Source: Octopus vulgaris (Eukaryota). Taken from it: a stretch of DNA of 64,000 nucleotides. The notes beneath the pieces were generated by a model. The model made no database searches and had not been told where the DNA came from. It saw only the letters and a list, made by a program, of their open reading frames with translations. The number at the start of each line of letters is the position of its first letter. Position 1 is the first letter of the stretch. The DNA lies in the NCBI GenBank assembly GCA_951406725.2, contig OX597824.1, positions 75,950,001 to 76,014,000 of the forward strand, read 5' to 3'. Both the position numbers and the translations under genes were made by a program. This document shows positions 1 to 64,000 of the stretch, one piece after another.

Positions 1-957
1 TGTTAATTCCTTGTTAGCACAATTCATTAGCATTTATTAATTACTTGAATTCATTTTTCCATCATTTACAAATGAAATGATGTTGCAAAATCTTATTTTC
101 TTTTCCTATAAATTTGTGAAAACTTGTTAAAGGAATCTGTAGTTTCTACAACGTAGTTTGCCTTCAGTTCTTGGTGGGGTTGTATAGGGGCCCGGTTGTG
201 ACATACGGTATGGCTTGGGCATTTTAAACTTTGATGAAGCTCGTCCTTCTTCAACCCTGACTTCAGTTGAGTAAAAATGTGTGTTTCGGTTAATGTTTGA
301 TGGAACTGTTAGTTTTTGGTTAGATGTCTTGTCTGATTGTAATGCCATAACTATTCATAGTTCAATTGTCTAACCTCAGACAAGTTATCTATAACACAAC
401 CAATTGCTTGGGTAGGAGGTCAATAAAATAATTTATCACTAATGTACTAGTGGCTATCAAATAGAAAGTATGGATCTTCATATGTACAAACTGATCTTTT
501 GCTTAATGTTACACATCAGTACAAGGTGTAATGTGGCTAAAAATATCACAACTTGACCAAAGAAAGGAATGCAATCTCATTCTCATTGAAGCCAGCTAGA
601 TGAATACATCATTTGTTGCAAAAGATTGGTCTGGAACCCAAACAACTGATGAAAGCTGTTAGGGAGACAGCCATGGCAGCAAAGACTGGCACAAAGTGGT
701 TATGTTTGATAAGAGACCACAGATGGTACTCTCAGAGGCCTTGGTTTTCATTGGACAAGGTTGACCATACATCTATACTTATATGCACAGGACCTGCGCA
801 AGATTGTTTTGAGGAAGACAGGCAGTTCGTCATGCATGCAAGTCTCCCCTCTCTCTATGCTACTTATGTTTAACCAAGGGAAATGCTGCTGATTTTTTCA
901 GTTTTTTTTCAGTTCAATTTTTATTGGCTGAAAAAGCAAAAGCAAGTCCATGTAGGG

Positions 958-1337
958 GCACAGGGAGTTATGTACAGGGAGGGTGGTCATACAAAGAGTT
1001 CAGGCCATTTCTGGTCAAGAGAGACTTTGTACCGAGCGGTCGTCGGCATCTTCACTCTCTCGTCTGGCAGCTTATTCCACGGATCCGCAACCCAGACGGA
1101 GAAAGCCCCTCTACTTCGATTGAGATGAAATCGTCGAAGATAGAGCTTTTCGGAGTGACCCCGCATCCCACGCTCTGGAGTAGGGGTGAAGAACAGCTCT
1201 TTTGAGAGGTTACACTTTCCGCTTATGATGTTGGGAGCGAGAATGAGATCACCATGGTGTCGTCGTTTTTTGAGAGAATAAAGGCCGAGCGTCTTCAGCC
1301 TTTCCTCATAAGACAAATGAAGAAAGGCTGAAGACAC
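958..1337 (-). mobile_element. CR1-clade LINE 3' fragment (ORF2 C-terminus)
   Basis: ORF 987-1337 reads LSYEERLKTLGLYSLKKRR..GDLI..RGHSEKL..FSVWVADPWNKLP, the typical CR1 ORF2 C-terminal motifs. Confidence 0.85.
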
Positions 1338-1696
1338 TTGACCTTTATTCTCTCGAAAACTTTGGGGTGATACAGCTTAGCACCAGTGTTGTCACAATCA
1401 TTACTGCCGGTGTATAAAGATCTTCAACAAATATTGCAAACTATCTTGCCTGACTCCCAAGCAGTTTTGTCAATCCATGGCAATGGATTGATACTTAATT
1501 GTTGGCCCTGGAAAGATGAAAGGCAAGGTTAATCTCAGTAGGATTTGAACTCAGAATATAAAGAATTGAACCAACTGGCACAGGATGTTTAGCCAGCATT
1601 CTAACAACTGCAAATTTGATGCTGGTAGTAGCAGCTGAATCACCTACGTAGAGATTCCCTTGTTGGCTTAACATGTAGTATATTTTGCATCCAAGT

Positions 1697-1919
1697 ACCC
1701 TTTACCAGTCATATCAGGCCCTGGAATATTCTACTTGTTTTATGCTCAAACCAACCAGATCAGGCCTCTCATGCTTATATATCCTTCAATGTCATTCTAA
1801 AAATAAACAGTTACATCATTGAAATCTTGAAGCCACGGGATAACGTGTGATTAATCAAAAGCAACGCGAATAAATAAGCATTACGTTTGATAGAACAATC
1901 TGTATACTGGAAGGGTTAA
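1697..1919. mobile_element. piggyBac-like MITE family copy
   Basis: Shares the core gtcattctaaaaataaacagtt..catcat with the 16823 copy and ends ..GGAAGGG|TTAA. Confidence 0.7.
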
Positions 1920-3093
1920 ATTATGATCCATTGCATATTTAAGTTCTCTAAAGATGAAATTTCTAGTGATTTGATTGCAGCCTAATGTTTTTGTGCAGTA
2001 CATTAAGTTGCTTGTTTCAGTTAGAGTTACATGGGAATTGTTTGCTTTTATTGACTATTGGATTTTCAGTATGTTTATTTATTCTTTCCTTACATTGTTT
2101 CCTTCGTGTGTGTTTACACAATGGGCTGGCTACCTTGTTTTATATATCGTCTACTTAACAATTGTTGTTGTTGTTGTGTCTATTCGTTTTTGCTTGTTTG
2201 TCTTGTTCACATGAATGTCTCATTTGAGAGTTTTCATTGAGAACTTCTTCGTTTGTATAATAAATGTAAATTCAAGTATTTTAATAATAATTGATTCTTC
2301 TGTAACCTATGGAAATCGGGGATAAATGAAACATTAAGGCTGATGACGTTAGAATAATTTGGTTAATGAATATATTACGGAATCTTTTCCATGTTTAATG
2401 CATTTTATTTTAATTCATTTTATTTTAATTCATTTATTATTCATATTATTTATAATTTGATTTTTTTTTTTCAAACAAGGAGAATAATATTGTAAGTTGA
2501 TTGCAGAGTATAAAATGTAAATTGATGTGATTTAATTAATAATGAAATTAAGATTCTTTAAAAAAAAAAAAATGTCTGTTGTATCTTGTAAATAAGCTGA
2601 TGAATTGTTTGAAAAAGTTCTTTGTATTGAAAATTAATTTGTTATTGGGAGTTTGTTGAATACTGAATTATGGTTAGCTTTATACTTTAATGTTTCCTAA
2701 CCTGGCAAACCTCCTCAGCATCGTTATCATCATCGTTTCTATGCCTACTTTTCCCCCCATTCTGGTATGGGTTGGATGGAACTTTCTTGTCAGTGTAATT
2801 GACTTAATCCCTTTGTCCTTGTTTGTCCCCTTATGTTTAGCCCCTTGTGGGCAATAAAGAACTATATATATATATATGTATATCGTCATCATCACCATCG
2901 TTTAACGTCCATCTTCCATGCATGAGTAGGATGGTTGGCAAGAGCTGGCCAAGTAGAAAAACTACCGTACGCTACTGTGTCTGTTCTGGCAGGGATTTTG
3001 TGGCTGGATGCCCTTCCTAATACCAACCATAAATACATATTTACGTAAACATATAAATATAAATTTACATACACATAAATAAATAAAAAAATT

Positions 3094-3152
<59 letters not shown>

Positions 3153-3195
3153 GTTTACATACACACAAATAAATACACATTTTGGATAATGTCAT

Positions 3196-3613
3196 TACTC
3201 TTTACTCTTTACTCTTTTACTTGTTTCAGTCATTTGACTGCGGCCATGCTGGAGCACCGCCTTTTAGTCGAGCAAATCGACCCCGGGACTTATTCTTTGT
3301 AAGCCCAGTACTTATTCTATCGGTCTCTTTTGCCGAACTGCTAAGTGACGGGGACGTAAACACACCAGCATTGGTTGTCAAACAATGCTAGGGGGACAAA
3401 CACAGACGCACAAACATATACACACACACTTATATATATATACATATATACGACAGGCTTCTTTCAGTTTCCGTCTACCAAATCCACTCACAAGGCATTG
3501 GTTGGCCCGGGGCTATAGCAGAAGACACTTGCCCAAGATGCCACGCAGTGGGACTGAACCTGGAACCATGTGGCTGGTTAGCAAGCTACTTACCACACAG
3601 CCACTCCTGCGCC
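3196..3613 (-). mobile_element. tRNA-derived SINE family A, full length
   Basis: On the minus strand: GGCGCAGGAGTGGCTGTGTGG (A box), GGTTCAGTCCC (B box), CORE-like ttgggcaagtgtctt, internal TA/TG microsatellite, (AAAGAGT)n tail. Confidence 0.9.
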
Positions 3614-4010
3614 ACTCATTGAATCATTATTCCCCAAAAGAAAACCAAACAACAACAAAAAAAAAAAAACAATTGCCACAGTAGTCAAAGTCATGTGTAT
3701 AAATAACAAAGGCAACAAATTAGCTGTGATTTTGCAAATTAGCCTGCAGACTCATTTGTTGAGTCATTCTCCTTTTATCAGCCTTGTTGACTGATAAATG
3801 AGTGTGACTGAACCTTGTTATCAGCTGATCCTAGTTGATAGCATGGTTCATCTCATAACAGTATAATATATAGGCAACAAACAACATGTAAACTCAGCAA
3901 TTGCAACTAGTCTAACATGGTGAAAGTGAAACTGCTCAGGCATGACTGCGGTTAAGGATCTTGCTCTAGGATCATGTGCTATCAGGCTCAGTTCCACTGT
4001 ATGGTATTTT

Positions 4011-4503
4011 GGTATTTCGTCTGCCGTTACGTTCTGAGTTCAAATTCCGCCGAGGTCAACTTTGCCTTTCATCCTTTCGGGGTCGATAAATTAAGTACTA
4101 CTTACGCACTGGGGTCGATGTAATCGACTTAATACCTATGTCTGCCCTTGTTTGTCCCCTCTGTGTTTATACCCCCTTGTGGGTAGTAAAGAAATAGGTA
4201 TTTTGTGGGTAAGGTTCTTCTACTATAAACTGTGGCCAATCAGTACTTCTTAGGGAATTTGGCTAATCAAAACTGTGTGCAAACCTGTTATATAGCGAGC
4301 TGGTAGAACCGTTAGCTAGGTGAAATGCGTAGCCATATTTCGTCTGTCGTTACGTTCCGAGTTCAAATTCCGCCAAGGTCGACTTTGCCTTTCATCCTTT
4401 CGGGGTCGATAAATTAAGTACCAGTTACGCACTGGGATCGATGTAATCGACTTAATCCCTTAGTCTGTCCTTGTTTGTCCCCGCTGTGTGTAGTAAAGAA
4501 ATA
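4011..4503 (+). mobile_element. Two family B SINE copies (4011-4196, 4295-4503) nested in an older family A copy (about 3935-4780)
   Basis: Nin-type core in both copies. The first is flanked by ggtattttg duplications. Confidence 0.85.
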
Positions 4504-5449
4504 TATATATTGTTGTATTTGGAGATGGTCATGTTGCCAATTTAGTCAATATATATATGTCAGAGTGTCTTAGTTTCGTGTTTGTTCTTCCCTGGCACTT
4601 GACAGCTGGTGTTGGTTTATTTATGACCCAGTAATTTAACTGTTCAAAAGTGTTCAATAGAATATGTACCAGTTTTAAAAAGTTGTTACTGGGGTCTAGA
4701 TTTGTTTGACTAAACATTACAGGGTGGGACCACAACATGACTGCAAGCCTGTGATTGAAACAAGTTAAAGTTAAAAGTAGATGTGATTGGAGATGAATGA
4801 TTCAACTGCATTCAGCATTATGTGTTATGTTCCTCTCTTTGTGTGTGTATGTGTGTGTGAAAGAGAGAGAATTAGTGAGGCTAATAACATAGAAATTAAC
4901 ACAGCTAGGCATTTGGAAGGTGATGGAGATGGTAGAGAAAATAATGTGAATTGATGCTGATGCTGAATAATAGAATTGATGCTGATATTGTGTGAATGAG
5001 CAAGTGTTGAATTGCTGGTCAGAGTTCTACTAGAAATGGAGTTCAAGGCAGAAGACTGACTACCTATGGACAAAAGCAAAAGTGAAGGTTGTTGCTTCCT
5101 CAGTTTACCAGAAATAGCTGCAAATTCTTGAATTATTTAAATTCTAATTTTGACACAAGGCCAGCTGTTGATGTGGGCAAGAAGCACGTTGATTACATCC
5201 ACCATTGCATTGACTAGTACTTGCTTTATTGACACCGAAAAGACAAAAAGCAAAGTTAACCGAAGTAGCATTTGAACTCGGGATGCTTGCTACCTTGCTG
5301 TGGTGGGAACATTTTTTTGTTATTAATCGCATGCATTCTTCATTAGGGTTGATTGGGACCCAATCAATGCTGACAATTCCTTTCCTGCTGGAACTACCAA
5401 GCAGTTTATGGCATCTCTGTGTAATCTTTTGACCTGCCAGAAATAGCAA

Positions 5450-5796
5450 GCAGATCTTCAAACCACACTCCACAATATTTGGAAAATAAGCTATCAAAGG
5501 AATGCATCAGATAATGTCTGGAAATGATTCTTAGTGGTCACAAGAGGGCTCTCAATTTATAGATCTGCTTGTTCAGGGTTTGCAAGAACACCAGCAGCAG
5601 CAGCGTGTTGAGGAAGAAGTATGGCAGATCTTCAAACCACACTCCACAATATTTGGAAAATAAGCTATCAAAGGAATGCATTAGATAATGTCTGAAAATG
5701 ATTCTTAGTCACAACAAGAGGGCCCTAAATTTATAGGTCTGCTTGTTCAGGGTTTGCAAGAACAGTAGCAGTAGCAGCATGTTGAGGAAGAAGTAT
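5450..5796. repeat. Direct tandem duplication of about 176 bp
   Basis: gcagatcttcaaaccacactcc...gttgaggaagaagtatg occurs twice (5450 and 5626). Confidence 0.9.
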
Positions 5797-6895
5797 GTTA
5801 GATTAGGTAACCATGTTTCGCAAATGAAATAGGAAACGCAGCGTTGAGAAACTTGAAAGTATTCTTTTAGAGCTCGTTTCTTTTAATTAAACTCCACCAG
5901 CAATTGAAAAGATGCATGTTTGCATGATGACAATAGCACAGATGACAACAGTGATGATGAGGAAGATGGCATTGAGGATGATGATGACGATGATGTTCTT
6001 AGCTTAAGTGGCTGTGTTTTTGAAAATATACATCGGGTTTAACAAGACTTTGAAGGATATTCTACATACATTCTTGAAAACAAATATGCTTTTAGTTTTG
6101 ACTGATTTCTCCCCACCCCTCTCTCGCACACACATCTCCCCACTACCAACCATTACTCATCTATGTATTTTCTTTGCATTCACATTCTCATGTTTCAAGT
6201 AATATTTATCAAAACAATGATCTCCTTATAGCTTTGTCGTTTCATTTAATTTTTTAGTATTTTCATTTCATCTTAATATAATTTACTTCATGTATGTGTG
6301 TGAGCACGCGCGCACGCGCAGATAGATATGTAAGTATATATGATAAAAAAAAATTCTACAAAAATCCTACTGTACCATTTCAATTTGAATGAGAATTGAA
6401 CAGATTTTGTTTTTCTTTTTTTTTTATTTTCATATTTTATTCTTTTTTGGCAAAATCAAATCATCTAATGCAGTCTTTTACTTAAGATAAGATTCTCATC
6501 TTTTGACTTAAAAATATATTTGAGCAAACAATATTTTTTTTTCAAAGAATAGCTTCAAATAACACACATTTTTGAAAATTTAAGCTTAGGTTGTTTTTGA
6601 CTTTTTTTTATTTATTTTCTTACCCCTTCTCTTTCTCTTCCCCTTGCTTCTTCTAAGACTTAATCCATAACAATAATAGAGCATGGAATGATTCTTCGAA
6701 CACAATGTTGTTTGAAAATATGAATAATTTTTTCTTTTCTTTTTCCATATATATAATTTCCATGTAGTGGCACTTTTATTTCTTACTGAAAATTCTTCAA
6801 ATTTGCACTGTTTTTGTGTAAGACTGTATTGGTTAAATATGCATATGCAGGAGTATGTGCACACAATTGTGTGTATATCTCTCTACATATATATA

Positions 6896-6939
<44 letters not shown>

Positions 6940-7200
6940 CACTTACACACACTCGTGCACACCCATAAACACATGTGTGAGCACATAGGTGCAAAACAAG
7001 ATGGAAATATAGTCCCTTAATACCAAAGATTGAATAATAATGGTATTTTGTTTAAGCTGTAAAAACTTTGCAAACTGTTATTTAGAGTTTCATGTAACAG
7101 ATCATCAGACAATCATGACCCACTGATGATCTATTGTATGAAACTCTGCATTACAGTTTGTCGAGTCTACATGTACGAGGTGTAACTATGGCAGATAAAA

Positions 7201-7614
7201 GGCGGCGAGCTGGCAGAAACGCTAGCACGCCGGGCGAAATGCTTAGCGGTATTTCGTCTGCCGCTACATTCTGAGTTCAAATTCCGCCGAGGTCAACTTT
7301 GCCTTTCATCCTTTCGGGGTTGAGTAAATATGTACCAGTTACGCACTGGGGTTGATGTAATCAACTTAATCCATTTGTTTGTCCTTGTTTGTCCCCTCTG
7401 TGTTTAGCCCCTTGTGGGTAATAAAGAAATAGGTATTTCGTCTGCCGCTACATTCTGAGTTCAAATTCCGCCGAGGTCAACTTTGCCTTTCATCCTTTCA
7501 GGGTTGAGTAAATATGTACCAGTTACGCACTGGGGTTGATGTAATCAACTTAATCCATTTGTTTGTCCTTGTTTGTCCCCTCTATGTTTAGCCCCTTGTG
7601 GGTAGTAAAGAAAT
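7201..7614 (+). mobile_element. Family B SINE with tandemly duplicated 3' unit
   Basis: Head at 7201; the unit restarts at GGTATTTCGTCTGCC (about 7432). Approximately 22-bp imperfect TSD aggt(g/a)taactat(g/a)gcagataaa at 7178-7199 and 7615-7636. Confidence 0.9.
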
Positions 7615-7931
7615 AGGTATAACTATAGCAGATAAAGTACCAGACCCTTGTGAGTAATGTTATTTTTGTTGAGGAGAAGGGCAGGTTTTGGGCTTCATCA
7701 GTACCTACCTATCCTCTGGGTTAGAGAGAACACACTTTGCAATTAGTTTATTCATTTGAGTAGCCTTTTGAATATAAATATACAGTGGAACCCTGATTTA
7801 AGAATCTAATTCATTCCTGAAGGCTGTTTGTCACTTGAACTGCTCCTAGACCCAAACTATTTTTTCTGATGGAGACTCAAGAGAATCTAAAATGCTTGTA
7901 AACCAAAACTATTTTTCCCATTGGAAACCCA

Positions 7932-8308
7932 TTGGTCAAAAGCATTTCTTTTATGCTGTTTCAGTACACTTGCCAATCATTTTATATAGTTTTATCAGTT
8001 TATCAATCATTGGACTGTGGCCATGTAGATAGCATGACAAGTGTTTAAATCCGTTAGTGGATGCACTGTGTAATGGGAAATTGAAGCAGCAATATGGACT
8101 GAGTGAAAGTTAGACCGCAACTGAGACTCTCTTGCTGATGCTTCTAGCTTCTTGTCAGCCATTGTTCCTAGCTTGTGTGTTTGTTACTTGAGACACGTAC
8201 GTCATGCGTGAAGTTTTATGTTTAAAAAATTGTTCATAAACCACTTGTTCATATTGAGAAGCATTTGTAAATCAAGGTTGTGTGTGTGTATGTATGTATG
8301 TGTGTGTG

Positions 8309-8356
<48 letters not shown>

Positions 8357-8589
8357 GTTCAAATTTACAGAAAACAAAAGGCGGAGACAAGTGTAGGAAC
8401 AACAAGCAAGTGTATTAGTTTAACGCTTGGGAAGAATGGAAAAGTCTTTTACGGTTTGAACCTACTCTCTTCATCAGAAAGGATTAAGAGGTTAAAAAAA
8501 AAAAAAAGGAGAGAGAAAATAATGTGTTGAGATGAATGGTTCAACAGTGAGAGGCTGATGAATGAAAGATATATGTGCGTGTGCGTGCG

Positions 8590-8634
<45 letters not shown>

Positions 8635-8649
8635 GTATGTGTGTGTGTG

Positions 8650-8691
<42 letters not shown>

Positions 8692-9222
8692 TGTCCATGT
8701 GTAATTGTATTTGAATTATTGATAATTCAATTTTTTTTTGTCACTCCTTAATGATACACTTTCAATGCATAATTCTGATTAGTATATACATGCACACGTG
8801 CATACACATTCCCCCTCTATCTCTCCCCTTCTTACACTCCCACATGAATTTTTTTATTGTTTTCTTCATATGCTTCACCTGTATTTTCCTTGTCCTTTTA
8901 TTGTTGATATTTCCCCCTTTCATTCCTTTGGTGGTTTATTGACTTTTACAAAAGTGCATTTGTGTGGTCGACTTTTTCAAACGATCTGTAAGTGTTGCTG
9001 ATAGTAAGACATGTAGCCTCTTGTTTTCTTGCACCCAATTGACTGAAGAAGAATTGATCTGTTGATCCTATCAACTTTTGTCCTTCACTGGTCAAAAGTA
9101 CTTTTATGCTGTTTCAGTACACCTGTCAATTGTTTTATAGTTTTACCTATATCAATCATTGGACTGTTGCCATGTAGATAGCATGACAGTGTTCAAATCC
9201 ATCAATAGAAGCATAGTGTAAT
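7932..9222. repeat. Dispersed direct repeat of about 140 bp (7932-8075 and 9089-9222)
   Basis: tggtcaaaag..cttttatgctgtttcagtacac..atcaatcattggactgt.gccatgtagatagcatgaca. Confidence 0.75.
8955..8987 (+). CDS. Candidate 33-nt frame-preserving micro-exon
   Basis: Long upstream pyrimidine-rich tract, AAAG acceptor at 8951-8954, consensus donor GTAAGT at 8988-8993, length divisible by 3. The phase-2 frame reads AFVWSTFSND. Confidence 0.3.
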
Positions 9223-9256
9223 TAACTGATGGTTTCAAAGGGCTGAGCGTTCAAAT

Positions 9257-9575
9257 AGGTGCAGGCATGGCTGTGTAGTTAAGGAGTTGGTTTCCCAGTT
9301 ACATGGTTTTGGGTTCAGTCTCACTTTGTGTCACGTTGGGCAAGTGTCTTCTACTATATATTTCTTTACTACCCACAAGGGGCTAAACACAGAGGGGACA
9401 AACAAGGACAGACAAAGGGATTAAGTTGATTACATCGACCCAGTGCGAAACTGGTACTTTATTTATCGACTCCGAGAGGATGAAAGGCAAAGTTAACCTC
9501 GGCGGCTGTAGGTTGACCTAATCCCTGTGATTGGATTTGGTAGATGTAAACTAAAAAGAAGCCTGTCATAAATGT
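9257..9575. mobile_element. Family A SINE (+) interrupted by a family B SINE fragment (-, about 9361-9505)
   Basis: Head ggtgcaggcatggctgtgtag, then the reverse complement of the family B tail and core, after which family A resumes. Confidence 0.75.
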
Positions 9576-10539
9576 ACATGTGTGTTTGTTTCATTGCCTT
9601 GACATCACGTGATAGCCGTAAATGAGCTTCACTGTCATACAAGCAGTGTTGATTGTGTGCAGTTTTCTATGTAAACATGACTGGCCATGGGGGGGAAATG
9701 TTATCTTACTTGGAAACAGGTGAGGATTGGTGATAGGAAGGGCATAACAGATTCCATCTGACATGCAAGCCCAGAAAAATGGGCTTCAAAAATGGTGGGG
9801 CAGGGGAAAGATAATGATGAATAAATTATAGCTTGGAGAAAGCAAGAAGTCTTTAAGTGCTGTTCTTAATCATCATCATCCTTTTAATGTCCATTTTCCA
9901 GACGGGCATGGATTGGATGGCTCTTATGATCAACAAACATTTTCAGTAACAGTTAAATTTACTTTTATATAGTTTTCTTTTCTTTTTCTGTTTTTTTTTT
10001 TTTTTTTTTTTTAAACTCAAAAGTATGACCAATTCCATGCATCATTTTCACCATTCTTTTGGGCCAGACAAACCTTATTGAAGCAGTTTCTCTATGGCCG
10101 CAGGCCTTTCCTGTTGCCAGCTCTCATCTCATGGCAGATTGCAAATGATGACACCACTTGCATGGTTGATGACTAAATCAGCATGTCGCACACATGCACA
10201 CGCATATGTGCATGCATGCACACACACACACACACTTCTTACAGTTACATCTACCTATTCCACTCACAAGAAATTGGTTAGCTCAAGGCCATAGTTAAAG
10301 AAACTCTAGGCAGAGCTTGGCTCAGGGCTATACTTGAAGACAGTTGCCTTAGGTGTCATGCAATGGGATTGAACCTGAAACCACATGGTTGCAAAGTAAG
10401 CTGAACAACACAGCCAAGCTGGTCTGTGTTCTTTTATTAAAGTGTCAGCCTATCAATGCCACTCGTGTGTAAAAGCCACTTAAATCATTAATGATTGCCT
10501 CTTAATTAAATGCATTCAATTGTCGAAAGATTCTTTCTT

Positions 10540-10922
10540 TCTTTTTTCTTTTACTTGTTTCAGTCATTTGACTGCGGCCATGCTGGAGCACCGCCTTTAG
10601 TCAAGCAAATCGACCCCGGGACTTATTCTTTGTAAGCCCAGTACTTATTCTATCGGTCTCTTTTGCCGAACAGCTAAGTGACGGGGACGTAAACACACCA
10701 GCATCAGTTGTCAAGCAATGTTAGGGACACACACACACACACACACATTTACATATATACGACAGGCTTCTTTCAGTTTCCGTCTACCAAATCCACTCAC
10801 AAGGCATTGGTCGGCCTGGGGCTATAGCAGAAGACACTTGCCCAAGATGCCACGCAGTGGGACTGAACCCGCAGCCATGTGGTTGGTTAGCAAGCTACTT
10901 ACCACACAGCCACTCCTGCGCC
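10540..10922 (-). mobile_element. SINE family A
   Basis: Near-identical to 3196-3613. Confidence 0.9.
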
Positions 10923-11492
10923 TAATTACATAATTATTTTTATGCTTCCAATGGAAATAAGTTGGCAAAAACAGTCAATAAATACATTGTGAACTACTGT
11001 TTAATTCCAGTCTTAAGCAACATTATTGAAACGTATTTTATCACAGTTTTGTTTCTTGTAGTGCTGTTTGTTCTTGTTCTTGTTCCGTTTTGTGTCGTAT
11101 TTCATATCTTTTGCTGTTCATGTGAAAGAGAACCTGGTCTGCATTTGTTATGAGTGTAAATGAAATAATTCACGCACAATGATGGTAATAATAATAGATC
11201 TGCCTACTGGAACCTTGAGTGTTTGATAACGATATCTGTACTACTAGCTCTGCACTTAATACTTACTGAGCATTGTATATTTTTAAGTAGTCTTCATTTT
11301 GGTATTTTAAAACAAATAAATAAACAAAAAAAGTATTTAAAAATTATTTTTTATTATATCATTTAATGAATTTCTTTTAATTGTTTTAGTAATTTGTGGA
11401 ATATTAATGAAAAATATACCCTTTAAAATACACAAATTTTTTATGCTCTTATTACATTTTTATATATAGTTATTTTTCATATAAGGTTTTTG

Positions 11493-12236
11493 GGATCTTT
11501 ACCTTTTGACCGACAGATTTAGAAAATAATTTTTTGTAACTAAACACTTTCAAACTTCGTATACTGGTAGAATGTGTCATATAAAACATCTTTTACTCTT
11601 AGTGTTTTTGAGAAAAGTTTATGTTTACGAAGTTATTTCATTTTAAAGTTGTCGTATTTCGGTAATTTCAACCAATCAATGACGTGTATTCAGCTGAATA
11701 AAATCACTGCTGTTGTTTGTCAACAAGAACTTCCGGCGGTGTATATTTCGTTTGTCACTGTTATTTATGACATATTTCATCTCATTTACGTTTGTATGAA
11801 TAAACGAGTGTATCTGAAGCATGTTTACTTCATGACACCACCATAATCGTTTGTGCTTCATTTTTCATTTTTTTCCGTAACTCAAACCCTAACCCTAACA
11901 CTCTAGCCCTAACCCTAAAACCTTAAAGCTCAAACCAGTACAAATATGTGAACAATGTCATACATAACAGTGACAAACGAAATATGCACTGCCGATAGTT
12001 GTTGTTAACAAACAACGGCAGTAATTTTATTCAGCTGAATACACGTCATTGATTGGTTGAAATTACCGAAATACGACAACTTTAACACGAAATAACTTCG
12101 TAAATATAAACTTTTCTCAAAAACGCTAAGAGTAAAAGATATTTTATATGACACATTCTACCAGCATATGAAGTTTGAAAGTGTTTAGTTACAAAAAATT
12201 ATTTTCTAAATCTGCCGGTCAAAAAGGTAAAGATCC
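11493..12236. mobile_element. Long-TIR (foldback-like) MITE with 8-bp TSD
   Basis: Ends GGATCTTTACCTTTTGACCG...CGGTCAAAAAGGTAAAGATCC with about 270-bp imperfect inverted arms. TSD GGTTTTTG at 11485-11492 and 12237-12244. Central (AACCCT)-like repeats. Confidence 0.9.
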
Positions 12237-13817
12237 GGTTTTTGTTTTTTGGAGAGTAAAAAATTTAAGAAAAATAAGAATAAACTTCCATTATATATAT
12301 ATGGACATTTGTTTAAATTTGAGATACTCTTTATATTGCATTAGAAAACAGTCATGTCTTACTAAAATTGGATTCTATAACTTTGTTTTAGATTTATTAT
12401 TAAATTACTTTTTCCTTATTTATTTTTCCTAAATCCTTTTTCTGTATAAATCCAACTATTTATTTATTTTTTTGCATTCATGTGTTGTATATGTTTAATT
12501 CTATGGGGCAGCTTGAAAAAGGAGTAAATTACGAGTGACACTAAGTTTGTATAAATTATTATTGTCTTTTCTTTTCGTTACTGAAAAAAAAAAATACAAA
12601 ACAAAACAAAATGGAAAAAAAAAAACTAAAAGAATTTTTTCTTGACAAAAGTTTTTTTAAAAATTTCAAGTAGATGTTAGTAGAATTGCTGCTTGATGCA
12701 AATTTAGTATGAGTGTAGTGTGTGCATTTATGTGTGTATGTATATGTATATCTCTATGTATGTATATATTTATATACACACACATACAAACACACATGCA
12801 TACTGTATTTCTTCTTTCCACTATGCTGTTGTTTATTATATACTGCCCAGATTTTCTTCATGTCGTATAAAAAAATGAAATTTAAAAAAAGGGGAATTAA
12901 ATGTGCAATTTAAAGGACCTAATCTGTCTTTAGCTGTGTGGTGCTAAAGAGTATTTCGAACCATTTTCCTCTGTCTCTTTGTCAACTGTTGTTCTTTCCA
13001 ATATATATATATGTGTGTGTGAGTGTGTGTGTGTATATATATTTGGCTATTTGTTGTATTTGTTCAACCAATTGCTATGGTTGTCTCTCAATTTTATCCT
13101 TAAAACTTTAGCCATTGGTTTCGTCCACTGTTTCTCGTTAATGTGCTCTGCTAGCAACATCTATAAACGAAAATGTAGTCGTATTAGTAGTCATAGTAGT
13201 AGTAGAGTTGTGGGTAGGTAGTTACATGTTTTCAATTTAAAGAAAATAATTGCAGCTATGTACATTTTGTTCTTGTATTTTTTCTTTTGATTTTTCATTT
13301 TTTCCTTAAACAGAAGGATCACCATGTGCTTATCAAAGTACTCAAGTACCAGCTAGTAGGATAGAGTTAGAAAAACATACAGGGGAAAAAATTTCAATAT
13401 AAAGTTGATGTACATATACATAAACTTAGATTGACATTACTTTTTATCTTTTTGAAAGATGATGAATTAAATATCAGGCTATTAGCGCTGAGGCTGATAT
13501 AATTTATTTTTCAGTTCCAACACACCATAATCTTGGATCTGATCCATCTTCAAATTTATGCAGTTCAGTAATTTACATGTGTAATAGAAAGTAGTATCAT
13601 TTGTTATTTTGGTTTTGGATGTCAGCAAGTTAGTGTGGAAACCGTTCGGTTGTTGCTTGTCTTTCCACAAGATACTGGTATATATCCCTCATATTGTACA
13701 ATTCCATGTGGATAAAAGGACTTCTTGGGTATTTGGGATGGAATGCCTTTGATCATAAGTCTAGTCTATCAGAGTTGAAGGTGTGCCAAGTAGCCGTTGC
13801 TGCTGCTGCTGCTGCTG

Positions 13818-13857
<40 letters not shown>

Positions 13858-14707
13858 AACAACAAAGTAGTGAAAAATTGCATTCAATGTTAATATTATT
13901 TAGCAGTAACCTCATTGTGCTATTTAATTTCATTCTCCATAGGTTCCACGTAACAGCTACATATTCCACTTCTGTTGTCTTTTGTTACGCTTTGAATGTA
14001 TTTTTCTGAAAGCCAGAACCTGGAAATAGTAGTCACCTAGCAATGTGAAATGATAAACTCCGCACTAAGAAGTTACTATAATCTCTCTGAAGTGCCCCCA
14101 TTTAAAAAGGAGAAATTGTGTGTGCATGTATACACTTACATAAGTGAATGTTTACGTATGGCTGAGTGATTACCAAGCTTGCTTTGCAATCACATGGTCC
14201 CAGTGGTGACTCACTGTATGGTTACTTGTGCAAGTGTCTTTTACCACAGCCACTAGCAATGCCTTGCTAGTGAAATGTGGTCGCCGGATTCTTCACAGAT
14301 TATTATTTCAAGTTTCTTGTTGCCGATCTCTTGACAATTATGTAAATCAGAACATATCATTTCATATACATTGAGTGTACAGTAAAATTGAATAGCTTTA
14401 GTGGATGCTGCTTGGGTGACATGGAATTAACAAATGCATGGTTGAAAATGTAACTGTTTTTTTGAAGTGGGCATGCAAAATTAGGATAATTGATGGAGAG
14501 CAGTTTGTAGTTGCCATAAGCATTTACTTGTATATATGAAAGAAAATATATAGAGAAAATTGCATGCATATACCAAAAAAATCCCCCCCGAAAAGAACCT
14601 CCCCCCCAAATAACAGCACAAGGGAAATAGCTTGTGGCGATTCTCTTTAAAAAGCAGGGATGAAAAAAAAAAAGTTTTGCTAGATTTTGTTGTATTGGTG
14701 TTTGTAG

Positions 14708-14826
14708 ATTTTGCTGCTTCAATCAACTATTTGGAGAGACGGTTCTTGCATAAGAATTTTGAAGAATGTCTACAGTCAGCGATCAATTCTGAATGTTCAA
14801 AATTGTTTGGTTACCACAGGGCATAG
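14708..14826 (+). CDS. Candidate short terminal exon resembling the C-terminal half of a BEN domain
   Basis: Acceptor tttgtag|AT. The phase-1 frame reads DFAASINYLERRFLHKNFEECLQSAINSECSKLFGYHRA*, matching by eye the BEN pattern 'AI..YL...F....W..I..AINSKC'. No N-terminal BEN half was found in the window. Confidence 0.35.
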
Positions 14827-15589
14827 TGATAATGTTTTTTGTAATCATGTGGCATTACCTTATAATGCAATGCTTGTTTTCTTGTCTTCACTAGTCCTCC
14901 TCTCTGTATATATCCACACACTCTTTGTTTTGTTTTTTTTTCATATTAAACCGAAAAGTCGTAATTATTACTTTGTGTAGAACAGTTTAGAGTTTTGCAT
15001 AATTTTTTTCTCATGTAAGGCAATCAGATCTATGTTCCAAACCACAGTCTTGTTCAGTTGGCCTTTTTCTCAACTGTACACATTGGCGAATTGAGAAGAA
15101 ATCATTGTAAAATGTGATCACTACCTCTTCGTGTTATGTGATTGTTGAAGTCACTTGTTTAAGGTAACCAGTTAGTGTCTTTTTTCTTTGAAAAATATCT
15201 GACAAATGTCATTAAATTTGTTTGTTCTGTTGAGGATTGGTGTAGTAGTGTGGTGATTGATATGGGATTTCTCTATAAAACAGAGGTTACTGAAATGAGA
15301 TCTGTTCCTAAATGCTGGTGCTCCATTTACTGTTGCTCATATAATGCTGGTAGTCTCTTCTTGGTCTTTTATTTCCAAACATACTTAAAAGATACTGTAG
15401 TGTTCTCCAGATAGCAGTAATAACTTGAGCTGATGTTCTGGTGATGTTCAAGAACTCAGGGATCAGCAAACCTTTCTTCTCAGTTCTCTGTGTGCAGTTG
15501 ACCAAAATGTTGATTAAATGAAACCTCAATTTGGATACGTAACCACTGTATATCCCTGTATATACATACATACATAACTATTTTCTGCA

Positions 15590-15975
15590 TGCACTGTATT
15601 TTTCCAAAAGAAGTGTGTAGTGATGTAACTTGGGCATTGAATGTAGAGGATGTGCTAAGCTTGAAAAGAAATGTACACATGTTTTCCTTGGATGTGTAAT
15701 GTTAGTATGCATGACTGGTGGTTTACAAATGAGTTGAGAGAAAAATTAGGATTAAGTGGAATTGGTTGTAGTGCACAAGAGAGAAGACTGCACTGGTGCA
15801 GGCACGTAATGCCAATGGAAGATGACAATTGCATAAAGAAGTGTTAAGTGATTCAAGAAAAAAGTTCATGGAAAATATGGGAAGAACTGAAGGCTTATTT
15901 CAGAATTGTGGACCTTACGAAGGAGATGATGATGGACTACAACAAGTAGTAAGAAGTTGTGCTAGAGAAGGGCCG
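15590..15975 (+). mobile_element. Degenerate RTE-clade LINE 3' fragment
   Basis: Similar to 20640-21070, for example ttggatgtgtaat and caagagagaagactgcactgg. Confidence 0.6.
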
Positions 15976-16257
15976 TCTTACTCATGGAAGCATGGAGAAA
16001 ACTGAATTAAAAATGGTGATATTAATATGTACTCAAGATTGAATGGATCTTTCTATTTGACTATTTGAACTACATAAAGGACTAATTAAATGGTTTAAAG
16101 TGTGGCACTAATTAAAAATCTTATCGAGGTTCCAATAATTGACATGAACTATCAATCTTTTACCATCATTTTGCATGATTCTTTTGTGAGCATTAGTTAG
16201 GATGTGGTTGTTTGTTGAATTAATTTTTGTAATTTTATTGGTGTTGTTTTTAATTTT

Positions 16258-16329
<72 letters not shown>

Positions 16330-16822
16330 CTCTGTTTATTATTCATTGACTGTTACAAAAGATTTTGACATGATCTATGAAATATAGTCATGGGAATGGA
16401 CATTCTGAGCCACGACTGTTCCCTTAGGAATTAACTGTCCCTTTGATAAAGGAAGAGAGAATATGGTTTGCCATTATCTCAAAGCATACTTTATTGAGCA
16501 TTATTTTCTGGTAACTTAGTGGAGTTATTTCTGGGAAAATAATGTTTGAATATTTGGCCGCGATTTGAAACAAAACCACACACACACTCATGCACACGCA
16601 CATTAAATATTAGTCAACATAGTGATATTGTTGAAAGGGAATTCAGTTTGTAATTATGTTGGTCATGCAGGTGAAGCGCTTACATTGAATATCGATTCAC
16701 TATTTTGGTAACATTAGGAGGTTTTCCAAGTTTTGCAATTGGAATATTCTAATTAATCTAATTTTGTTCTATTTAAACAGTTCCTTGTAATCTACCTTAG
16801 TTCTAACCATCATTCTCCTTAA

Positions 16823-17046
16823 CCCCTTAGCATTTAAACTGGTCATACCCAGCCCAAATACTCTACCGGTTTTATATTCAAATCAACCAGAGTTAGCCTC
16901 TCCTACTTATCCTATGATATCATTCTAAAAATAAACAGTTGCATCATCAAAAATCTTGGAACCTTTGAGATAAATGCATGAGTAATTCAAAACGATGTGA
17001 ATAAATATGCATTATATTTGATGAAATAATCTGAATGCTAAAGGCT
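16823..17046. mobile_element. piggyBac-like MITE family copy (about 220 bp)
   Basis: TTAA|CCCCTTAGCATT...AATGCTAAAGG. Related copies at about 1697-1919, 22936-23148 and 24508-24718. Confidence 0.75.
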
Positions 17047-17112
17047 TTCAATGTCAAAAAATTATTTTATATAAATTGTTTTTAGAGCGTCCTCTATTTT
17101 TTTTTCTTTTTG

Positions 17113-17528
17113 AATCTCTCTTTTACTCTTTTACTTGTTTCAGTCATTTGACTGCGGCCACGCTGGAGCACTGCCTTTAGTCGAGCAAATCGACCCCGGG
17201 ACTTATTCTTTGTAAGCCCAGTACTTATTCTTTTGGTCTCTTTTGCCGAACCGCTAAGTGACGGGGACGTAAACACACCAGCATCAGTTGTCAAGCAATG
17301 CTAGGGAGACAAACACAAACACAGACACACAAACACATACACACACATACATATATACATATCTACGACAGGCTTCTTTCAGTTTCCATCTACCAAATCC
17401 GTTCACAAGGCATTGGTCAGCCCGGGGCTATAGCAGAAAACACTTGCCCAAGATGCCACGCAGTGGGACTGAACCCGCAACCATGTGGTTGGTTAGCAAG
17501 CTACTTACCACACAACCACTCCTGCGCC
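17113..17528 (-). mobile_element. SINE family A
   Basis: Near-identical to 3196-3613. Confidence 0.9.
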
Positions 17529-18025
17529 TATGTTCAAAATACTCTCATTTCAAAATTCTCTCATTTCCTCTCATTACTATATAGATAATCTTTCATTCAT
17601 TGTTTTTATTTCATACTCTACTACTACACACTCATTAGTCATCCCTTCTCACTTCATTTAATTCGATTTTAAGATTTTTAACCCATTGCTCTCAAATTAA
17701 GTTTCATCTTCATCAGCCCCGTGTAATCTAATGTTTTTCTGCGTTAGTATATTGATTGGCTTTTGTGTAGAAAGTAATGCAATTATTTAAACTTTGTAAA
17801 TGTATTTATGGCCTGCTTAATACTTATGAACATCATTACCGCTGCCTTGGAAACGTGATTTAGCTTCTAGCCGTGTGTGTGTGGATTTAGCTTGAATGGT
17901 TTCAATTTTGTTCTGATTGCGATAAAATATTTTTTTATACCAGAAAAAAAAAAATAACAGGCCTCATCTGTTTGCTGCTGTCCACAATTGCTGCCTTCCA
18001 AATTTTAAATAAATATTATATATAG

Positions 18026-18085
<60 letters not shown>

Positions 18086-18692
18086 TATACATACATATAC
18101 ACAAAGCCTTTGACTTGTTGCCATCTAAGGGTTTTTTTGCCCAATATTCTCACTTATTATTTGTAGTTTTATCAACTTCAACTTCCTCTGTAATATCTTG
18201 GCCAGCCCCATATCAAACTGTCCAACCCATGCCAGCATGGAGAATGGACATTAACTGATGATGATTATTATGATAATGATGATGATATATCAGTTCATCA
18301 GTGTTTTTGTTTTTGCAAGTTTCAGATTGTTCAAAGTAAATAATAAAGAAAACTGAATACACTTCATGTTATGATATTTTAATTTAGAAAGGAAAGTTTG
18401 TGAAAATGTCAGTTTGTGTGGTGATGATTTCTTTGGTGCTAGTTTGACTTGCTTTCATGTCTATCAACAGAGAAAAGCTCAGGCTTTTTTTTGCTTTTCC
18501 CCCTCACCCATATCAATTGTAGAAGTTTAAAGTTAAGAGACAGAGCTCTTTCTGCGTGGCCTAGATAAATTTCAGCAACAGGTTCTTAGCGATAGTTTGT
18601 TTCTGTCTATACGTATGGTCAGTTTCCTTGATCTTTTCTGACATATTTGTGTCAATCAAAAGAATCTTTTTACCCATTTAGCTGTCTTTCTT

Positions 18693-18723
<31 letters not shown>

Positions 18724-18896
18724 TGTTAATCCCAGTGCAGTTAATCTGGTAGAGAGCTGTTGGTTTGCCATTCAAGCTGCCTCATTCTTTATTTTAAATG
18801 TTAAATGATATTTGTCTGTACTTCTTCATTCAGTTTAGTTTTCCTTCCACCTGTTGCTGTATTTCGATCCGAATTTTTTTTTCTTCTCAATATCAG

Positions 18897-19926
18897 GTCC
18901 AAAGCCGATCGACGGAAGTTAAAAAAATACAGTGAGGATATACCTTCATGGTTGTCGACAGATTTCAAGAGTAACTTTCGGATGTCGTCTGTGACGTTTT
19001 GGAAAGTGTTCAGCTACCTGCGTACGTGTCCTGAAGCAATTGAGATGGCACGAGGGAGCCAACCAGAGACCTTGGAAAAAAGTTTGTTATCTGTTCTATG
19101 GTATATGGGTTCCCAAGATACTTTGTCAGAAATCTGTCAACGTTTTTCAATCAGTGAAGAGTCTTTCCTTAATCGCCGTAGTAAAATAGTGAAAGCTCTT
19201 CTTTCTAAGTCAAAAGAGAATCTCATACGATGGCCTGAGAAAGATGCTGACAAGCAGATTATAGCACAAGAATTTGAGACTCTGAGTAATTTAAAGAATG
19301 TTATTGGTGTTTTGGACACTACACACATTCAGGTGAAAGCTTTAGACAATGATAGGGAGAAGTTTTACAATAAAAACGGGTACTACTCGGTGAAGTTAAT
19401 TGCTGCCTGCCAGCGGGATATGAGGTTTATATTCTGTTCAACTGGACACGCTGGTCGTCTCCATGACTTTCAAACTCTCATTGATAGCCACCTTCTGGAG
19501 CGTGGTGCACACTTGTGCAACTCGCACCATTTGGTTGGTGACGCTGCCTTCCCTCTGTTCGATTGGTTGATCACACCTTACACCTCTGAGTCGAAAACAG
19601 ACGCTCAACAGTATTACAACAGTTGCTTGATGACTGTCCAGAAAGTCATTACGCGCGCCTTCGGCTTGCTACACGGACGGTTCCGCCGACTGAAGGTCAT
19701 TGAGTCTACGAATCTCAGCACCATTGTGGATATAATTCACTTAGCGTGTGTTCTACATAACTTCTGTATTGGCTGTGATGACATCGGTGAAGAGTACATG
19801 GTATACGAAGTAGAAGACGAAGGGGATGATTCCCTACCGGTGACCAACTTGCCCCCACTCCCCGACAGTGTCAAGATTAAGAGAGACATTATTTGCCGGA
19901 ATCTTTCTATTGGAAGACACCGTTAA
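18897..19926 (+). CDS. HARBI1: Terminal coding exon encoding a PIF/Harbinger transposase-derived (HARBI1/ALP1-family, DDE_Tnp_4) protein; probably domesticated and catalytically altered
   Basis: Uninterrupted frame of about 343 codons with Harbinger motifs: DFKSNFRMS..TF, HTH region (LLSVLWYMGSQ..LSEICQRFSIS), IRWP, IGVLDTTHI (D at 19315), FYNKNGYYS, GRLHD, LVGDAAFPL..WLITPY (D at 19540), YN..ITRAFGLLHGRFRRL, ACVLHNFCI, acidic tail, KRDII. Preceded by a polypyrimidine tract and acceptor (tttttttttcttctcaatatcag|G, phase 2). The symbol is a family-level label; orthology to vertebrate HARBI1 is not established. Confidence 0.9.
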
Positions 19927-20169
19927 TTATTGGTGTTGGGCTATGGCAGCATTTTAAAGACATTTGCATATATGTATGTGTGTGTATGTGTCTGGGTGTG
20001 GGTATAATATATATATGTGTATATAGATGTGTATGTTTAAGTGATTTTTCTGTGTGTATGTTTATTATTTATGTCTATATATTTTAGTTGACTTTTACAG
20101 GGTAGAGGAGATGCTTTGGCTAGGAATAATTTCAGGCATATCAAATTAGCGGAACAGATCAAAACAAAG

Positions 20170-21075
20170 AGTTATAGCTCAATTAAGAATGGAATTAGAT
20201 TAGATGAGCTACAGTTTGGTTTTGTGCCAGGGAGAGGTACCACTGATGCCATCTTTTTAGTAAGACAATTACAAGTGAATTATTTAAGTAAGCCACTAAA
20301 TTTGGCATTCATCCACTTGGAGAAACCTTTTGACAGAACCCTTCGTTCTGTGATCTGGTGCTCTCTGAGGAAGCTAGCTTGTGAGAGCCATACATGCCCT
20401 GCACTGGCATGTATATATTGGGGGTGCTGTTAGTAAGGTGAGATTTAGCATTGAGTACAGTGATATTCAATGAATCTGGAGTAGAAATAGAAAAGAAATT
20501 CTAGGTGTAGAAGCAAAATCTGGAATCAAAGGGCCTTAAGATTAACTTATCAAAAACCAAAGTTCTAGTTGCTAGGAAGATAAGTAGGACCCTATTCCCT
20601 CTCTTGGTAACAAAAGGTCTCTTTCAGAATAAAAGGAAGATTGTATGATGCCTGTGGGCAGCAGTGGTTGCTCCATGATAGTGAGATGTGGGCCCTGAAT
20701 GCAGAAGGTATGTGAAGTCTAGAGAAGAATGAAGCTAATATTACTCTGTTGGATGTGTAATATCTGTGTGCATGTATAACAAAGTGCAAATGTGTTGAGG
20801 GGGGAAAAAAAGGCATGAAAGGAGTTAGGTGTAACATACAAGAGAGAAAACTGCACTGGGTTGGCTGTGCGATGTGAATGGATGAGGACAGCTATATAAA
20901 GAAGTGCTGATCAGAACCTAAGTGATCAGCACTTAAAATGGATGTAACTTATGGAAGAGGGAGACCCTGAAAGACATTAGCTAAATAGTGAAGGTTTAGC
21001 TCAGGATGTTGAGCTTCATGTAGGAAATGACAAAAGGATGAAGATGATTGGCAATTCTCTGTGCTTGGGAAGACC
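20170..21075 (+). mobile_element. Degenerate RTE-clade LINE fragment (RT region to 3' end, internally deleted)
   Basis: LDELQFGFVPGRGTTDAIFLVRQLQ..AFIHLEKPFDR motif, followed by decayed RTE C-terminal motifs (GSEMW-like, LHW.G, GRGRP). Confidence 0.8.
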
Positions 21076-21637
21076 CTTTCGTCGCGTTGAAAGTCAGGTT
21101 ATAAAAGCATTATCCCAGTACCTATACATGCTGGGTCCTGCCCCTGCTTGTAGTCTTCCTCCATGAAGCATTCTTCACATCTCTTCTTCTTTTGGTACTC
21201 AGCAGCTGTAATCATTTGAGAGCCAACATTTGCCCCCTTTACACCTGAAACCACTTGCTATTAGTATCTGTTCCTTATTCTCATTAACATCCTCCCCCAC
21301 GCTATTTTCCACCATTCATCCCCTTTCTGTGCCTTTTGTTAACTCTACCTCTTCTCTGAGCTGCATCTTGGGCCTGCCATACCCCATCTTTTACACTTCT
21401 CATTTCTACTATCTTTCTCAGCACCCTCTTGTTATCTGTCACCAATGCCCCTCCCCCACTGTCACCCAGTTCACTGCAGCTACTCTCATGTACATCCGAC
21501 CACTACCTCTGTCACTGTACCCACCCTCTACACACTCTGTACATCATATCACTACTTTCTGAGGCTGTCACAAGTCCCCTCGTCCTCCTTGAGCCGCTTA
21601 TATCTCTCTCACCTTATCTCTGTATCATCAACCACAC

Positions 21638-21857
21638 CTTCACCCTTATTCATTACTCACTACATTCACCTTTATTCATTACTCACTACATTCACCTTTA
21701 TTCATTACTCACTACATTCACCTTTATTCATTACTCACTACATTCACCCTTATTCATTACTCATTACATTCACCCTTATTCATTACTCACTACATTCACC
21801 CTTATTCATTACTCACTACATTCACCCTTATTCATTACTCACTACATTCACCCTTAC
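21638..21857. repeat. 26-bp minisatellite (about 8 copies)
   Basis: Unit cattcacc(c/t)ttattcattactcacta. Confidence 0.9.
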
Positions 21858-22935
21858 CTTCGTCTCTATCATCCATTACTTTTCTCTCTCACTCTTATGA
21901 AATCGCCCATTCTTTCCTTCACCCCTATTCTGTCTGTATTCTCCTTTATATTCATCTTATACCTTGAAAGTATATCCTGACACCCTTTCATTACCATCTT
22001 TATCTTCTTTCCAGTTAGTTCCACCCACCTTCGTATCATGCAGGGTAGCCATATATCTCATCCGTAGCAAAACTTGTGCTTGTCCCTCTATCATACTTTT
22101 AGCCTTTCAACAGCTGGCACAAAACCACTCCCTTTCTCTCAAATAGGACTCCTACTCTGTAGGGTGTGGGTTGGGGTTCTTCTATTCTAGTTACTTGTAA
22201 GTTCCTTGGTAATTTCCCCAGTGCTGGTGTTGTTGGAAAAGCACCGAGTGCACCCTGTAAAATGGTTGGCATTAGAAAGGGCATCTGTCTGTAGGAACCA
22301 TGCTAAAGCTGATATTGGAGCTCAATGCAGTGTTGAAGCTCGTTAGATCCTGTCAAACCGTCCATCCCATGCTAGCATGGAAAAGGGACGTTAATTGGTG
22401 ATGGTGATATAAATATATAAACATAAATATACACACACATACACACACATACAAGGCATACATGCAAATATACATATATATTTATGTATATAGATATATA
22501 GGGTATCTAGTGTATATATGTATGTGTATGTATAAAATCTGAATAAATGACGGTAAACTAATCTGTACAATATTAGTATACTAAAAATAAAGAAGAAAAT
22601 AAATGAATAAAATTTGGTAATTAGTTTTTTTTCTTTTCATATGCTATTTTCTTATAGTATTTTTTCCACTACATTTGTCCATTTTTTTCCACCATTGTTT
22701 TGTTCCTTTGTTGTTTCTATTTGTATGTTCAAATGGCGGTGCCCCAGCATGGCCACAGCTCATGAGCTGAAACCAGATAAAATAAAATTTAAAAAAAAAT
22801 AGTTTAAAGAAAAGAAAACGAAAGCATTTACATTCTGGGTCCCTTTAGGGTGCTGTTTAAAATCCTGTCTTTGCATATTTTATTTTGATTTATCAGGTTG
22901 ATGCGGAAATAACTATAGTTTTTAACAGTCAACTC

Positions 22936-23148
22936 TAACCCTTCAGCATTTAAAACTGGCCATATCTGGCTCAAATATTCTAAATGTTTGGTGTTCAAAG
23001 TGGCCAGATCCAATCAGCTTTTCACACCTACCCTACAATGTCATTCTAAAAATAAACAATATAAATCATCAAAAGTTCAATGCTTTGAGATAATGCATGT
23101 TTAATTCAAAACAATTTGTGAGAGTAATTTTAGTGGTAAAGGATTAAA
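22936..23148. mobile_element. piggyBac-like MITE family copy
   Basis: taaCCCTTCAGCATT...GTAAAGGA|TTAA with the same internal core. Confidence 0.7.
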
Positions 23149-23189
23149 GCAATATATCTTTGTTGAAAATATCTTTTATTAAAAAAATA

Positions 23190-23615
23190 GCATCTTTTTG
23201 GTTTGAACGGCAGTTTTTTCTTGCAGTGTCTTATGAAATTGTCACCCATAATTATGACCCTAGTATCGATCTATTGCATTTCAATCTGGTTAGAGTTAGG
23301 GTTAGTTTGGGGGTGGAGGGAAGGGTATCTTTTTTCTTCAGAAATATAAATAAACCCAATTTGTTTCTTAAACGAGGGACATATTCATACAGCACAGAAT
23401 GTTTTCACCTCAATAGATGTCATTGATTGGTTGAAATTGCAGAAATTGAAAAAACAACAACAAAACAACAAATATCTTACAAACTATAGAATTTTCTCAA
23501 TAAAGCCAAGAGAAAAAGATGTTTTATAAACACATTCTACTAGTATACGAAGTTTAAAAGTGTTTAGTTACGTGGAAATTATTTTTAAAAACTGCCGTTC
23601 AAACAGAAAAGATCC
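23190..23615. mobile_element. Related MITE with 8-bp TSD
   Basis: Ends G(C/G)ATCTTTT.GTTTGAACGGCAGTTTTT / AAAAACTGCCGTTCAAACAGAAAAGATCC. TSD AAAAAATA on both sides. Shares subterminal sequence with 11493-12236 and has internal GGGTTA repeats. Confidence 0.85.
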
Positions 23616-24000
23616 AAAAAATATAAAAACCATAGAAACTTATACAGTTCTGGAATTGATGTTTTAAAAGGCAGCTTTTAGCTGTTGCTGCTGCTTAGAT
23701 GTTTATGATTTTTTGCAAGAAGTTATGTAGATGTTTGAAAAAAAGGATAATCAGTCTGAGAATGTGGTCTGGAGAATAAGCTGGGCGAGGAAGGTTTTTG
23801 CAGAATCCTTTGTGAAATACATGGTTGCATGTTGTTATGGTAAAATTGGTCCTTATGGGATTGATCTCCTGCTGGATGTAAGAGTTGCAGCTCTTGGTGC
23901 ATTTTAGCAATTACTTAGCAGTACATTTCTTCTTTGATCCCTCTGCCAGGTTTCAAGAGACAGTAATTTATAATACCACTTACTGACCACCAAACTGATT

Positions 24001-24308
24001 GTGGAGGCACATGGCCTAGTGGTTAAAGCAGTGGACTCGCGGTCGAGGGATCGCAGGTTCGAATCTCAGACCGGGCAAGGTGTGTGTTTATGAATGAAAC
24101 ACCTAAGCTCTACGCGGCTCCGGTAGAAGGTAATGGCGAACTTCTGCTGACTCTTTCGCCACAACTTTCTTTCCCTCTTTCCTCCTGCATCTTGCAGCTC
24201 ACCTGCGACGGACTGGCGTCCCGTCCAGGTGGGGTACCTATACACCAAGGAAACCGGGAAACCGGCCCTTATAAGCCAGGGATGGCTTGAGAAGGAATAA
24301 ACAACAAC
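24001..24308 (+). mobile_element. tRNA-derived V-domain SINE
   Basis: A box TGGCCTAGTGG, B box GGTTCGAATC, V-domain-like CTGCGACGGACTGGCGTCCCGTCCAGG, (CAA)n tail. Flanked by a caccaaactgatt / cacaaactgatt duplication. Confidence 0.85.
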
Positions 24309-24507
24309 ACAAACTGATTATGACTTTGTAGCAACTTTGATTTGCAAAAGTTCCTTGGTGCTAAATTTCAGTTGAACCTACAGTAAAGGGCACTGTCAGT
24401 TGTTTTAAAGATTCCATGCTTTTCAATGGACTGTTACTTGTCCTGCAAAGGAAGTGCAGAACAGACTTTACAGCAGTGAATTTTTTTTTTGCTTTTAAAT
24501 CCTTTTT

Positions 24508-24718
24508 GAACCCATTAGCATTTAAACTAGCTGTAACCGGCCTGAATAACCAACCAGATCCAGCTTATCACACCTACCCTTCAATGCCATTCTAAAAATA
24601 TACAATCACATCATCAAAATTTCAAAGCTGTGAGATAATGCATGATAAGTTAAAAAAAACTATGTGAATGAAAAAAACATTACATTTGACAAAATAATCT
24701 GAATGCTTAAAGGTTTAT
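24508..24718. mobile_element. piggyBac-like MITE family copy
   Basis: aaCCCATTAGCATT...AATGCTTAAAGGTT with the same internal core. Confidence 0.7.
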
Positions 24719-24911
24719 CTTTCGATGAATTTTAAAATTAACGACATATAGTAAAATAATTTTATTATTAAGCTGATGTTTGGAACAAATTAGCATGAAA
24801 ATAATTTGTTTTTTTTTCATAATTAAGTTTTAATTTTGATCACTTTATAACAGGAAGTCTGTGCAATAGAACCAAAAATGATCTGACAGTTTGGTATCAA
24901 AAGGGGTAAAC

Positions 24912-25360
24912 CTACATTAAGCTCATGTGACATACATTCAGCCTCATGTAACATACAAGCCCATGTGATATACATTCAGCTCATGTGACATACATTCAGC
25001 TCATGTGGCATACATTCAGCCTCATGTGACATACATTCAGCTCATGTGACATACATTCAGCTCATGTGGCATACATTCAGCTCATGTCACACATCTCATG
25101 TGGCATTCGGCCTCATGTGACATACATTCAGCCTCATGTTACATGCATTCATCTCATGTAGCATACATTCAGCCTCATGTGGCATACATTCAGCTCATGT
25201 GGCATACATTCAGCCTCATGTGACATACATTCAGCTCATGTGGCATACATTCAACCTCATGTGACATACATTCAACCTCATGTGACATACATTCAGCCTC
25301 ATGTGGAATACATTCATCTCATGTGGCATACATTCAGCCTCATGTGACATACATTCAGCC
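24912..25360. repeat. 19/20-bp minisatellite (more than 20 copies)
   Basis: Unit cagc(c)tcatgtg(a/g)catacatt. Confidence 0.92.
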
Positions 25361-26300
25361 AAGCTTTTTTGACTTCCTAAAATGGTACAAATGTCAAACA
25401 CCTGTTGAATTGTTGATGTTAGTTCTACAAAATTCCCTGGTTTATTTGTGTGGGGCCCACTCGCTACAAAAGCGATCCTCAATTGAATGTTGCCAGTCAC
25501 TGAAAGCTGTCTCTATGACCCGCCTCATTTTTAAGGTACCCTTTCTCCACTGCAAAGTTTTAGGGATCAGTGTTGAACTGTATGTTTGTTGACAGTAAAT
25601 GCTTTGACCAAATGCTTGGTTGATGTTGTTGTGTGCAGTTTTTCATGTCTTATGTTCCATTTTATTTGAATTCACAAAACACATTTGCTAGAATTGTCCC
25701 CCCCCTCTCCCCCATTTCATCTTGTACTCCTTTAATTTGTCGGTCTCAAAATTAGCAGTAATAAAAGGTGAAAGCAAAAATCATTAACACAAATCAATAA
25801 ACTGAAATCTGCACTCCCAAATGGTATTTTAATATTTGCGTGAATTAAATTAAACCAAATGTCTGTTCCATAAGAAGAAAACCAATTTTGAAAATAACAA
25901 AAAGAAACCCACAATTATTTCTGCACTAACCATGTAAGCTGTTCTTTTAATCAGCCAATAATATTAGAATAATAACAGTAATAATAATAATAAAAATACA
26001 CGGATTAACTTTGTTTATTGCACAATATTTCAGCAGAACACCTGTTTTCCTTAGATTCAGTATAAGATGGGAATAATGAAAAGGTTAAAAAAAAACAAAA
26101 CAAAACAAAAAATAAAACAAAGCATAAAAAACAAAAAAAAAAACCCCAACAACATTAACTTGTAGATTTATCTAGATCATTCTATGTTCCTTCATCAGCA
26201 TTCTTTTAACATACACCAGATGCTATGCAGTCAAAACAACCATCATCAAGTTTCATTTATTTGTTACTAATTAAAGCAAAATAAAAAAAAAAATCCCATA

Positions 26301-26708
26301 GGCGCAGGAGTGGCTGTGTGGTAAGTAGCTTGCTAACCATCCACATGGTTGCGGGTTCAGTCCCACTGCGTGGCATCTTGGGCAAGTGTCTTCTGCTATA
26401 GCCCCGGGCCGACCAATGCCTTGTGAGTGGATTTGGTAGACAGAAACTGAAAGAAGCCTGTCGTATATATGTATATATATATATATATGTGTGTGTGTAT
26501 ATGTTTTTGTGTGTCTGTGTTTGTCCCCCTAGCATTGCTTGACAACCGATGCTGGTGTGTTTACGTCCCCGTCACTTAGCGGTTCGGCAAAAGAGACCGA
26601 TAGAATAAGTAGTGGGCTTACAAAGAATAAGTCCCGGGGTCGATTTGCTCGACTAAAGGTGGTGCTCCAGCATGGCCGCAGTCAAATGACTGAAAAGAGT
26701 AAAAGAGT
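26301..26708 (+). mobile_element. SINE family A
   Basis: GGCGCAGGAGTGGCTGTGTGG head through to the AAAAGAGT tail. Confidence 0.9.
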
Positions 26709-27449
26709 TATCATCAAGCAAAACTTGACAATTTTTTTTGTTTCAAAAGGAATACAAGATAAATCTATTTGAATTTGTAAATTTCTACATCGCTGTGTAG
26801 TTTTTATTATTCTTGTGTCTTATTTTGAACCTGAGGAAGACATACGTGTTGTCCAATAAACTGTGCAACAGGATTTTTGTCCTTGGATAGCAACTTATTT
26901 CCCTTTTGCTTACCCCTAGAAAGTTTGAAAAATGATTAATATTTCCTTCAAACTTTGCTTTTGTTACATTTATTCAACCCCCCAAAGAATCACTCTCCCC
27001 ACATGGCTATGATGCTCATTCCTCCCCTACTACTACTCCTGCTTGTGACCAGTGTTGCACATATTGTCAGCAACTAAGGGGCATGCATCAGTGGTTAAGG
27101 GTCAAGCAATTGACAAGCAAATCTGTGGTATTGAGCAGCTTTATTTGCTGTAATGCTATTTCTGCTTCAGCAACTGGAATATTTTGGAAAATAGGTCAGT
27201 TTTGAAACATTGATAACCAGGTCACAAAAGCAAAGTTTGAAGGGAATAGTAGTCATTTCCTTCGATTTCTAGATAGAAGCCAATCGGAAATAACACTTAC
27301 TAACCAAAGACAACAAACAAAAAAAGTAGAAGTTTTGTTACATAGTGTAATCAATGTTGATGTGTGTTTTTATTATATATTGAGCTCTTCTAACTGTATA
27401 TTTATTTTTGTGAAGAAATATGTTAAGCTTCATAAATTATCATTCATTC

Positions 27450-28100
27450 ATTAGGGTGGAGCAAACTGACAGAATCATTAGCATGCCTCATATTCTGAAT
27501 TCAAATTTCACCAAGGGCAACTTCGCCTTTCATCCTCTCTGGGTTGATAAATTAAGTACCACTCAAATACTGGGGTCGATGTTATCGACATAACCTCCTC
27601 CCTCGAAAGAATTACTATTATTATTATTATTGCTACTGCTAAGGTGGTGAGCTGGCAAAATTGTTAGCATGCTGGATAAAATGTTTAATGACATTTCATC
27701 TGTCTTTGTGTTCTGAGCTCAAATTGTGAGGTTGATTTAACTTTTCATGGTTTATGAAATAGGTACTGGTTAAGCATGGGATTGGTGCAGTCCACTATTT
27801 CCATCCACCCAAATTCAGGCCTTGTGCCTATAGTAGAAGGGATTATTATTATTATTATTATTGTTGTTGTTATTATTAAGACAGTGAACTGGCAGAATTG
27901 TTACTGTGCTGGGCAAAATGCTTACCGGCATTTTGTCTGTCTTGACGATCTGAGTTCAAATTCCATGGAGGTCAACTTTGCATTCCATCCTTTTGGGGTT
28001 GATGAAATAAGTACCAGTTATGCACTGGGGGTGATGTAATCAACTAATTCTCCCCACTTCCGAAAATAATTCAGGCCTTGTGCCTGTAGCAGAAAGGATT
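27450..28100 (+). mobile_element. Three degenerate Nin-core SINEs with (ATT)n spacers
   Basis: Same motifs as the 53280-57170 cluster. Confidence 0.7.
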
Positions 28101-28121
28101 ATTATTATTATTATTATTATT

Positions 28122-28681
28122 GTGTGAGAGAGCGGTGCATACCATCAAAGTGACACTGGGGTAAAATATACAAAGCCCAGTATACCCATCATGACTACCC
28201 GTCTGATAAGGGTACACCAGACACATGCATCACAACCATATGTGCACGACATAGTGATCTCATATCAAGATTATCAGCATATGACCTTGTAGGTGGGGCC
28301 CAGTTAGAATTTTTTTCAGGTCAAGTAGCCCATCCTGCTCAAAAGGTCCCTGGATAAGGGTTGTTTAAGGATGGTGAACAAAACACCCATGTTTCCAGAG
28401 GTGAATTATCCAAACCCCCAAAGAATTCCTCTTAACACATGGCTATGATGCTCCACCATTACTTCTGCTCATGATCAGAGATGCACATATTGTCAGCCAC
28501 TAAGGGACATGCTCAACTGGTTAAGGTCAAGCAACTACTAAACAAATTTGTAGTATTGAGCAGAATTTTTTGCTGCAGCCTATCTTTTGTACCAAGACAA
28601 AAAAAACAATGTACATGATAACACTTCCAGTCAGTTAAGATCAGAAGCCATGAGAACCATTGCCTATTACTGCATCAGGGC

Positions 28682-28683
<2 letters not shown>
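28122..28683. mobile_element. Unclassified interspersed repeat embedded in (ATT)n
   Basis: An inverted copy at about 45725-46150 and a partial copy at about 26970-27150 share long identical motifs (catggctatgatgctc, aagggacatgctcaactggtt). Confidence 0.7.
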
Positions 28684-28714
<31 letters not shown>

Positions 28715-29444
28715 TACTACTACTACTACTACTATTGCTACTATTGCAGGTTTTGAAACTATTTTGGTTGTTTGTTGCAAGGAAAATGAAAAATGTAGTT
28801 AGATCTCAAACTAGAAGAAAAACTGGAACTGTTGGACACCTTCTCTTCTAGATTTATGCCTTCGCAAAAAGCAAAATGCTTATTATTACCCCCCCCCCCC
28901 CAAAAAAAAAAACAAAAACAAAAAAAAAACAACATAATAATAATGGACATATATCATTTAACATTTTCATGAGTCGAATGCTTTGTTCATTTGTTTGTGC
29001 AATTTTTTTTTTACAGCTGGATGTCAACACGCTTCTCAAGATATGCAAATAAAAAAATTTTTTTTTTTGAATGGAACCTGTTGGTTTAACCTAGGCTAAC
29101 TGAAGCAAGTAGGGGTTGTTTACGTCTCTTTCTAGTTAGCATTTGCCAGAAGTGAGGTTTCTAATTTTAGGCAGAGGGCCCACAATTTTGAGGGAAAGGG
29201 TAGTAAGCTGATATCATTGACACCCCACTCCCTGTACTTGACTAAATTGACGCTGGCTGTCAAGCAGTGGTGAGGTGGACGGACGCACGCACGCACGCGC
29301 GCGCGCACGATGGGCTCATATCGGTTTCTGTCTACTAAATCCACTCACAAGGCTTTGGTCTGCCCATGGTGCCACACAGTTGGACTGAAACCATAACTAT
29401 ATAGTTAGGAAGCAAACTTCTTACCATACTCACACATATTTGCA

Positions 29445-29479
<35 letters not shown>

Positions 29480-29888
29480 GCGCAGGAGTGGCTGTGTGGT
29501 AAGTAGCTTGCTAACCAACCACATGGTTCCGGGTTCAGTCCCACTGCGTGGCATCTTGGGCAAGTGTCTTCTGCTTTAGCCCCGGGCCGACCAATGCCTT
29601 GTGAGTGGATTTGGTAGACGGAAACTGAAAGAAGCCTGTCGTATATATGTATATGTATATATATGTATGTGTGTGTTTGTGTGTCTGTGTTTGTCCCCCT
29701 AGCATTACTTGACAACCGATGCTGGTGTGTTTACGTCCCCGTCACTTAGCGGTTCGGCAAAAGAGACCGATAGAATAAGTACTGGGCTTACAAAGAATAA
29801 GTCCCGGGGTCGATTTGCTCGACTAAAGGCGGTGCTCCAGCATGGCCGCAGTCAAATGACTGAAACAAGTAAAAGAGTAAAGAGAGTA
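29480..29888 (+). mobile_element. SINE family A
   Basis: Full-length copy. Confidence 0.9.
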
Positions 29889-30629
29889 TATATATATATA
29901 TATATAAGGAATAGAGTAATTTCAACAATTGAGAACTCAGTACAATGGTGTTGGATTCAATCATCACCTAATGATATTAATCCATTTCTGTTTTGTGGTA
30001 GTAATGGAGAAGCAAGTCAGAATAATTCTTGATTTAATCTCGGTGCATTTGTTTAGGCATTTACATAAAATGTATTCTGCTTTTCCTTTTAAATTTAAAT
30101 TGTTTAGTGCATGTTTATGCCTATTCTAACAACATATGACACAACTCTGCTTCATGAAAGCATACAAAGCTCACTGTTAAAAAATAATATAAATAGATTG
30201 CTAAACATTTTCAGTGAATCCAAAGAAAGATTCCCTACTTAACACTCTTATCAATATTTTAATTATGCATTTACATTTTAAACATTTCAATGAAACATAG
30301 TTGGTTTAATAACTGAGATATTAATTTTACTATGCAAGACAAAGCTACATATGAAGATAATGCATTTCTCTTCTTCATTATTACTGTTGTTAGTTACATA
30401 AATATATAAGCATGGCTGTATGGATACAGTTTGTTTTGTACCTTTGTGCTTGTGAGTTCTATCTCACTGTTTGGCACCTTGAGTGTTTGTCTTTTCTATT
30501 GTAGCTTTGGGCTGACCAGTGACTTTGTTCGGGAGAATTGTTAGATGGAATTTGTATGAAGTTTCTCGTGTTGGTGTGTCTTTCTTTGCATTGGTGCCAT
30601 TTGAAAATTAAAGTATAAGAGGTGATCAT

Positions 30630-30905
30630 TATCATCATCATCATCATCGTTTAACGTCCGCTTTCCATGCCAGCATGGGTTGGACGATTTGACTGAGGTC
30701 TGGCGAACCAGATGGCTGCACCAGACTCCAATCTGATCTGGCAGTTTCTATAGCTGGATGCCCTTCCTAATGCCAACCACTCCGAGTGTGTAGTGGATGC
30801 ATTTATGTGCCACCGGCACAAGGGCTAGTCAGGCGGTACTGGCAATGGCCACGCTTAAATGGTGCCACCTGCACAGGAGCCAGTCCAGCGGCATTGGCAA
30901 TGACC
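30630..30905 (-). mobile_element. SINE 3' portion with RTE-like (GAT)n tail
   Basis: catcgtttaacgtcc..ccatgc..gctggatgcccttcctaa motif, also seen at about 2890-3030, 22230-22410 and 63940-64000. Confidence 0.7.
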
Positions 30906-31246
30906 AGTTTCTCCTGTGAACAGACCATTTGATGGCTTTGTACTTTTCAAGAGCTATGTAAAAAGAGAGACTTTATTTGATAAACAGGTGGGGGTTTGTG
31001 ATAGGAAGGGCTGTAAAACAATACTCATTCTCCACCATGATCACATAGGGGTGGAGGGGACAACAAAAAAAATCCACATAAAATGTTATTTATCTTTTAT
31101 TTGTTTCAGTTGTTGGTCTGCAATTCCAGTATTTATTTTTTAAGCCTGGTTTCATGCAAGACAGTTTTTCTGCAGACAATAAAAAATTACACATAACAGA
31201 GTAAAGTATATAATATATAATTTAATTACTACATATTTAACACATA

Positions 31247-31407
31247 GGCGCAGGAGTGTCTGTGTGGTAAATAGCTTGCTTACCAACCACATGGTTCAGG
31301 GTTCAGCCCCACTGCATGGCTCCTTGGGCAAGTGTCTTCTGCTATAGCCTCAGGCCGACCAAAGCCTTGTGAGTGGATTTGGTTGACGGAAACTGTGTAT
31401 GTATGTG

Positions 31408-31438
<31 letters not shown>

Positions 31439-31660
31439 ATGTGTGTGTGTATATGTTTGTGTCTGTGTTTGTCCCTCCAACATCGCTTGACTACCGATGC
31501 TGGTGTGTTTATGTCCCTGTAACTTAGTGGTTTGGCAAAAGAGACTGATAGAATAAGTACTAGGCTTACAAAGAATAAGTCCTGGGGTCGATTTGCTCGA
31601 CTAAAGGCGGCGCTCCAGCATGGCTGCAGTCAAATGACTGAAAGAAGTAAAAGAGTAAGA
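31247..31660 (+). mobile_element. SINE family A
   Basis: Full-length, slightly diverged copy. Confidence 0.85.
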
Positions 31661-33176
31661 GCGAGAGTATATATAATACAGAAATACTTTGCAGACTGCA
31701 ATAGTCAATAAAATAGAAATAAGGTTTAAGAATTTATTCTTTCTTTGTGGTCTGATACCAAATGATCCATGGCCTGTTACTGGTTCACAGCATGGTGTTA
31801 GGGGAACTCCGCATTTGAGAATTGTTTGGAGTTCACTGTGGCACTTTTGATTCGTGTATATATGCTCTCTGTCCATTCTGTTCAGTCTTACAGCATCTGC
31901 TCAACCTTGATCAAGACCCATGCTATGTATATATTCTCGGATAAACAATTACTGCATCGAGATCCATAATTGTGTATTTGCTAAACCATCCGGTGTTAAG
32001 GACAATAATGCACCTTCTGATTTGAGGTTGTTAATTGTTTAATTAGCCTGTTCCTTAATGAAGTTAGGTTTCACATACTATATTAAGGTCTTTAATTGAA
32101 TTTATTTCTGGTTGTTAATCAATCATTAATCAACCTATGTTTATTGTTAATGATGCTTAGATGAGTCAAATTATAAGAAAATGTTAAAAATAGAAAGGTT
32201 TTGCATTTGGATGATATTCTAGCATGGAAGCAATAATAATGTTTGGTGGTTGTTGTAGGAATTAGAATTATTGACATTTAGGTGTTCCTTTACATTATGG
32301 TTGTAAACTCGAAGGGATAAAAGAATATAAGCTGAAACCATTTACAGAATATACAGGCACTGTTTGCTTTGGGACCATGTGGTTTCAAGTTCTGTCCTGC
32401 AGCTCAACATGGGCAAATGTCTTCTTCTATTGCTGCAGACTGACCAATCCTTTGTGAGTGAATTTGTTGGCAGAATCGTTAGCAAGCCAGGCAAAATGTT
32501 TTTCACGGCATTTAGCTTGTCTTTATGTTCTGAGGTCAAATTTCTGCTGAGGTCCACTTTGCTTTTCATCCCTTTGGGGTCGATAAAATTAATTATAGGA
32601 ATACATCAACTCTGGTCATTTGCTGTGGGATTTCAATCCAGGATGCCAGGGTGCCCTAAAAGAGATTTTTGACTGTTGCAAACTTTTGGTTTTGTCGTGG
32701 AATTCCTTTCTCTGTAGAGAAATTAAAATATGGTTTGCCTTTATTTCTAGAGTAGTTTTGGAGTTCTCCATCTTCATCATCTTCATCTTGTACTTTACCT
32801 GATGGGGGTGGGAGTGGGGATGAGAACCAGTGTATGTATAGGCCGTGGTGGTGGTGGTGGTGTTGGTGAAGGGGAGGGTCCTTCACTTTGTATTGAAATC
32901 GATTCATAGTGGGTGGTTGTTGGGGAGGCATCTTCTAATTTGTTGTAAACACACTTCTCACAATTTCGCACACTTTGAAAGCATGCGTTCGTACACATAC
33001 ACCACTTGCTTGCGTATACGCATGCCAATCAATTCAAGCACATGCTCACAGACAGATATTGATAGCTATTTAAAGTGATGCTGTAATTACTGAATGCAAC
33101 TTAGCATGTTATATGCCATCAGTTGTCACGGCAACAAGCAACTATTTACAACAGCAACACCAACAACAATTATGCT

Positions 33177-33207
<31 letters not shown>

Positions 33208-33351
33208 TAATAATGGTGTCTGTTTGCACGTCTCCAATAATAATAGAATGTTTGTGTCTGCAATTGAAATTTACTGTTGAAATATAATTAGTGTTCCATC
33301 AATTAATTTTAAACGAGAAAATTTTGTTAACTTATAAGTTTTCGCTTGCAG

Positions 33352-33421
33352 AGGTGAATTGAATATAGAATGCAGAAATTGGGAAGAAATTGCTTTGTTC
33401 CTTGATAACGCTAGTCACTGA
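33352..33421 (+). CDS. Candidate short phase-2 terminal exon (GELNIECRNWEEIALFLDNASH*)
   Basis: Acceptor ttttcgcttgcag|A. Only the phase-2 frame stays open, the same phase as the HARBI exon. The stop codon falls in an adjacent SINE remnant. Confidence 0.25.
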
Positions 33422-33561
33422 ATTGTGGCCATGCTGGAGCACTCCCCTCAATTATTATTATTATTATTTTTTTTTTTTTTTTTTGGAGCCTGTCTCATTG
33501 CTCCAATGTTAGTCAAGTGTTTCTTCTGAGTAGTTAAGTTGTTGTTTGATGTAAAGAGACA

Positions 33562-34015
33562 CAGGTGGCTGTGTGGTTAAGAAGTTAGTCTCTTGACCAT
33601 GTGGCTTTGGGTTCAGTTCCATTGCGTGGGACCTTGGGTAGTTGTAATTATTATAGCTCGTGGCCCTGTGGTAAGTAGCTTGTTTACCAACCACATCGTT
33701 CTGGGTTCAGTCCCACTGCGTGGCACCTTGGGCAAGTGTCTTCTACTATAGCCTCAGGTCAACCAAAGCCTTGTGAGTGGATTTGGCAGACAGAAACTGA
33801 AAGAAGCCCATCGTATATATGTAAATATATATGTGCGTGTATATGTTTGTGTGTGTGTGTTTGTCCCCCCAACATAGCTTGACAACCGATGCTGGTGTAT
33901 CTACGTCACCGTAACTTAGCAGTTCAGCAAAAGAGACCGATAGAATTAGTGCTAGGCTTACAAAGAATAAGTCCTGGGGTCGATTTGCTTGACTAAAGGC
34001 GGTGCTCCAGCATGG
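33562..34015 (+). mobile_element. SINE family A (a head fragment followed by a near-complete copy)
   Basis: Two A/B-box heads at about 33565 and 33660, then the family body. Confidence 0.8.
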
Positions 34016-34814
34016 TTAACTGCGTTTTGAAGTCTGACGTTCATGCTGGTAATGATGGTCCGGGCTATATTATACATAGTTTACTCGGTTCAGTAAGGTG
34101 TCATCCAAGCTGATGTTTATTGGTAATTAAACTTAATTTGCAATACCTGTGCATATTTATCGGTTTTGTTTTTGTTGATAATTCTTGTCAACACCTTTTC
34201 CTGTGATTGTGATTTGAGAAGACATACAGCAGTATGCTAAAGATGGGACATCATCTCTTGTGGGCAACAAATGTAAAATAAAGTTTATTATAAACAACAC
34301 TTTGTAATTTAGTAGCTTTTAATGTGATACCTGTGTTAAACAGAAATTATTTTTACTTAATGGAAATTTAATAGAAATCTTATAAGTAAGTGAAATTATG
34401 CTAAATAGAACTAAATTGAAAACCTTTTTCCCCTAGCCATATTGGCAATTCTGAAAACTTTTGGGTGTGAATTTTACACGAGTAGAAGTTTTTTTTTAAC
34501 ATTTTTATCCTGAAAATGGTATATACATTGAAAATATTTTGCTTAGGCATACCGATACTAATAACCTGGTGTTAGAACTCAGTATCTATATGCTTCAGAA
34601 TAATGTGTGGCTGTGTACGGAGCATAATATGAAATTAAATAAATGACCAAGGAAGAGAAATTTATTCAATAAACTTCATTAGCTTACAACTGTTTCTGCT
34701 GTTTAAGATGCATGAGCACTCAGAGCTGAGTGGTTTTGCATCACCTTATAGCTTTCTCAGAGCTTCTAAAATGAAGTGTTAAGTTTTTTGTGAAAACACA
34801 CACACACTGTCTCT

Positions 34815-34849
<35 letters not shown>

Positions 34850-35603
34850 CCCTCTCTCTCTTTCTCACACACACACACACAGCTGTAATGGATAAGAAAC
34901 TTGTTTCCCAGCCACGTGGTCATCAGATCGGTCCCACAGCACGTTGGTCATATGTCTTCTAATACAACCCTGAGATTTGGTGGAGGGAAATCTAGTCTTT
35001 CAACTGAAATAATTAAATAAAACTTGACTGAAATTTTTATTATTTTTCTCACTATTTCTATGATGAAATTTCTTTCCTTTTCACATTAAATATTCTCCTC
35101 ACCTCTCCTGCTGTCTCTCCCAGTTCAGTATTTATCTGCCAGGCAGCCCCTTTTCTTGTGTGAAGTTGAAAGTAAAATAAAGAAGGAAAAACTAATTATT
35201 AGTTAATCATCTTGGCTATGATTCTTAACAATTGGCTGTGTTTATAATTAATTATAAAATAACAATTTTATTACTAATTAGTGTTTCTATTATTGCCAAA
35301 ACCATTACAACCAGCTTGGCTCCTCTCTTTCAAACATGGATGTTTCCAGCTCAATCGACTGGACCTTTTACTTTAGTCACTGGTCAGTCCCTATTAAGTA
35401 GACCTATGGTCAAAGGAATTCAGACCATGGTCATCCTGTTTGTCTAACAGTATATACTCCATAGTATATATCCAATGTTTCCTTTTCTGAGACTTTTTTT
35501 TTCTAAACATGCTTTGTGCATTCTTGTGCATCATTTTTCTTTCTTTGTTTCTTTCTCTTCCTTCCTTCCTTCCATCCATCCATCCAAAGTAGAAACAGTA
35601 CTG

Positions 35604-35811
35604 TACTCTCTTTACTTTTTTACTTGTTTCAGTCATTTGACTGCGGCCATGCTGGAGCACCGCCTTTAATCGAGTAACTCGACCCCGGGACTTATTCTTT
35701 TGTAAGCCCAGTACTTATTCTATCGGTCTCTTTTGCCGAACCGCTAAGTAACAGAGATGTAAACAAACCAGCATCAGTTGTCAAGCAATGCTAGGGGGAC
35801 AAACACACACA

Positions 35812-35855
<44 letters not shown>

Positions 35856-36020
35856 TACGACGGGCTTCTTTCAGTTTCCATCTACCAAATCCACTCGCAA
35901 GGCTTTGGTCGGCTCGAGGCTATAGTAGAAGACACTTGCCCAAGGTGCCACGCAGTGGGACTGAACCCGGAACCATGTGGCTGGTAAACAAGCTACTTAC
36001 CACACAGCCACTCCTGCGCC
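35604..36020 (-). mobile_element. SINE family A
   Basis: Full-length copy. Confidence 0.9.
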
Positions 36021-36330
36021 TATATATTTTCTTTTATTATTTTTATAATTTCTATATATTTACAAACAATTGCAGTGTTGAAGGTGTTTATAAGCCATTT
36101 AAGAAACACACAAAAACTGTTACATTCACTTCAACATTTAAATTTAATTTGTTGAAATATTTTCGTCACTTTGAGACCGCGATCTGTTCACTGACAAAAC
36201 TTCGTGCTGCATCTATATATATATATATATATATATATAGATGCATATATATTTATTTTATTAGAAATGCAAAACAACACCACAGGGGAATTGACGTAAG
36301 ATTAAATAATAAACCACAATATGGCAAGGG

Positions 36331-36387
<57 letters not shown>

Positions 36388-37288
36388 TTTCATTTTTGTC
36401 TACCAAATCCAGTGACAAGCTATGGTTGGCCTGAGACTATAGAAGAAGTTCCTTACCCAAGGTATCATGGAGTGGGCATGGGAGTTGGGAACTCTGAGAC
36501 AACATGTTTGGAAAAGAAATTTCTTAACCAGACAGTTACTCTTGTAGTTTATTATGAATGTTTCTATTAGAGCGAGCCAGTCGTTTGTGATTCATATTTC
36601 CTTGCTTGTGCCTCCATTTAGATATTTGTGTACATTAGTGGATTTATGTTAGATTTGTTTTTCAGTGGAAATTACTAAAAAGAAGGAGGGATTCTTTTAT
36701 GAAATTATAAAGGGCCTTGGCACATCATCTGATGTGTTTCCTTCCTGATCACCAGAAATACAATGTCGTACTGGTATTTTGACAAAGGCTATTGTTACCT
36801 GGTTTTTAAATATTGTATTCCAAAGAAAAATTGTACATGATGACATTGATGATGATGATGATGATCTCTGTCTGTCTGTCTGTCTCTCTTTCTCACACAC
36901 ATGCACACACACACACAGGTACCCCAACACTTTGTTCTGCTTACATTTTATTGGTACTGTTTAATTTTTATATCTATCATAATGGTTTATTCCACACACC
37001 TCCCACGAAACAAAGTGTAATGTTGTGCAGCCAATATTTGTTAAGTTGGTGTTTAGCATATTTAATTAGTACATTATCTAAAATCTAATTAAAAGAAAAA
37101 TAAATTACGTGATAAATATAGAAACCACATCAGTTCAATGACTGATATTTTAATTACTTTTGTGAGCTCAGAAGACAACTCCAGACATGTTTCTGTCTTA
37201 TTAAACCTCCTCATTGAAGCATAAACATCACTATACTTGCTGATATAGTGATGATAAAGTCTGTAAGTTGATATAAAATTGTAGTATA

Positions 37289-37686
37289 CTAGCAGTATTG
37301 CCCGGTGTTGCTCAGGTTTGTTTTCTTTTCGACCATTTAGAATTGGAACTTTTGAAAAGTAAACATTTTGCATGATGTAGCTTGTTATTCTCTTTAAGTG
37401 AACATTTTTCTGGTTGAAATACACCGAAAAATGGCGATACAACAGTAAAAAAATTGTAAAAAATAGGGATTTTCATTGAAAAAAAGCACCTTTTTGATGT
37501 AAATAATCTTTGGTCTTAACATGGTCCGATTTGAATTTTTTCTTCTACGGAATGAAGAGCAAGCCTTCTTCTATCATACTCTTAATTTTGGTCAACTTGC
37601 ACCGCAGGGTCTCGGAGGAGATAGTGTTAGGTGAAGGCCACCAAACCTGCCATACACAGACAACTTCAGCTTTATATATAGAGAGA
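37289..37686 (-). mobile_element. Non-autonomous Helitron
   Basis: On the minus strand it starts TCTCTCTATATATAAA, has a subterminal hairpin (CCTGAGCAACACCGGG), ends CTAG, and is inserted between A and T. Confidence 0.75.
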
Positions 37687-38021
37687 TTAGCTGGATGTTC
37701 AAGAACGAAATGTAGAGCAGATTTTCAACCCTGGGATCATCCTGATTCCAGACTGAAATACATGGGTCCCTGACGGACGGACGGACAGACGGACGGACAG
37801 AATTCCACATTTATTATTATAGATGACGATGTGTTAAACGTAGCATATTTTAAAATCCAGGTGTATTTTAATAATGATAATTTGCATCAACAATGTCAAC
37901 AGTAACTATTGGAAACTCATGAAAATAGCGACTGAACTGATTCGTTTAAAAATAATATTTATTTGCTTGCAAGGAAAGGTGTTTTGATAGTATCAGACTT
38001 ATTAATGAATTTGCATACAAG

Positions 38022-38700
38022 ATAATAATGAAATTATTGTATACAGTGTTCAGGTGCACCACAACTTGTCAGAAAGTGCAAATAAAGTACATGCAGTGAT
38101 GTACAAATGTCTGGAAAGAGAACAATGTATGAGTCAGATACATGCTTGCGTGTGTATGGAGGGGAGAAAATCAGGTGTAGTGTTGGCGAATCTCAGGAAG
38201 CATGGAAGTTTTGAAGGATTCAGTGCTCTGACAACTAACAACCGATGCCGGCAGTTTGTTCCATGCTTCAGCAACTCTCAGCGTGAAAAAAATGTTTCCT
38301 GAAGTCATGGGAGCTGCGCTGTTTTCTGACTTTGTAAACATGTCCACGGGTGTTAGACAGGTGGAGTTTGAAAAGGTGCTCAGAGTTATTGTTTAATAAT
38401 GAAATTATTGTATACAGTGCTCAGGTGCACCACAACTTGTCAGAAGTGCGTATAAAGTATATGCAGTAATGTACAAATGTCTGGGAATTGAACAGTGTAT
38501 GAGTCAGATACATGCTTGTGTGTGTATGGAGGGGAGAAAATCAGGTGTAGTGTTGGCGAATCTGAGGAAGCATGGAAGTTTTGAAGGATTCAGTGCTCTA
38601 ACAACTGATGCTGGCAGTTTGTTCCATGCTTCAGCAACTCTCAGCGTGAAAAAATGTTTCCTGAAGACATGGGAGCTGTGCTGTTTTCTGACTTTGTAAA
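38022..38700 (-). mobile_element. Two tandem 5'-truncated CR1-clade LINE 3' ends (about 38022-38393 and 38394-38700)
   Basis: The minus strand reads LFKLHLSNTRGHVYKV..RKHFF..RVAEAWNKLPASVV..SFK followed by a 3'UTR and (ATT) tail. The two units are near-identical. Confidence 0.8.
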
Positions 38701-39738
38701 TAAGAGTAATGTTCGTGTTATTGTTTATGTTCGTGATAGTATGTGTGTTTGAAAATGTTAACTGTGATCCGGTTCTCTGTCAGTCTGCCTGTCTCTGTCT
38801 GTCCCCACCCATTCTCGCTCGTTCGTTCCCGTTAAAACTGTTTCAATATAGCGTATTGATGATACAAGTACCAACTCTTGATTGGGAAAGTGCCTTACTA
38901 GAATCGATACAATTTTATTATTATAATTATAGACACAAGTCTTGATTCCTAAAACTTTACAGGTTAACTGTTTTGCCTGACCATCCGTAGTCATGTAATA
39001 ATAATTTCTCAGCACACGTCTATCCAACTTATCATACACGTCCAATAAGCAAAGATACCTCTTTCTTTACTACCCACAAGGGGCTAACCGCAGAGGAGAC
39101 AAACAAGGATAGACAAACGGATTACGTCGATTATATCGATCCCAGTGCGTAACTGGTACTTAATTTATCGACCGCGAAAGGATGAAAGGCAAAATCGACC
39201 TCGGCGGAATTTGAACTCAGAACGTAGCGGCTGACGAAATACGGCTACGCATTTCGCCCGGCGTGCTAACGTTTCTGCCAGCTCGCCGCCTCCAATAAGC
39301 AAAGATACCAATCGCATCGCTCACATACCAAAACACCAGATTTTTTTCTTCCAGCGGTTTTACTTTTTACCTGGGATCGTTATGGATTGATGTTGATGTT
39401 TAATGCTACCGCTGGCGCTCCCAGTAGTAACCATAGCTAAGGGTTGCGTTAAGCTAAATGAGTAGAGTATATCTCTGAAAATTTTGCTATCACCAATGAT
39501 GAATAGAAGTTTAAATGGTGCGTGTAAAACACCCGGTACATAGAACACAGCCAGTGAACTGAACTGGCCGCTGCAGTAATTTCACGTTCTCTTTTGTAGT
39601 TTGTCCCGGTTTAAAAAAAAAGAGGTGCCACATTGTCAGTTGCCTGAAAATCGGTGGTGTACTTGTACCGACATGTAAATCCCGTTGACTCATTCATGTG
39701 TCAAAACAAAATTTCAAGTTTTGTTTCACGGTCTGTTC

Positions 39739-39770
<32 letters not shown>

Positions 39771-40350
39771 TACAATGTTGAGTTTGATCTGAGAACATAG
39801 ACTTTTTTGTGGAGAATGGCGTTTTGACGTCTATATCTAGCATGTTGACTGTCCACTTTTCGTGTTCAGTCCTTAATTGGTATATATATATATGTATACA
39901 TATATATATGTATATATACGAGTGTTTGTATCTCAACGATGAGAAATATAATCTTTATGGTCTACGGGACACTACTCGTTAGATTTAACATGAGTTGCTT
40001 CCCTTGAGCAAACGACAGCCGCGTAACGTTCACTGGAGAATATATTAGAGAAGATAAAAACGGAAGGAATACAGTGTTAATTAAAATGATTAATCTTAAT
40101 AATTGTTTATTTGTTGATAAATAATTATGAAATGAAATTAAGCAGGAACTGTTTAAAAACATTGTTTCGATAAATAGTATGTGATATATTTCATTCTGGA
40201 ATAAATTGCTTCATTTTTAAAACATGTTTTAGTTAAAATTTATTTTACTGATTTTGTCCTTATTTCTTTGGTCATTAGATATCGATTTTCTCGCTCTCTT
40301 GTGCGTAGATCAGATACAAATTTACACACGTCTGTGGCAGTCTACTGCAC
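38700..40350. promoter_or_regulatory. CpG-retaining unique region, candidate promoter or first-exon zone
   Basis: By eye, CG dinucleotides are noticeably more frequent in the unique sequence here than in the CpG-poor 0-37 kb region. Not computed. Confidence 0.3.
39060..39290 (-). mobile_element. Nin/Deu-core SINE (family B), full length with perfect 19-bp TSD
   Basis: TSD TCCAATAAGCAAAGATACC at 39041-39059 and 39291-39309. Head GGCGGCGAGCTGGCAGAA, B-box GAGTTCAAATTCC, core TTTGCCTTTCATCCTTTCG..GTCGATAAATTAAGTACC. Confidence 0.92.
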
Positions 40351-40351
40351 A

Positions 40352-40832
40352 GTTTTTCTCTCATTGGACTGCGGCCATGCTGGGGCACCACCTTAACGTA
40401 TTTAGTCGAACAAATCGACCTCGGTGCGTATTTTAAAACCTAGTACTTATTCTGTCGGTCTCTTTTGCTGGACTACTAAGTTACTGAGACGTAAACAGTT
40501 AAACCAACACCAGTTGTCGACACGGTGGGAGGGTGGAAAACACGTATGCACTCATGCAGGGTTTACGCAATTTCTGTCTACCAAATTTCTTATTCTGTCG
40601 GTCTCTTTTGCTGGACTACTAAGTTACTGAGACGTAAACAGATAAACCAACACCAGTTGTCGACACGGTGGGAGGGTGGAAAACATGTACGCACTCATGC
40701 AGGGTTTACGCAATTTCTGTCTACCAAATTCACTCACAAGGTGTTGGTCAGCTTGAGGTCATAGTAGAAGACACTTGCACTTGCAGCTCTTTGGAACTAA
40801 ACTTGAAACTACACGGTTTCAAAGTGAGCTGC
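40352..40832 (-). mobile_element. Older SINE family A copy with an internal duplication of about 140 bp
   Basis: The block cttattctgtcggtctc...ctaccaaatt occurs twice (about 40447 and 40589). Confidence 0.75.
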
Positions 40833-40836
40833 TTAA

Positions 40837-41058
40837 CCCTTTCGTTACTAACCCGGCCAAAACCGGCTCTGGCTCTGTAGTACAAATGTCTTGTTTTCAT
40901 AAGTTTTGCATCAAAATATACCACCAAACATTAGTTGCAATTTATATTCCTAACACTAGCTTAATGATAGCTAAGTTATTTTACTAAATTCTTTGTTATA
41001 TTTAAAATTAACTGAAAGAAACACAGAGCATCTCAAAATAAATACGGTAACAAAAGAG
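40837..41058. mobile_element. piggyBac-like MITE nested in a SINE
   Basis: TTAA|CCCTTTCGTTAC...GTAACAAAAGAG|TTAA, with TTAA at 40833-40836 and 41059-41062. Removing it restores the host SINE sequence. Confidence 0.85.
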
Positions 41059-41250
41059 TTAAACCCACAGCCTTACCTCTACCTGTGGAGCCTTCACAGT
41101 CTTTACTGACTGTTTGGATAAAGTGGGCTAAGGTGGATGTGTGTGTTTTAGAGAAGCTAAATATCTCACAAACCAGTTTGTATATACTGGACTGGTCTGA
41201 ATCTCTCTGACAGCAGTTGCTGAGCACTTCTGTTACAAATTTTGCTAATA

Positions 41251-41483
41251 TTTTATTCTTTATTGCCCACAAGGGGCTAAACATAGAGGGGAAAAACAAA
41301 GACAGACAAAGGAATTGAGTCGATTACATTGACCCCAGTGCGCAACTGGTACTTATTTTATCAACCCCCGAAATGATGAAAGGCAAAGTTGACCTCGGCG
41401 GAATTTGAACTCAGAGCGTGACGGCCGAGGAAATATGCTAAGCATCTCGCCCGGCGTGCTAACATTTCTGCCAGCTTGCCGCC
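41251..41483 (-). mobile_element. Family B SINE
   Basis: Reverse complement of head, core and tail. Confidence 0.85.
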
Positions 41484-42258
41484 TTTTATACAGATGTAGC
41501 TAATATTATAGAATACACACACACACACACACAGACAGCGAGAGAGCAACAATGGTGTTTATCCTATGATCTAATTTAATTTAAGCATAATGTTGCAGGT
41601 TGTATATATTATGCCTTCTGGCTGGCAGTACAGGCTCCAGCTGTGTAACGTATACAGGATATGTAGCTACGCCCTGCTTACAATCATTACTAACTCAACT
41701 TGCCATCAATGTTGGGTACAATAAAAGAGCTGCTCAGCCTGTTTGTGTTTGTGAAACAAAGAAAGAAGTTTTTTGGGTATGGTTTCAAAATACTTTGAAT
41801 GAAATAATCTGACACTAGTGTTGTTTATTTGATCTAAGTGTTAAACCAGGAACAGGCAATCTGTTTTTCGAGAAGTGGGCTGCGTGGGATGTAGCTTGCC
41901 ATTAGGTGGGCTGCACTACTAAAGACAGTTGATAGTAATTTTTTCATTAGTCATGCCATGCCGAACATCCTGCAGGCCTCAGGTTGCCCATGACAGGTCT
42001 GTTCTGTTACTAGCATGGTACTGTGTGTCTTTTGACTGAGGTTCATTGTGTGATTAACACTGTTGTGACTTTGATCCATACTGTTACTAGCACTGTCATG
42101 TCCTTGACCTTCATTTGTACCAGAGGTCAAGGACCTTTTTTTTAGCCAATTACCCCAAAAATTTATTTATGCTGACATTACCCCCTTGATTTGAAAGGAA
42201 GAAAATCATAGATTCTTTGGATTCCAAAGATTTATTGAATTTATTTATATGGAGAATA

Positions 42259-42511
42259 ATAATAATAAATAAATGCACCCTTTTAAAGCCAAGCCAGGCT
42301 CATGGGCCCAGTTTCCCGCTTTCAATGGCATATGTGTTCCCTTGCTGGACGGGACTCCAGTCCATCGCAGCGTTACTCATTTTTGCCAGCTGAGTGGACT
42401 GGAGCAACGTGAAATGAAGTGTTTTGCTCAAGGCACAACACGTTGCCCGGTCCAGGAATCGAAACCACAATCTTACGATCATGATGCAGACACCCTAACC
42501 ACAAAGCCACG
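42259..42511 (-). mobile_element. tRNA-derived CORE/V-domain SINE
   Basis: On the minus strand: GTGGCTTTGTGGTTAGG, GTTTCGATTCC, ccttgagcaaaacactt, CTGCGATGGACTGGAGTCCCGTCCAG, (ATT) tail. Confidence 0.8.
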
Positions 42512-42534
42512 CATATACTAAAATTGGAACGATA
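42512..42534 (+). pseudogene. RNU6: 23-nt U6 snRNA fragment
   Basis: CATATACTAAAATTGGAACGATA is identical to the conserved 5' region of metazoan U6 snRNA. The rest of U6 is absent. Confidence 0.8.
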
Positions 42535-43600
42535 TATGGAAAATACAATTATAAATATAAAATGTATTAAATGTGATAAAATAAATTAATATCCTTATTA
42601 TGAAATGAAAGGATTTCTCTAGAAACTTTTTCCACTTTGGGTTTTGTAGAAATACTGTTTCATTTTTGATACAATTATATTAAAATTTGGGCATTTTGAT
42701 GCCAGAGTAATTTGGATACAGTCTTCGGGATCCAATTGATTCCTCTACTTTGTTTTTATGTTCATTAGAGTGGAAAACCTTTGTTTGCAAAGATAGGTTG
42801 TTGCAAAGGCAGCAGCCGCATTTTGCCTGCCTCCTTATTGCAGAAAAATTTCTGTCATAACAAGGGATACACTTTTTAAAAAAAAATATATTTTTACTTA
42901 TGCCTACCTAATGAGTCCTCAGTACCCACCAAAGTTTCATTTTTACCCCACTTGTTTGTTTCCAGCCTTTCATTAAAAACCCTGCCTGGGCACGAGAGAA
43001 ATGTTATCCCTGTTTGGAAACAGGTGAAGGTTGGTAACAGGAAGGGCATCCAACATATAAAAAATACACCTCAGAAACGTAGACATTTATTGCTGATGAA
43101 AGTAATTATGATATAAATTCTCTGTGTCTATTTTGCAGTCAGTAGAATGTGGTTTGAGGTCAAACTTTGCTGTTATTTCTAGCAGGTCGATTAACCACAT
43201 AGAGACAGTCCCAGACATACATAAGTAGTTAAAATAAGTTAAGAACTACCTAACTATTATAAGCAATTTGAAAACAGCATTGAGTACTTGTGGTATGGTG
43301 TGCCTAATTTGGTTCTGATCATGTGAGTAGATCAATAAGCTTTCCGACCGAAGTCAATATTTATCAAGGTATATAACTCTGCATATATTCTCAATCAGTT
43401 ACCTCCCTCGTTTTCCATAATTTCTGTATTTCTATTTCCTACCTTGAGCACCTCGTCTTATTGTTTTATTTGACATCCTTTAGAATACGCGAGTCGTTCT
43501 AACGCGAATTTTTTCTCCTGCGTAATTTCGGGTAATCTAGGAGTGAATAGGGATTAAATTGATGCATAGCGATTTGTTATCTCAAAGTAATACTTACATC

Positions 43601-43629
<29 letters not shown>

Positions 43630-43634
<5 letters not shown>

Positions 43635-44184
43635 CCTTTCTACAAAAGGCGGCACAAGGCCTGGAATTTGTGGGATGGGGTCTTGTCGATGTCACCTAGC
43701 CTAGGGCTCAACTGGTACCTATTGCATTGACCCCCAAAGAGATGAAAAGCAAAGTTGACCTTGGAATTTGAATTCAGAATATAAATTTGAGGTGAGGGGA
43801 CTAGTTGATTACATTGACTTCAGTGTATCACTGGTACTTAATTTATCGACCTCGAAAGGGTGAAAGGTAAAATCGACCTCGGCGGAATTTGAATTAAGAA
43901 ATGCCGCTTAGCGTTTTGCCTGGCATCCCAACGATTCTGCCAGTTGTCCACAATATAATAATAATAATATTCCTTTTTACTGAAGGCACAAGGCCTTGAA
44001 ATTTTTGGGGAGGAAACTAGTCGATTACATAGACCCCAGTGTTTCACTGGTACTTAATTTACTAACCTCGAAAGAATGAAAGGCAAAGTTGACCTTGGTG
44101 GAATTTGAACTCAGAATGCAGCGGAAGACGAAATACCGATAGGCATTTCACCTGGCATGCTAACGATTCTGCCAGCTCACTGCC

Positions 44185-44227
<43 letters not shown>

Positions 44228-45135
44228 TTGGTCTCAAATTTTGGCACAAGGCCAGCAAGTTGGGGGAAGGGTTAAGTCGATACCTGTGCATAACTGGTAC
44301 TTTTTTTTTTATCAGTCCCCAAAAGGATGAAAGGCAAAACTGACCTCAGTGGAATTTGAACTGTGAATGTAAAGACAGATGAAATGCTACAGTACTATAT
44401 TTAAGAGATGAGGAATTATGTACATCATTTACATTCGACGGATATTTGTCCTCATCTTGTTTGTTGCTCACGGGCATATGGCGTAGTGGTTAAGAGTGCG
44501 GGCTACTAACCCCAAGATTCCGAGTTCGATTCCAAGCAGTGACCTGAACAACAATAATAATAATAACAACATCAGAGAATACCTTAGGAATGAGAACCCA
44601 GGTTCGAAATTTCCCCAAGACACCTGAAGAAGGCTGGAGGGTATATTGGCCGAAACGTGTTAACAACAAACAAGATGTGGACAAATATCAGATGAAATGC
44701 TGCTAAGCATTTTGATTGGCATGCTAACAATTCTGCCAGCTTGCCGCCTGTAATAATAACAATAATAATGATTTTAAATTTTGGCTCAAGGCCAGCAATT
44801 TAAGGGGAAGGGTAAGTTGATTACATCAACCCCAGTACTAAAACCTTTAGTAGAAAGAATTCTAGTCTATCGCATTGACCCCCAGTGTTTCACTGGTACT
44901 TAATTTATCGACCCTGAAAGGATGAACGGCAAAGTCAACCTCAACAGAATTTGAACTCGGAACGCAAGGACGAGTGAAATGCAGTCAAGAATTGCAGGAC
45001 TGGTACTTATTTTGTTGACCCCCCCTCCACCCGACCCCAAAGGTTGAAAGGCAGAGTTGACCTTGGCTGAATTTGAACTTGCATGTAATGACAGGGGAAT
45101 TAACAGATGCAAATGATTCTGCCAGCTCACTGCCC
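43630..45135 (-). mobile_element. Cluster of Nin-core SINEs between (TAA)n tracts
   Basis: Repeated ggcacaaggcc..gaaaggcaaagttgacc..tctgccagctc units. Confidence 0.8.
44390..44690 (+). mobile_element. tRNA-headed, Penelope-like non-autonomous element with hammerhead-ribozyme-like core
   Basis: A box TGGCGTAGTGG and B box GAGTTCGATTCC. CTGAAGA (44624-44630), stem II, GAAACG (44652). Inverted repeat of about 25 bp at 44442-44466 / 44664-44689. Confidence 0.55.
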
Positions 45136-45180
45136 ATACAATAATAATAATAATAATAATGATAATAATAATAATAATAA

Positions 45181-45715
45181 ACAGAAAAAAGATGGTATAG
45201 GCACACACCAGAAAAAGTCACAGAAAACGAGAAAGCAACCATACTCTGGGATATGCCGATACACACAGATAGAGAAATTAAGGCCAACAGACCAGATATA
45301 GTTGTCAGTGATCATGAAGAAAAAAAAAAATGCTTTCTAATTGATGTATCAATACCGGCAGATGACAACGTGTCTCTAAAAGAAATGGAGAAACTTTCAA
45401 AATACAAAGACCTGGAAATAGAGGTAACCAGAATGTGGAATTTAAAAACAGAAACAATTCCTATCATAGTAGGTGCATTAGGCATGATAAAAAAATATTC
45501 AGACAAATACATAACAAAAACACCAGGACTTACAAACACATATAACATACAGAAAATTGCACTACTAGGCACTGCACACATCCTACGCAGAACACTTTCC
45601 ATACAATAACCATCAGAGCATCACAACAAATCACAGCACATACCTAAGGCACACAGAGCTGCGCTCGGTAGTGAAGTGAAAGCACGCTATAAAAATAAAA
45701 CTACTGAATGATAAT
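45181..45715 (+). mobile_element. Dong/R4-clade non-LTR retrotransposon 3' fragment with restriction-like endonuclease domain, inserted in a (TAA)n tract
   Basis: The frame from 45181 reads EKRWYRHTPEKVTENEKATILWDMPIHTDREIKANRPDIVV..LIDVSIP..EKLSKYKDL..IPIIVGALG..QKIALLGTAHILRRTL*, containing the RLE 'RPD..D..K..KY' motif. TAA repeats flank both sides. Confidence 0.9.
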
Positions 45716-46787
45716 AATAGTTTTGGTATAAAAGATGGGCTACAGCAAATATTCTGCTTGTCAGTTGCTTGACCATAACCAGTTGAGCATGTCTCATAGT
45801 GGCTGGTGATATGTGCATCTCTGATCACGAGCAGAAGTAGTGGGGGAGCATCATAGCCTTGTGTTGAGAGGGATTCTTTGGGGTTTGAATAATTCACCTC
45901 TGGAAGCATGGGTTTTTTTGTTCAACATCCTTAAGCAACTCTTATTCAGGGACCTTTTGAGCAGAATGGGTTACTCGACCAGAAGAAAATTCTAACTGAG
46001 CCCCACCTGCAAGGTCATGTGCTGTTTATCTTGATATGAAATCACCACGTCGCGCACATATGGTTGTGATGCATGTGTCTAGTGTACTCTTATCAGACGG
46101 GTATATTTTACTCCAGTGTCACTTTGATGGCATGCACTGCTCTCTCACTCAGTAATAATAATAATAATAGTTAAAGAGCACTATAAGTTTACATCAATTT
46201 ACAGTTTATTTTTTTTTTTATCCTTACAATATACTTTTACAATATAGAAATATCAAACATGTAGAATGGATTTAATGTATTCTGTAGATCTGTGTAATTA
46301 TACATCCAGACAAATTTGAGGCAGGGATTACATATGCACGCCTAAATGTTACAATTTAGTAAACGAAAGCGGTGAGTTGGTGTGTTTATCATAACACAGA
46401 TTGGACCCCAAGTAGTGAGCGAAATCTCTGATTAATTGAATAAATGAATAAATTAATAGATAAATAACTTGTTAACAACTGCAACAACAACAATAATAAT
46501 AATATGTGGATAATGATGTTAATATTAGCGATAATTTTAAGGCTGCAAGCTGGCAGACTCGTTAGCACACTAGACAAATTGCTTAGTGGCACATTGCTTG
46601 TCTTTGGGTTCAAATTCCCCTGGGGTTGACTTTGCCTTTCATCCTTTGGACGGGGGGGTTGATAAAATAAGTAACAGTTGAGCATAGAGGTCAATGTAAT
46701 TGACTACCCCCGCATAATTGCTGGCCTTGTGCAAAAATTTGAAACCTTGATATAATGATTTCTTTATTTTCATGTCTTCATTGATGA

Positions 46788-46833
<46 letters not shown>

Positions 46834-47050
46834 ATATTATTATTATATTATTATAATATTATTATTATTATATTATTATTATTATTATAGTATTATTATT
46901 ATTATTATTATAATAATATTATTATATTATTATTATTATAATAATAATATTATTATATCATTATTATTATTATATTATAATATTATTATTATTATTGTTA
47001 TAATATCATTATTATATTATTACCATTTATTTTTATTATTATTATTGTGA
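46788..47050. repeat. Degenerate (ATT)n microsatellite
   Basis: Direct reading; a similar tract lies at 49480-49660. Confidence 0.95.
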
Positions 47051-48513
47051 TTTTGCTTGTACCTATGTTAGTTAATTATGTTTTCTAGCATTGGCTCATG
47101 TAACAACAACAACAATAATAATAATAATAATACGAATGATAATAATAATGATATTGACAATAATATTGAAGAATGAAACACCAGAGTTCGGGAATTGGTG
47201 CTGCTGTGTTGTGTGGCAGAAAACACGCATGTAGTGGTTGTATTTGCTGCAGGAATTTTTCCACATTAGAATGAACCAGCCGACTGTTCAATGTTGCTTG
47301 AACTGCTGATGGAATCGGTGAAATAAAAATCAATGAGAGGGAGAAGGAGGAAGCGGACAGAGCCGAGAAATTCTGCTACCATTGTTCACCAGCAATATGG
47401 CTACCCAAAAATCAGCTAATATATATATACACATATATAGATAGATATATATATGTGTATATGAGGCCTGTTCTGTCTTCTGTTCATCATTAATTTTGTC
47501 TCCATCCCCCGCTTCTCTTATATATACCTACCTGTTGTTCTGGCAGAGAATCTATGTATATGTAGCTGCAATATGCTTCACCTATCGTTGTTTGTTATGT
47601 TTGGCAATGATGGTAACGGTGGCGGTGGTCGTCGATTTTCGTGAGAAATACCACTACTAATAATACTAATAGTAATTGACTTTCGAATATATATATATGA
47701 GGTTCAGTAGATTTTTAGAAGAGGGAATCGAATACTTCCGAAAAATATATATATATAACCCACCCCCACCAAAAATAAAAACAAACATTTTCTGGTTCTG
47801 TGGCAGTTCCTACTATCTCTTTCCTAGTTCTTCCTCCTTTCTTTACTTCTTTCCTTTGTTTCCCCAATATGTTGTCATTATTATTATCATTATTATTATT
47901 TTTATTATTAATTACTATTATCATTATTATTATTATAATTATTATTATTATTAATATTATTATTGCCATCATCATTATCATCATCATTGTTGTTGATGTT
48001 GGTTGTGTTTTTGTATGTATGTATGTATGTATGTATGTATGTGTCTGTGTATGGTGAACGAAATATTTCCTTGTTTCTTATTTTGTTTCTGTATGGAAAA
48101 ATAAAAATGAAGGCAAAAACATTTCGTTAACCATTTTTTATTTCATTATTAAATTAAATTAAAAGCAAATCAGTAAACGAAAACCTTTATAGTAGGCTTT
48201 CTAGCTGGCTACACATATAAATATATATATATATGTATATGTGTGTGTATATGTATACACGTACGCTCACAATCTGCTTTGAGCGAGTGCACATTGTTCC
48301 CGCTCTTTCTCTCTCTCTCTCTCTCTCTCATTCCTGTATTTATTTACCAAAACACTGCAGCTCGTCTTTGTCGTCATCATCGTCATCACTATTATTATTT
48401 CAATTTATTTTATTGACCTGTTTTTATTTTGTGATGGTTATATATAAACATATATATATTATGTACTTCTAATTAGGATTAAATAAATGAAATATTGAAA
48501 TTTAATTAAAAGA

Positions 48514-48547
<34 letters not shown>

Positions 48548-49565
48548 AGCAAAATTTTCTTTTAATTAAATTTCAATGGATATATATTTGAAGGAGAGGA
48601 TCTCTGGTACTTTGTTCTTCAATTTTTTTGGGGTGGGTTAACAGAATGGTGTTTGATGGTGGCTATAATTTATTCATGTTGAATTTAATTAAAAGGAGCA
48701 ACAACTCTGTGTGTGTGTGTATGTGTGTGATTGTTTACATAAATGTATGTGTGTGTACATAAACACGCATGCATACACACATAGAGCACATACATTCATG
48801 GCAAGGCTAGAAACATGCCTAACCCTCCCACACACGTACATGTGCTCATATGTATGTATGTGCATTGTGTCTGTATTATGTGTATGAGTGTGTGTGTGTA
48901 TTAACCCATTATTATATATATATATATATATATATATATTTTTATATATATATTTTTATATATATATACACTCACACACACACATATATAATGTGTAATA
49001 GTAATTTTCCATTAGTCTTGATTTCTCCCTCCTTTTAGCTATTTTCCTGTTGTCTATTATTCTGATGAAGGACTTTCACTTGAAACGTCAAGCACACTGC
49101 CACTTTCTTCCTTCTCAGCTGCCTGAAGAATAACAATTATACACTTTCTGTTCATTTTCTCTCTTTCTCATTATACCTGCCTCTTGAAAATATACCTGTG
49201 TGTATCTATAATAAATATATATATTTGTATTTAAAAATCTATATGCAGGTGTGACGGATAGTGTGTGTATGTACACAACATATATATACATATATATATT
49301 GGAACGTGCGTATGTTCATATATGTATGTATATAATTGTGTGTGTATACACAAACACACACACACACACACATTGCTAATTTATATATTGTAATTTTGTT
49401 ATTATTAGCAACTATTATTTTTTTTTATATCATTTTTAATATCGATTTCATTATTTAAAATGTTACAAATCATTATTTTGATATATTATTATTCTGATTA
49501 TTATTTTTATTATGATTATGATTATTATTTTTATTATTATGATTATTATTATTATTTTTATTATG

Positions 49566-49597
<32 letters not shown>

Positions 49598-50079
49598 GAT
49601 TATTTTTATTATTATTATTATTGTTATTATTATTGTTATTATTATTATTATTATTGTTATTGGGTCAGCGAGGCTGGCAGAATTGCTAGTACACTGGACA
49701 AAATGCTCGACGGAATTTCGTCCGTCCCTACATTCTGAGTTAAAAATTCTGCCAAGGTCCATTTTTGCTTTTCATTCCTCTTGGGGCTGGTGAAATAAGT
49801 ACCAGTTGGTTAGTGAAGTCAATGCAATTGACCAGCTTCTTCCCCTCAAAATTCCAGCCCTTGTGCTTTTATAGCAGAAATAATAACCATAATAATAATA
49901 ATAATAATTATTATTATTATAATGTGTGTTTGTATATATATATATATATATATATATAAATATATAAAATTATTATTATTATTATCAAAATAATAATATG
50001 AAGAAGAAATAAAAATCAAAATCTAAAATTTTGTTTCAAATTTTTTTGAAATGCCTTTAATTGTTTGACAATTAAAACA

Positions 50080-50399
50080 GCTTTCTCTCTCTCTCTTCCT
50101 TCTCTCTCTCCTTCTTTCTCTCTCTCTCTCTCTCCCTCTCTTCCTCTCTCTTTTGCCGCTTGAATTTTGTTTAATATTTTGAATCTGTTTGATTTCCGTC
50201 TTGTCTGTCTATGTGTTTGCAGTGTTTGTGTTTGTGTGGTGTGTATGTATGTTGTTGAATGAGGGAGAAAGAGAGTGAGAGAGAGTGAGAGAAAGAAAGA
50301 AAGAGAATGAGAGAAACGAAATCATTGAAAGAATGAGAGAGAGAGAGAGAGAGTGAGACTCACTGGGAAATAAATAGATAGAGAGAGAGAGAGAGAGTG

Positions 50400-50441
<42 letters not shown>

Positions 50442-50450
50442 GAGAAGACT
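50080..50450. repeat. (CT)n then (GA)n tracts in inverted arrangement
   Basis: CT tract at about 50083-50150, GA tracts at about 50260-50445. Confidence 0.85.
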
Positions 50451-50760
50451 ACAATGGAGAAGAAGCTGCTTTAAAAATCATTTGATTATATATACTATTC
50501 TGGTAATATACCCCCTGTAAAATTGGTTAAACTTTTGTAGTTGGAATTCTTTGATTGATTTGCTTGTTTGTTTTGTCTGCTTGTTTGCTTTGCATGGCTT
50601 TTGTTTTTGTTTGTTTTTTCGAGCAGGAATGATTTGTAGCGATTCACGGAGGAGCTCTGCCGTTATATAATGTATACGCTTTTTCTTCGAATTTCCAGCT
50701 CAAAATCCAGTATCCAACTATTAAAAGTGAAGCGAGAGAAGACAAGCAGTTCCTGTTGTA

Positions 50761-50777
50761 ATGGGGGACCAACTCTG
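50761..50777 (+). CDS. Candidate first coding segment (MGDQL..) of a downstream + strand gene
   Basis: ATG at 50761 followed by the donor TG|GTAAGC at 50777/50778. It lies in a unique, CpG-containing block downstream of long CT/GA tracts. No downstream exon was identified. Confidence 0.2.
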
Positions 50778-52216
50778 GTAAGCTGGCTTTCAGGTTCATT
50801 CTTCTGTGTCACTCACAATACATTATCGTCTTCTTCATTGCTACTATCATCATCACCATCATTGTTACTATCATCAATGTTATTATTATTATTCCTTAAT
50901 TATTTTTACCATTATTATTTTTGCTATTTTCATGTGTACATACATATCTATGAGCCTATATATAAATATATATAGATAGATATGTATATATATTTATATA
51001 TATATTCACACATATGTATGTTGGTATGTGTTTGTTGTTGCGAACGAGAGAGGAAAAGAGTGAAAGAGAGGGTTCTCCTATAACACTATCCATCGTTTGC
51101 CTAAGCTTATAATATTAACACATCGGAGTGTTGCGAGGAAAAACATGCTACTTGGAAGGTGTATTGATTGCATTCTGCATCCTCGCATATGTGCACTTCT
51201 ATTTCCTCGTGTGTGTAGGTATGTACGTGTGTGTTTCTACATAATATATATATATGGATGGATATGTGTGTGTGTGTGTGTGTGTGTGTATTTCTATGTA
51301 TGTGTGTGTAGAAATATATGTAAGTATTGTGAATGTATATATGTAGAGGTGTGTAACCATATTTTCTTGTAATTTTTCTATGTACGAACACGCGCTTACA
51401 CAGATAGATTTGTACGTATATATATGCTTGTATGTATGTGTGCATGTAAGTTTATATGTATGTATGTGTGTGTGTGTGTATAAATATATATATATATATA
51501 TATGTACATATATATAAATATTCGTATGTATTGGTTTGTGTATCTATAAGTATGTATTGGATATACCTATTATATCGATGTAGGCTTGCAGTGTAGATAA
51601 CAAGAGTCTGTCCCTGTGTGATGCTGCCTACAAAACCACCCACTGCAACTGGATTCGTCTTAACAAAGGCAGCGTATAAATAGTCTGGTGGTGGCCTTTT
51701 AATTGGTTTTTCACTCTTTCTTTAGTTGTATAGATAGAATGAATGGAAGGTGGCGAGGTGTAGTGAGAGTAGGCCAGCTTTCCACTCACTCACTCACTGT
51801 CGGTCCGTCGGTCTGTCCGTCTGTCAGTCTGCGTGCCTGTCTGTCTGACTTACTGCCTGCCTGTCTGTCTGACTTACTGCCTGCCTGCCTGTCCGTCCGT
51901 CTGTCTGCCTGGTTGGCAGACTGACTGCTCCTTCCATGAAGAGTGGATGTGGGGGCGGGGGGGGGTGTAGGTGGATGAATGGATGGATGGATGGATGATT
52001 CAACTGGTAACTTACCTATTCTTCCCAAGAAGGTTTAAGCGTGCATATGGATGTGCGTGTATATGTGTGTGCGTGTATGTGTGTGTGTGTGTATGCACCA
52101 AAGTGCGTATCTGTTTATATGCATATTGTCATTGTACGTGTGTATATATAATACACATCCATGTACACGTGTACATGTTTGCCTATATATATATGTGTTA
52201 TGTGTGTGTGTATATA

Positions 52217-52270
<54 letters not shown>

Positions 52271-52393
52271 CTATATCACCGTGATCACTGTGACCGACCA
52301 GGCTATCAGATGCTGCTATACATCGCTGGTCACAATGCGCTTTGCTTTGTTTTAGCCTTCAAATGATGACACCTCGCTGGCTAAGCGACCAGG

Positions 52394-52448
<55 letters not shown>

Positions 52449-52715
52449 ATATGATATATTTTAGTTTGGTCTTTTGTGACTCCTAACTTGGCTGAAGACC
52501 TGTGCATTACAGGTGAATCTCAGAGTGGCAAATGATCGACTTAGTCAAAATAAATTATATTATTAGTCTTTGTTAAGGTGCTGAGTACTTGCTTTTCTTG
52601 ACAGCCAACATTAAACAGACATATACATACGCGCATATATATATATATATATATACATATAAACGGTGGTGCATCAGCATGGCCGCAGCTCTGAGCTGAG
52701 ACTAAAAAAAAAAAA

Positions 52716-52768
<53 letters not shown>

Positions 52769-53924
52769 CATATATACACACAATGTATAACGTATTTGAT
52801 AAATGATGCAATGCAGGAGTAAAGCCTAAATATTCTTCCTAAGACAAGAAGAAACTCAGGTTGATTGGGACTTCGAAGTTTCACCAGTAGTCGCTTGTCA
52901 GGCGGTGTCTGATGATCCATTGGCTGTGAAACTCTGTCGTTTCAGTTACCTTGTATTTCTAATATATAAATATATATATGTGTGTGTGTGTTTGACAGGT
53001 AGGTGATAGGTTTATCATCCCTGCTTACAAGTAATACCACAATATATGTAGACAAGGCCCTTTGTATTAATTTGCATATTTATGTATAATTTTTTTTTTT
53101 ACTACCTGTCTCCACATATATGTATATGTGTGTGTGTGTGTGTGTGTGATCATTTCAGGCTGAGAAAATTATGTGTGTGTGTATGTATTGGAACTTATGC
53201 TTTATTGATAATGAAAATAATGATGTAAATCCATTATTATTATTATTATTATTGTTGTTGTTGTTGTTATTGTTATTCCACTAGCATGCTGGGCAAAATG
53301 CTTGGCGGCATTTTGTCCATCTTTATGCTCTCTTAAGTTCAGATTCTGCGCTTGTCATCTTTGCCTTTCATCCTTTCGGGGTTGGTAAAATAGGGACCAG
53401 TTAAAAACTGGGGGTCAATGTAATTGGCTTCCTTCACCCCTAAAAACTGCTGGCCCAGTGCCGGCCGAAATTTGAAAGAACACTAGAATTGCAGAACATT
53501 GGAAAAATGCCTCAAACATATTTTTCTCTGGTAATTTGATGTTCCGAGTTCAAACCATACTGATGTAAATATTGCTGCTCATCCTTTCGGGGTTAATAAG
53601 ATAAGGTACTAGACAAGCACTGGGGTTAATAGTATTATTGGTTGTAGCCCTCCTTATATTTCGGGCCTTGTTTCCCATACCAGAAATATTTGAAGGCATT
53701 GGTTTGTAAGAATCCTTAGAGCATTGGACAAAATTGCCATGGCAGTATTTAGCTGTGAGGTCTTTTATATTCTGATTTTAAATTCTGCAGAATTGAGTTT
53801 AGTTTTTTTACTCTTCTTCGTCATTTCAAGCTGATAAAATAAAGTACTACCAATCAAGGTGGGCTGAGGTGGGTGGTGATTGACTAATACCCTCCCTACT
53901 AAGAATGATGTCCTTGTAACAAAC

Positions 53925-54342
53925 TTTTTCTTCTTCTTCTTCTGCCTCCTCCTCCTCTTCCTCATCCACCACCACCACCTCTTCCTCCTCCTCCCTTTCT
54001 TCTTCTTCTTCTTCTTCTCCTTCTTCTCCTTCCTCTTCTGCCTCCTCCTCCTCTTCCTCATCCACATCCACCACCTCTTCCTCCTCCTCCCTTTCTTTTT
54101 CTTCTGCCTCCTCCTCCTCATCCACCACCTCCTCTTCCTCTTCCTCCTCCCTTCTCCTTCTGCCTCTTCCTCCTCATCCACCACCACCTCCCCTCCCCTT
54201 CCTCTTCCCCCTCCTCCTCCCTTCTTTTTCTGCCTCTTCCTCCTCCTCCTCATCCACCCCCTTCTTCTTTTTCTTCTTCTGCCCCCTCCCCTTTTCTTTT
54301 TCTTCTTCTTCTTCTGCCTCCTCCTCCCTTTCTTCTTCTCTT
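53925..54342. repeat. Polypyrimidine (CCT/CTT)n low-complexity tract with internal higher-order repeats
   Basis: Repeated ttctgcctcctcctcctcttcctcatccacc blocks. Confidence 0.9.
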
Positions 54343-54690
54343 CAAAATTCTGCCAAGGTTGGCTATGCTCATTATCCTTCCGGGGTTGATGTAATTGACT
54401 AGTCCCTTCCCCACCTAATTTCAGTCCTTGTGCCCTGAGTAGAAAGGATTATTATTATTATTATTAAGGTGACGAGCTGGTACAATCATTAACAAGCTGG
54501 ATGAAATGCTTAGCAGTGTTTTGCCTGTCACTGCATTCTCAGTTCAAATTCCACCAAGGTCAACTTTGCCTTTCATCCTTTTGGGGTCGATAAATTAAGT
54601 ACCAGTGAAACACTGGGGTCGATGAAATCAACTAGTCCCACCCCAAAATTTCAGCCCTTGTGCCTGTAGTAGAAAGGATTATCATTATTA

Positions 54691-54730
<40 letters not shown>

Positions 54731-56003
54731 GAAGGTGGAAAATTGATTGAATCGTTAGCATGCTAGACAAAATGCTTAGCCATATTTTGCCCTTTGCAAC
54801 ATTCAGGGTCCAAATTCTGCTGATAAATTAAGTACCAAGTGCGACTGGGGTTGATCTAATCAACTGGCCCCACTTCCTCCAAAATTTCAGGCCTTGTGCC
54901 TATAGTAGAAAGGATTATTATTATGAAAGGCGACATGCCTAGCGGTATTTTGTCTGCCGTTACGTTCTGAGTTCAAATTCCGCTGAGGTCAACTTTGCCT
55001 TTCAGCCTTTCGAGGTCGATTAAATAAGTAACAGTTATGCACTTGGGTCGATATAATCGACTTAATCCGTTTGTCTGTCCTTGTTTGTCCCCTCTATGTT
55101 TAGCCCCCTGTGTGCAATAAAGAAATAATTACTATTATTATGAAGGTGAAGGTAGCAAGCTGGCAGAATCATTAGCATGTTGTGTGACATGTTTAGCAGT
55201 ATTTTGTCAGTCCTTACGTTCTGAGTTCAAATAAGCTACCAATTGAGTACTGGGGTTGATGTAATCGACTTAACCCCCTCCTCCAAACTTAATGGGTTAT
55301 TCTTATTGGTATCAGATTATGGCACAAGGCTAGCATTAATAGGGAAGGATGAAAGTTAATTACATTGATCCCAGTGTTCGGTGGCGAGCTGGCAGTTGTT
55401 AGCATGCCGGGCGAAATGCTTAGTGGTATTTTGTCTGCCGTTACGTTCTGAGTTCAAATTCCGCTGAGGTCGACTTTGCCTTTCATCCTTTCGATTGGTC
55501 GATTAAATAAGTACCAGTTACGCACTGGGGTCGATATAATCGACTCAATCTGTTTGTCTGTCCTTGTTTGTCCTCTCTGTGTTTAGCCCCTTGTGGGTAG
55601 TAAAGAAATAGGTATTTCGTCTGCCACTATGTTCTGAGTTCAAATTCCGCCGAGGTCGACTTTGCCTTTCATCCTTTCAGGGGTCGATTAAATAAGTACC
55701 AGTTACGCACTGGGGTCGATATAATCGACTCAATCCGTTTGTCTGTCCTCGTTTGTCCTCTCTGTGTTTAGCCCCTTGTGGGTAGTAAAAAAATAGGTAT
55801 TTATTTGTTTGACACCAAAAGGACGAAAGCAAAGTCAACCTTAGTGTAATTTTAACTTAAAATGCTGGAAGAAATGCTACTTAGTATTTTGTTTGACTTG
55901 CTAATGATTCTGCCAGCTCAGAGCACTGAGGCTGATATAATCGACTAATTTCACCCCTTAAAATTGCTGGCCTTGTGTGAAAATAAGAAAGGATTATAAT
56001 TAA

Positions 56004-56400
56004 CTAGCAGTATCGCCCGGCGTTGCTCGGGTTTGTAAGGGAAATAACTATACGCCATTTTTAGAGAGTTATAGCCAAAAAAATAGCAAAAAAAATGCAT
56101 TAAAAATGGAAAAAATATGATGGTAAATTTTTTTAAAAATCGTTGACTCATCGTATACATTTTTAGAGAGTTACTTCCCTTTAAAAAAATATGCATGAAA
56201 ATGGAAAAAAATGATGGTAAATTATTTTTTAAAATCGTAGACTCATCGTAGACGCGCGCTAATACCCAGAAGGGCTCGATATGAATCACGACTATAAGAT
56301 ACCCGGTTTTGGTTAAACTGCACCGCAAAATGTGGGAGTAGTTAGGAATCTAAATCGAAGGGGACAGACACTCACACAACTACAGTTTTATATATAAAGA
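56004..56400 (-). mobile_element. Non-autonomous Helitron (same termini as 37289, different interior)
   Basis: On the minus strand it starts TCTTTATATATAAA and ends CCCGAGCAACGCCGGGCGATACTGCTAG, inserted between A and T. Confidence 0.8.
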
Positions 56401-57212
56401 TATTGTCATTAAAATGGTGAGCTGGCAGAATTGTTAGTGCAGCAGACTAAATGCCCACTGGCTTTTTCTCCTGCTCTACATTCTAAGTTCAAATACTGCC
56501 AAGGTCCATTTCGCCTGTCATTTTTTTCAGTACCAATTACACACTGGGGTTGATGTAATTGTCAAATCCCTTCTCTTTAAATTCCAGCCCTTGTGCTTAT
56601 GGTAGAAAGGATAAGTATTGTTGTTGTTGTTGTTATGAAGACGGCAAGCTGGCAGAATTGTTACCACACTGGGTAAAATGTTTCGTGGCATTTGGTCTGT
56701 CTTTACGTTCTGAGTTCAAACTGCACCAAGGTCCGAACTCGGCTTTTCTTCATTTCGGGGCTGATAAAATGAGTACCAGTTGTGCACTGGGGTTGATGAT
56801 ATTGACTTACACCCCTCCCTGAACTTGATGGCCTTGTGCCAAAATTAGAAATTATTATTATTATTATTATTATTATCAGCATGCTGGGACAAATTCCGCC
56901 AACATCGTCTTTGCCTTTCATCCTTTCGGCATTGACAGAATATGGTACCAGTTGAACACTGGGATCAATTTAATCCACTTAAGCCCCTCCCCAACTTGCT
57001 GGCCTTGTACCAAATTTTGAAACCATTATTGTCCAAATTCCGCCAAGATTGACTTTGCCTTTCATCCTTTCGAGGTCGATACCAGTTATGCACTGGGGTT
57101 GATGTTATCAACTTAATCCCTTTGTCTGTCCTTGTTTGTCCCTTGTGGGCAATAAAGAAATAAATTATTATTATTATTATTATCATCATCATCATCATCA
57201 TCATTATCATCA

Positions 57213-57253
<41 letters not shown>

Positions 57254-58547
57254 GTTAACAGTATGACCTATATGGGGATGGCATTGATTTAAAATCTCTA
57301 ATTGCCTTAGATATTTTGTCGTGTCGTTTTAGTTATCTCTCTTCATTCATGTTGCCAAATTGTGTTGAGAAATGCATGAACATCACATAATCATCACTTT
57401 TTCTGAATACTGCATTAATTACAAAAACGAAACAAAAAAAAAAATCCAAACGATCCAAATTTTGTATGATTGTTGGAATTGGTGTTTAACATGAATTTAG
57501 CCTCAAAAGGCATTCCATCCGTGACTCTCCCATTTGTATTCAGGTGGTATATTCTCAATCCTAATTATTTAATTTATTATTCTCCTCCACGACAGTACAA
57601 TGTGATTTGAGGGAGATTTAGCTGCTGTTTCTACCAGGTTTAGCAAAACATGGCTGATAATCCCTTGTTGACATGTGTTTGTGTGTATATAATTTATGTA
57701 TATATTTTTGTGTGTGTTATATATTTGTATGTATGTATGTATATCTGTGTATATTTATGCTTATATGCACGTTTATGCAAGTGCTTGCACACACAGAAAA
57801 AAAAAACACACATATACACGAATATGTGGATGTGTAATTTTATGAAAATAAATGTGTGTGTATGTATGTATGGGTGTACTTAAACATATGCACACATGTG
57901 CAAACACCTAAGCACCCAGACGCAATTTCTCTGTCTCCATCTCTGTCTGTCTGTCTGTCTCTGCAATAGTACAAAATGGAAGAGTAGCTGCAGAGTTAAA
58001 ATTTAACAAATGCCATAATATTTTGCAAGTGATAACTCCCTTCCTTACACGCATGCACACGCACATACACATACACGCACGCACACGTGGTCATGCTGAA
58101 ACACGCTGATGCACACAGCGCATGCTGAAGTATCAAAGTATCAAATTTGAAAAACATCATCTTTTCATCTCTCTCGTTTATCCCTCCATCCGCCCCCCCC
58201 TCTCTCTCTCTCTCTCGCTCTCTCCGTCTCTCCTTTTCCTTCCCCCGCTCTGTTTTATCGCCATGTTGCATATGAAAAATGAGTGGCTTTTAACGTAACC
58301 TCTTAACGACCGAGTCCACGAAATAGTAGCAGCTTATTAATGCAACACACCTTTTCGTACCTGGTGTATATGTATGCATGTATGTGTGTGTATGTATAAT
58401 GTATGCAATTGTACGTATGTGTATGTTTATGTGTATGTATGTATAATTATACAAACAGTTATATACAGACTTTAAAATATATTTGCATACACACACACAT
58501 TTTCGTAAATACATGCATAATATATTTTTGTATATGTGATTGTATAT

Positions 58548-58582
<35 letters not shown>

Positions 58583-58737
58583 TCAGACATGTAACAGTGT
58601 ATGATTGATTGATTGATTCTAGTTTCAGCTCATGAGCTGTGGCCATGCTGGGGCACCGCCATTGTGTATATATCTTTGCATATTTGCATGAATATTTATG
58701 TATACGAACACGTAACTATTTATGTATGTGTGTATAC

Positions 58738-58790
<53 letters not shown>

Positions 58791-58990
58791 CACATGTATG
58801 CATACATATATATGTAATGCATATGTATATGAAGGCATATAAGCTACTGGTTAGGGTGTTACACTCGCAATTGTGAGATCATAAGTTTGATTCCAGGATT
58901 GGGCAGCATGTTGTTTTTTTGAGCTAAAATACTCTGCTATCACTTTAACATCTAAAGTGTGGTACACCATGTACTTCCACTCCGTCCATC

Positions 58991-59041
<51 letters not shown>

Positions 59042-59438
59042 TTATTAAAGCTGGAAAGAATCTTGACCTTTAATAAAATAGTATTTTACACTACCTTTGG
59101 TGTGTGAGTGCTATTATTTCCACCTTGTTTTGTATTTACTTTCTTGTACGCACACACACACACACACTCACAAACACACACACGTGTGTGTGTATGTATA
59201 CAGGGTTGGCCAAAAGTCACCCGACAGTAAATCAAAATTCCATGAATACTGTGATTCTGTATTGACTCAAATGGAGAAAATGTGTTGCTCATGGACTTCA
59301 ATTTGAACCATTTTCATGTTTCATATATTTTGCTGCTTTTATTAAAGTCATTCAGTTGTTTAATATAAATGGAATTAATGGTTTTCATTTACTGTCAGGT
59401 GACTTTTGGCCAAAGCTATCTTTCTCTCTCTCTTTATA

Positions 59439-59478
<40 letters not shown>

Positions 59479-59783
59479 GGAATATTATTCCAAACTTAGA
59501 GGGAAAAATTCAATTTAGTAATATTAAATCAAATTTCACAATATATAAATAAATGTATATAAGTTAGAGAAGAACCACCATTTAGCAATTCAACTATGAA
59601 ATAATGGTGATATAATAAAATTATACCATATAGAAAAAAATTAGATACACAATAAAAAACATATACCAATAATTAAATAAAGTACAAAATAATAAATAAA
59701 TAGTATATAATTGGTAAATTATATACTATTTATATATTGTATATATTGGTAAATTATATACATATATTTCAATGTGTCCTTTG

Positions 59784-59815
<32 letters not shown>

Positions 59816-59817
<2 letters not shown>

Positions 59818-60197
59818 CAAACGACACATTGAAGTGTCTACCCGCTAGAAATAAGAGTTAAAACCCTCATTTGGACCACCAAAAATTACACTGAAAATAA
59901 CAGATAGAACAGTATATGGGCAAGCGAACTGAAAAAGGTCTCTCACATACCTATATAGCATAGGGTTAAGATGTACCGACGAAGGTGAGAACTTTGTGTC
60001 AAACCAGAAACCGGTCCACACATATACCTGTTCCATGAAATATATAGATTTATGCTATATAGGTATGTGAGAGATCTTTTGGTTTGCTTGACCATATACT
60101 CTTATATCTGTTATTTTCAGTGTAATTTTTGGTGGTTCAAATGAGGGTTTTAACTCTTATTTCTAGTGGGTAGACACTTCAATGTGTCCTTTGATTA
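59816..60197. mobile_element. Penelope-like terminal relic: inverted arms of about 145 bp around a degenerate hammerhead core
   Basis: Arms at 59816-59960 and 60052-60197. The loop contains CCGACGA-aggt..acc-a-GAAACCGGTC. Confidence 0.6.
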
Positions 60198-60371
60198 ATA
60201 TCATTTTAATTCTATAGCTATATAACACTGATTTAGGCCTGCAACCACCTATATTAATGTTGTTGTTATTATGGACTATTTGTATTGATTTCAATAATAA
60301 TAACAATATTAATATCTATATAAACATTCAATCCTGACTATTTTTGATGCTGATATATATATATATATATA

Positions 60372-60973
60372 GGCGCAGGAGTGGCTATGTGTTTATGTCC
60401 CCGTCACTTAGCGGTTCCGCAAAAAGAGACCAATAGAATAAGTACTGGGCTTACAAAGAATAAGTCCCGGGGTTGAGTTGCTCGATTACAGGCGGTGCTC
60501 CAGCATGGCCGCAGTCAAATGACTGAAACAAGTAAAAAGAGTAAAAGAGTATATATATATATATATATTCATTTATTCTTTTATTTGTTTCACTCATGTG
60601 ACTGCAGCCATGCTGGAGCATCCCTTTAGGTTGAACAAATCAACCCCAGGATTTATTCTTTATAAGCCTAGTATATATTCTATTGGCCTCTTTTACTGAA
60701 CCGCTAAATTATGGGGGCACAAACGCACTAAGATTGGTTGTCAAGCAATGGGGGGACAAACGCAGACATACAAACATGTATGTTTGTATGTATGTATGTA
60801 TGTATGTACGCATGCACGAATGATAGGCTTTTTTTAGTTTCTGCCTACTAAATCCACTCACAAGGCCCGAGGCTATAGTAGAAGACACTTGCACAACGTG
60901 CCATGCAGTGGGATTGAACCCAGAACCATGTGGTTGGTAAGTAAGTTACTTACCACATAGCCACTCCTGCGCC
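60372..60973. mobile_element. Tail-to-tail pair of SINE family A copies (60372-60550 +, internally deleted; 60572-60973 -)
   Basis: The first copy jumps from the head (ggcgcaggagtggctatgtg) directly to tttatgtccccgtcacttagc. The second is a diverged full copy. Confidence 0.8.
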
Positions 60974-61611
60974 TATATATATAATCTATGTGTGTGTGTC
61001 TTCGTGTTTGCTTCCCGCTCCCCACCACCACTTGACAACTGGTGTTGGTGTGCTTATGTCCCCCTTAACATTAGCTGTTTGGCAGAAGAGACAATAGAAT
61101 AAATACCAGGCTCAACAAAATGTAAATACTGGTGTTGTTTCATTCTATTAGAAATTCTTCAAGGTGGTACCCCAGTATGGCCACAGTCTGATGGACTGAA
61201 ATAAGTAAAAGATAAAAAAGATATATCACAGTGTAGCTCCAAATGTTTTCCTACTGCCCCCCCAGCCCCCCCTCTCCCCAACCTTCACTCTGAAGCACTA
61301 ACCTCTGCTATTTCTCTTTTCCCCCTCTTCTGTCATTCCTTTCCTTCTCTAACACAGTCTTGGCTTTTCACCCTCTGCCAGCAATAAACCAATTCTCCTG
61401 ATTCTGCTTCAAGTTCTCAACTCCTCCTCATCTAATGCCGCTGCTCTTTCTCCTAATCACTCTCTCACCCCTCCTCTCTTTCTCTCTCATGTGGAAACTC
61501 TTTGGTCTTGCTTGTTACATTGACTTCAGCAGTGTTGGTCGCAAAAATACATAAAAGAAAAAAAAATAAAAAGAAAAAAATGAAGGAAGAATTCAAAGCA
61601 ACCAAATACTT

Positions 61612-61842
61612 ATTTCTTTATTGCCCACAAGGGGCTAAACATAGAGGGGACAAACAAGGACAGACATAGGTATTAAGTCGATTACATCGACCCCAGTGCG
61701 TAACTGGTACTTAATTTAGCGACCCCGAAAGGATGAAAGGCAAAGTCGACCTCGGCGGAATTTGAACTCAGAACGTAACGGCAGACAAAATACCGTTAAA
61801 CATTTCGCCTGACGTGCTAACGTATCTGCCAGCTCACCGCCT
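61612..61842 (-). mobile_element. Family B SINE
   Basis: Reverse complement of head, core and tail. Confidence 0.88.
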
Positions 61843-61984
61843 TATACTGTCTGTAATATCATTGGCGCTACGAAGACCATTTAGCCATAGAAACCATGCT
61901 GAAAGTGAGACATTGCAGTGAGGTAGCGTCCACAACTGACACGTTCAGTTCTGTTGATCTCTCTAACACATGTTAGCATTGGAA

Positions 61985-62236
61985 TGTTTCTTGCCAACCA
62001 CATGGTTCTGAGTTCAGTTCCACTGTGTGACGCCTTGGGGAAGTCGTCTTCTGCTATAGCCTTGGGCCAACCAAAGCCTTGTGAGTGGTTTCATTGAACA
62101 GAAAGTGAAAGCAGCCTGTGTTCGTGCTTGTATGTACATATGTCTTCAAGTTCGTCCCCTGACCCTTACTTCCGTTGGTTTATTTCTGTCCCAGCAACTT
62201 AAGGTACCAAGCTTAACAAAGCAAAAAAAAAAAAAA

Positions 62237-62267
<31 letters not shown>

Positions 62268-62745
62268 ATTGGTTTGACTAAAATCTTTTAAAAGTATTAC
62301 TCCAGTATGGCTGCAGCCCATGGACTGAAACATGTAAAAGATAAGGTAATAATTTTGTGTTTGTAAGAGTACACACACACACACACACACACACATACTG
62401 TGTGGTAAGAAGCTTGCTTCTCAATCATATGGTTTGGGTTCAGTCCTACTGTGTGGCACCCTCTACTATAGCCTCAGGCCGGCAACAGCCTTGTGAGTGG
62501 ATTTGGTAGACGGAAACTGAAAGAAGCCCATTGTGTGTGTGTGTCTTTGTGTCTGTGCTTGTGTGACCCCCACCTCCGCTTGACAACCAGTGCTGGTGTT
62601 TTTGTGCCCCTCGTAACTTAGCAATTTGGCAAAAGAGATCTATAAAGTAAGTACTGGACCTGTAAAAAAAAAAAAAAGCACTGGGGTCGATTTAAGGCAG
62701 TGCTCCAGCATGGCTGCAGTCTAATGATTGAAACAAGTGAAAAAA
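61985..62745 (+). mobile_element. Two older SINE family A-related copies
   Basis: B-box, ttctactatagcc..ccttgtgagtgg and ccagcatggctgcag motifs repeated twice. Confidence 0.65.
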
Positions 62746-62774
62746 ATAATGTTAAAAGTTATATGTATATGCAT

Positions 62775-62979
<205 letters not shown>

Positions 62980-63456
62980 ATATATATATATATTTATTTG
63001 ACATTAGAAGGTGAAATATATGTCAGAAACAGATTTTAACTAACCTAAAGTTCGCTTAAGCCTAAACACTGCTTGGTGCTGATACTGCAGTACACACACA
63101 CATACACACAAATATATATGTATGTATATACATATATATATATCTATGTATGTATATATATATGGGTGCTGATCATAAGACTGAAAAGTTTGAACAACCA
63201 AACTCAGAACCATCGAATTTTTAAATATTTAAGAGGAAAATATAGTGGAAAAGTGTTCTAAATGAATATTTAGAATTCTGAAAGGGAGATATTTCTTAAC
63301 TTATTTACTTTTATTGCACAATGTCAGAACAACAAAGAAGCAAGCTAGTTATGGCTTATGTATTTACTTAGAAGGAAATATATATAGAATTATTTTGCAG
63401 TCATGTGATATTGGAAGACATAATGATCGAAAACTGAAATTGTTTATTTGTTAAAT

Positions 63457-63855
63457 ACTCTCTTTTACTCTTTTACTGGTTTCAGTCATTTGACTGCGGC
63501 CATGCTGGAGCAACGCCTTTAGTCGATCAAATCGACCCCGGGACTTATTCTTTGTAAGCCCAGTACCTATTTTATTGGTCCCTTTTGCCGAACCGCTAAG
63601 TGACGGGGATGTACACACACCAGCATCGGTTGTCGAGCAATGCTAGGGGGACAAACACAGACACACAAACACACACACATATATATATATACATATATAC
63701 GACAGGCTTCTTTCAGTTTCCGTCTACCAAATCCAGTCACAAGGCATTGGTCGGCCAGGGGCTTTAGTAGAAGACACTTGCCCAAGATGCCACACAGTGG
63801 GACTGAACCCGGAACCATGTGGTTAGTTAGCAAGCTACTTACCACACAGCCACTC
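63457..63855 (-). mobile_element. SINE family A
   Basis: Near full-length copy. Confidence 0.9.
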
Positions 63856-64000
63856 TGTTCTTCCCATAGTTTCATTATTTAAGATTTCCTCTTACCGTTT
63901 AATTACAAAATGTTAAATAAAATGTTTGAAAGACTGAACTGGGCTCCTGTGTCTGCTTTGGTATGCTTTCTATGGCTGGATGCCCTTCCAAATGCTAACC

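Follow-up and report, generated by a model that had tools for sequence, protein, structure and literature searches.

A Harbinger-type transposase exon in Octopus vulgaris, a likely alternative last exon, and the chance level of its short neighbouring candidates

We analysed a window of 64,000 nucleotides from Octopus vulgaris (contig OX597824.1, positions 75,950,001 to 76,014,000, forward strand), in which a sequence-only reading had proposed that one upstream donor is joined to thirteen alternative endings. Only one of these endings, a Harbinger/HARBI1-type transposase coding exon (the HARBI exon), stands out from chance, and it is intact, conserved in a 75% identical relative and likely domesticated. 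Tentatively, and at somewhat less than an even chance, we favour the explanation that this exon, with its changed active-site glutamate, is likely domesticated and likely used as an alternative last exon of a host gene with a donor located before the start of the window, most of the short candidates likely being due to chance.

The HARBI exon and its relatives

18897..19926, plus strand: Harbinger/HARBI1-type transposase coding exon, entered in phase 2, 342 codons and a stop, with D140, D215 and T252 replacing D-D-E
18839..18896, plus strand: 3′ splice site of the HARBI exon, a 56-nt AG-free pyrimidine-rich zone with CAG at the end
22586..22660, plus strand: predicted site where the HARBI isoform may end, with AATAAA occurring three times and then T-rich sequence

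HARBI1 and HDP1 are domesticated PIF/Harbinger transposases. The HARBI frame matched Pfam DDE_Tnp_4 (E 8e-27) and was found to be intact, with its own start codon absent at the 5′ end. Its predicted structure reached a pLDDT of 92, an earlier model built on a 6-row alignment having been poor (pLDDT 58). A Foldseek search with the better model returned no match at E 0.001, the top rows being transposases, and a PDB sequence search with the frame gave no match either.

Relatives of the frame in protein sets comprised one at 99% and one at 75% identity, the next being at about 36% or less. The 75% relative (P0003) covered 95% of the query, other hits spanning most of the query did not exceed 36%, and named or other relatives were only 24-36% identical. 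The window differed at 15 of 60 family-conserved columns, and P0003 carried the same derived residue at 10 of the 15, namely E252T, which turns DDE into DDT, and nine others; E was missing at the residue-252 column in 17 of 77 aligned rows. The E-to-T replacement together with changes at R248, K259, Q168, R159 and K160 would have cost the protein its nuclease activity, a loss that we infer from these residues.

The first in-exon methionine is M29. Residues 1-28 could be aligned to the family motif, and residues 19-28 among them also to P0003, so HARBI coding would begin upstream of the acceptor. In 47 relatives among the 77 aligned rows, an N-terminal part of 30 or more residues (median 48, 20% acidic) precedes the acceptor position; the window is without such a part, and no matching acidic exon that opens with ATG and has a good phase-2 donor was found within 1-18897. 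As a possible first exon of the element, the acidic frame at 5908-6039 was rejected, having neither an in-frame ATG nor a phase-2 donor. The P0003 record begins at an internal methionine. No spliced or fused HARBI protein was found at 188-599 aa or in the top 150 hits to the 50% representatives, and a weak search at 600-2000 aa gave no fused one; the database forms of the exon are unspliced or internally started only.

The HARBI acceptor scored 8.4, and just 2 of 790 background AGs scored higher. Several relatives start at the acceptor position with a hydrophobic run and then S/R, and from the alignment the transposon family itself likely supplied the phase-2 acceptor. At the 3′ side, the T fraction after the 22586-22606 AATAAA cluster was 0.53-0.65; other AATAAA motifs follow the frame at 20628 and 22542, this hexamer being frequent by chance, and the predicted site at 22586..22660 is weak because it lies inside the repeat mask. 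Terminal inverted repeats were sought up to ~7 kb on either side of the exon, and none was found between 12.0-18.9 kb and 19.9-27.0 kb, where only a SINE pair and chance matches of up to 18 nt appeared. No Myb/MADF frame was matched by Pfam among 299 scanned ORFs of the window; an adjacent co-domesticated partner of this kind, which is frequent but not required among domesticated PIF/Harbinger transposases (PMC9710019), could be the unseen upstream exon.

A search of 13 of the 22 supplements of PMC9476566 and of the readable supplements of PMC9712504 gave no HARBI terms, and no description of the exon was found in the open-licence literature on octopus HARBI1 or domesticated Harbinger transposases.

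Acceptor density and the short candidate exons

8955..8987, plus strand: possible but weak cassette exon of 33 nt, phase 2 at both ends, with a 170-nt AG-free zone, an AAG acceptor and a GTAAGT donor at 8988
29017..29089, plus strand: candidate second last exon, 23 codons, with the best downstream acceptor (score 9.5, top of 790)
33352..33421, plus strand: candidate last exon, 22 codons, acceptor score 4.9, no Pfam hit
35124..35181, plus strand: candidate last exon of 12 codons, acceptor score 3.3 with 126 nt free of AG, AATAAA 12 nt past the stop
36666..36748, plus strand: candidate last exon outside the earlier list, close to where the low-CpG domain ends, with 26 codons when read in phase 1 and 3 when read in phase 2

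All thirteen proposed endings were recovered as described, with an AG before the first base and the listed peptide in phase 2. It had also been stated that convincing internal exons with donors were not seen, and in agreement with this no good one, nor any convincing first coding exon, was found on the plus strand in 1-38 kb. On the other hand, the claim that the acceptor islands exceed chance did not hold. Acceptor-like sites were scored with a matrix of our own, approximated from general knowledge and not trained on octopus, over 16,790 non-repeat bases of 6.6-35.2 kb, the HARBI frame and its acceptor being excluded. At thresholds of 3, 5 and 7, we observed 38, 15 and 6 sites, as against 39.5, 15.0 and 5.2 in Markov-2 controls, 40.6, 16.0 and 5.9 in Markov-4 controls, and 37.3, 15.9 and 5.3 in block-shuffle controls. 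The 15 sites at the middle threshold thus stand against 15-16 expected, and this comparison with composition-matched controls, which the sequence-only reading had itself proposed, gave no excess, the outcome that it had named as speaking against an array. Acceptor-like sites were more numerous on the plus than on the minus strand (38 vs 20, p 0.012; 15 vs 6, p 0.039), an excess that is due to T-skew, since strand-aware controls reproduce it. Donors scoring at least 4 in 1-38 kb numbered 5 on the plus and 9 on the minus strand.

The twelve short candidates were then described individually. Three scored at least 5 (13314, 13943 and 29017), three scored below 0 (8955, 11129 and 14959), and five were among the top 25 of the 790 background AGs. 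Their phase-2 frames had a mean of 12.1 codons and a median of 10.5, against a background median of 10 (p 0.46), and the other two phases had means of 12.8 and 18.5 codons; phase 2 is singled out by the HARBI exon alone. Phase-2 codon scores showed no bias against background (p 0.43), the median distance to a poly(A) signal was 402 nt vs 432 nt in background (p 0.33), and UTR motifs were raised at one of nine (p 0.008, uncorrected). If AAG makes up 5-8% of real acceptors, finding it at four of the twelve has a p of 0.002-0.012. An AG-free zone of at least 40 nt was present in nine of the twelve, which had been selected for such zones. Variable exons mostly encode domains, FLYWCH in mod(mdg4) and zinc fingers in lola; no Pfam domain was found in any of the twelve, and HARBI is the only one of the thirteen candidates that encodes one.

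Power was assessed by planting typical acceptors. Twelve planted sites raised the count at threshold 5 to ~24, compared with the 15 observed, and counts at or below the observed were obtained in 0 of 25 simulations at threshold 5 and in 1 of 25 at threshold 7. With four planted, such counts occurred in 6 of 25 and 15 of 25, respectively; the region may therefore contain a small number of real additional exons or a larger number of weak ones. Most of these twelve AGs likely resemble acceptors by chance, and one to three further last exons may exist besides HARBI.

As for single candidates, an in-frame pairing like that of 8955..8987 occurred at 1 of 29 plus-strand and 1 of 12 minus-strand AGs with long zones, so the cassette is not significant. 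The codon score of the 29017 candidate was poor, and its nearest unmasked poly(A) hexamer lies 1.5 kb past the stop. The 33352 candidate had the sole positive phase-2 codon score among the twelve (0.96), and 36666..36748 had no Pfam or PDB match.

Pfam was also run on 299 of the 408 listed non-repeat ORFs and the 36668 frame (HARBI-overlapping ORFs, some short minus-strand ORFs and most ORFs beyond 44 kb being excluded), giving six weak hits, all below cut-off, and none of another thirteen frames, searched at E up to 10, passed its cut-off. Rfam returned 99 matches at E up to 0.5, which we read as microsatellite or repeat artefacts; the sole one above gathering score was SNORA23 at 52130-52272, over a CA repeat.

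Host gene context and rival explanations

1..37300, plus strand: likely body of one methylated host gene that consists mostly of intron here, its donor exon being placed upstream of the window
37300..41500, no strand assigned: CpG-rich zone, likely an unmethylated promoter region bounding the unit, CpG o/e 0.80 with a peak of 0.99 at 37.9-40.1 kb

In octopus, the bodies of expressed genes are reported to carry methylation (PMC9476566). The two flanks of the HARBI exon had CpG o/e values of 0.34 and 0.30, which old LINE fragments escaping the mask depress, and T-skews of 0.10 and 0.09. Low CpG and T-skew persist for ~17 kb beyond the exon, to about 37 kb, a domain boundary picked, like the others, after inspection of the data; the T-skew intervals of 41.5-64 kb and 19.9-37.3 kb overlap. 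As this signature, an indirect indicator, runs past HARBI, the exon is likely placed within a longer plus-strand gene as an alternative last exon. The frame 41600-41776, considered as the next phase-2 exon of the host, had no protein or Pfam hit and lies beyond the CpG-rich zone; its only PDB match, to cruzain (E 5e-4), was taken as chance.

Under the explanation that we favour, a Harbinger element would have landed in a phase-2 intron, and its internal acceptor would have exchanged the short acidic first exon of the element for host exons. The Harbinger fold may then have been retained for protein interaction or a chromatin function, as happened with ALP1 and HDP1. Host transcripts could also skip the HARBI exon and terminate in another last exon, or in one of a few, before ~37 kb (candidates 29017, 33352, 35124 and 36666). 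It counts against this explanation that no downstream last exon stands out and that no spliced or fused HARBI protein was found in the ranges searched. Of the proposal that one gene swaps its C-termini, a part is retained: HARBI is a real terminal coding exon, and because it needs an upstream coding exon and the composition continues past it, the gene plausibly has two or more alternative 3′ ends. An array of about a dozen is unsupported by density, coding, UTR or poly(A) features.

It is possible, if doubtful, that HARBI is instead a last exon used constitutively, in a domesticated gene that is fused or has two exons, with a first exon (acidic leader or host) more than 18.9 kb upstream and a downstream signature produced by read-through, by a long UTR or by a unit that overlaps. 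The intron position that looks native to the family, the unconvincing downstream exons and the candidate poly(A) site at ~22.6 kb are consistent with this, as are the cockroach genes BPLG1/2, which retain two exons with introns of up to ~5.4 kb (PMC9710019). However, the intron required, over 18.9 kb, would greatly exceed the reported BPLG lengths, and gene-body-like composition goes ~15 kb past the candidate poly(A) site. A separate gene nested in the intron of another, with its own nearby non-coding first exon and translation from M29 (315 aa), appears improbable. The CpG o/e of the frame (0.85 vs 0.3 in the surroundings), the internal start of the P0003 record and the failure to find a fusion protein argue for it, but the alignment of residues 1-28 with the family and of residues 19-28 with P0003 argues against it, and no promoter-like CpG zone occurs in 1-18.8 kb. 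We regard it as very unlikely that HARBI is a transposon copy that arrived recently or is still active and that plays no part in the host: although the frame is intact and its CpG decay small, E-to-T and nine derived residues are common to the 75% relative, inverted repeats and Myb/MADF frames were not found in the ranges searched, and the protein sets hold no near-identical copy family.

The array itself, in which one upstream phase-2 donor would serve about a dozen endings, of which most would supply 3-23 residues and one the transposase, was likewise judged improbable. Its peptides all exist, most candidates have long AG-free zones (albeit chosen for that), the plus strand carries a surplus of acceptor-like sites and few donors, true alternative acceptors can be weak, and the octopus gene LOC106877732 offers a mirror-image precedent (PMC10027918). 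Set against this, acceptor density equals that of controls although twelve typical sites would be detected, four of the acceptors are AAG, and the short exons are without a domain and show no phase-2 bias, codon bias or poly(A) proximity, with a single UTR motif raised. Equally small is the chance we give to its fullest form, an octopus gene with an independently evolved mod(mdg4)-like cassette of many weak alternative last exons inside a single giant phase-2 intron, choosing between short tails and a complete, nuclease-dead Harbinger transposase and so mirroring an octopus BTB gene that swaps transposon-derived first exons.

Comparison with known systems

In CSB-PGBD3, a piggyBac transposase forms an alternative 3′ terminal exon in ERCC6 intron 5 (PMC2268245). 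The HARBI exon resembles it in having a whole transposase frame behind an in-frame acceptor, with a stop and a candidate poly(A) signal, likely in a host intron; it differs in being Harbinger rather than piggyBac, in having no methionine near the acceptor and no element ends found, and in that its host gene and junction are predicted from sequence. Transposase capture through element-supplied splice sites was described by Cosby et al. (bioRxiv 10.1101/2020.05.07.082677), and splicing through the splice site of the element is likewise what is proposed here; their survey concerned tetrapods and mostly DNA-binding domains, whereas the octopus case would capture a nuclease-type protein. Some domesticated Harbinger genes have a two-exon structure of their own (PMC9710019, PMC4671723), which counts against the explanation favoured here. 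ALP1 (PMC4671723) and the insect APLG/LPLG/BPLG genes (PMC9710019) have, like the HARBI exon, an intact conserved DDE_Tnp_4 frame, no inverted repeats found and a 5′ intron, and the catalytic triad is altered in both ALP1 (DGA; PMC4671723) and HARBI (DDT); in contrast to these genes, no first exon was found here within 18.9 kb and no Myb/MADF partner in the window.

In mod(mdg4), transcripts prove 31 isoforms; there are clusters that have promoters of their own, exons lie on both strands, and trans-splicing takes place (PMC13490949). The likeness to mod(mdg4) and lola lies in the idea of common 5′ exons with alternative 3′ exons, but the octopus region has one domain-coding exon and its other candidates match chance. 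For LOC106877732 of Octopus bimaculoides, two proteins are listed with CENPB or THAP/Psq N-termini on one BTB body (PMC10027918, Table 1); transposon-derived domains are apparently swapped between isoforms there, the variable part being N-terminal. Four peptides of the window had no match in five supplements of that paper (first 400 characters of long cells).

A last-exon array would matter much more, yet its sequence support does not exceed chance. If the favoured explanation is true, the HARBI exon would be an invertebrate, Harbinger-type case of host-transposase fusion by splicing, which has been described mostly in vertebrates, and cephalopods would have gained a lineage-specific and likely nuclease-dead transposase of the kind found in plant chromatin complexes.

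Acceptor-like sites and the proposed array of last exons

The window was animal DNA of high AT content in which SINE-like repeats and microsatellites were abundant, with repeat signatures that point to an octopus genome. Masking by self-BLAST and tandem repeats left 111 islands of at least 100 bases (33,168 bases in total); it catches only repeats having a second copy within the window, and old LINE fragments remain, among them those recognised by eye at about 1.0-1.4, 15.8-16.0 and 20.1-21.1 kb. Two tandem minisatellite arrays (21640-21860 and 24910-25360) yielded long low-complexity ORFs, and a MITE-like element whose ends form long inverted repeats (288 nt, 93%) lay at 11486-12237, with a related copy near 23389. 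A 142-codon frame at 45181-45609 (+), which we take to resemble the C-terminus of a LINE protein, gave no Pfam match at the cut-off.

The sequence-only reading had proposed a mod(mdg4)/lola-like array, with one upstream phase-2 donor serving 12 short last exons and a Harbinger/HARBI1-type transposase coding exon (the HARBI exon, 18897-19926, +). All 13 acceptors and their peptides were present exactly as described, and the acceptors were scored approximately, with a matrix that we built without training on octopus.

Scores of the proposed acceptors
6658 (+), short candidate: 4.1
8955 (+), short candidate: -4.0
11129 (+), short candidate: -1.4
12851 (+), short candidate: 2.1
13314 (+), short candidate: 7.6
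13943 (+), short candidate: 5.2
14959 (+), short candidate: -4.6
18897 (+), HARBI exon: 8.4
29017 (+), short candidate: 9.5
30002 (+), short candidate: 1.2
33352 (+), short candidate: 4.9
34437 (+), short candidate: 0.1
35124 (+), short candidate: 3.3

Among 790 background AGs, the 25 best-scoring contained 5 of the 12 short candidates; the remaining 20 scored equally well and were absent from the proposal. AAG acceptors made up 4/12. Across 16,790 non-repeat bases, acceptor-like sites were no commoner than in composition-matched controls: 38, 15 and 6 sites at score thresholds 3, 5 and 7, against 39.5, 15.0 and 5.2 (Markov-2), 40.6, 16.0 and 5.9 (Markov-4) and 37.3, 15.9 and 5.3 (block shuffle). 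The excess of the + over the - strand (38 vs 20 at threshold 3, 15 vs 6 at threshold 5) was reproduced by the controls. When 12 typical acceptors were planted, counts reached 24.1 and 11.8 at thresholds 5 and 7, with 0/25 and 1/25 runs at or below the observed count; counts with four planted were indistinguishable from those observed.

The short candidates matched background in phase-2 frame length (p 0.46), in codon score with the HARBI frame as training set (-0.228 vs -0.223, p 0.43) and in how far downstream the first poly(A) hexamer lay (402 vs 432 nt, p 0.33). The sequence following them was only slightly richer in AT (0.667 vs 0.641, p 0.08), and one of nine UTR motifs was raised (p 0.008, uncorrected). 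AATAAA occurred 26 times on + and 57 times on - in 1-38 kb, not significant against the composition-expected ratio (p 0.15). The peptide at 33353-33421 (+) ends in ten residues reminiscent of a pogo/Tigger transposase catalytic motif; its stop codon lies inside SINE-like sequence, and nothing in Pfam matched it up to E 10. Taken together, the short exons are the expected product of an AT-rich, T-skewed intron, and the proposed array came mostly from matching patterns in intron noise, although it includes a single real exon of modest interest.

The HARBI exon and its relatives

Following its AG, the HARBI exon was open for 342 codons and matched DDE_Tnp_4 (Pfam, E 8e-27). Its relatives were a 99% unspliced copy (P0002), a 75% protein (P0003; 8 members on 6 contigs) and, after a gap, sequences at about 36%; the nearest named proteins were abalone HARBI-like sequences (28-32%). 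A confident fold was predicted from a 100-row alignment (pLDDT 92.3, pTM 0.91), and its fold matches were weak, with transposases leading. The frame kept D140 and D215 (D in 70/77 and 74/77 rows), and a column with E in 60/77 rows held T in both the frame and P0003; from the family motifs, we take these three columns to be the catalytic triad. The frame deviated at 15 of 60 family-conserved columns, P0003 having the same derived residue at 10. Its CpG o/e was 0.85 within a domain of about 0.3 (GC3 0.48), perhaps through selection on codons.

Inverted repeats flanking the exon were looked for and none was found, nor was a Myb/MADF frame among the window ORFs scanned with Pfam. For ALP1, a change in the triad is interpreted as loss of activity (PMC4671723), and the exon fits, as far as testable, the domestication criteria of PMC9710019. 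The HARBI exon probably represents a domesticated Harbinger transposase not described before, the open-licence literature having yielded no published account of it; an active Harbinger element is very improbable. P0030 and P0116 join a HARBI-type domain to extra N-terminal regions, Myb/MADF-like and THAP-like by eye, and are non-orthologous fused forms in the family.

At least 30 residues preceded the acceptor position in 47/77 rows (median 48, 20% acidic). Besides P0002, 5 of 12 short-extension rows (P0011, P0012, P0013, P0016 and P0017) began with an F/L/I/C-rich run and then S or R, as expected from read-through of a pyrimidine tract and phase-2 AG. This comparison suggests that the intron is native to this Harbinger lineage, so that phase 2 would reflect the element. 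What is spliced on upstream could be either a leader belonging to the element or an exon of a host gene; neither was found in 1-18897, and unless the following cassette intervenes, the distance from the acceptor back to the donor exceeds 18.9 kb.

8955-8987 (+): weak candidate cassette exon, 33 nt, with a 170-nt AG-free zone and a GTAAGT donor

Its pairing was not significant compared with the - strand. Protein searches at 188-599 aa, at 600-2000 aa (a weak search) and among the best 150 of the 50% representatives gave no fused HARBI protein.

Composition domains and readings of the locus

In non-repeat DNA, CpG o/e was 0.34 (0.26-0.44) before the HARBI exon and 0.30 (0.24-0.38) after it up to 37.3 kb, with T-skews of 0.10 and 0.09; beyond 41.5 kb the values were 0.51 (0.40-0.62) and 0.03 (-0.04 to 0.095), the domain boundaries having been chosen after the data were seen.

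22586-22606: likely poly(A) cluster, a candidate 3' end signal for the HARBI ending
37300-41500: CpG-rich zone (CpG o/e 0.80), likely a promoter
41599-41776 (+): AG-to-GT stretch, 59 codons open, phase 2
50627-50777 (+): best-scoring acceptor-donor pair of the window

A SINE copy in the CpG-rich zone (39062-39291) held 23 CpG, against 12-15 in four other full-length copies. The 41599-41776 stretch matched cruzain residues 141-182 in PDB only (E 5e-4), with no match in Pfam and protein-database searches, and is probably chance or a non-coding exon. The 50627-50777 pair lacks a full open frame and ends with an ATG-started five-codon stretch, so it is likely the start-codon exon of a downstream gene.

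Introns carry a T excess on the sense strand. Octopus methylation is reported to lie on bodies of expressed genes and to be low between genes (PMC9476566). With the low CpG and T-skew, this points indirectly to a single + strand gene body that reaches beyond the HARBI stop by about 17 kb and beyond the likely poly(A) cluster by about 15 kb. Another 3' end would then be needed; 29017, 33352, 35124 and 36666 are candidates, and the sequence does not single one out.

The most likely reading, still a tentative one, is an arrangement like CSB-PGBD3 (PMC2268245). A domesticated gene that always ends in the HARBI exon ranks second, as a possible reading, and a nested gene starting at M29, the first methionine inside the exon, is unlikely. 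The full array is about as unlikely. It retains some weight because a weak site can still serve as an alternative acceptor, and because one octopus gene seems to exchange first exons of transposon origin while keeping its BTB body (PMC10027918). Judged by the testable features, the locus does not belong with mod(mdg4) and lola, having neither an above-chance number of exons nor domains in the variable exons. For mod(mdg4), 31 isoforms made by trans-splicing from independent promoters are described (PMC13490949).

The HARBI locus would work most like a host-transposase fusion. In the CSB-PGBD3-like arrangement, a host donor would splice to the transposase exon or skip past it, the product would carry a host N-terminus on a Harbinger fold that is likely nuclease-dead, and this fold may serve as an interaction module.

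What the first reader, a model, noticed from the sequence alone, without database searches (positions are those of the whole stretch)
18897..19926. Domesticated Harbinger transposase captured as a spliced terminal exon, with a broken DDE triad
Seen in sequence: a clean frame of about 343 codons, whereas every other TE-derived coding stretch here is only a short truncated or decayed fragment. No Met precedes the conserved FKSNFRMS motif within the exon. There is a strong phase-2 acceptor at 18896/18897, no recognisable TIRs and no partner Myb/SANT ORF nearby. The two aspartates are kept (DTTH 19315, GDAAF 19540), but the catalytic Glu of the family motif 'IERAFG' is Thr (ACG, 19651-19653). Established: domesticated Harbinger proteins (vertebrate HARBI1, plant ALP1/HDP1, Drosophila DPLGs) act with Myb/SANT/MADF partners in chromatin regulation, and several have lost catalytic residues. 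Inference: this is a host-transposase fusion isoform, a nuclease-dead scaffold joined to an unknown N-terminus encoded upstream of the window.
Basis: partly seen in the sequence, partly recalled or inferred. Interest (0 to 1): 0.85.

Follow-up and report, generated by a model that had tools for sequence, protein, structure and literature searches.

The report
Octopus TIF1 fused to dead transposase
In octopus and cuttlefish, a jumping-gene enzyme that has lost a key catalytic residue sits as a spliced, in-frame last exon inside an intron of the chromatin-regulator gene TIF1, where it likely replaces TIF1's histone-reading tail and would send the regulator to new DNA sites through a partner protein.

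Summary
Observation confirmed, and the host gene is now identified. The 1,030-nt exon (18897-19926) is a single-copy Harbinger transposase domain (PF13359) with D-D-T in place of D-D-E. It lies in intron 4 of the cephalopod TIF1/Bonus (TRIM24/28/33-like) gene. RING and B-box/coiled-coil exons lie upstream of the window, a small TIF1 exon lies at 50699-50777, and the PHD-bromodomain exons lie just downstream. Both exon chains are stop-free: exons 1-4 plus the transposase give 2,004 aa, and the ordinary protein gives 2,034 aa. The exon 4-to-transposase splice appears in an O. bimaculoides RefSeq protein and in an unnamed assembly protein that clusters with Sepia. The domain is 76% identical between octopus and cuttlefish, and all share the Thr. 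So this is an old, conserved host-transposase fusion built like CSB-PGBD3, in which the PHD-bromo module is swapped for a likely inactive nuclease. Not shown: one transcript carrying both the RING/B-box exons and the transposase, the partner protein, and whether the fusion represses or antagonises. I found no description in the held literature. New variant of a known kind.

The parts
18897..19926 (+). Alternative terminal exon (E5a) of the TIF1 gene: Harbinger transposase domain, 342 codons plus stop, entered in phase 2
   Evidence: (PF13359 E 8e-27, residues 139-288, whole profile)
18877..18896 (+). Polypyrimidine tract and AG acceptor of E5a
   Evidence: junction D-W-S-K present in P0010 and P0017
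19315..19317 (+). First catalytic Asp (D140), kept
   Evidence: D in 138 of 155 homologues
19540..19542 (+). Second catalytic Asp (D215), kept
   Evidence: D in 147 of 155 homologues
19651..19653 (+). Thr252 (ACG) at the catalytic Glu position; Thr in all 5 orthologous proteins examined
   Evidence: E in 131 of 155 homologues, T in 1
1..18896 (+). In-window part of the 21.9-kb intron from TIF1 exon 4. The upstream exons lie outside the window (G000:C11): E1 with the first half of the RING, 75879902-75882920; E2 with RING end, B-box1, B-box2 and coiled coil, 75932491-75933904; E3, Q-rich, 75943430-75943761; E4, 75946780-75946999 (window -3220..-3001)
50699..50777 (+). Ordinary TIF1 exon 5b (79 nt, phase 2 in, phase 0 out, carries VKRE). 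It leads to the PHD and bromodomain exons just beyond the window (C11:76017802-76032393)
   Evidence: predicted from splice phases and likeness to chiton TIF1, not from a transcript
20628..20633 (+). First AATAAA after the stop, a candidate poly(A) signal only; denser clusters follow from 22542
   Evidence: use not tested

Best explanation
The exon is a domesticated Harbinger transposase lying in frame in intron 4 of the coleoid TIF1/Bonus gene and spliced to exon 4, so the gene likely makes two proteins, ordinary TIF1 and a predicted 2,004-aa fusion in which a likely nuclease-dead transposase replaces the PHD-bromodomain and would re-target TIF1 through a Myb/SANT partner. Steps: (1) a Harbinger element inserted into the TIF1 intron before octopods and cuttlefish split (inferred from orthology). 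(2) The exon 4 donor was captured by an acceptor that was probably the element's own intron acceptor, which dropped the transposase's first ~40-60 residues (the splice is shown; the origin of the acceptor is inferred). (3) The catalytic Glu and neighbouring basic residues were lost while the fold was kept (substitutions shown; loss of activity inferred). (4) The RING/B-box/coiled-coil part would still dimerise, with ordinary TIF1 too, and bring its chromatin cofactors (inferred from family knowledge). (5) The transposase domain would dock on a separately encoded Harbinger-type Myb/SANT protein, which supplies DNA specificity, as for HARBI1-NAIF1, ALP1-ALP2 and HDP1-HDP2. The likely result is sequence-directed repression without a KRAB adaptor (inferred, untested).
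For: Host gene: Pfam finds RING, B-box, PHD and bromodomain in order on the same strand around the exon. Chiton, scallop and amphioxus TIF1 proteins tile those exons. Both exon chains use AG/GT sites, close their phases and have 0 internal stops: 2,004 and 2,034 aa. Splice: O. bimaculoides XP_014777370 and the Logan protein P0017 both read exon 4 into the transposase. P0218, an ENA gene call, is the same exon ending D-W-stop, so the intron exists in that lineage too. P0218 and the transposase call P0014 sit on ENA contigs of the same length, 265,074 bp, probably one contig. In P0017 and P0218 the peptide upstream of the annotated octopus Met is conserved (exon 4: 51/64 and 53/64 identical), as expected if exon 4 is read from upstream. 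Domestication: one copy at protein and DNA level; 76-77% identity to cuttlefish-cluster proteins; the 5 coleoid rows form one clade (SH-aLRT 100) with a stem of 1.55 and only 0.25-0.28 changes per site between octopus and the other three rows (quick tree, 84 rows). Loss of catalysis: E252T, and also R248Q, K259H and Q168I at columns 84-92% conserved, all shared with Sepia. The fold is predicted intact (pLDDT 92.8, pTM 0.92). Native acceptor: about 7 of 116 aligned N-termini look like intron read-through ending near the same site (judged by eye, proteins only). Precedents: PMC2268245, bioRxiv 10.1101/2020.05.07.082677, PMC7282668, PMC9710019 and PMC10672805 (passages).
Against: No record seen here carries RING/B-box and transposase in one protein. 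None of the 120 listed TIF1 hits has PF13359 (869 hits in all), but that search stopped at 2,000 aa, below both predicted isoforms, and listed no cephalopod TIF1. No long fusion is among the best 150 of the representative search, whose longest hit is 609 aa. RefSeq models the O. bimaculoides product as a 386-aa protein starting inside exon 4. The exon 3 donor (GTTAGC) is non-consensus, and E3-E4 is predicted from phase only. The N-terminal half of a Harbinger nuclease binds the Myb partner in Ping (PMC7282668), and the first part of that half is missing here. No Myb/SANT gene is linked to the locus. Known domesticated Harbinger pairs in plants are anti-silencing rather than silencing. The fusion loses the PHD-bromo unit, which in KAP1 recruits NuRD (reference title seen), and also the VKRE SUMO-type motif. 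dN/dS was not computed.
Confidence: 0.5

Rival explanations
1. The same fusion is made, but it works as an antagonist. Lacking PHD-bromo, it would heterodimerise with ordinary TIF1 or titrate its cofactors and relieve silencing, as ALP1 does for PRC2 and HDP1 does against transposon silencing.
For: The fusion omits E5b-E10, including PHD, bromodomain and the VKRE motif. ALP1/ALP2 antagonise PRC2 and HDP1/HDP2 are anti-silencing (listings and passages).
Against: Truncation alone would need no 342-aa domain held at 76% identity. In Drosophila Bonus the SUMO site needed for repression is N-terminal (PMC10672805), so the retained half may still repress.
Confidence: 0.2
2. The main or only product is a short stand-alone protein (386-409 aa: the end of exon 4 plus the transposase) made from an internal promoter. 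It would be a HARBI1-like gene nested in TIF1 and sharing one exon.
For: The RefSeq model and P0017 start in exon 4. The Met in HMLQ/HMTR is present in both lineages. CSB-PGBD3 also has a short form from a cryptic promoter in the preceding exon (PMC2268245). No full-length fusion protein was retrieved.
Against: Exon 4 has a strong in-frame acceptor and no stop upstream of the Met. Any TIF1 pre-mRNA must pass the E5a acceptor in frame. The size limit and the absence of even ordinary cephalopod TIF1 weaken the blank. In CSB both forms coexist.
Confidence: 0.2
3. The transposase domain acts on DNA without a partner: it binds old Harbinger ends through its helical N-terminal region, or keeps weak nuclease or strand-transfer activity with two aspartates.
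For: D140, D190 and D215 are kept in all orthologues, and the helical region 20-110 is retained and well predicted.
Against: Glu and nearby R248 and K259 are replaced in both lineages. For the zebrafish element the Myb-like protein binds the transposase and is needed to bring it to the nucleus (PMC9710019). That DNA binding was shown only for the Myb protein is my recall. No related element ends were found.
Confidence: 0.07
4. An ordinary intronic transposon copy that is open by youth or chance and spliced only as noise.
For: Cephalopod introns are full of mobile-element fragments.
Against: Single copy, no TIR or TSD, no partner ORF, orthologues in Sepia with the same junction and the same inactivating change.
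Confidence: 0.02

Closest known systems
CSB-PGBD3 (primates; PMC2268245: abstract, section 10 and passages read)
   Same: A domesticated transposase in a host intron acts as an alternative 3' terminal exon of a chromatin regulator and replaces its C-terminal half. The triad is changed (DND). The parental isoform is kept, and a short form from the preceding exon is possible.
   Different: piggyBac, not Harbinger; the host is a SWI/SNF ATPase, not TIF1; about 43 Myr old against a split I recall as roughly 270 Myr; PGBD3 has TIRs and MER85 relatives, none seen here.
KRAB-transposase fusions of tetrapods (bioRxiv 10.1101/2020.05.07.082677, passages read; supplements closed)
   Same: Transposase captured by alternative splicing onto a host regulatory module; some of these fusions repress through KAP1/TRIM28.
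   Different: There KRAB recruits a TIF1 protein; here the TIF1 protein itself is the fusion partner. 'Harbinger' does not occur in that main text; its table of fusions was not visible.
HARBI1-NAIF1, ALP1-ALP2, HDP1-HDP2, insect PLG-MADF pairs (PMC9710019, PMC7282668, passages read)
   Same: Single-copy, conserved Harbinger nuclease-derived protein, often with a broken DDE (ALP1 lost two of three), tied to chromatin complexes.
   Different: Those are stand-alone genes that reach their complex through the Myb partner. This one is covalently joined to the chromatin factor, lacks its own N-terminus and has no identified partner.
Drosophila Bonus and mammalian TRIM24/28/33 (PMC10672805, passages read)
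   Same: RING, two B-boxes, coiled coil, PHD and bromodomain in the ordinary isoform.
   Different: No transposase domain in any of 120 listed TIF1 hits from molluscs, amphioxus, hemichordates and vertebrates. I recall a report of an insect Bonus isoform with another C-terminus, but five searches did not find it; treat as unverified.

Membership tests
PIF/Harbinger transposase-derived protein | DDE_Tnp_4 domain with Harbinger motifs | tested here: met
   PF13359 E 8e-27, 94 bits against cut-off 24.8; Atlas look-alikes all PF13359
Active Harbinger transposon | Intact DDE triad | tested here: not met
   D-D-T; DDE in 122 of 155 homologues
Active Harbinger transposon | Terminal inverted repeats with 3-bp TWA duplication | tested here: not met
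   0 of 215 inverted 11-mer pairs had matching flanks within about 7 kb on each side; the longest inverted repeats are microsatellites
Active Harbinger transposon | Adjacent Myb/SANT gene | tested here: not met
   0 of 49 matches lie in the locus (lower bounds)
Active Harbinger transposon | Several similar copies | tested here: not met
   Protein search: itself plus two paralogues at 33% and 31%. DNA search: itself; the other 60 matches are 33-65 nt of flanking simple repeat
Domesticated transposase gene | Orthologues intact at the same locus in distant species | tested here: met
   O. bimaculoides 339/342, Sepia 239/314; same upstream exon and intron in the cuttlefish-cluster records
Domesticated transposase gene | dN/dS below 1 | not testable with these tools
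   No orthologous DNA was available; only protein identity and branch lengths
Host-transposase fusion by alternative splicing | Transposase exon in a host intron, in frame with host exons | tested here: met
Host-transposase fusion by alternative splicing | Host exon-transposase junction is spliced | tested here: met
   Junction in XP_014777370 (a gene model) and in Logan protein P0017, against the unspliced P0218; seen at protein level only
Host-transposase fusion by alternative splicing | One transcript joins the host's functional domains to the transposase | tested here: inconclusive
   Open chain of 2,004 aa; no such record retrieved, with a 2,000-aa limit
Host-transposase fusion by alternative splicing | Splice site supplied by the element | tested here: inconclusive
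   About 7 of 116 homologue N-termini suggest an intron at the same place; no element DNA to compare
TIF1 (TRIM24/28/33, Bonus), host gene | RING, two B-boxes, coiled coil, then PHD and bromodomain | tested here: met
   Pfam; top hits named TRIM33-like or TIF1-alpha; the coiled coil is by homology only. The next TRIM paralogue is 36% identical over the B-boxes
Orthologue of vertebrate HARBI1 | Groups with vertebrate HARBI1 in a tree, shared synteny | not tested
   No known vertebrate HARBI1 was in the tree. The RefSeq name 'putative nuclease HARBI1' is taken as an automatic label

The most novel reading that the evidence does not exclude
Coleoid cephalopods evolved a KRAB-free way to aim the KAP1-type corepressor: they fused TIF1 directly to a dead Harbinger transposase, which plugs into domesticated Myb/SANT DNA-binding proteins. 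One splice choice would then switch TIF1 from a histone-mark reader to a sequence-targeted regulator, as part of a small coleoid-specific network of domesticated Harbinger proteins.
Probability: 0.3. Interest if true: 0.88.

Novelty: new variant of a known kind. Interest (0 to 1): 0.72.

Why it matters
TIF1 proteins do not bind DNA themselves. In tetrapods KRAB zinc fingers, and some KRAB-transposase fusions, bring them to targets; how invertebrates aim them is poorly known (established knowledge, partly recalled). Here the TIF1 gene itself has captured a transposase, in a superfamily and animal group where I found no such fusion described (searches, listings only). The fusion has been kept since octopus and cuttlefish diverged. 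It gives a concrete, exon-specific handle on chromatin control in cephalopods: one RT-PCR tests its existence, and one exon can be removed without touching ordinary TIF1. It also shows that current annotation hides the fusion as a separate 'HARBI1' gene.

Tried and rejected
Sequencing-run search: no RNA holder listed; not used as evidence. No read-level view of the junctions was obtained, so the E3-E4 link and isoform shares stay open. Complex prediction of the transposase domain with the C-terminal segments of three candidate Myb/SANT proteins together (L030, L031, L068): score 0.13 against a mark of 0.34, verdict 'no answer'. It was a four-chain job folded without alignments and is no evidence either way. 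Search with the exon 4 peptide for longer proteins: 0 of 17 candidates scored. Solved-structure sequence search: 0 hits. Foldseek against PDB: no match at E <= 0.001, weak rows on Mos1, piggyBac and ISCth4 transposases. Earlier scan notes: nothing in three look-ups. The 373-aa frame from the Met at 18805 was rejected as a gene start: its first 31 residues are the polypyrimidine tract. The inverted pair at about 17138-17522 and 26307-26695 was rejected as TIRs: it is two copies of a repeat found throughout the window. The careful tree did not finish; the quick tree on 84 of 158 aligned rows (mostly top hits of 280 aa or more) was used only for the coleoid clade and does not identify a donor family. 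The paralogues on C6 and C25 were checked for TIF1-like capture: each has its own upstream transposase exon with a Met. Closed bioRxiv supplements (the list of tetrapod fusions) may bear on novelty.

Full report
OBSERVATION. Window 18898-19923 is a 342-codon open frame ending in TAA at 19926, entered through a pyrimidine-rich acceptor at 18896/18897. It matches PF13359 DDE_Tnp_4 over the whole profile, E 8e-27. Against 155 non-orthologous homologues, D140 (19315) and D215 (19540) are the usual aspartates (138 and 147 of 155), while T252 (19651) stands where 131 of 155 have Glu and 1 has Thr. The genome is an Octopus species by inference: the domain is 339/342 identical to O. bimaculoides XP_014777370.

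COPY NUMBER. A protein search of the 2.8-Gb genome finds this locus and two paralogues at 33% and 31% identity. A DNA search finds only the locus itself; the other 60 matches are short simple-repeat stretches of the flanks. The family search gives 12 matches, several of them broken fragments of a different THAP-type clade. No TIR with a duplication was found (0 of 215 inverted 11-mer pairs), and no Myb/SANT gene lies in the locus. These searches give lower bounds.

THE HOST GENE. Two database proteins extend the domain upstream with the same peptide: XP_014777370 (386 aa) and the unnamed Logan protein P0017 (409 aa), which clusters at 90% with Sepia pharaonis CAE1312692. That peptide maps to C11:75946780-75946999, 3.0 kb before the window. 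Its donor TG|GTAAGT plus the first G of our exon makes the Trp seen in both proteins. The exon is open back to its own acceptor, and the residues before the annotated Met are conserved, so I looked further upstream. An ORF scan of 100 kb found a RING exon and a B-box/coiled-coil exon on the same strand. Their best-named relatives are TRIM33-like or TIF1-alpha proteins. Mollusc and amphioxus TIF1 proteins also match PHD and bromodomain exons 48-62 kb downstream of the transposase exon. A phase-guided search supplied the two linking exons: a Q-rich exon at 75943430-75943761, whose start resembles P0021, and a 79-nt exon at window 50699-50777, which resembles chiton TIF1. Exons 1-4 plus the transposase give 6,015 nt, 2,004 aa and no internal stop. 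Exons 1-4 plus the six downstream exons give 6,105 nt, 2,034 aa and no internal stop, all with AG/GT ends. So the transposase sits in intron 4 of an intact TIF1 gene as an alternative last exon. The next closest TRIM in the genome is 36% identical over the B-boxes, so this is probably the only TIF1.

CONSERVATION. The domain is 76-77% identical to three proteins of the Sepia cluster, and exon 4 is 80-83% identical. P0218 is exon 4 alone, ending D-W-stop, which is what reading into a GTAA donor gives. It and the transposase call P0014 come from ENA contigs of equal length, 265,074 bp. I infer the same intron and linkage in that lineage, and hence that P0017 comes from a spliced molecule. All 5 orthologous proteins have D-D-T. 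In a quick maximum-likelihood tree of 84 rows the coleoid proteins form a clade (SH-aLRT 100) with a 1.55 stem and 0.25-0.28 between octopus and the cuttlefish-cluster rows. That is fast change after capture, then constraint. dN/dS could not be computed. None of 120 listed TIF1 hits from other animals carries PF13359; Nautilus was not examined.

MECHANISM. Besides E252T, the conserved R248, K259 and Q168 are replaced in both lineages, while the model is confident throughout (pLDDT 92.8). I read this as a folded but likely inactive nuclease. Full-length relatives mostly carry 60-100 residues up to the FxxxFR motif; this exon has 28. About 7 of 116 relatives show intron-like read-through ending near the same site, which hints that the acceptor is the element's own, as reported for other captures (bioRxiv 10.1101/2020.05.07.082677, passages; PMC2268245, section 10). 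Domesticated Harbinger nucleases act by binding the C-terminal part of a Myb/SANT protein and joining chromatin complexes (PMC7282668 and PMC9710019, passages). Drosophila Bonus silences through SetDB1 and NuRD and needs an N-terminal SUMO site (PMC10672805, passages). The genome has unlinked Myb/SANT genes with C-terminal charged helical segments of the Harbinger type. The most likely working is therefore a TIF1 whose histone-reading tail is exchanged for a docking domain for a sequence-specific partner, with repression somewhat likelier than antagonism. Partner, direction and targets are all untested.

AGAINST. No retrieved record joins RING/B-box to the transposase. The limit of 2,000 aa excludes both predicted isoforms, and no cephalopod TIF1 was listed there at all, but the representative search had no such limit and also showed no long fusion. 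RefSeq starts the product inside exon 4, and CSB-PGBD3 has such a short form from a cryptic promoter. The exon 3 donor is non-consensus. Part of the region that binds the Myb partner in Ping may be missing. The fusion lacks PHD-bromo and the VKRE motif, and plant examples oppose silencing.

COMPARISON AND NOVELTY. It works like CSB-PGBD3 in architecture, and probably like HARBI1/ALP1/HDP1 in the role of the domain. It fails every test for an active Harbinger element. It meets the tests for a domesticated gene and for a splice-captured fusion, except the full-length transcript, which is inconclusive. Four literature searches on Harbinger, TIF1/TRIM33, fusion and cephalopod terms showed no description in their listings. 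A survey of transposon-derived factors that covers Octopus does not contain 'TRIM' in its main text (PMC10027918, passages). The library lacks most subscription papers, and bioRxiv supplements were closed. Verdict: real, old and conserved; new variant of a known kind; interest 0.72.

Noticed in passing
G000:C6:34916519-34921655 (L002, L020): Second domesticated Harbinger gene, two exons with its own Met, triad A-A-Q (all three lost). It is 88% identical to Argonauta hians GAB1598372 and forms a clade with ENA protein P0285.
   Followed up: partly
G000:C25:13406929-13413664, minus strand (L003, L023): Third intact two-exon Harbinger-derived gene, triad N-D-E, from a different clade (near Lingula ALP1-like P0008); orthologues not sought.
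   Followed up: partly
L062 (G000:C3:6871128-6871583, minus): 439-aa open frame with a THAP-like start and a diverged DDE_Tnp_4 domain; possibly another domesticated gene.
   Followed up: no
L030, L031, L068, L032/L033, L050-L055: Intact Myb/SANT exons of Harbinger type; L030, L031 and L068 end in charged helical segments. Candidate partners for the three domesticated nucleases.
   Followed up: partly
G000:C11:75879902-75882920: TIF1 exon 1 encodes about 1,006 aa, nearly all low-complexity Ser/Thr/Asn/Gln/Ala runs before the RING, far longer than in chiton or scallop TIF1.
   Followed up: no
P0157 (Limulus XP_022242643) and P0199 (Trachymyrmex XP_018351932): Database proteins that join a Myb/SANT-like or THAP-like N-terminus to a Harbinger domain with a broken triad (G-D-Q, D-D-K); they may be independent fusions or gene-model artefacts.
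   Followed up: no
window 20092-21040: Decayed LINE reverse-transcriptase fragment (motif recalled) directly after the exon; the first AATAAA (20628) lies within it.
   Followed up: no
window 21593-21980: Short tandem repeat in a strongly C-skewed stretch, open in three frames; not coding-like.
   Followed up: no
window 45181-45609; C11:75850001-75850396, 75860649-75861557, 76026693-76027016: Fragments resembling a retroelement C-terminus, a Helitron helicase, a Tc1 transposase and a piggyBac transposase (labels recalled, not scanned) in and near the TIF1 gene.
   Followed up: no
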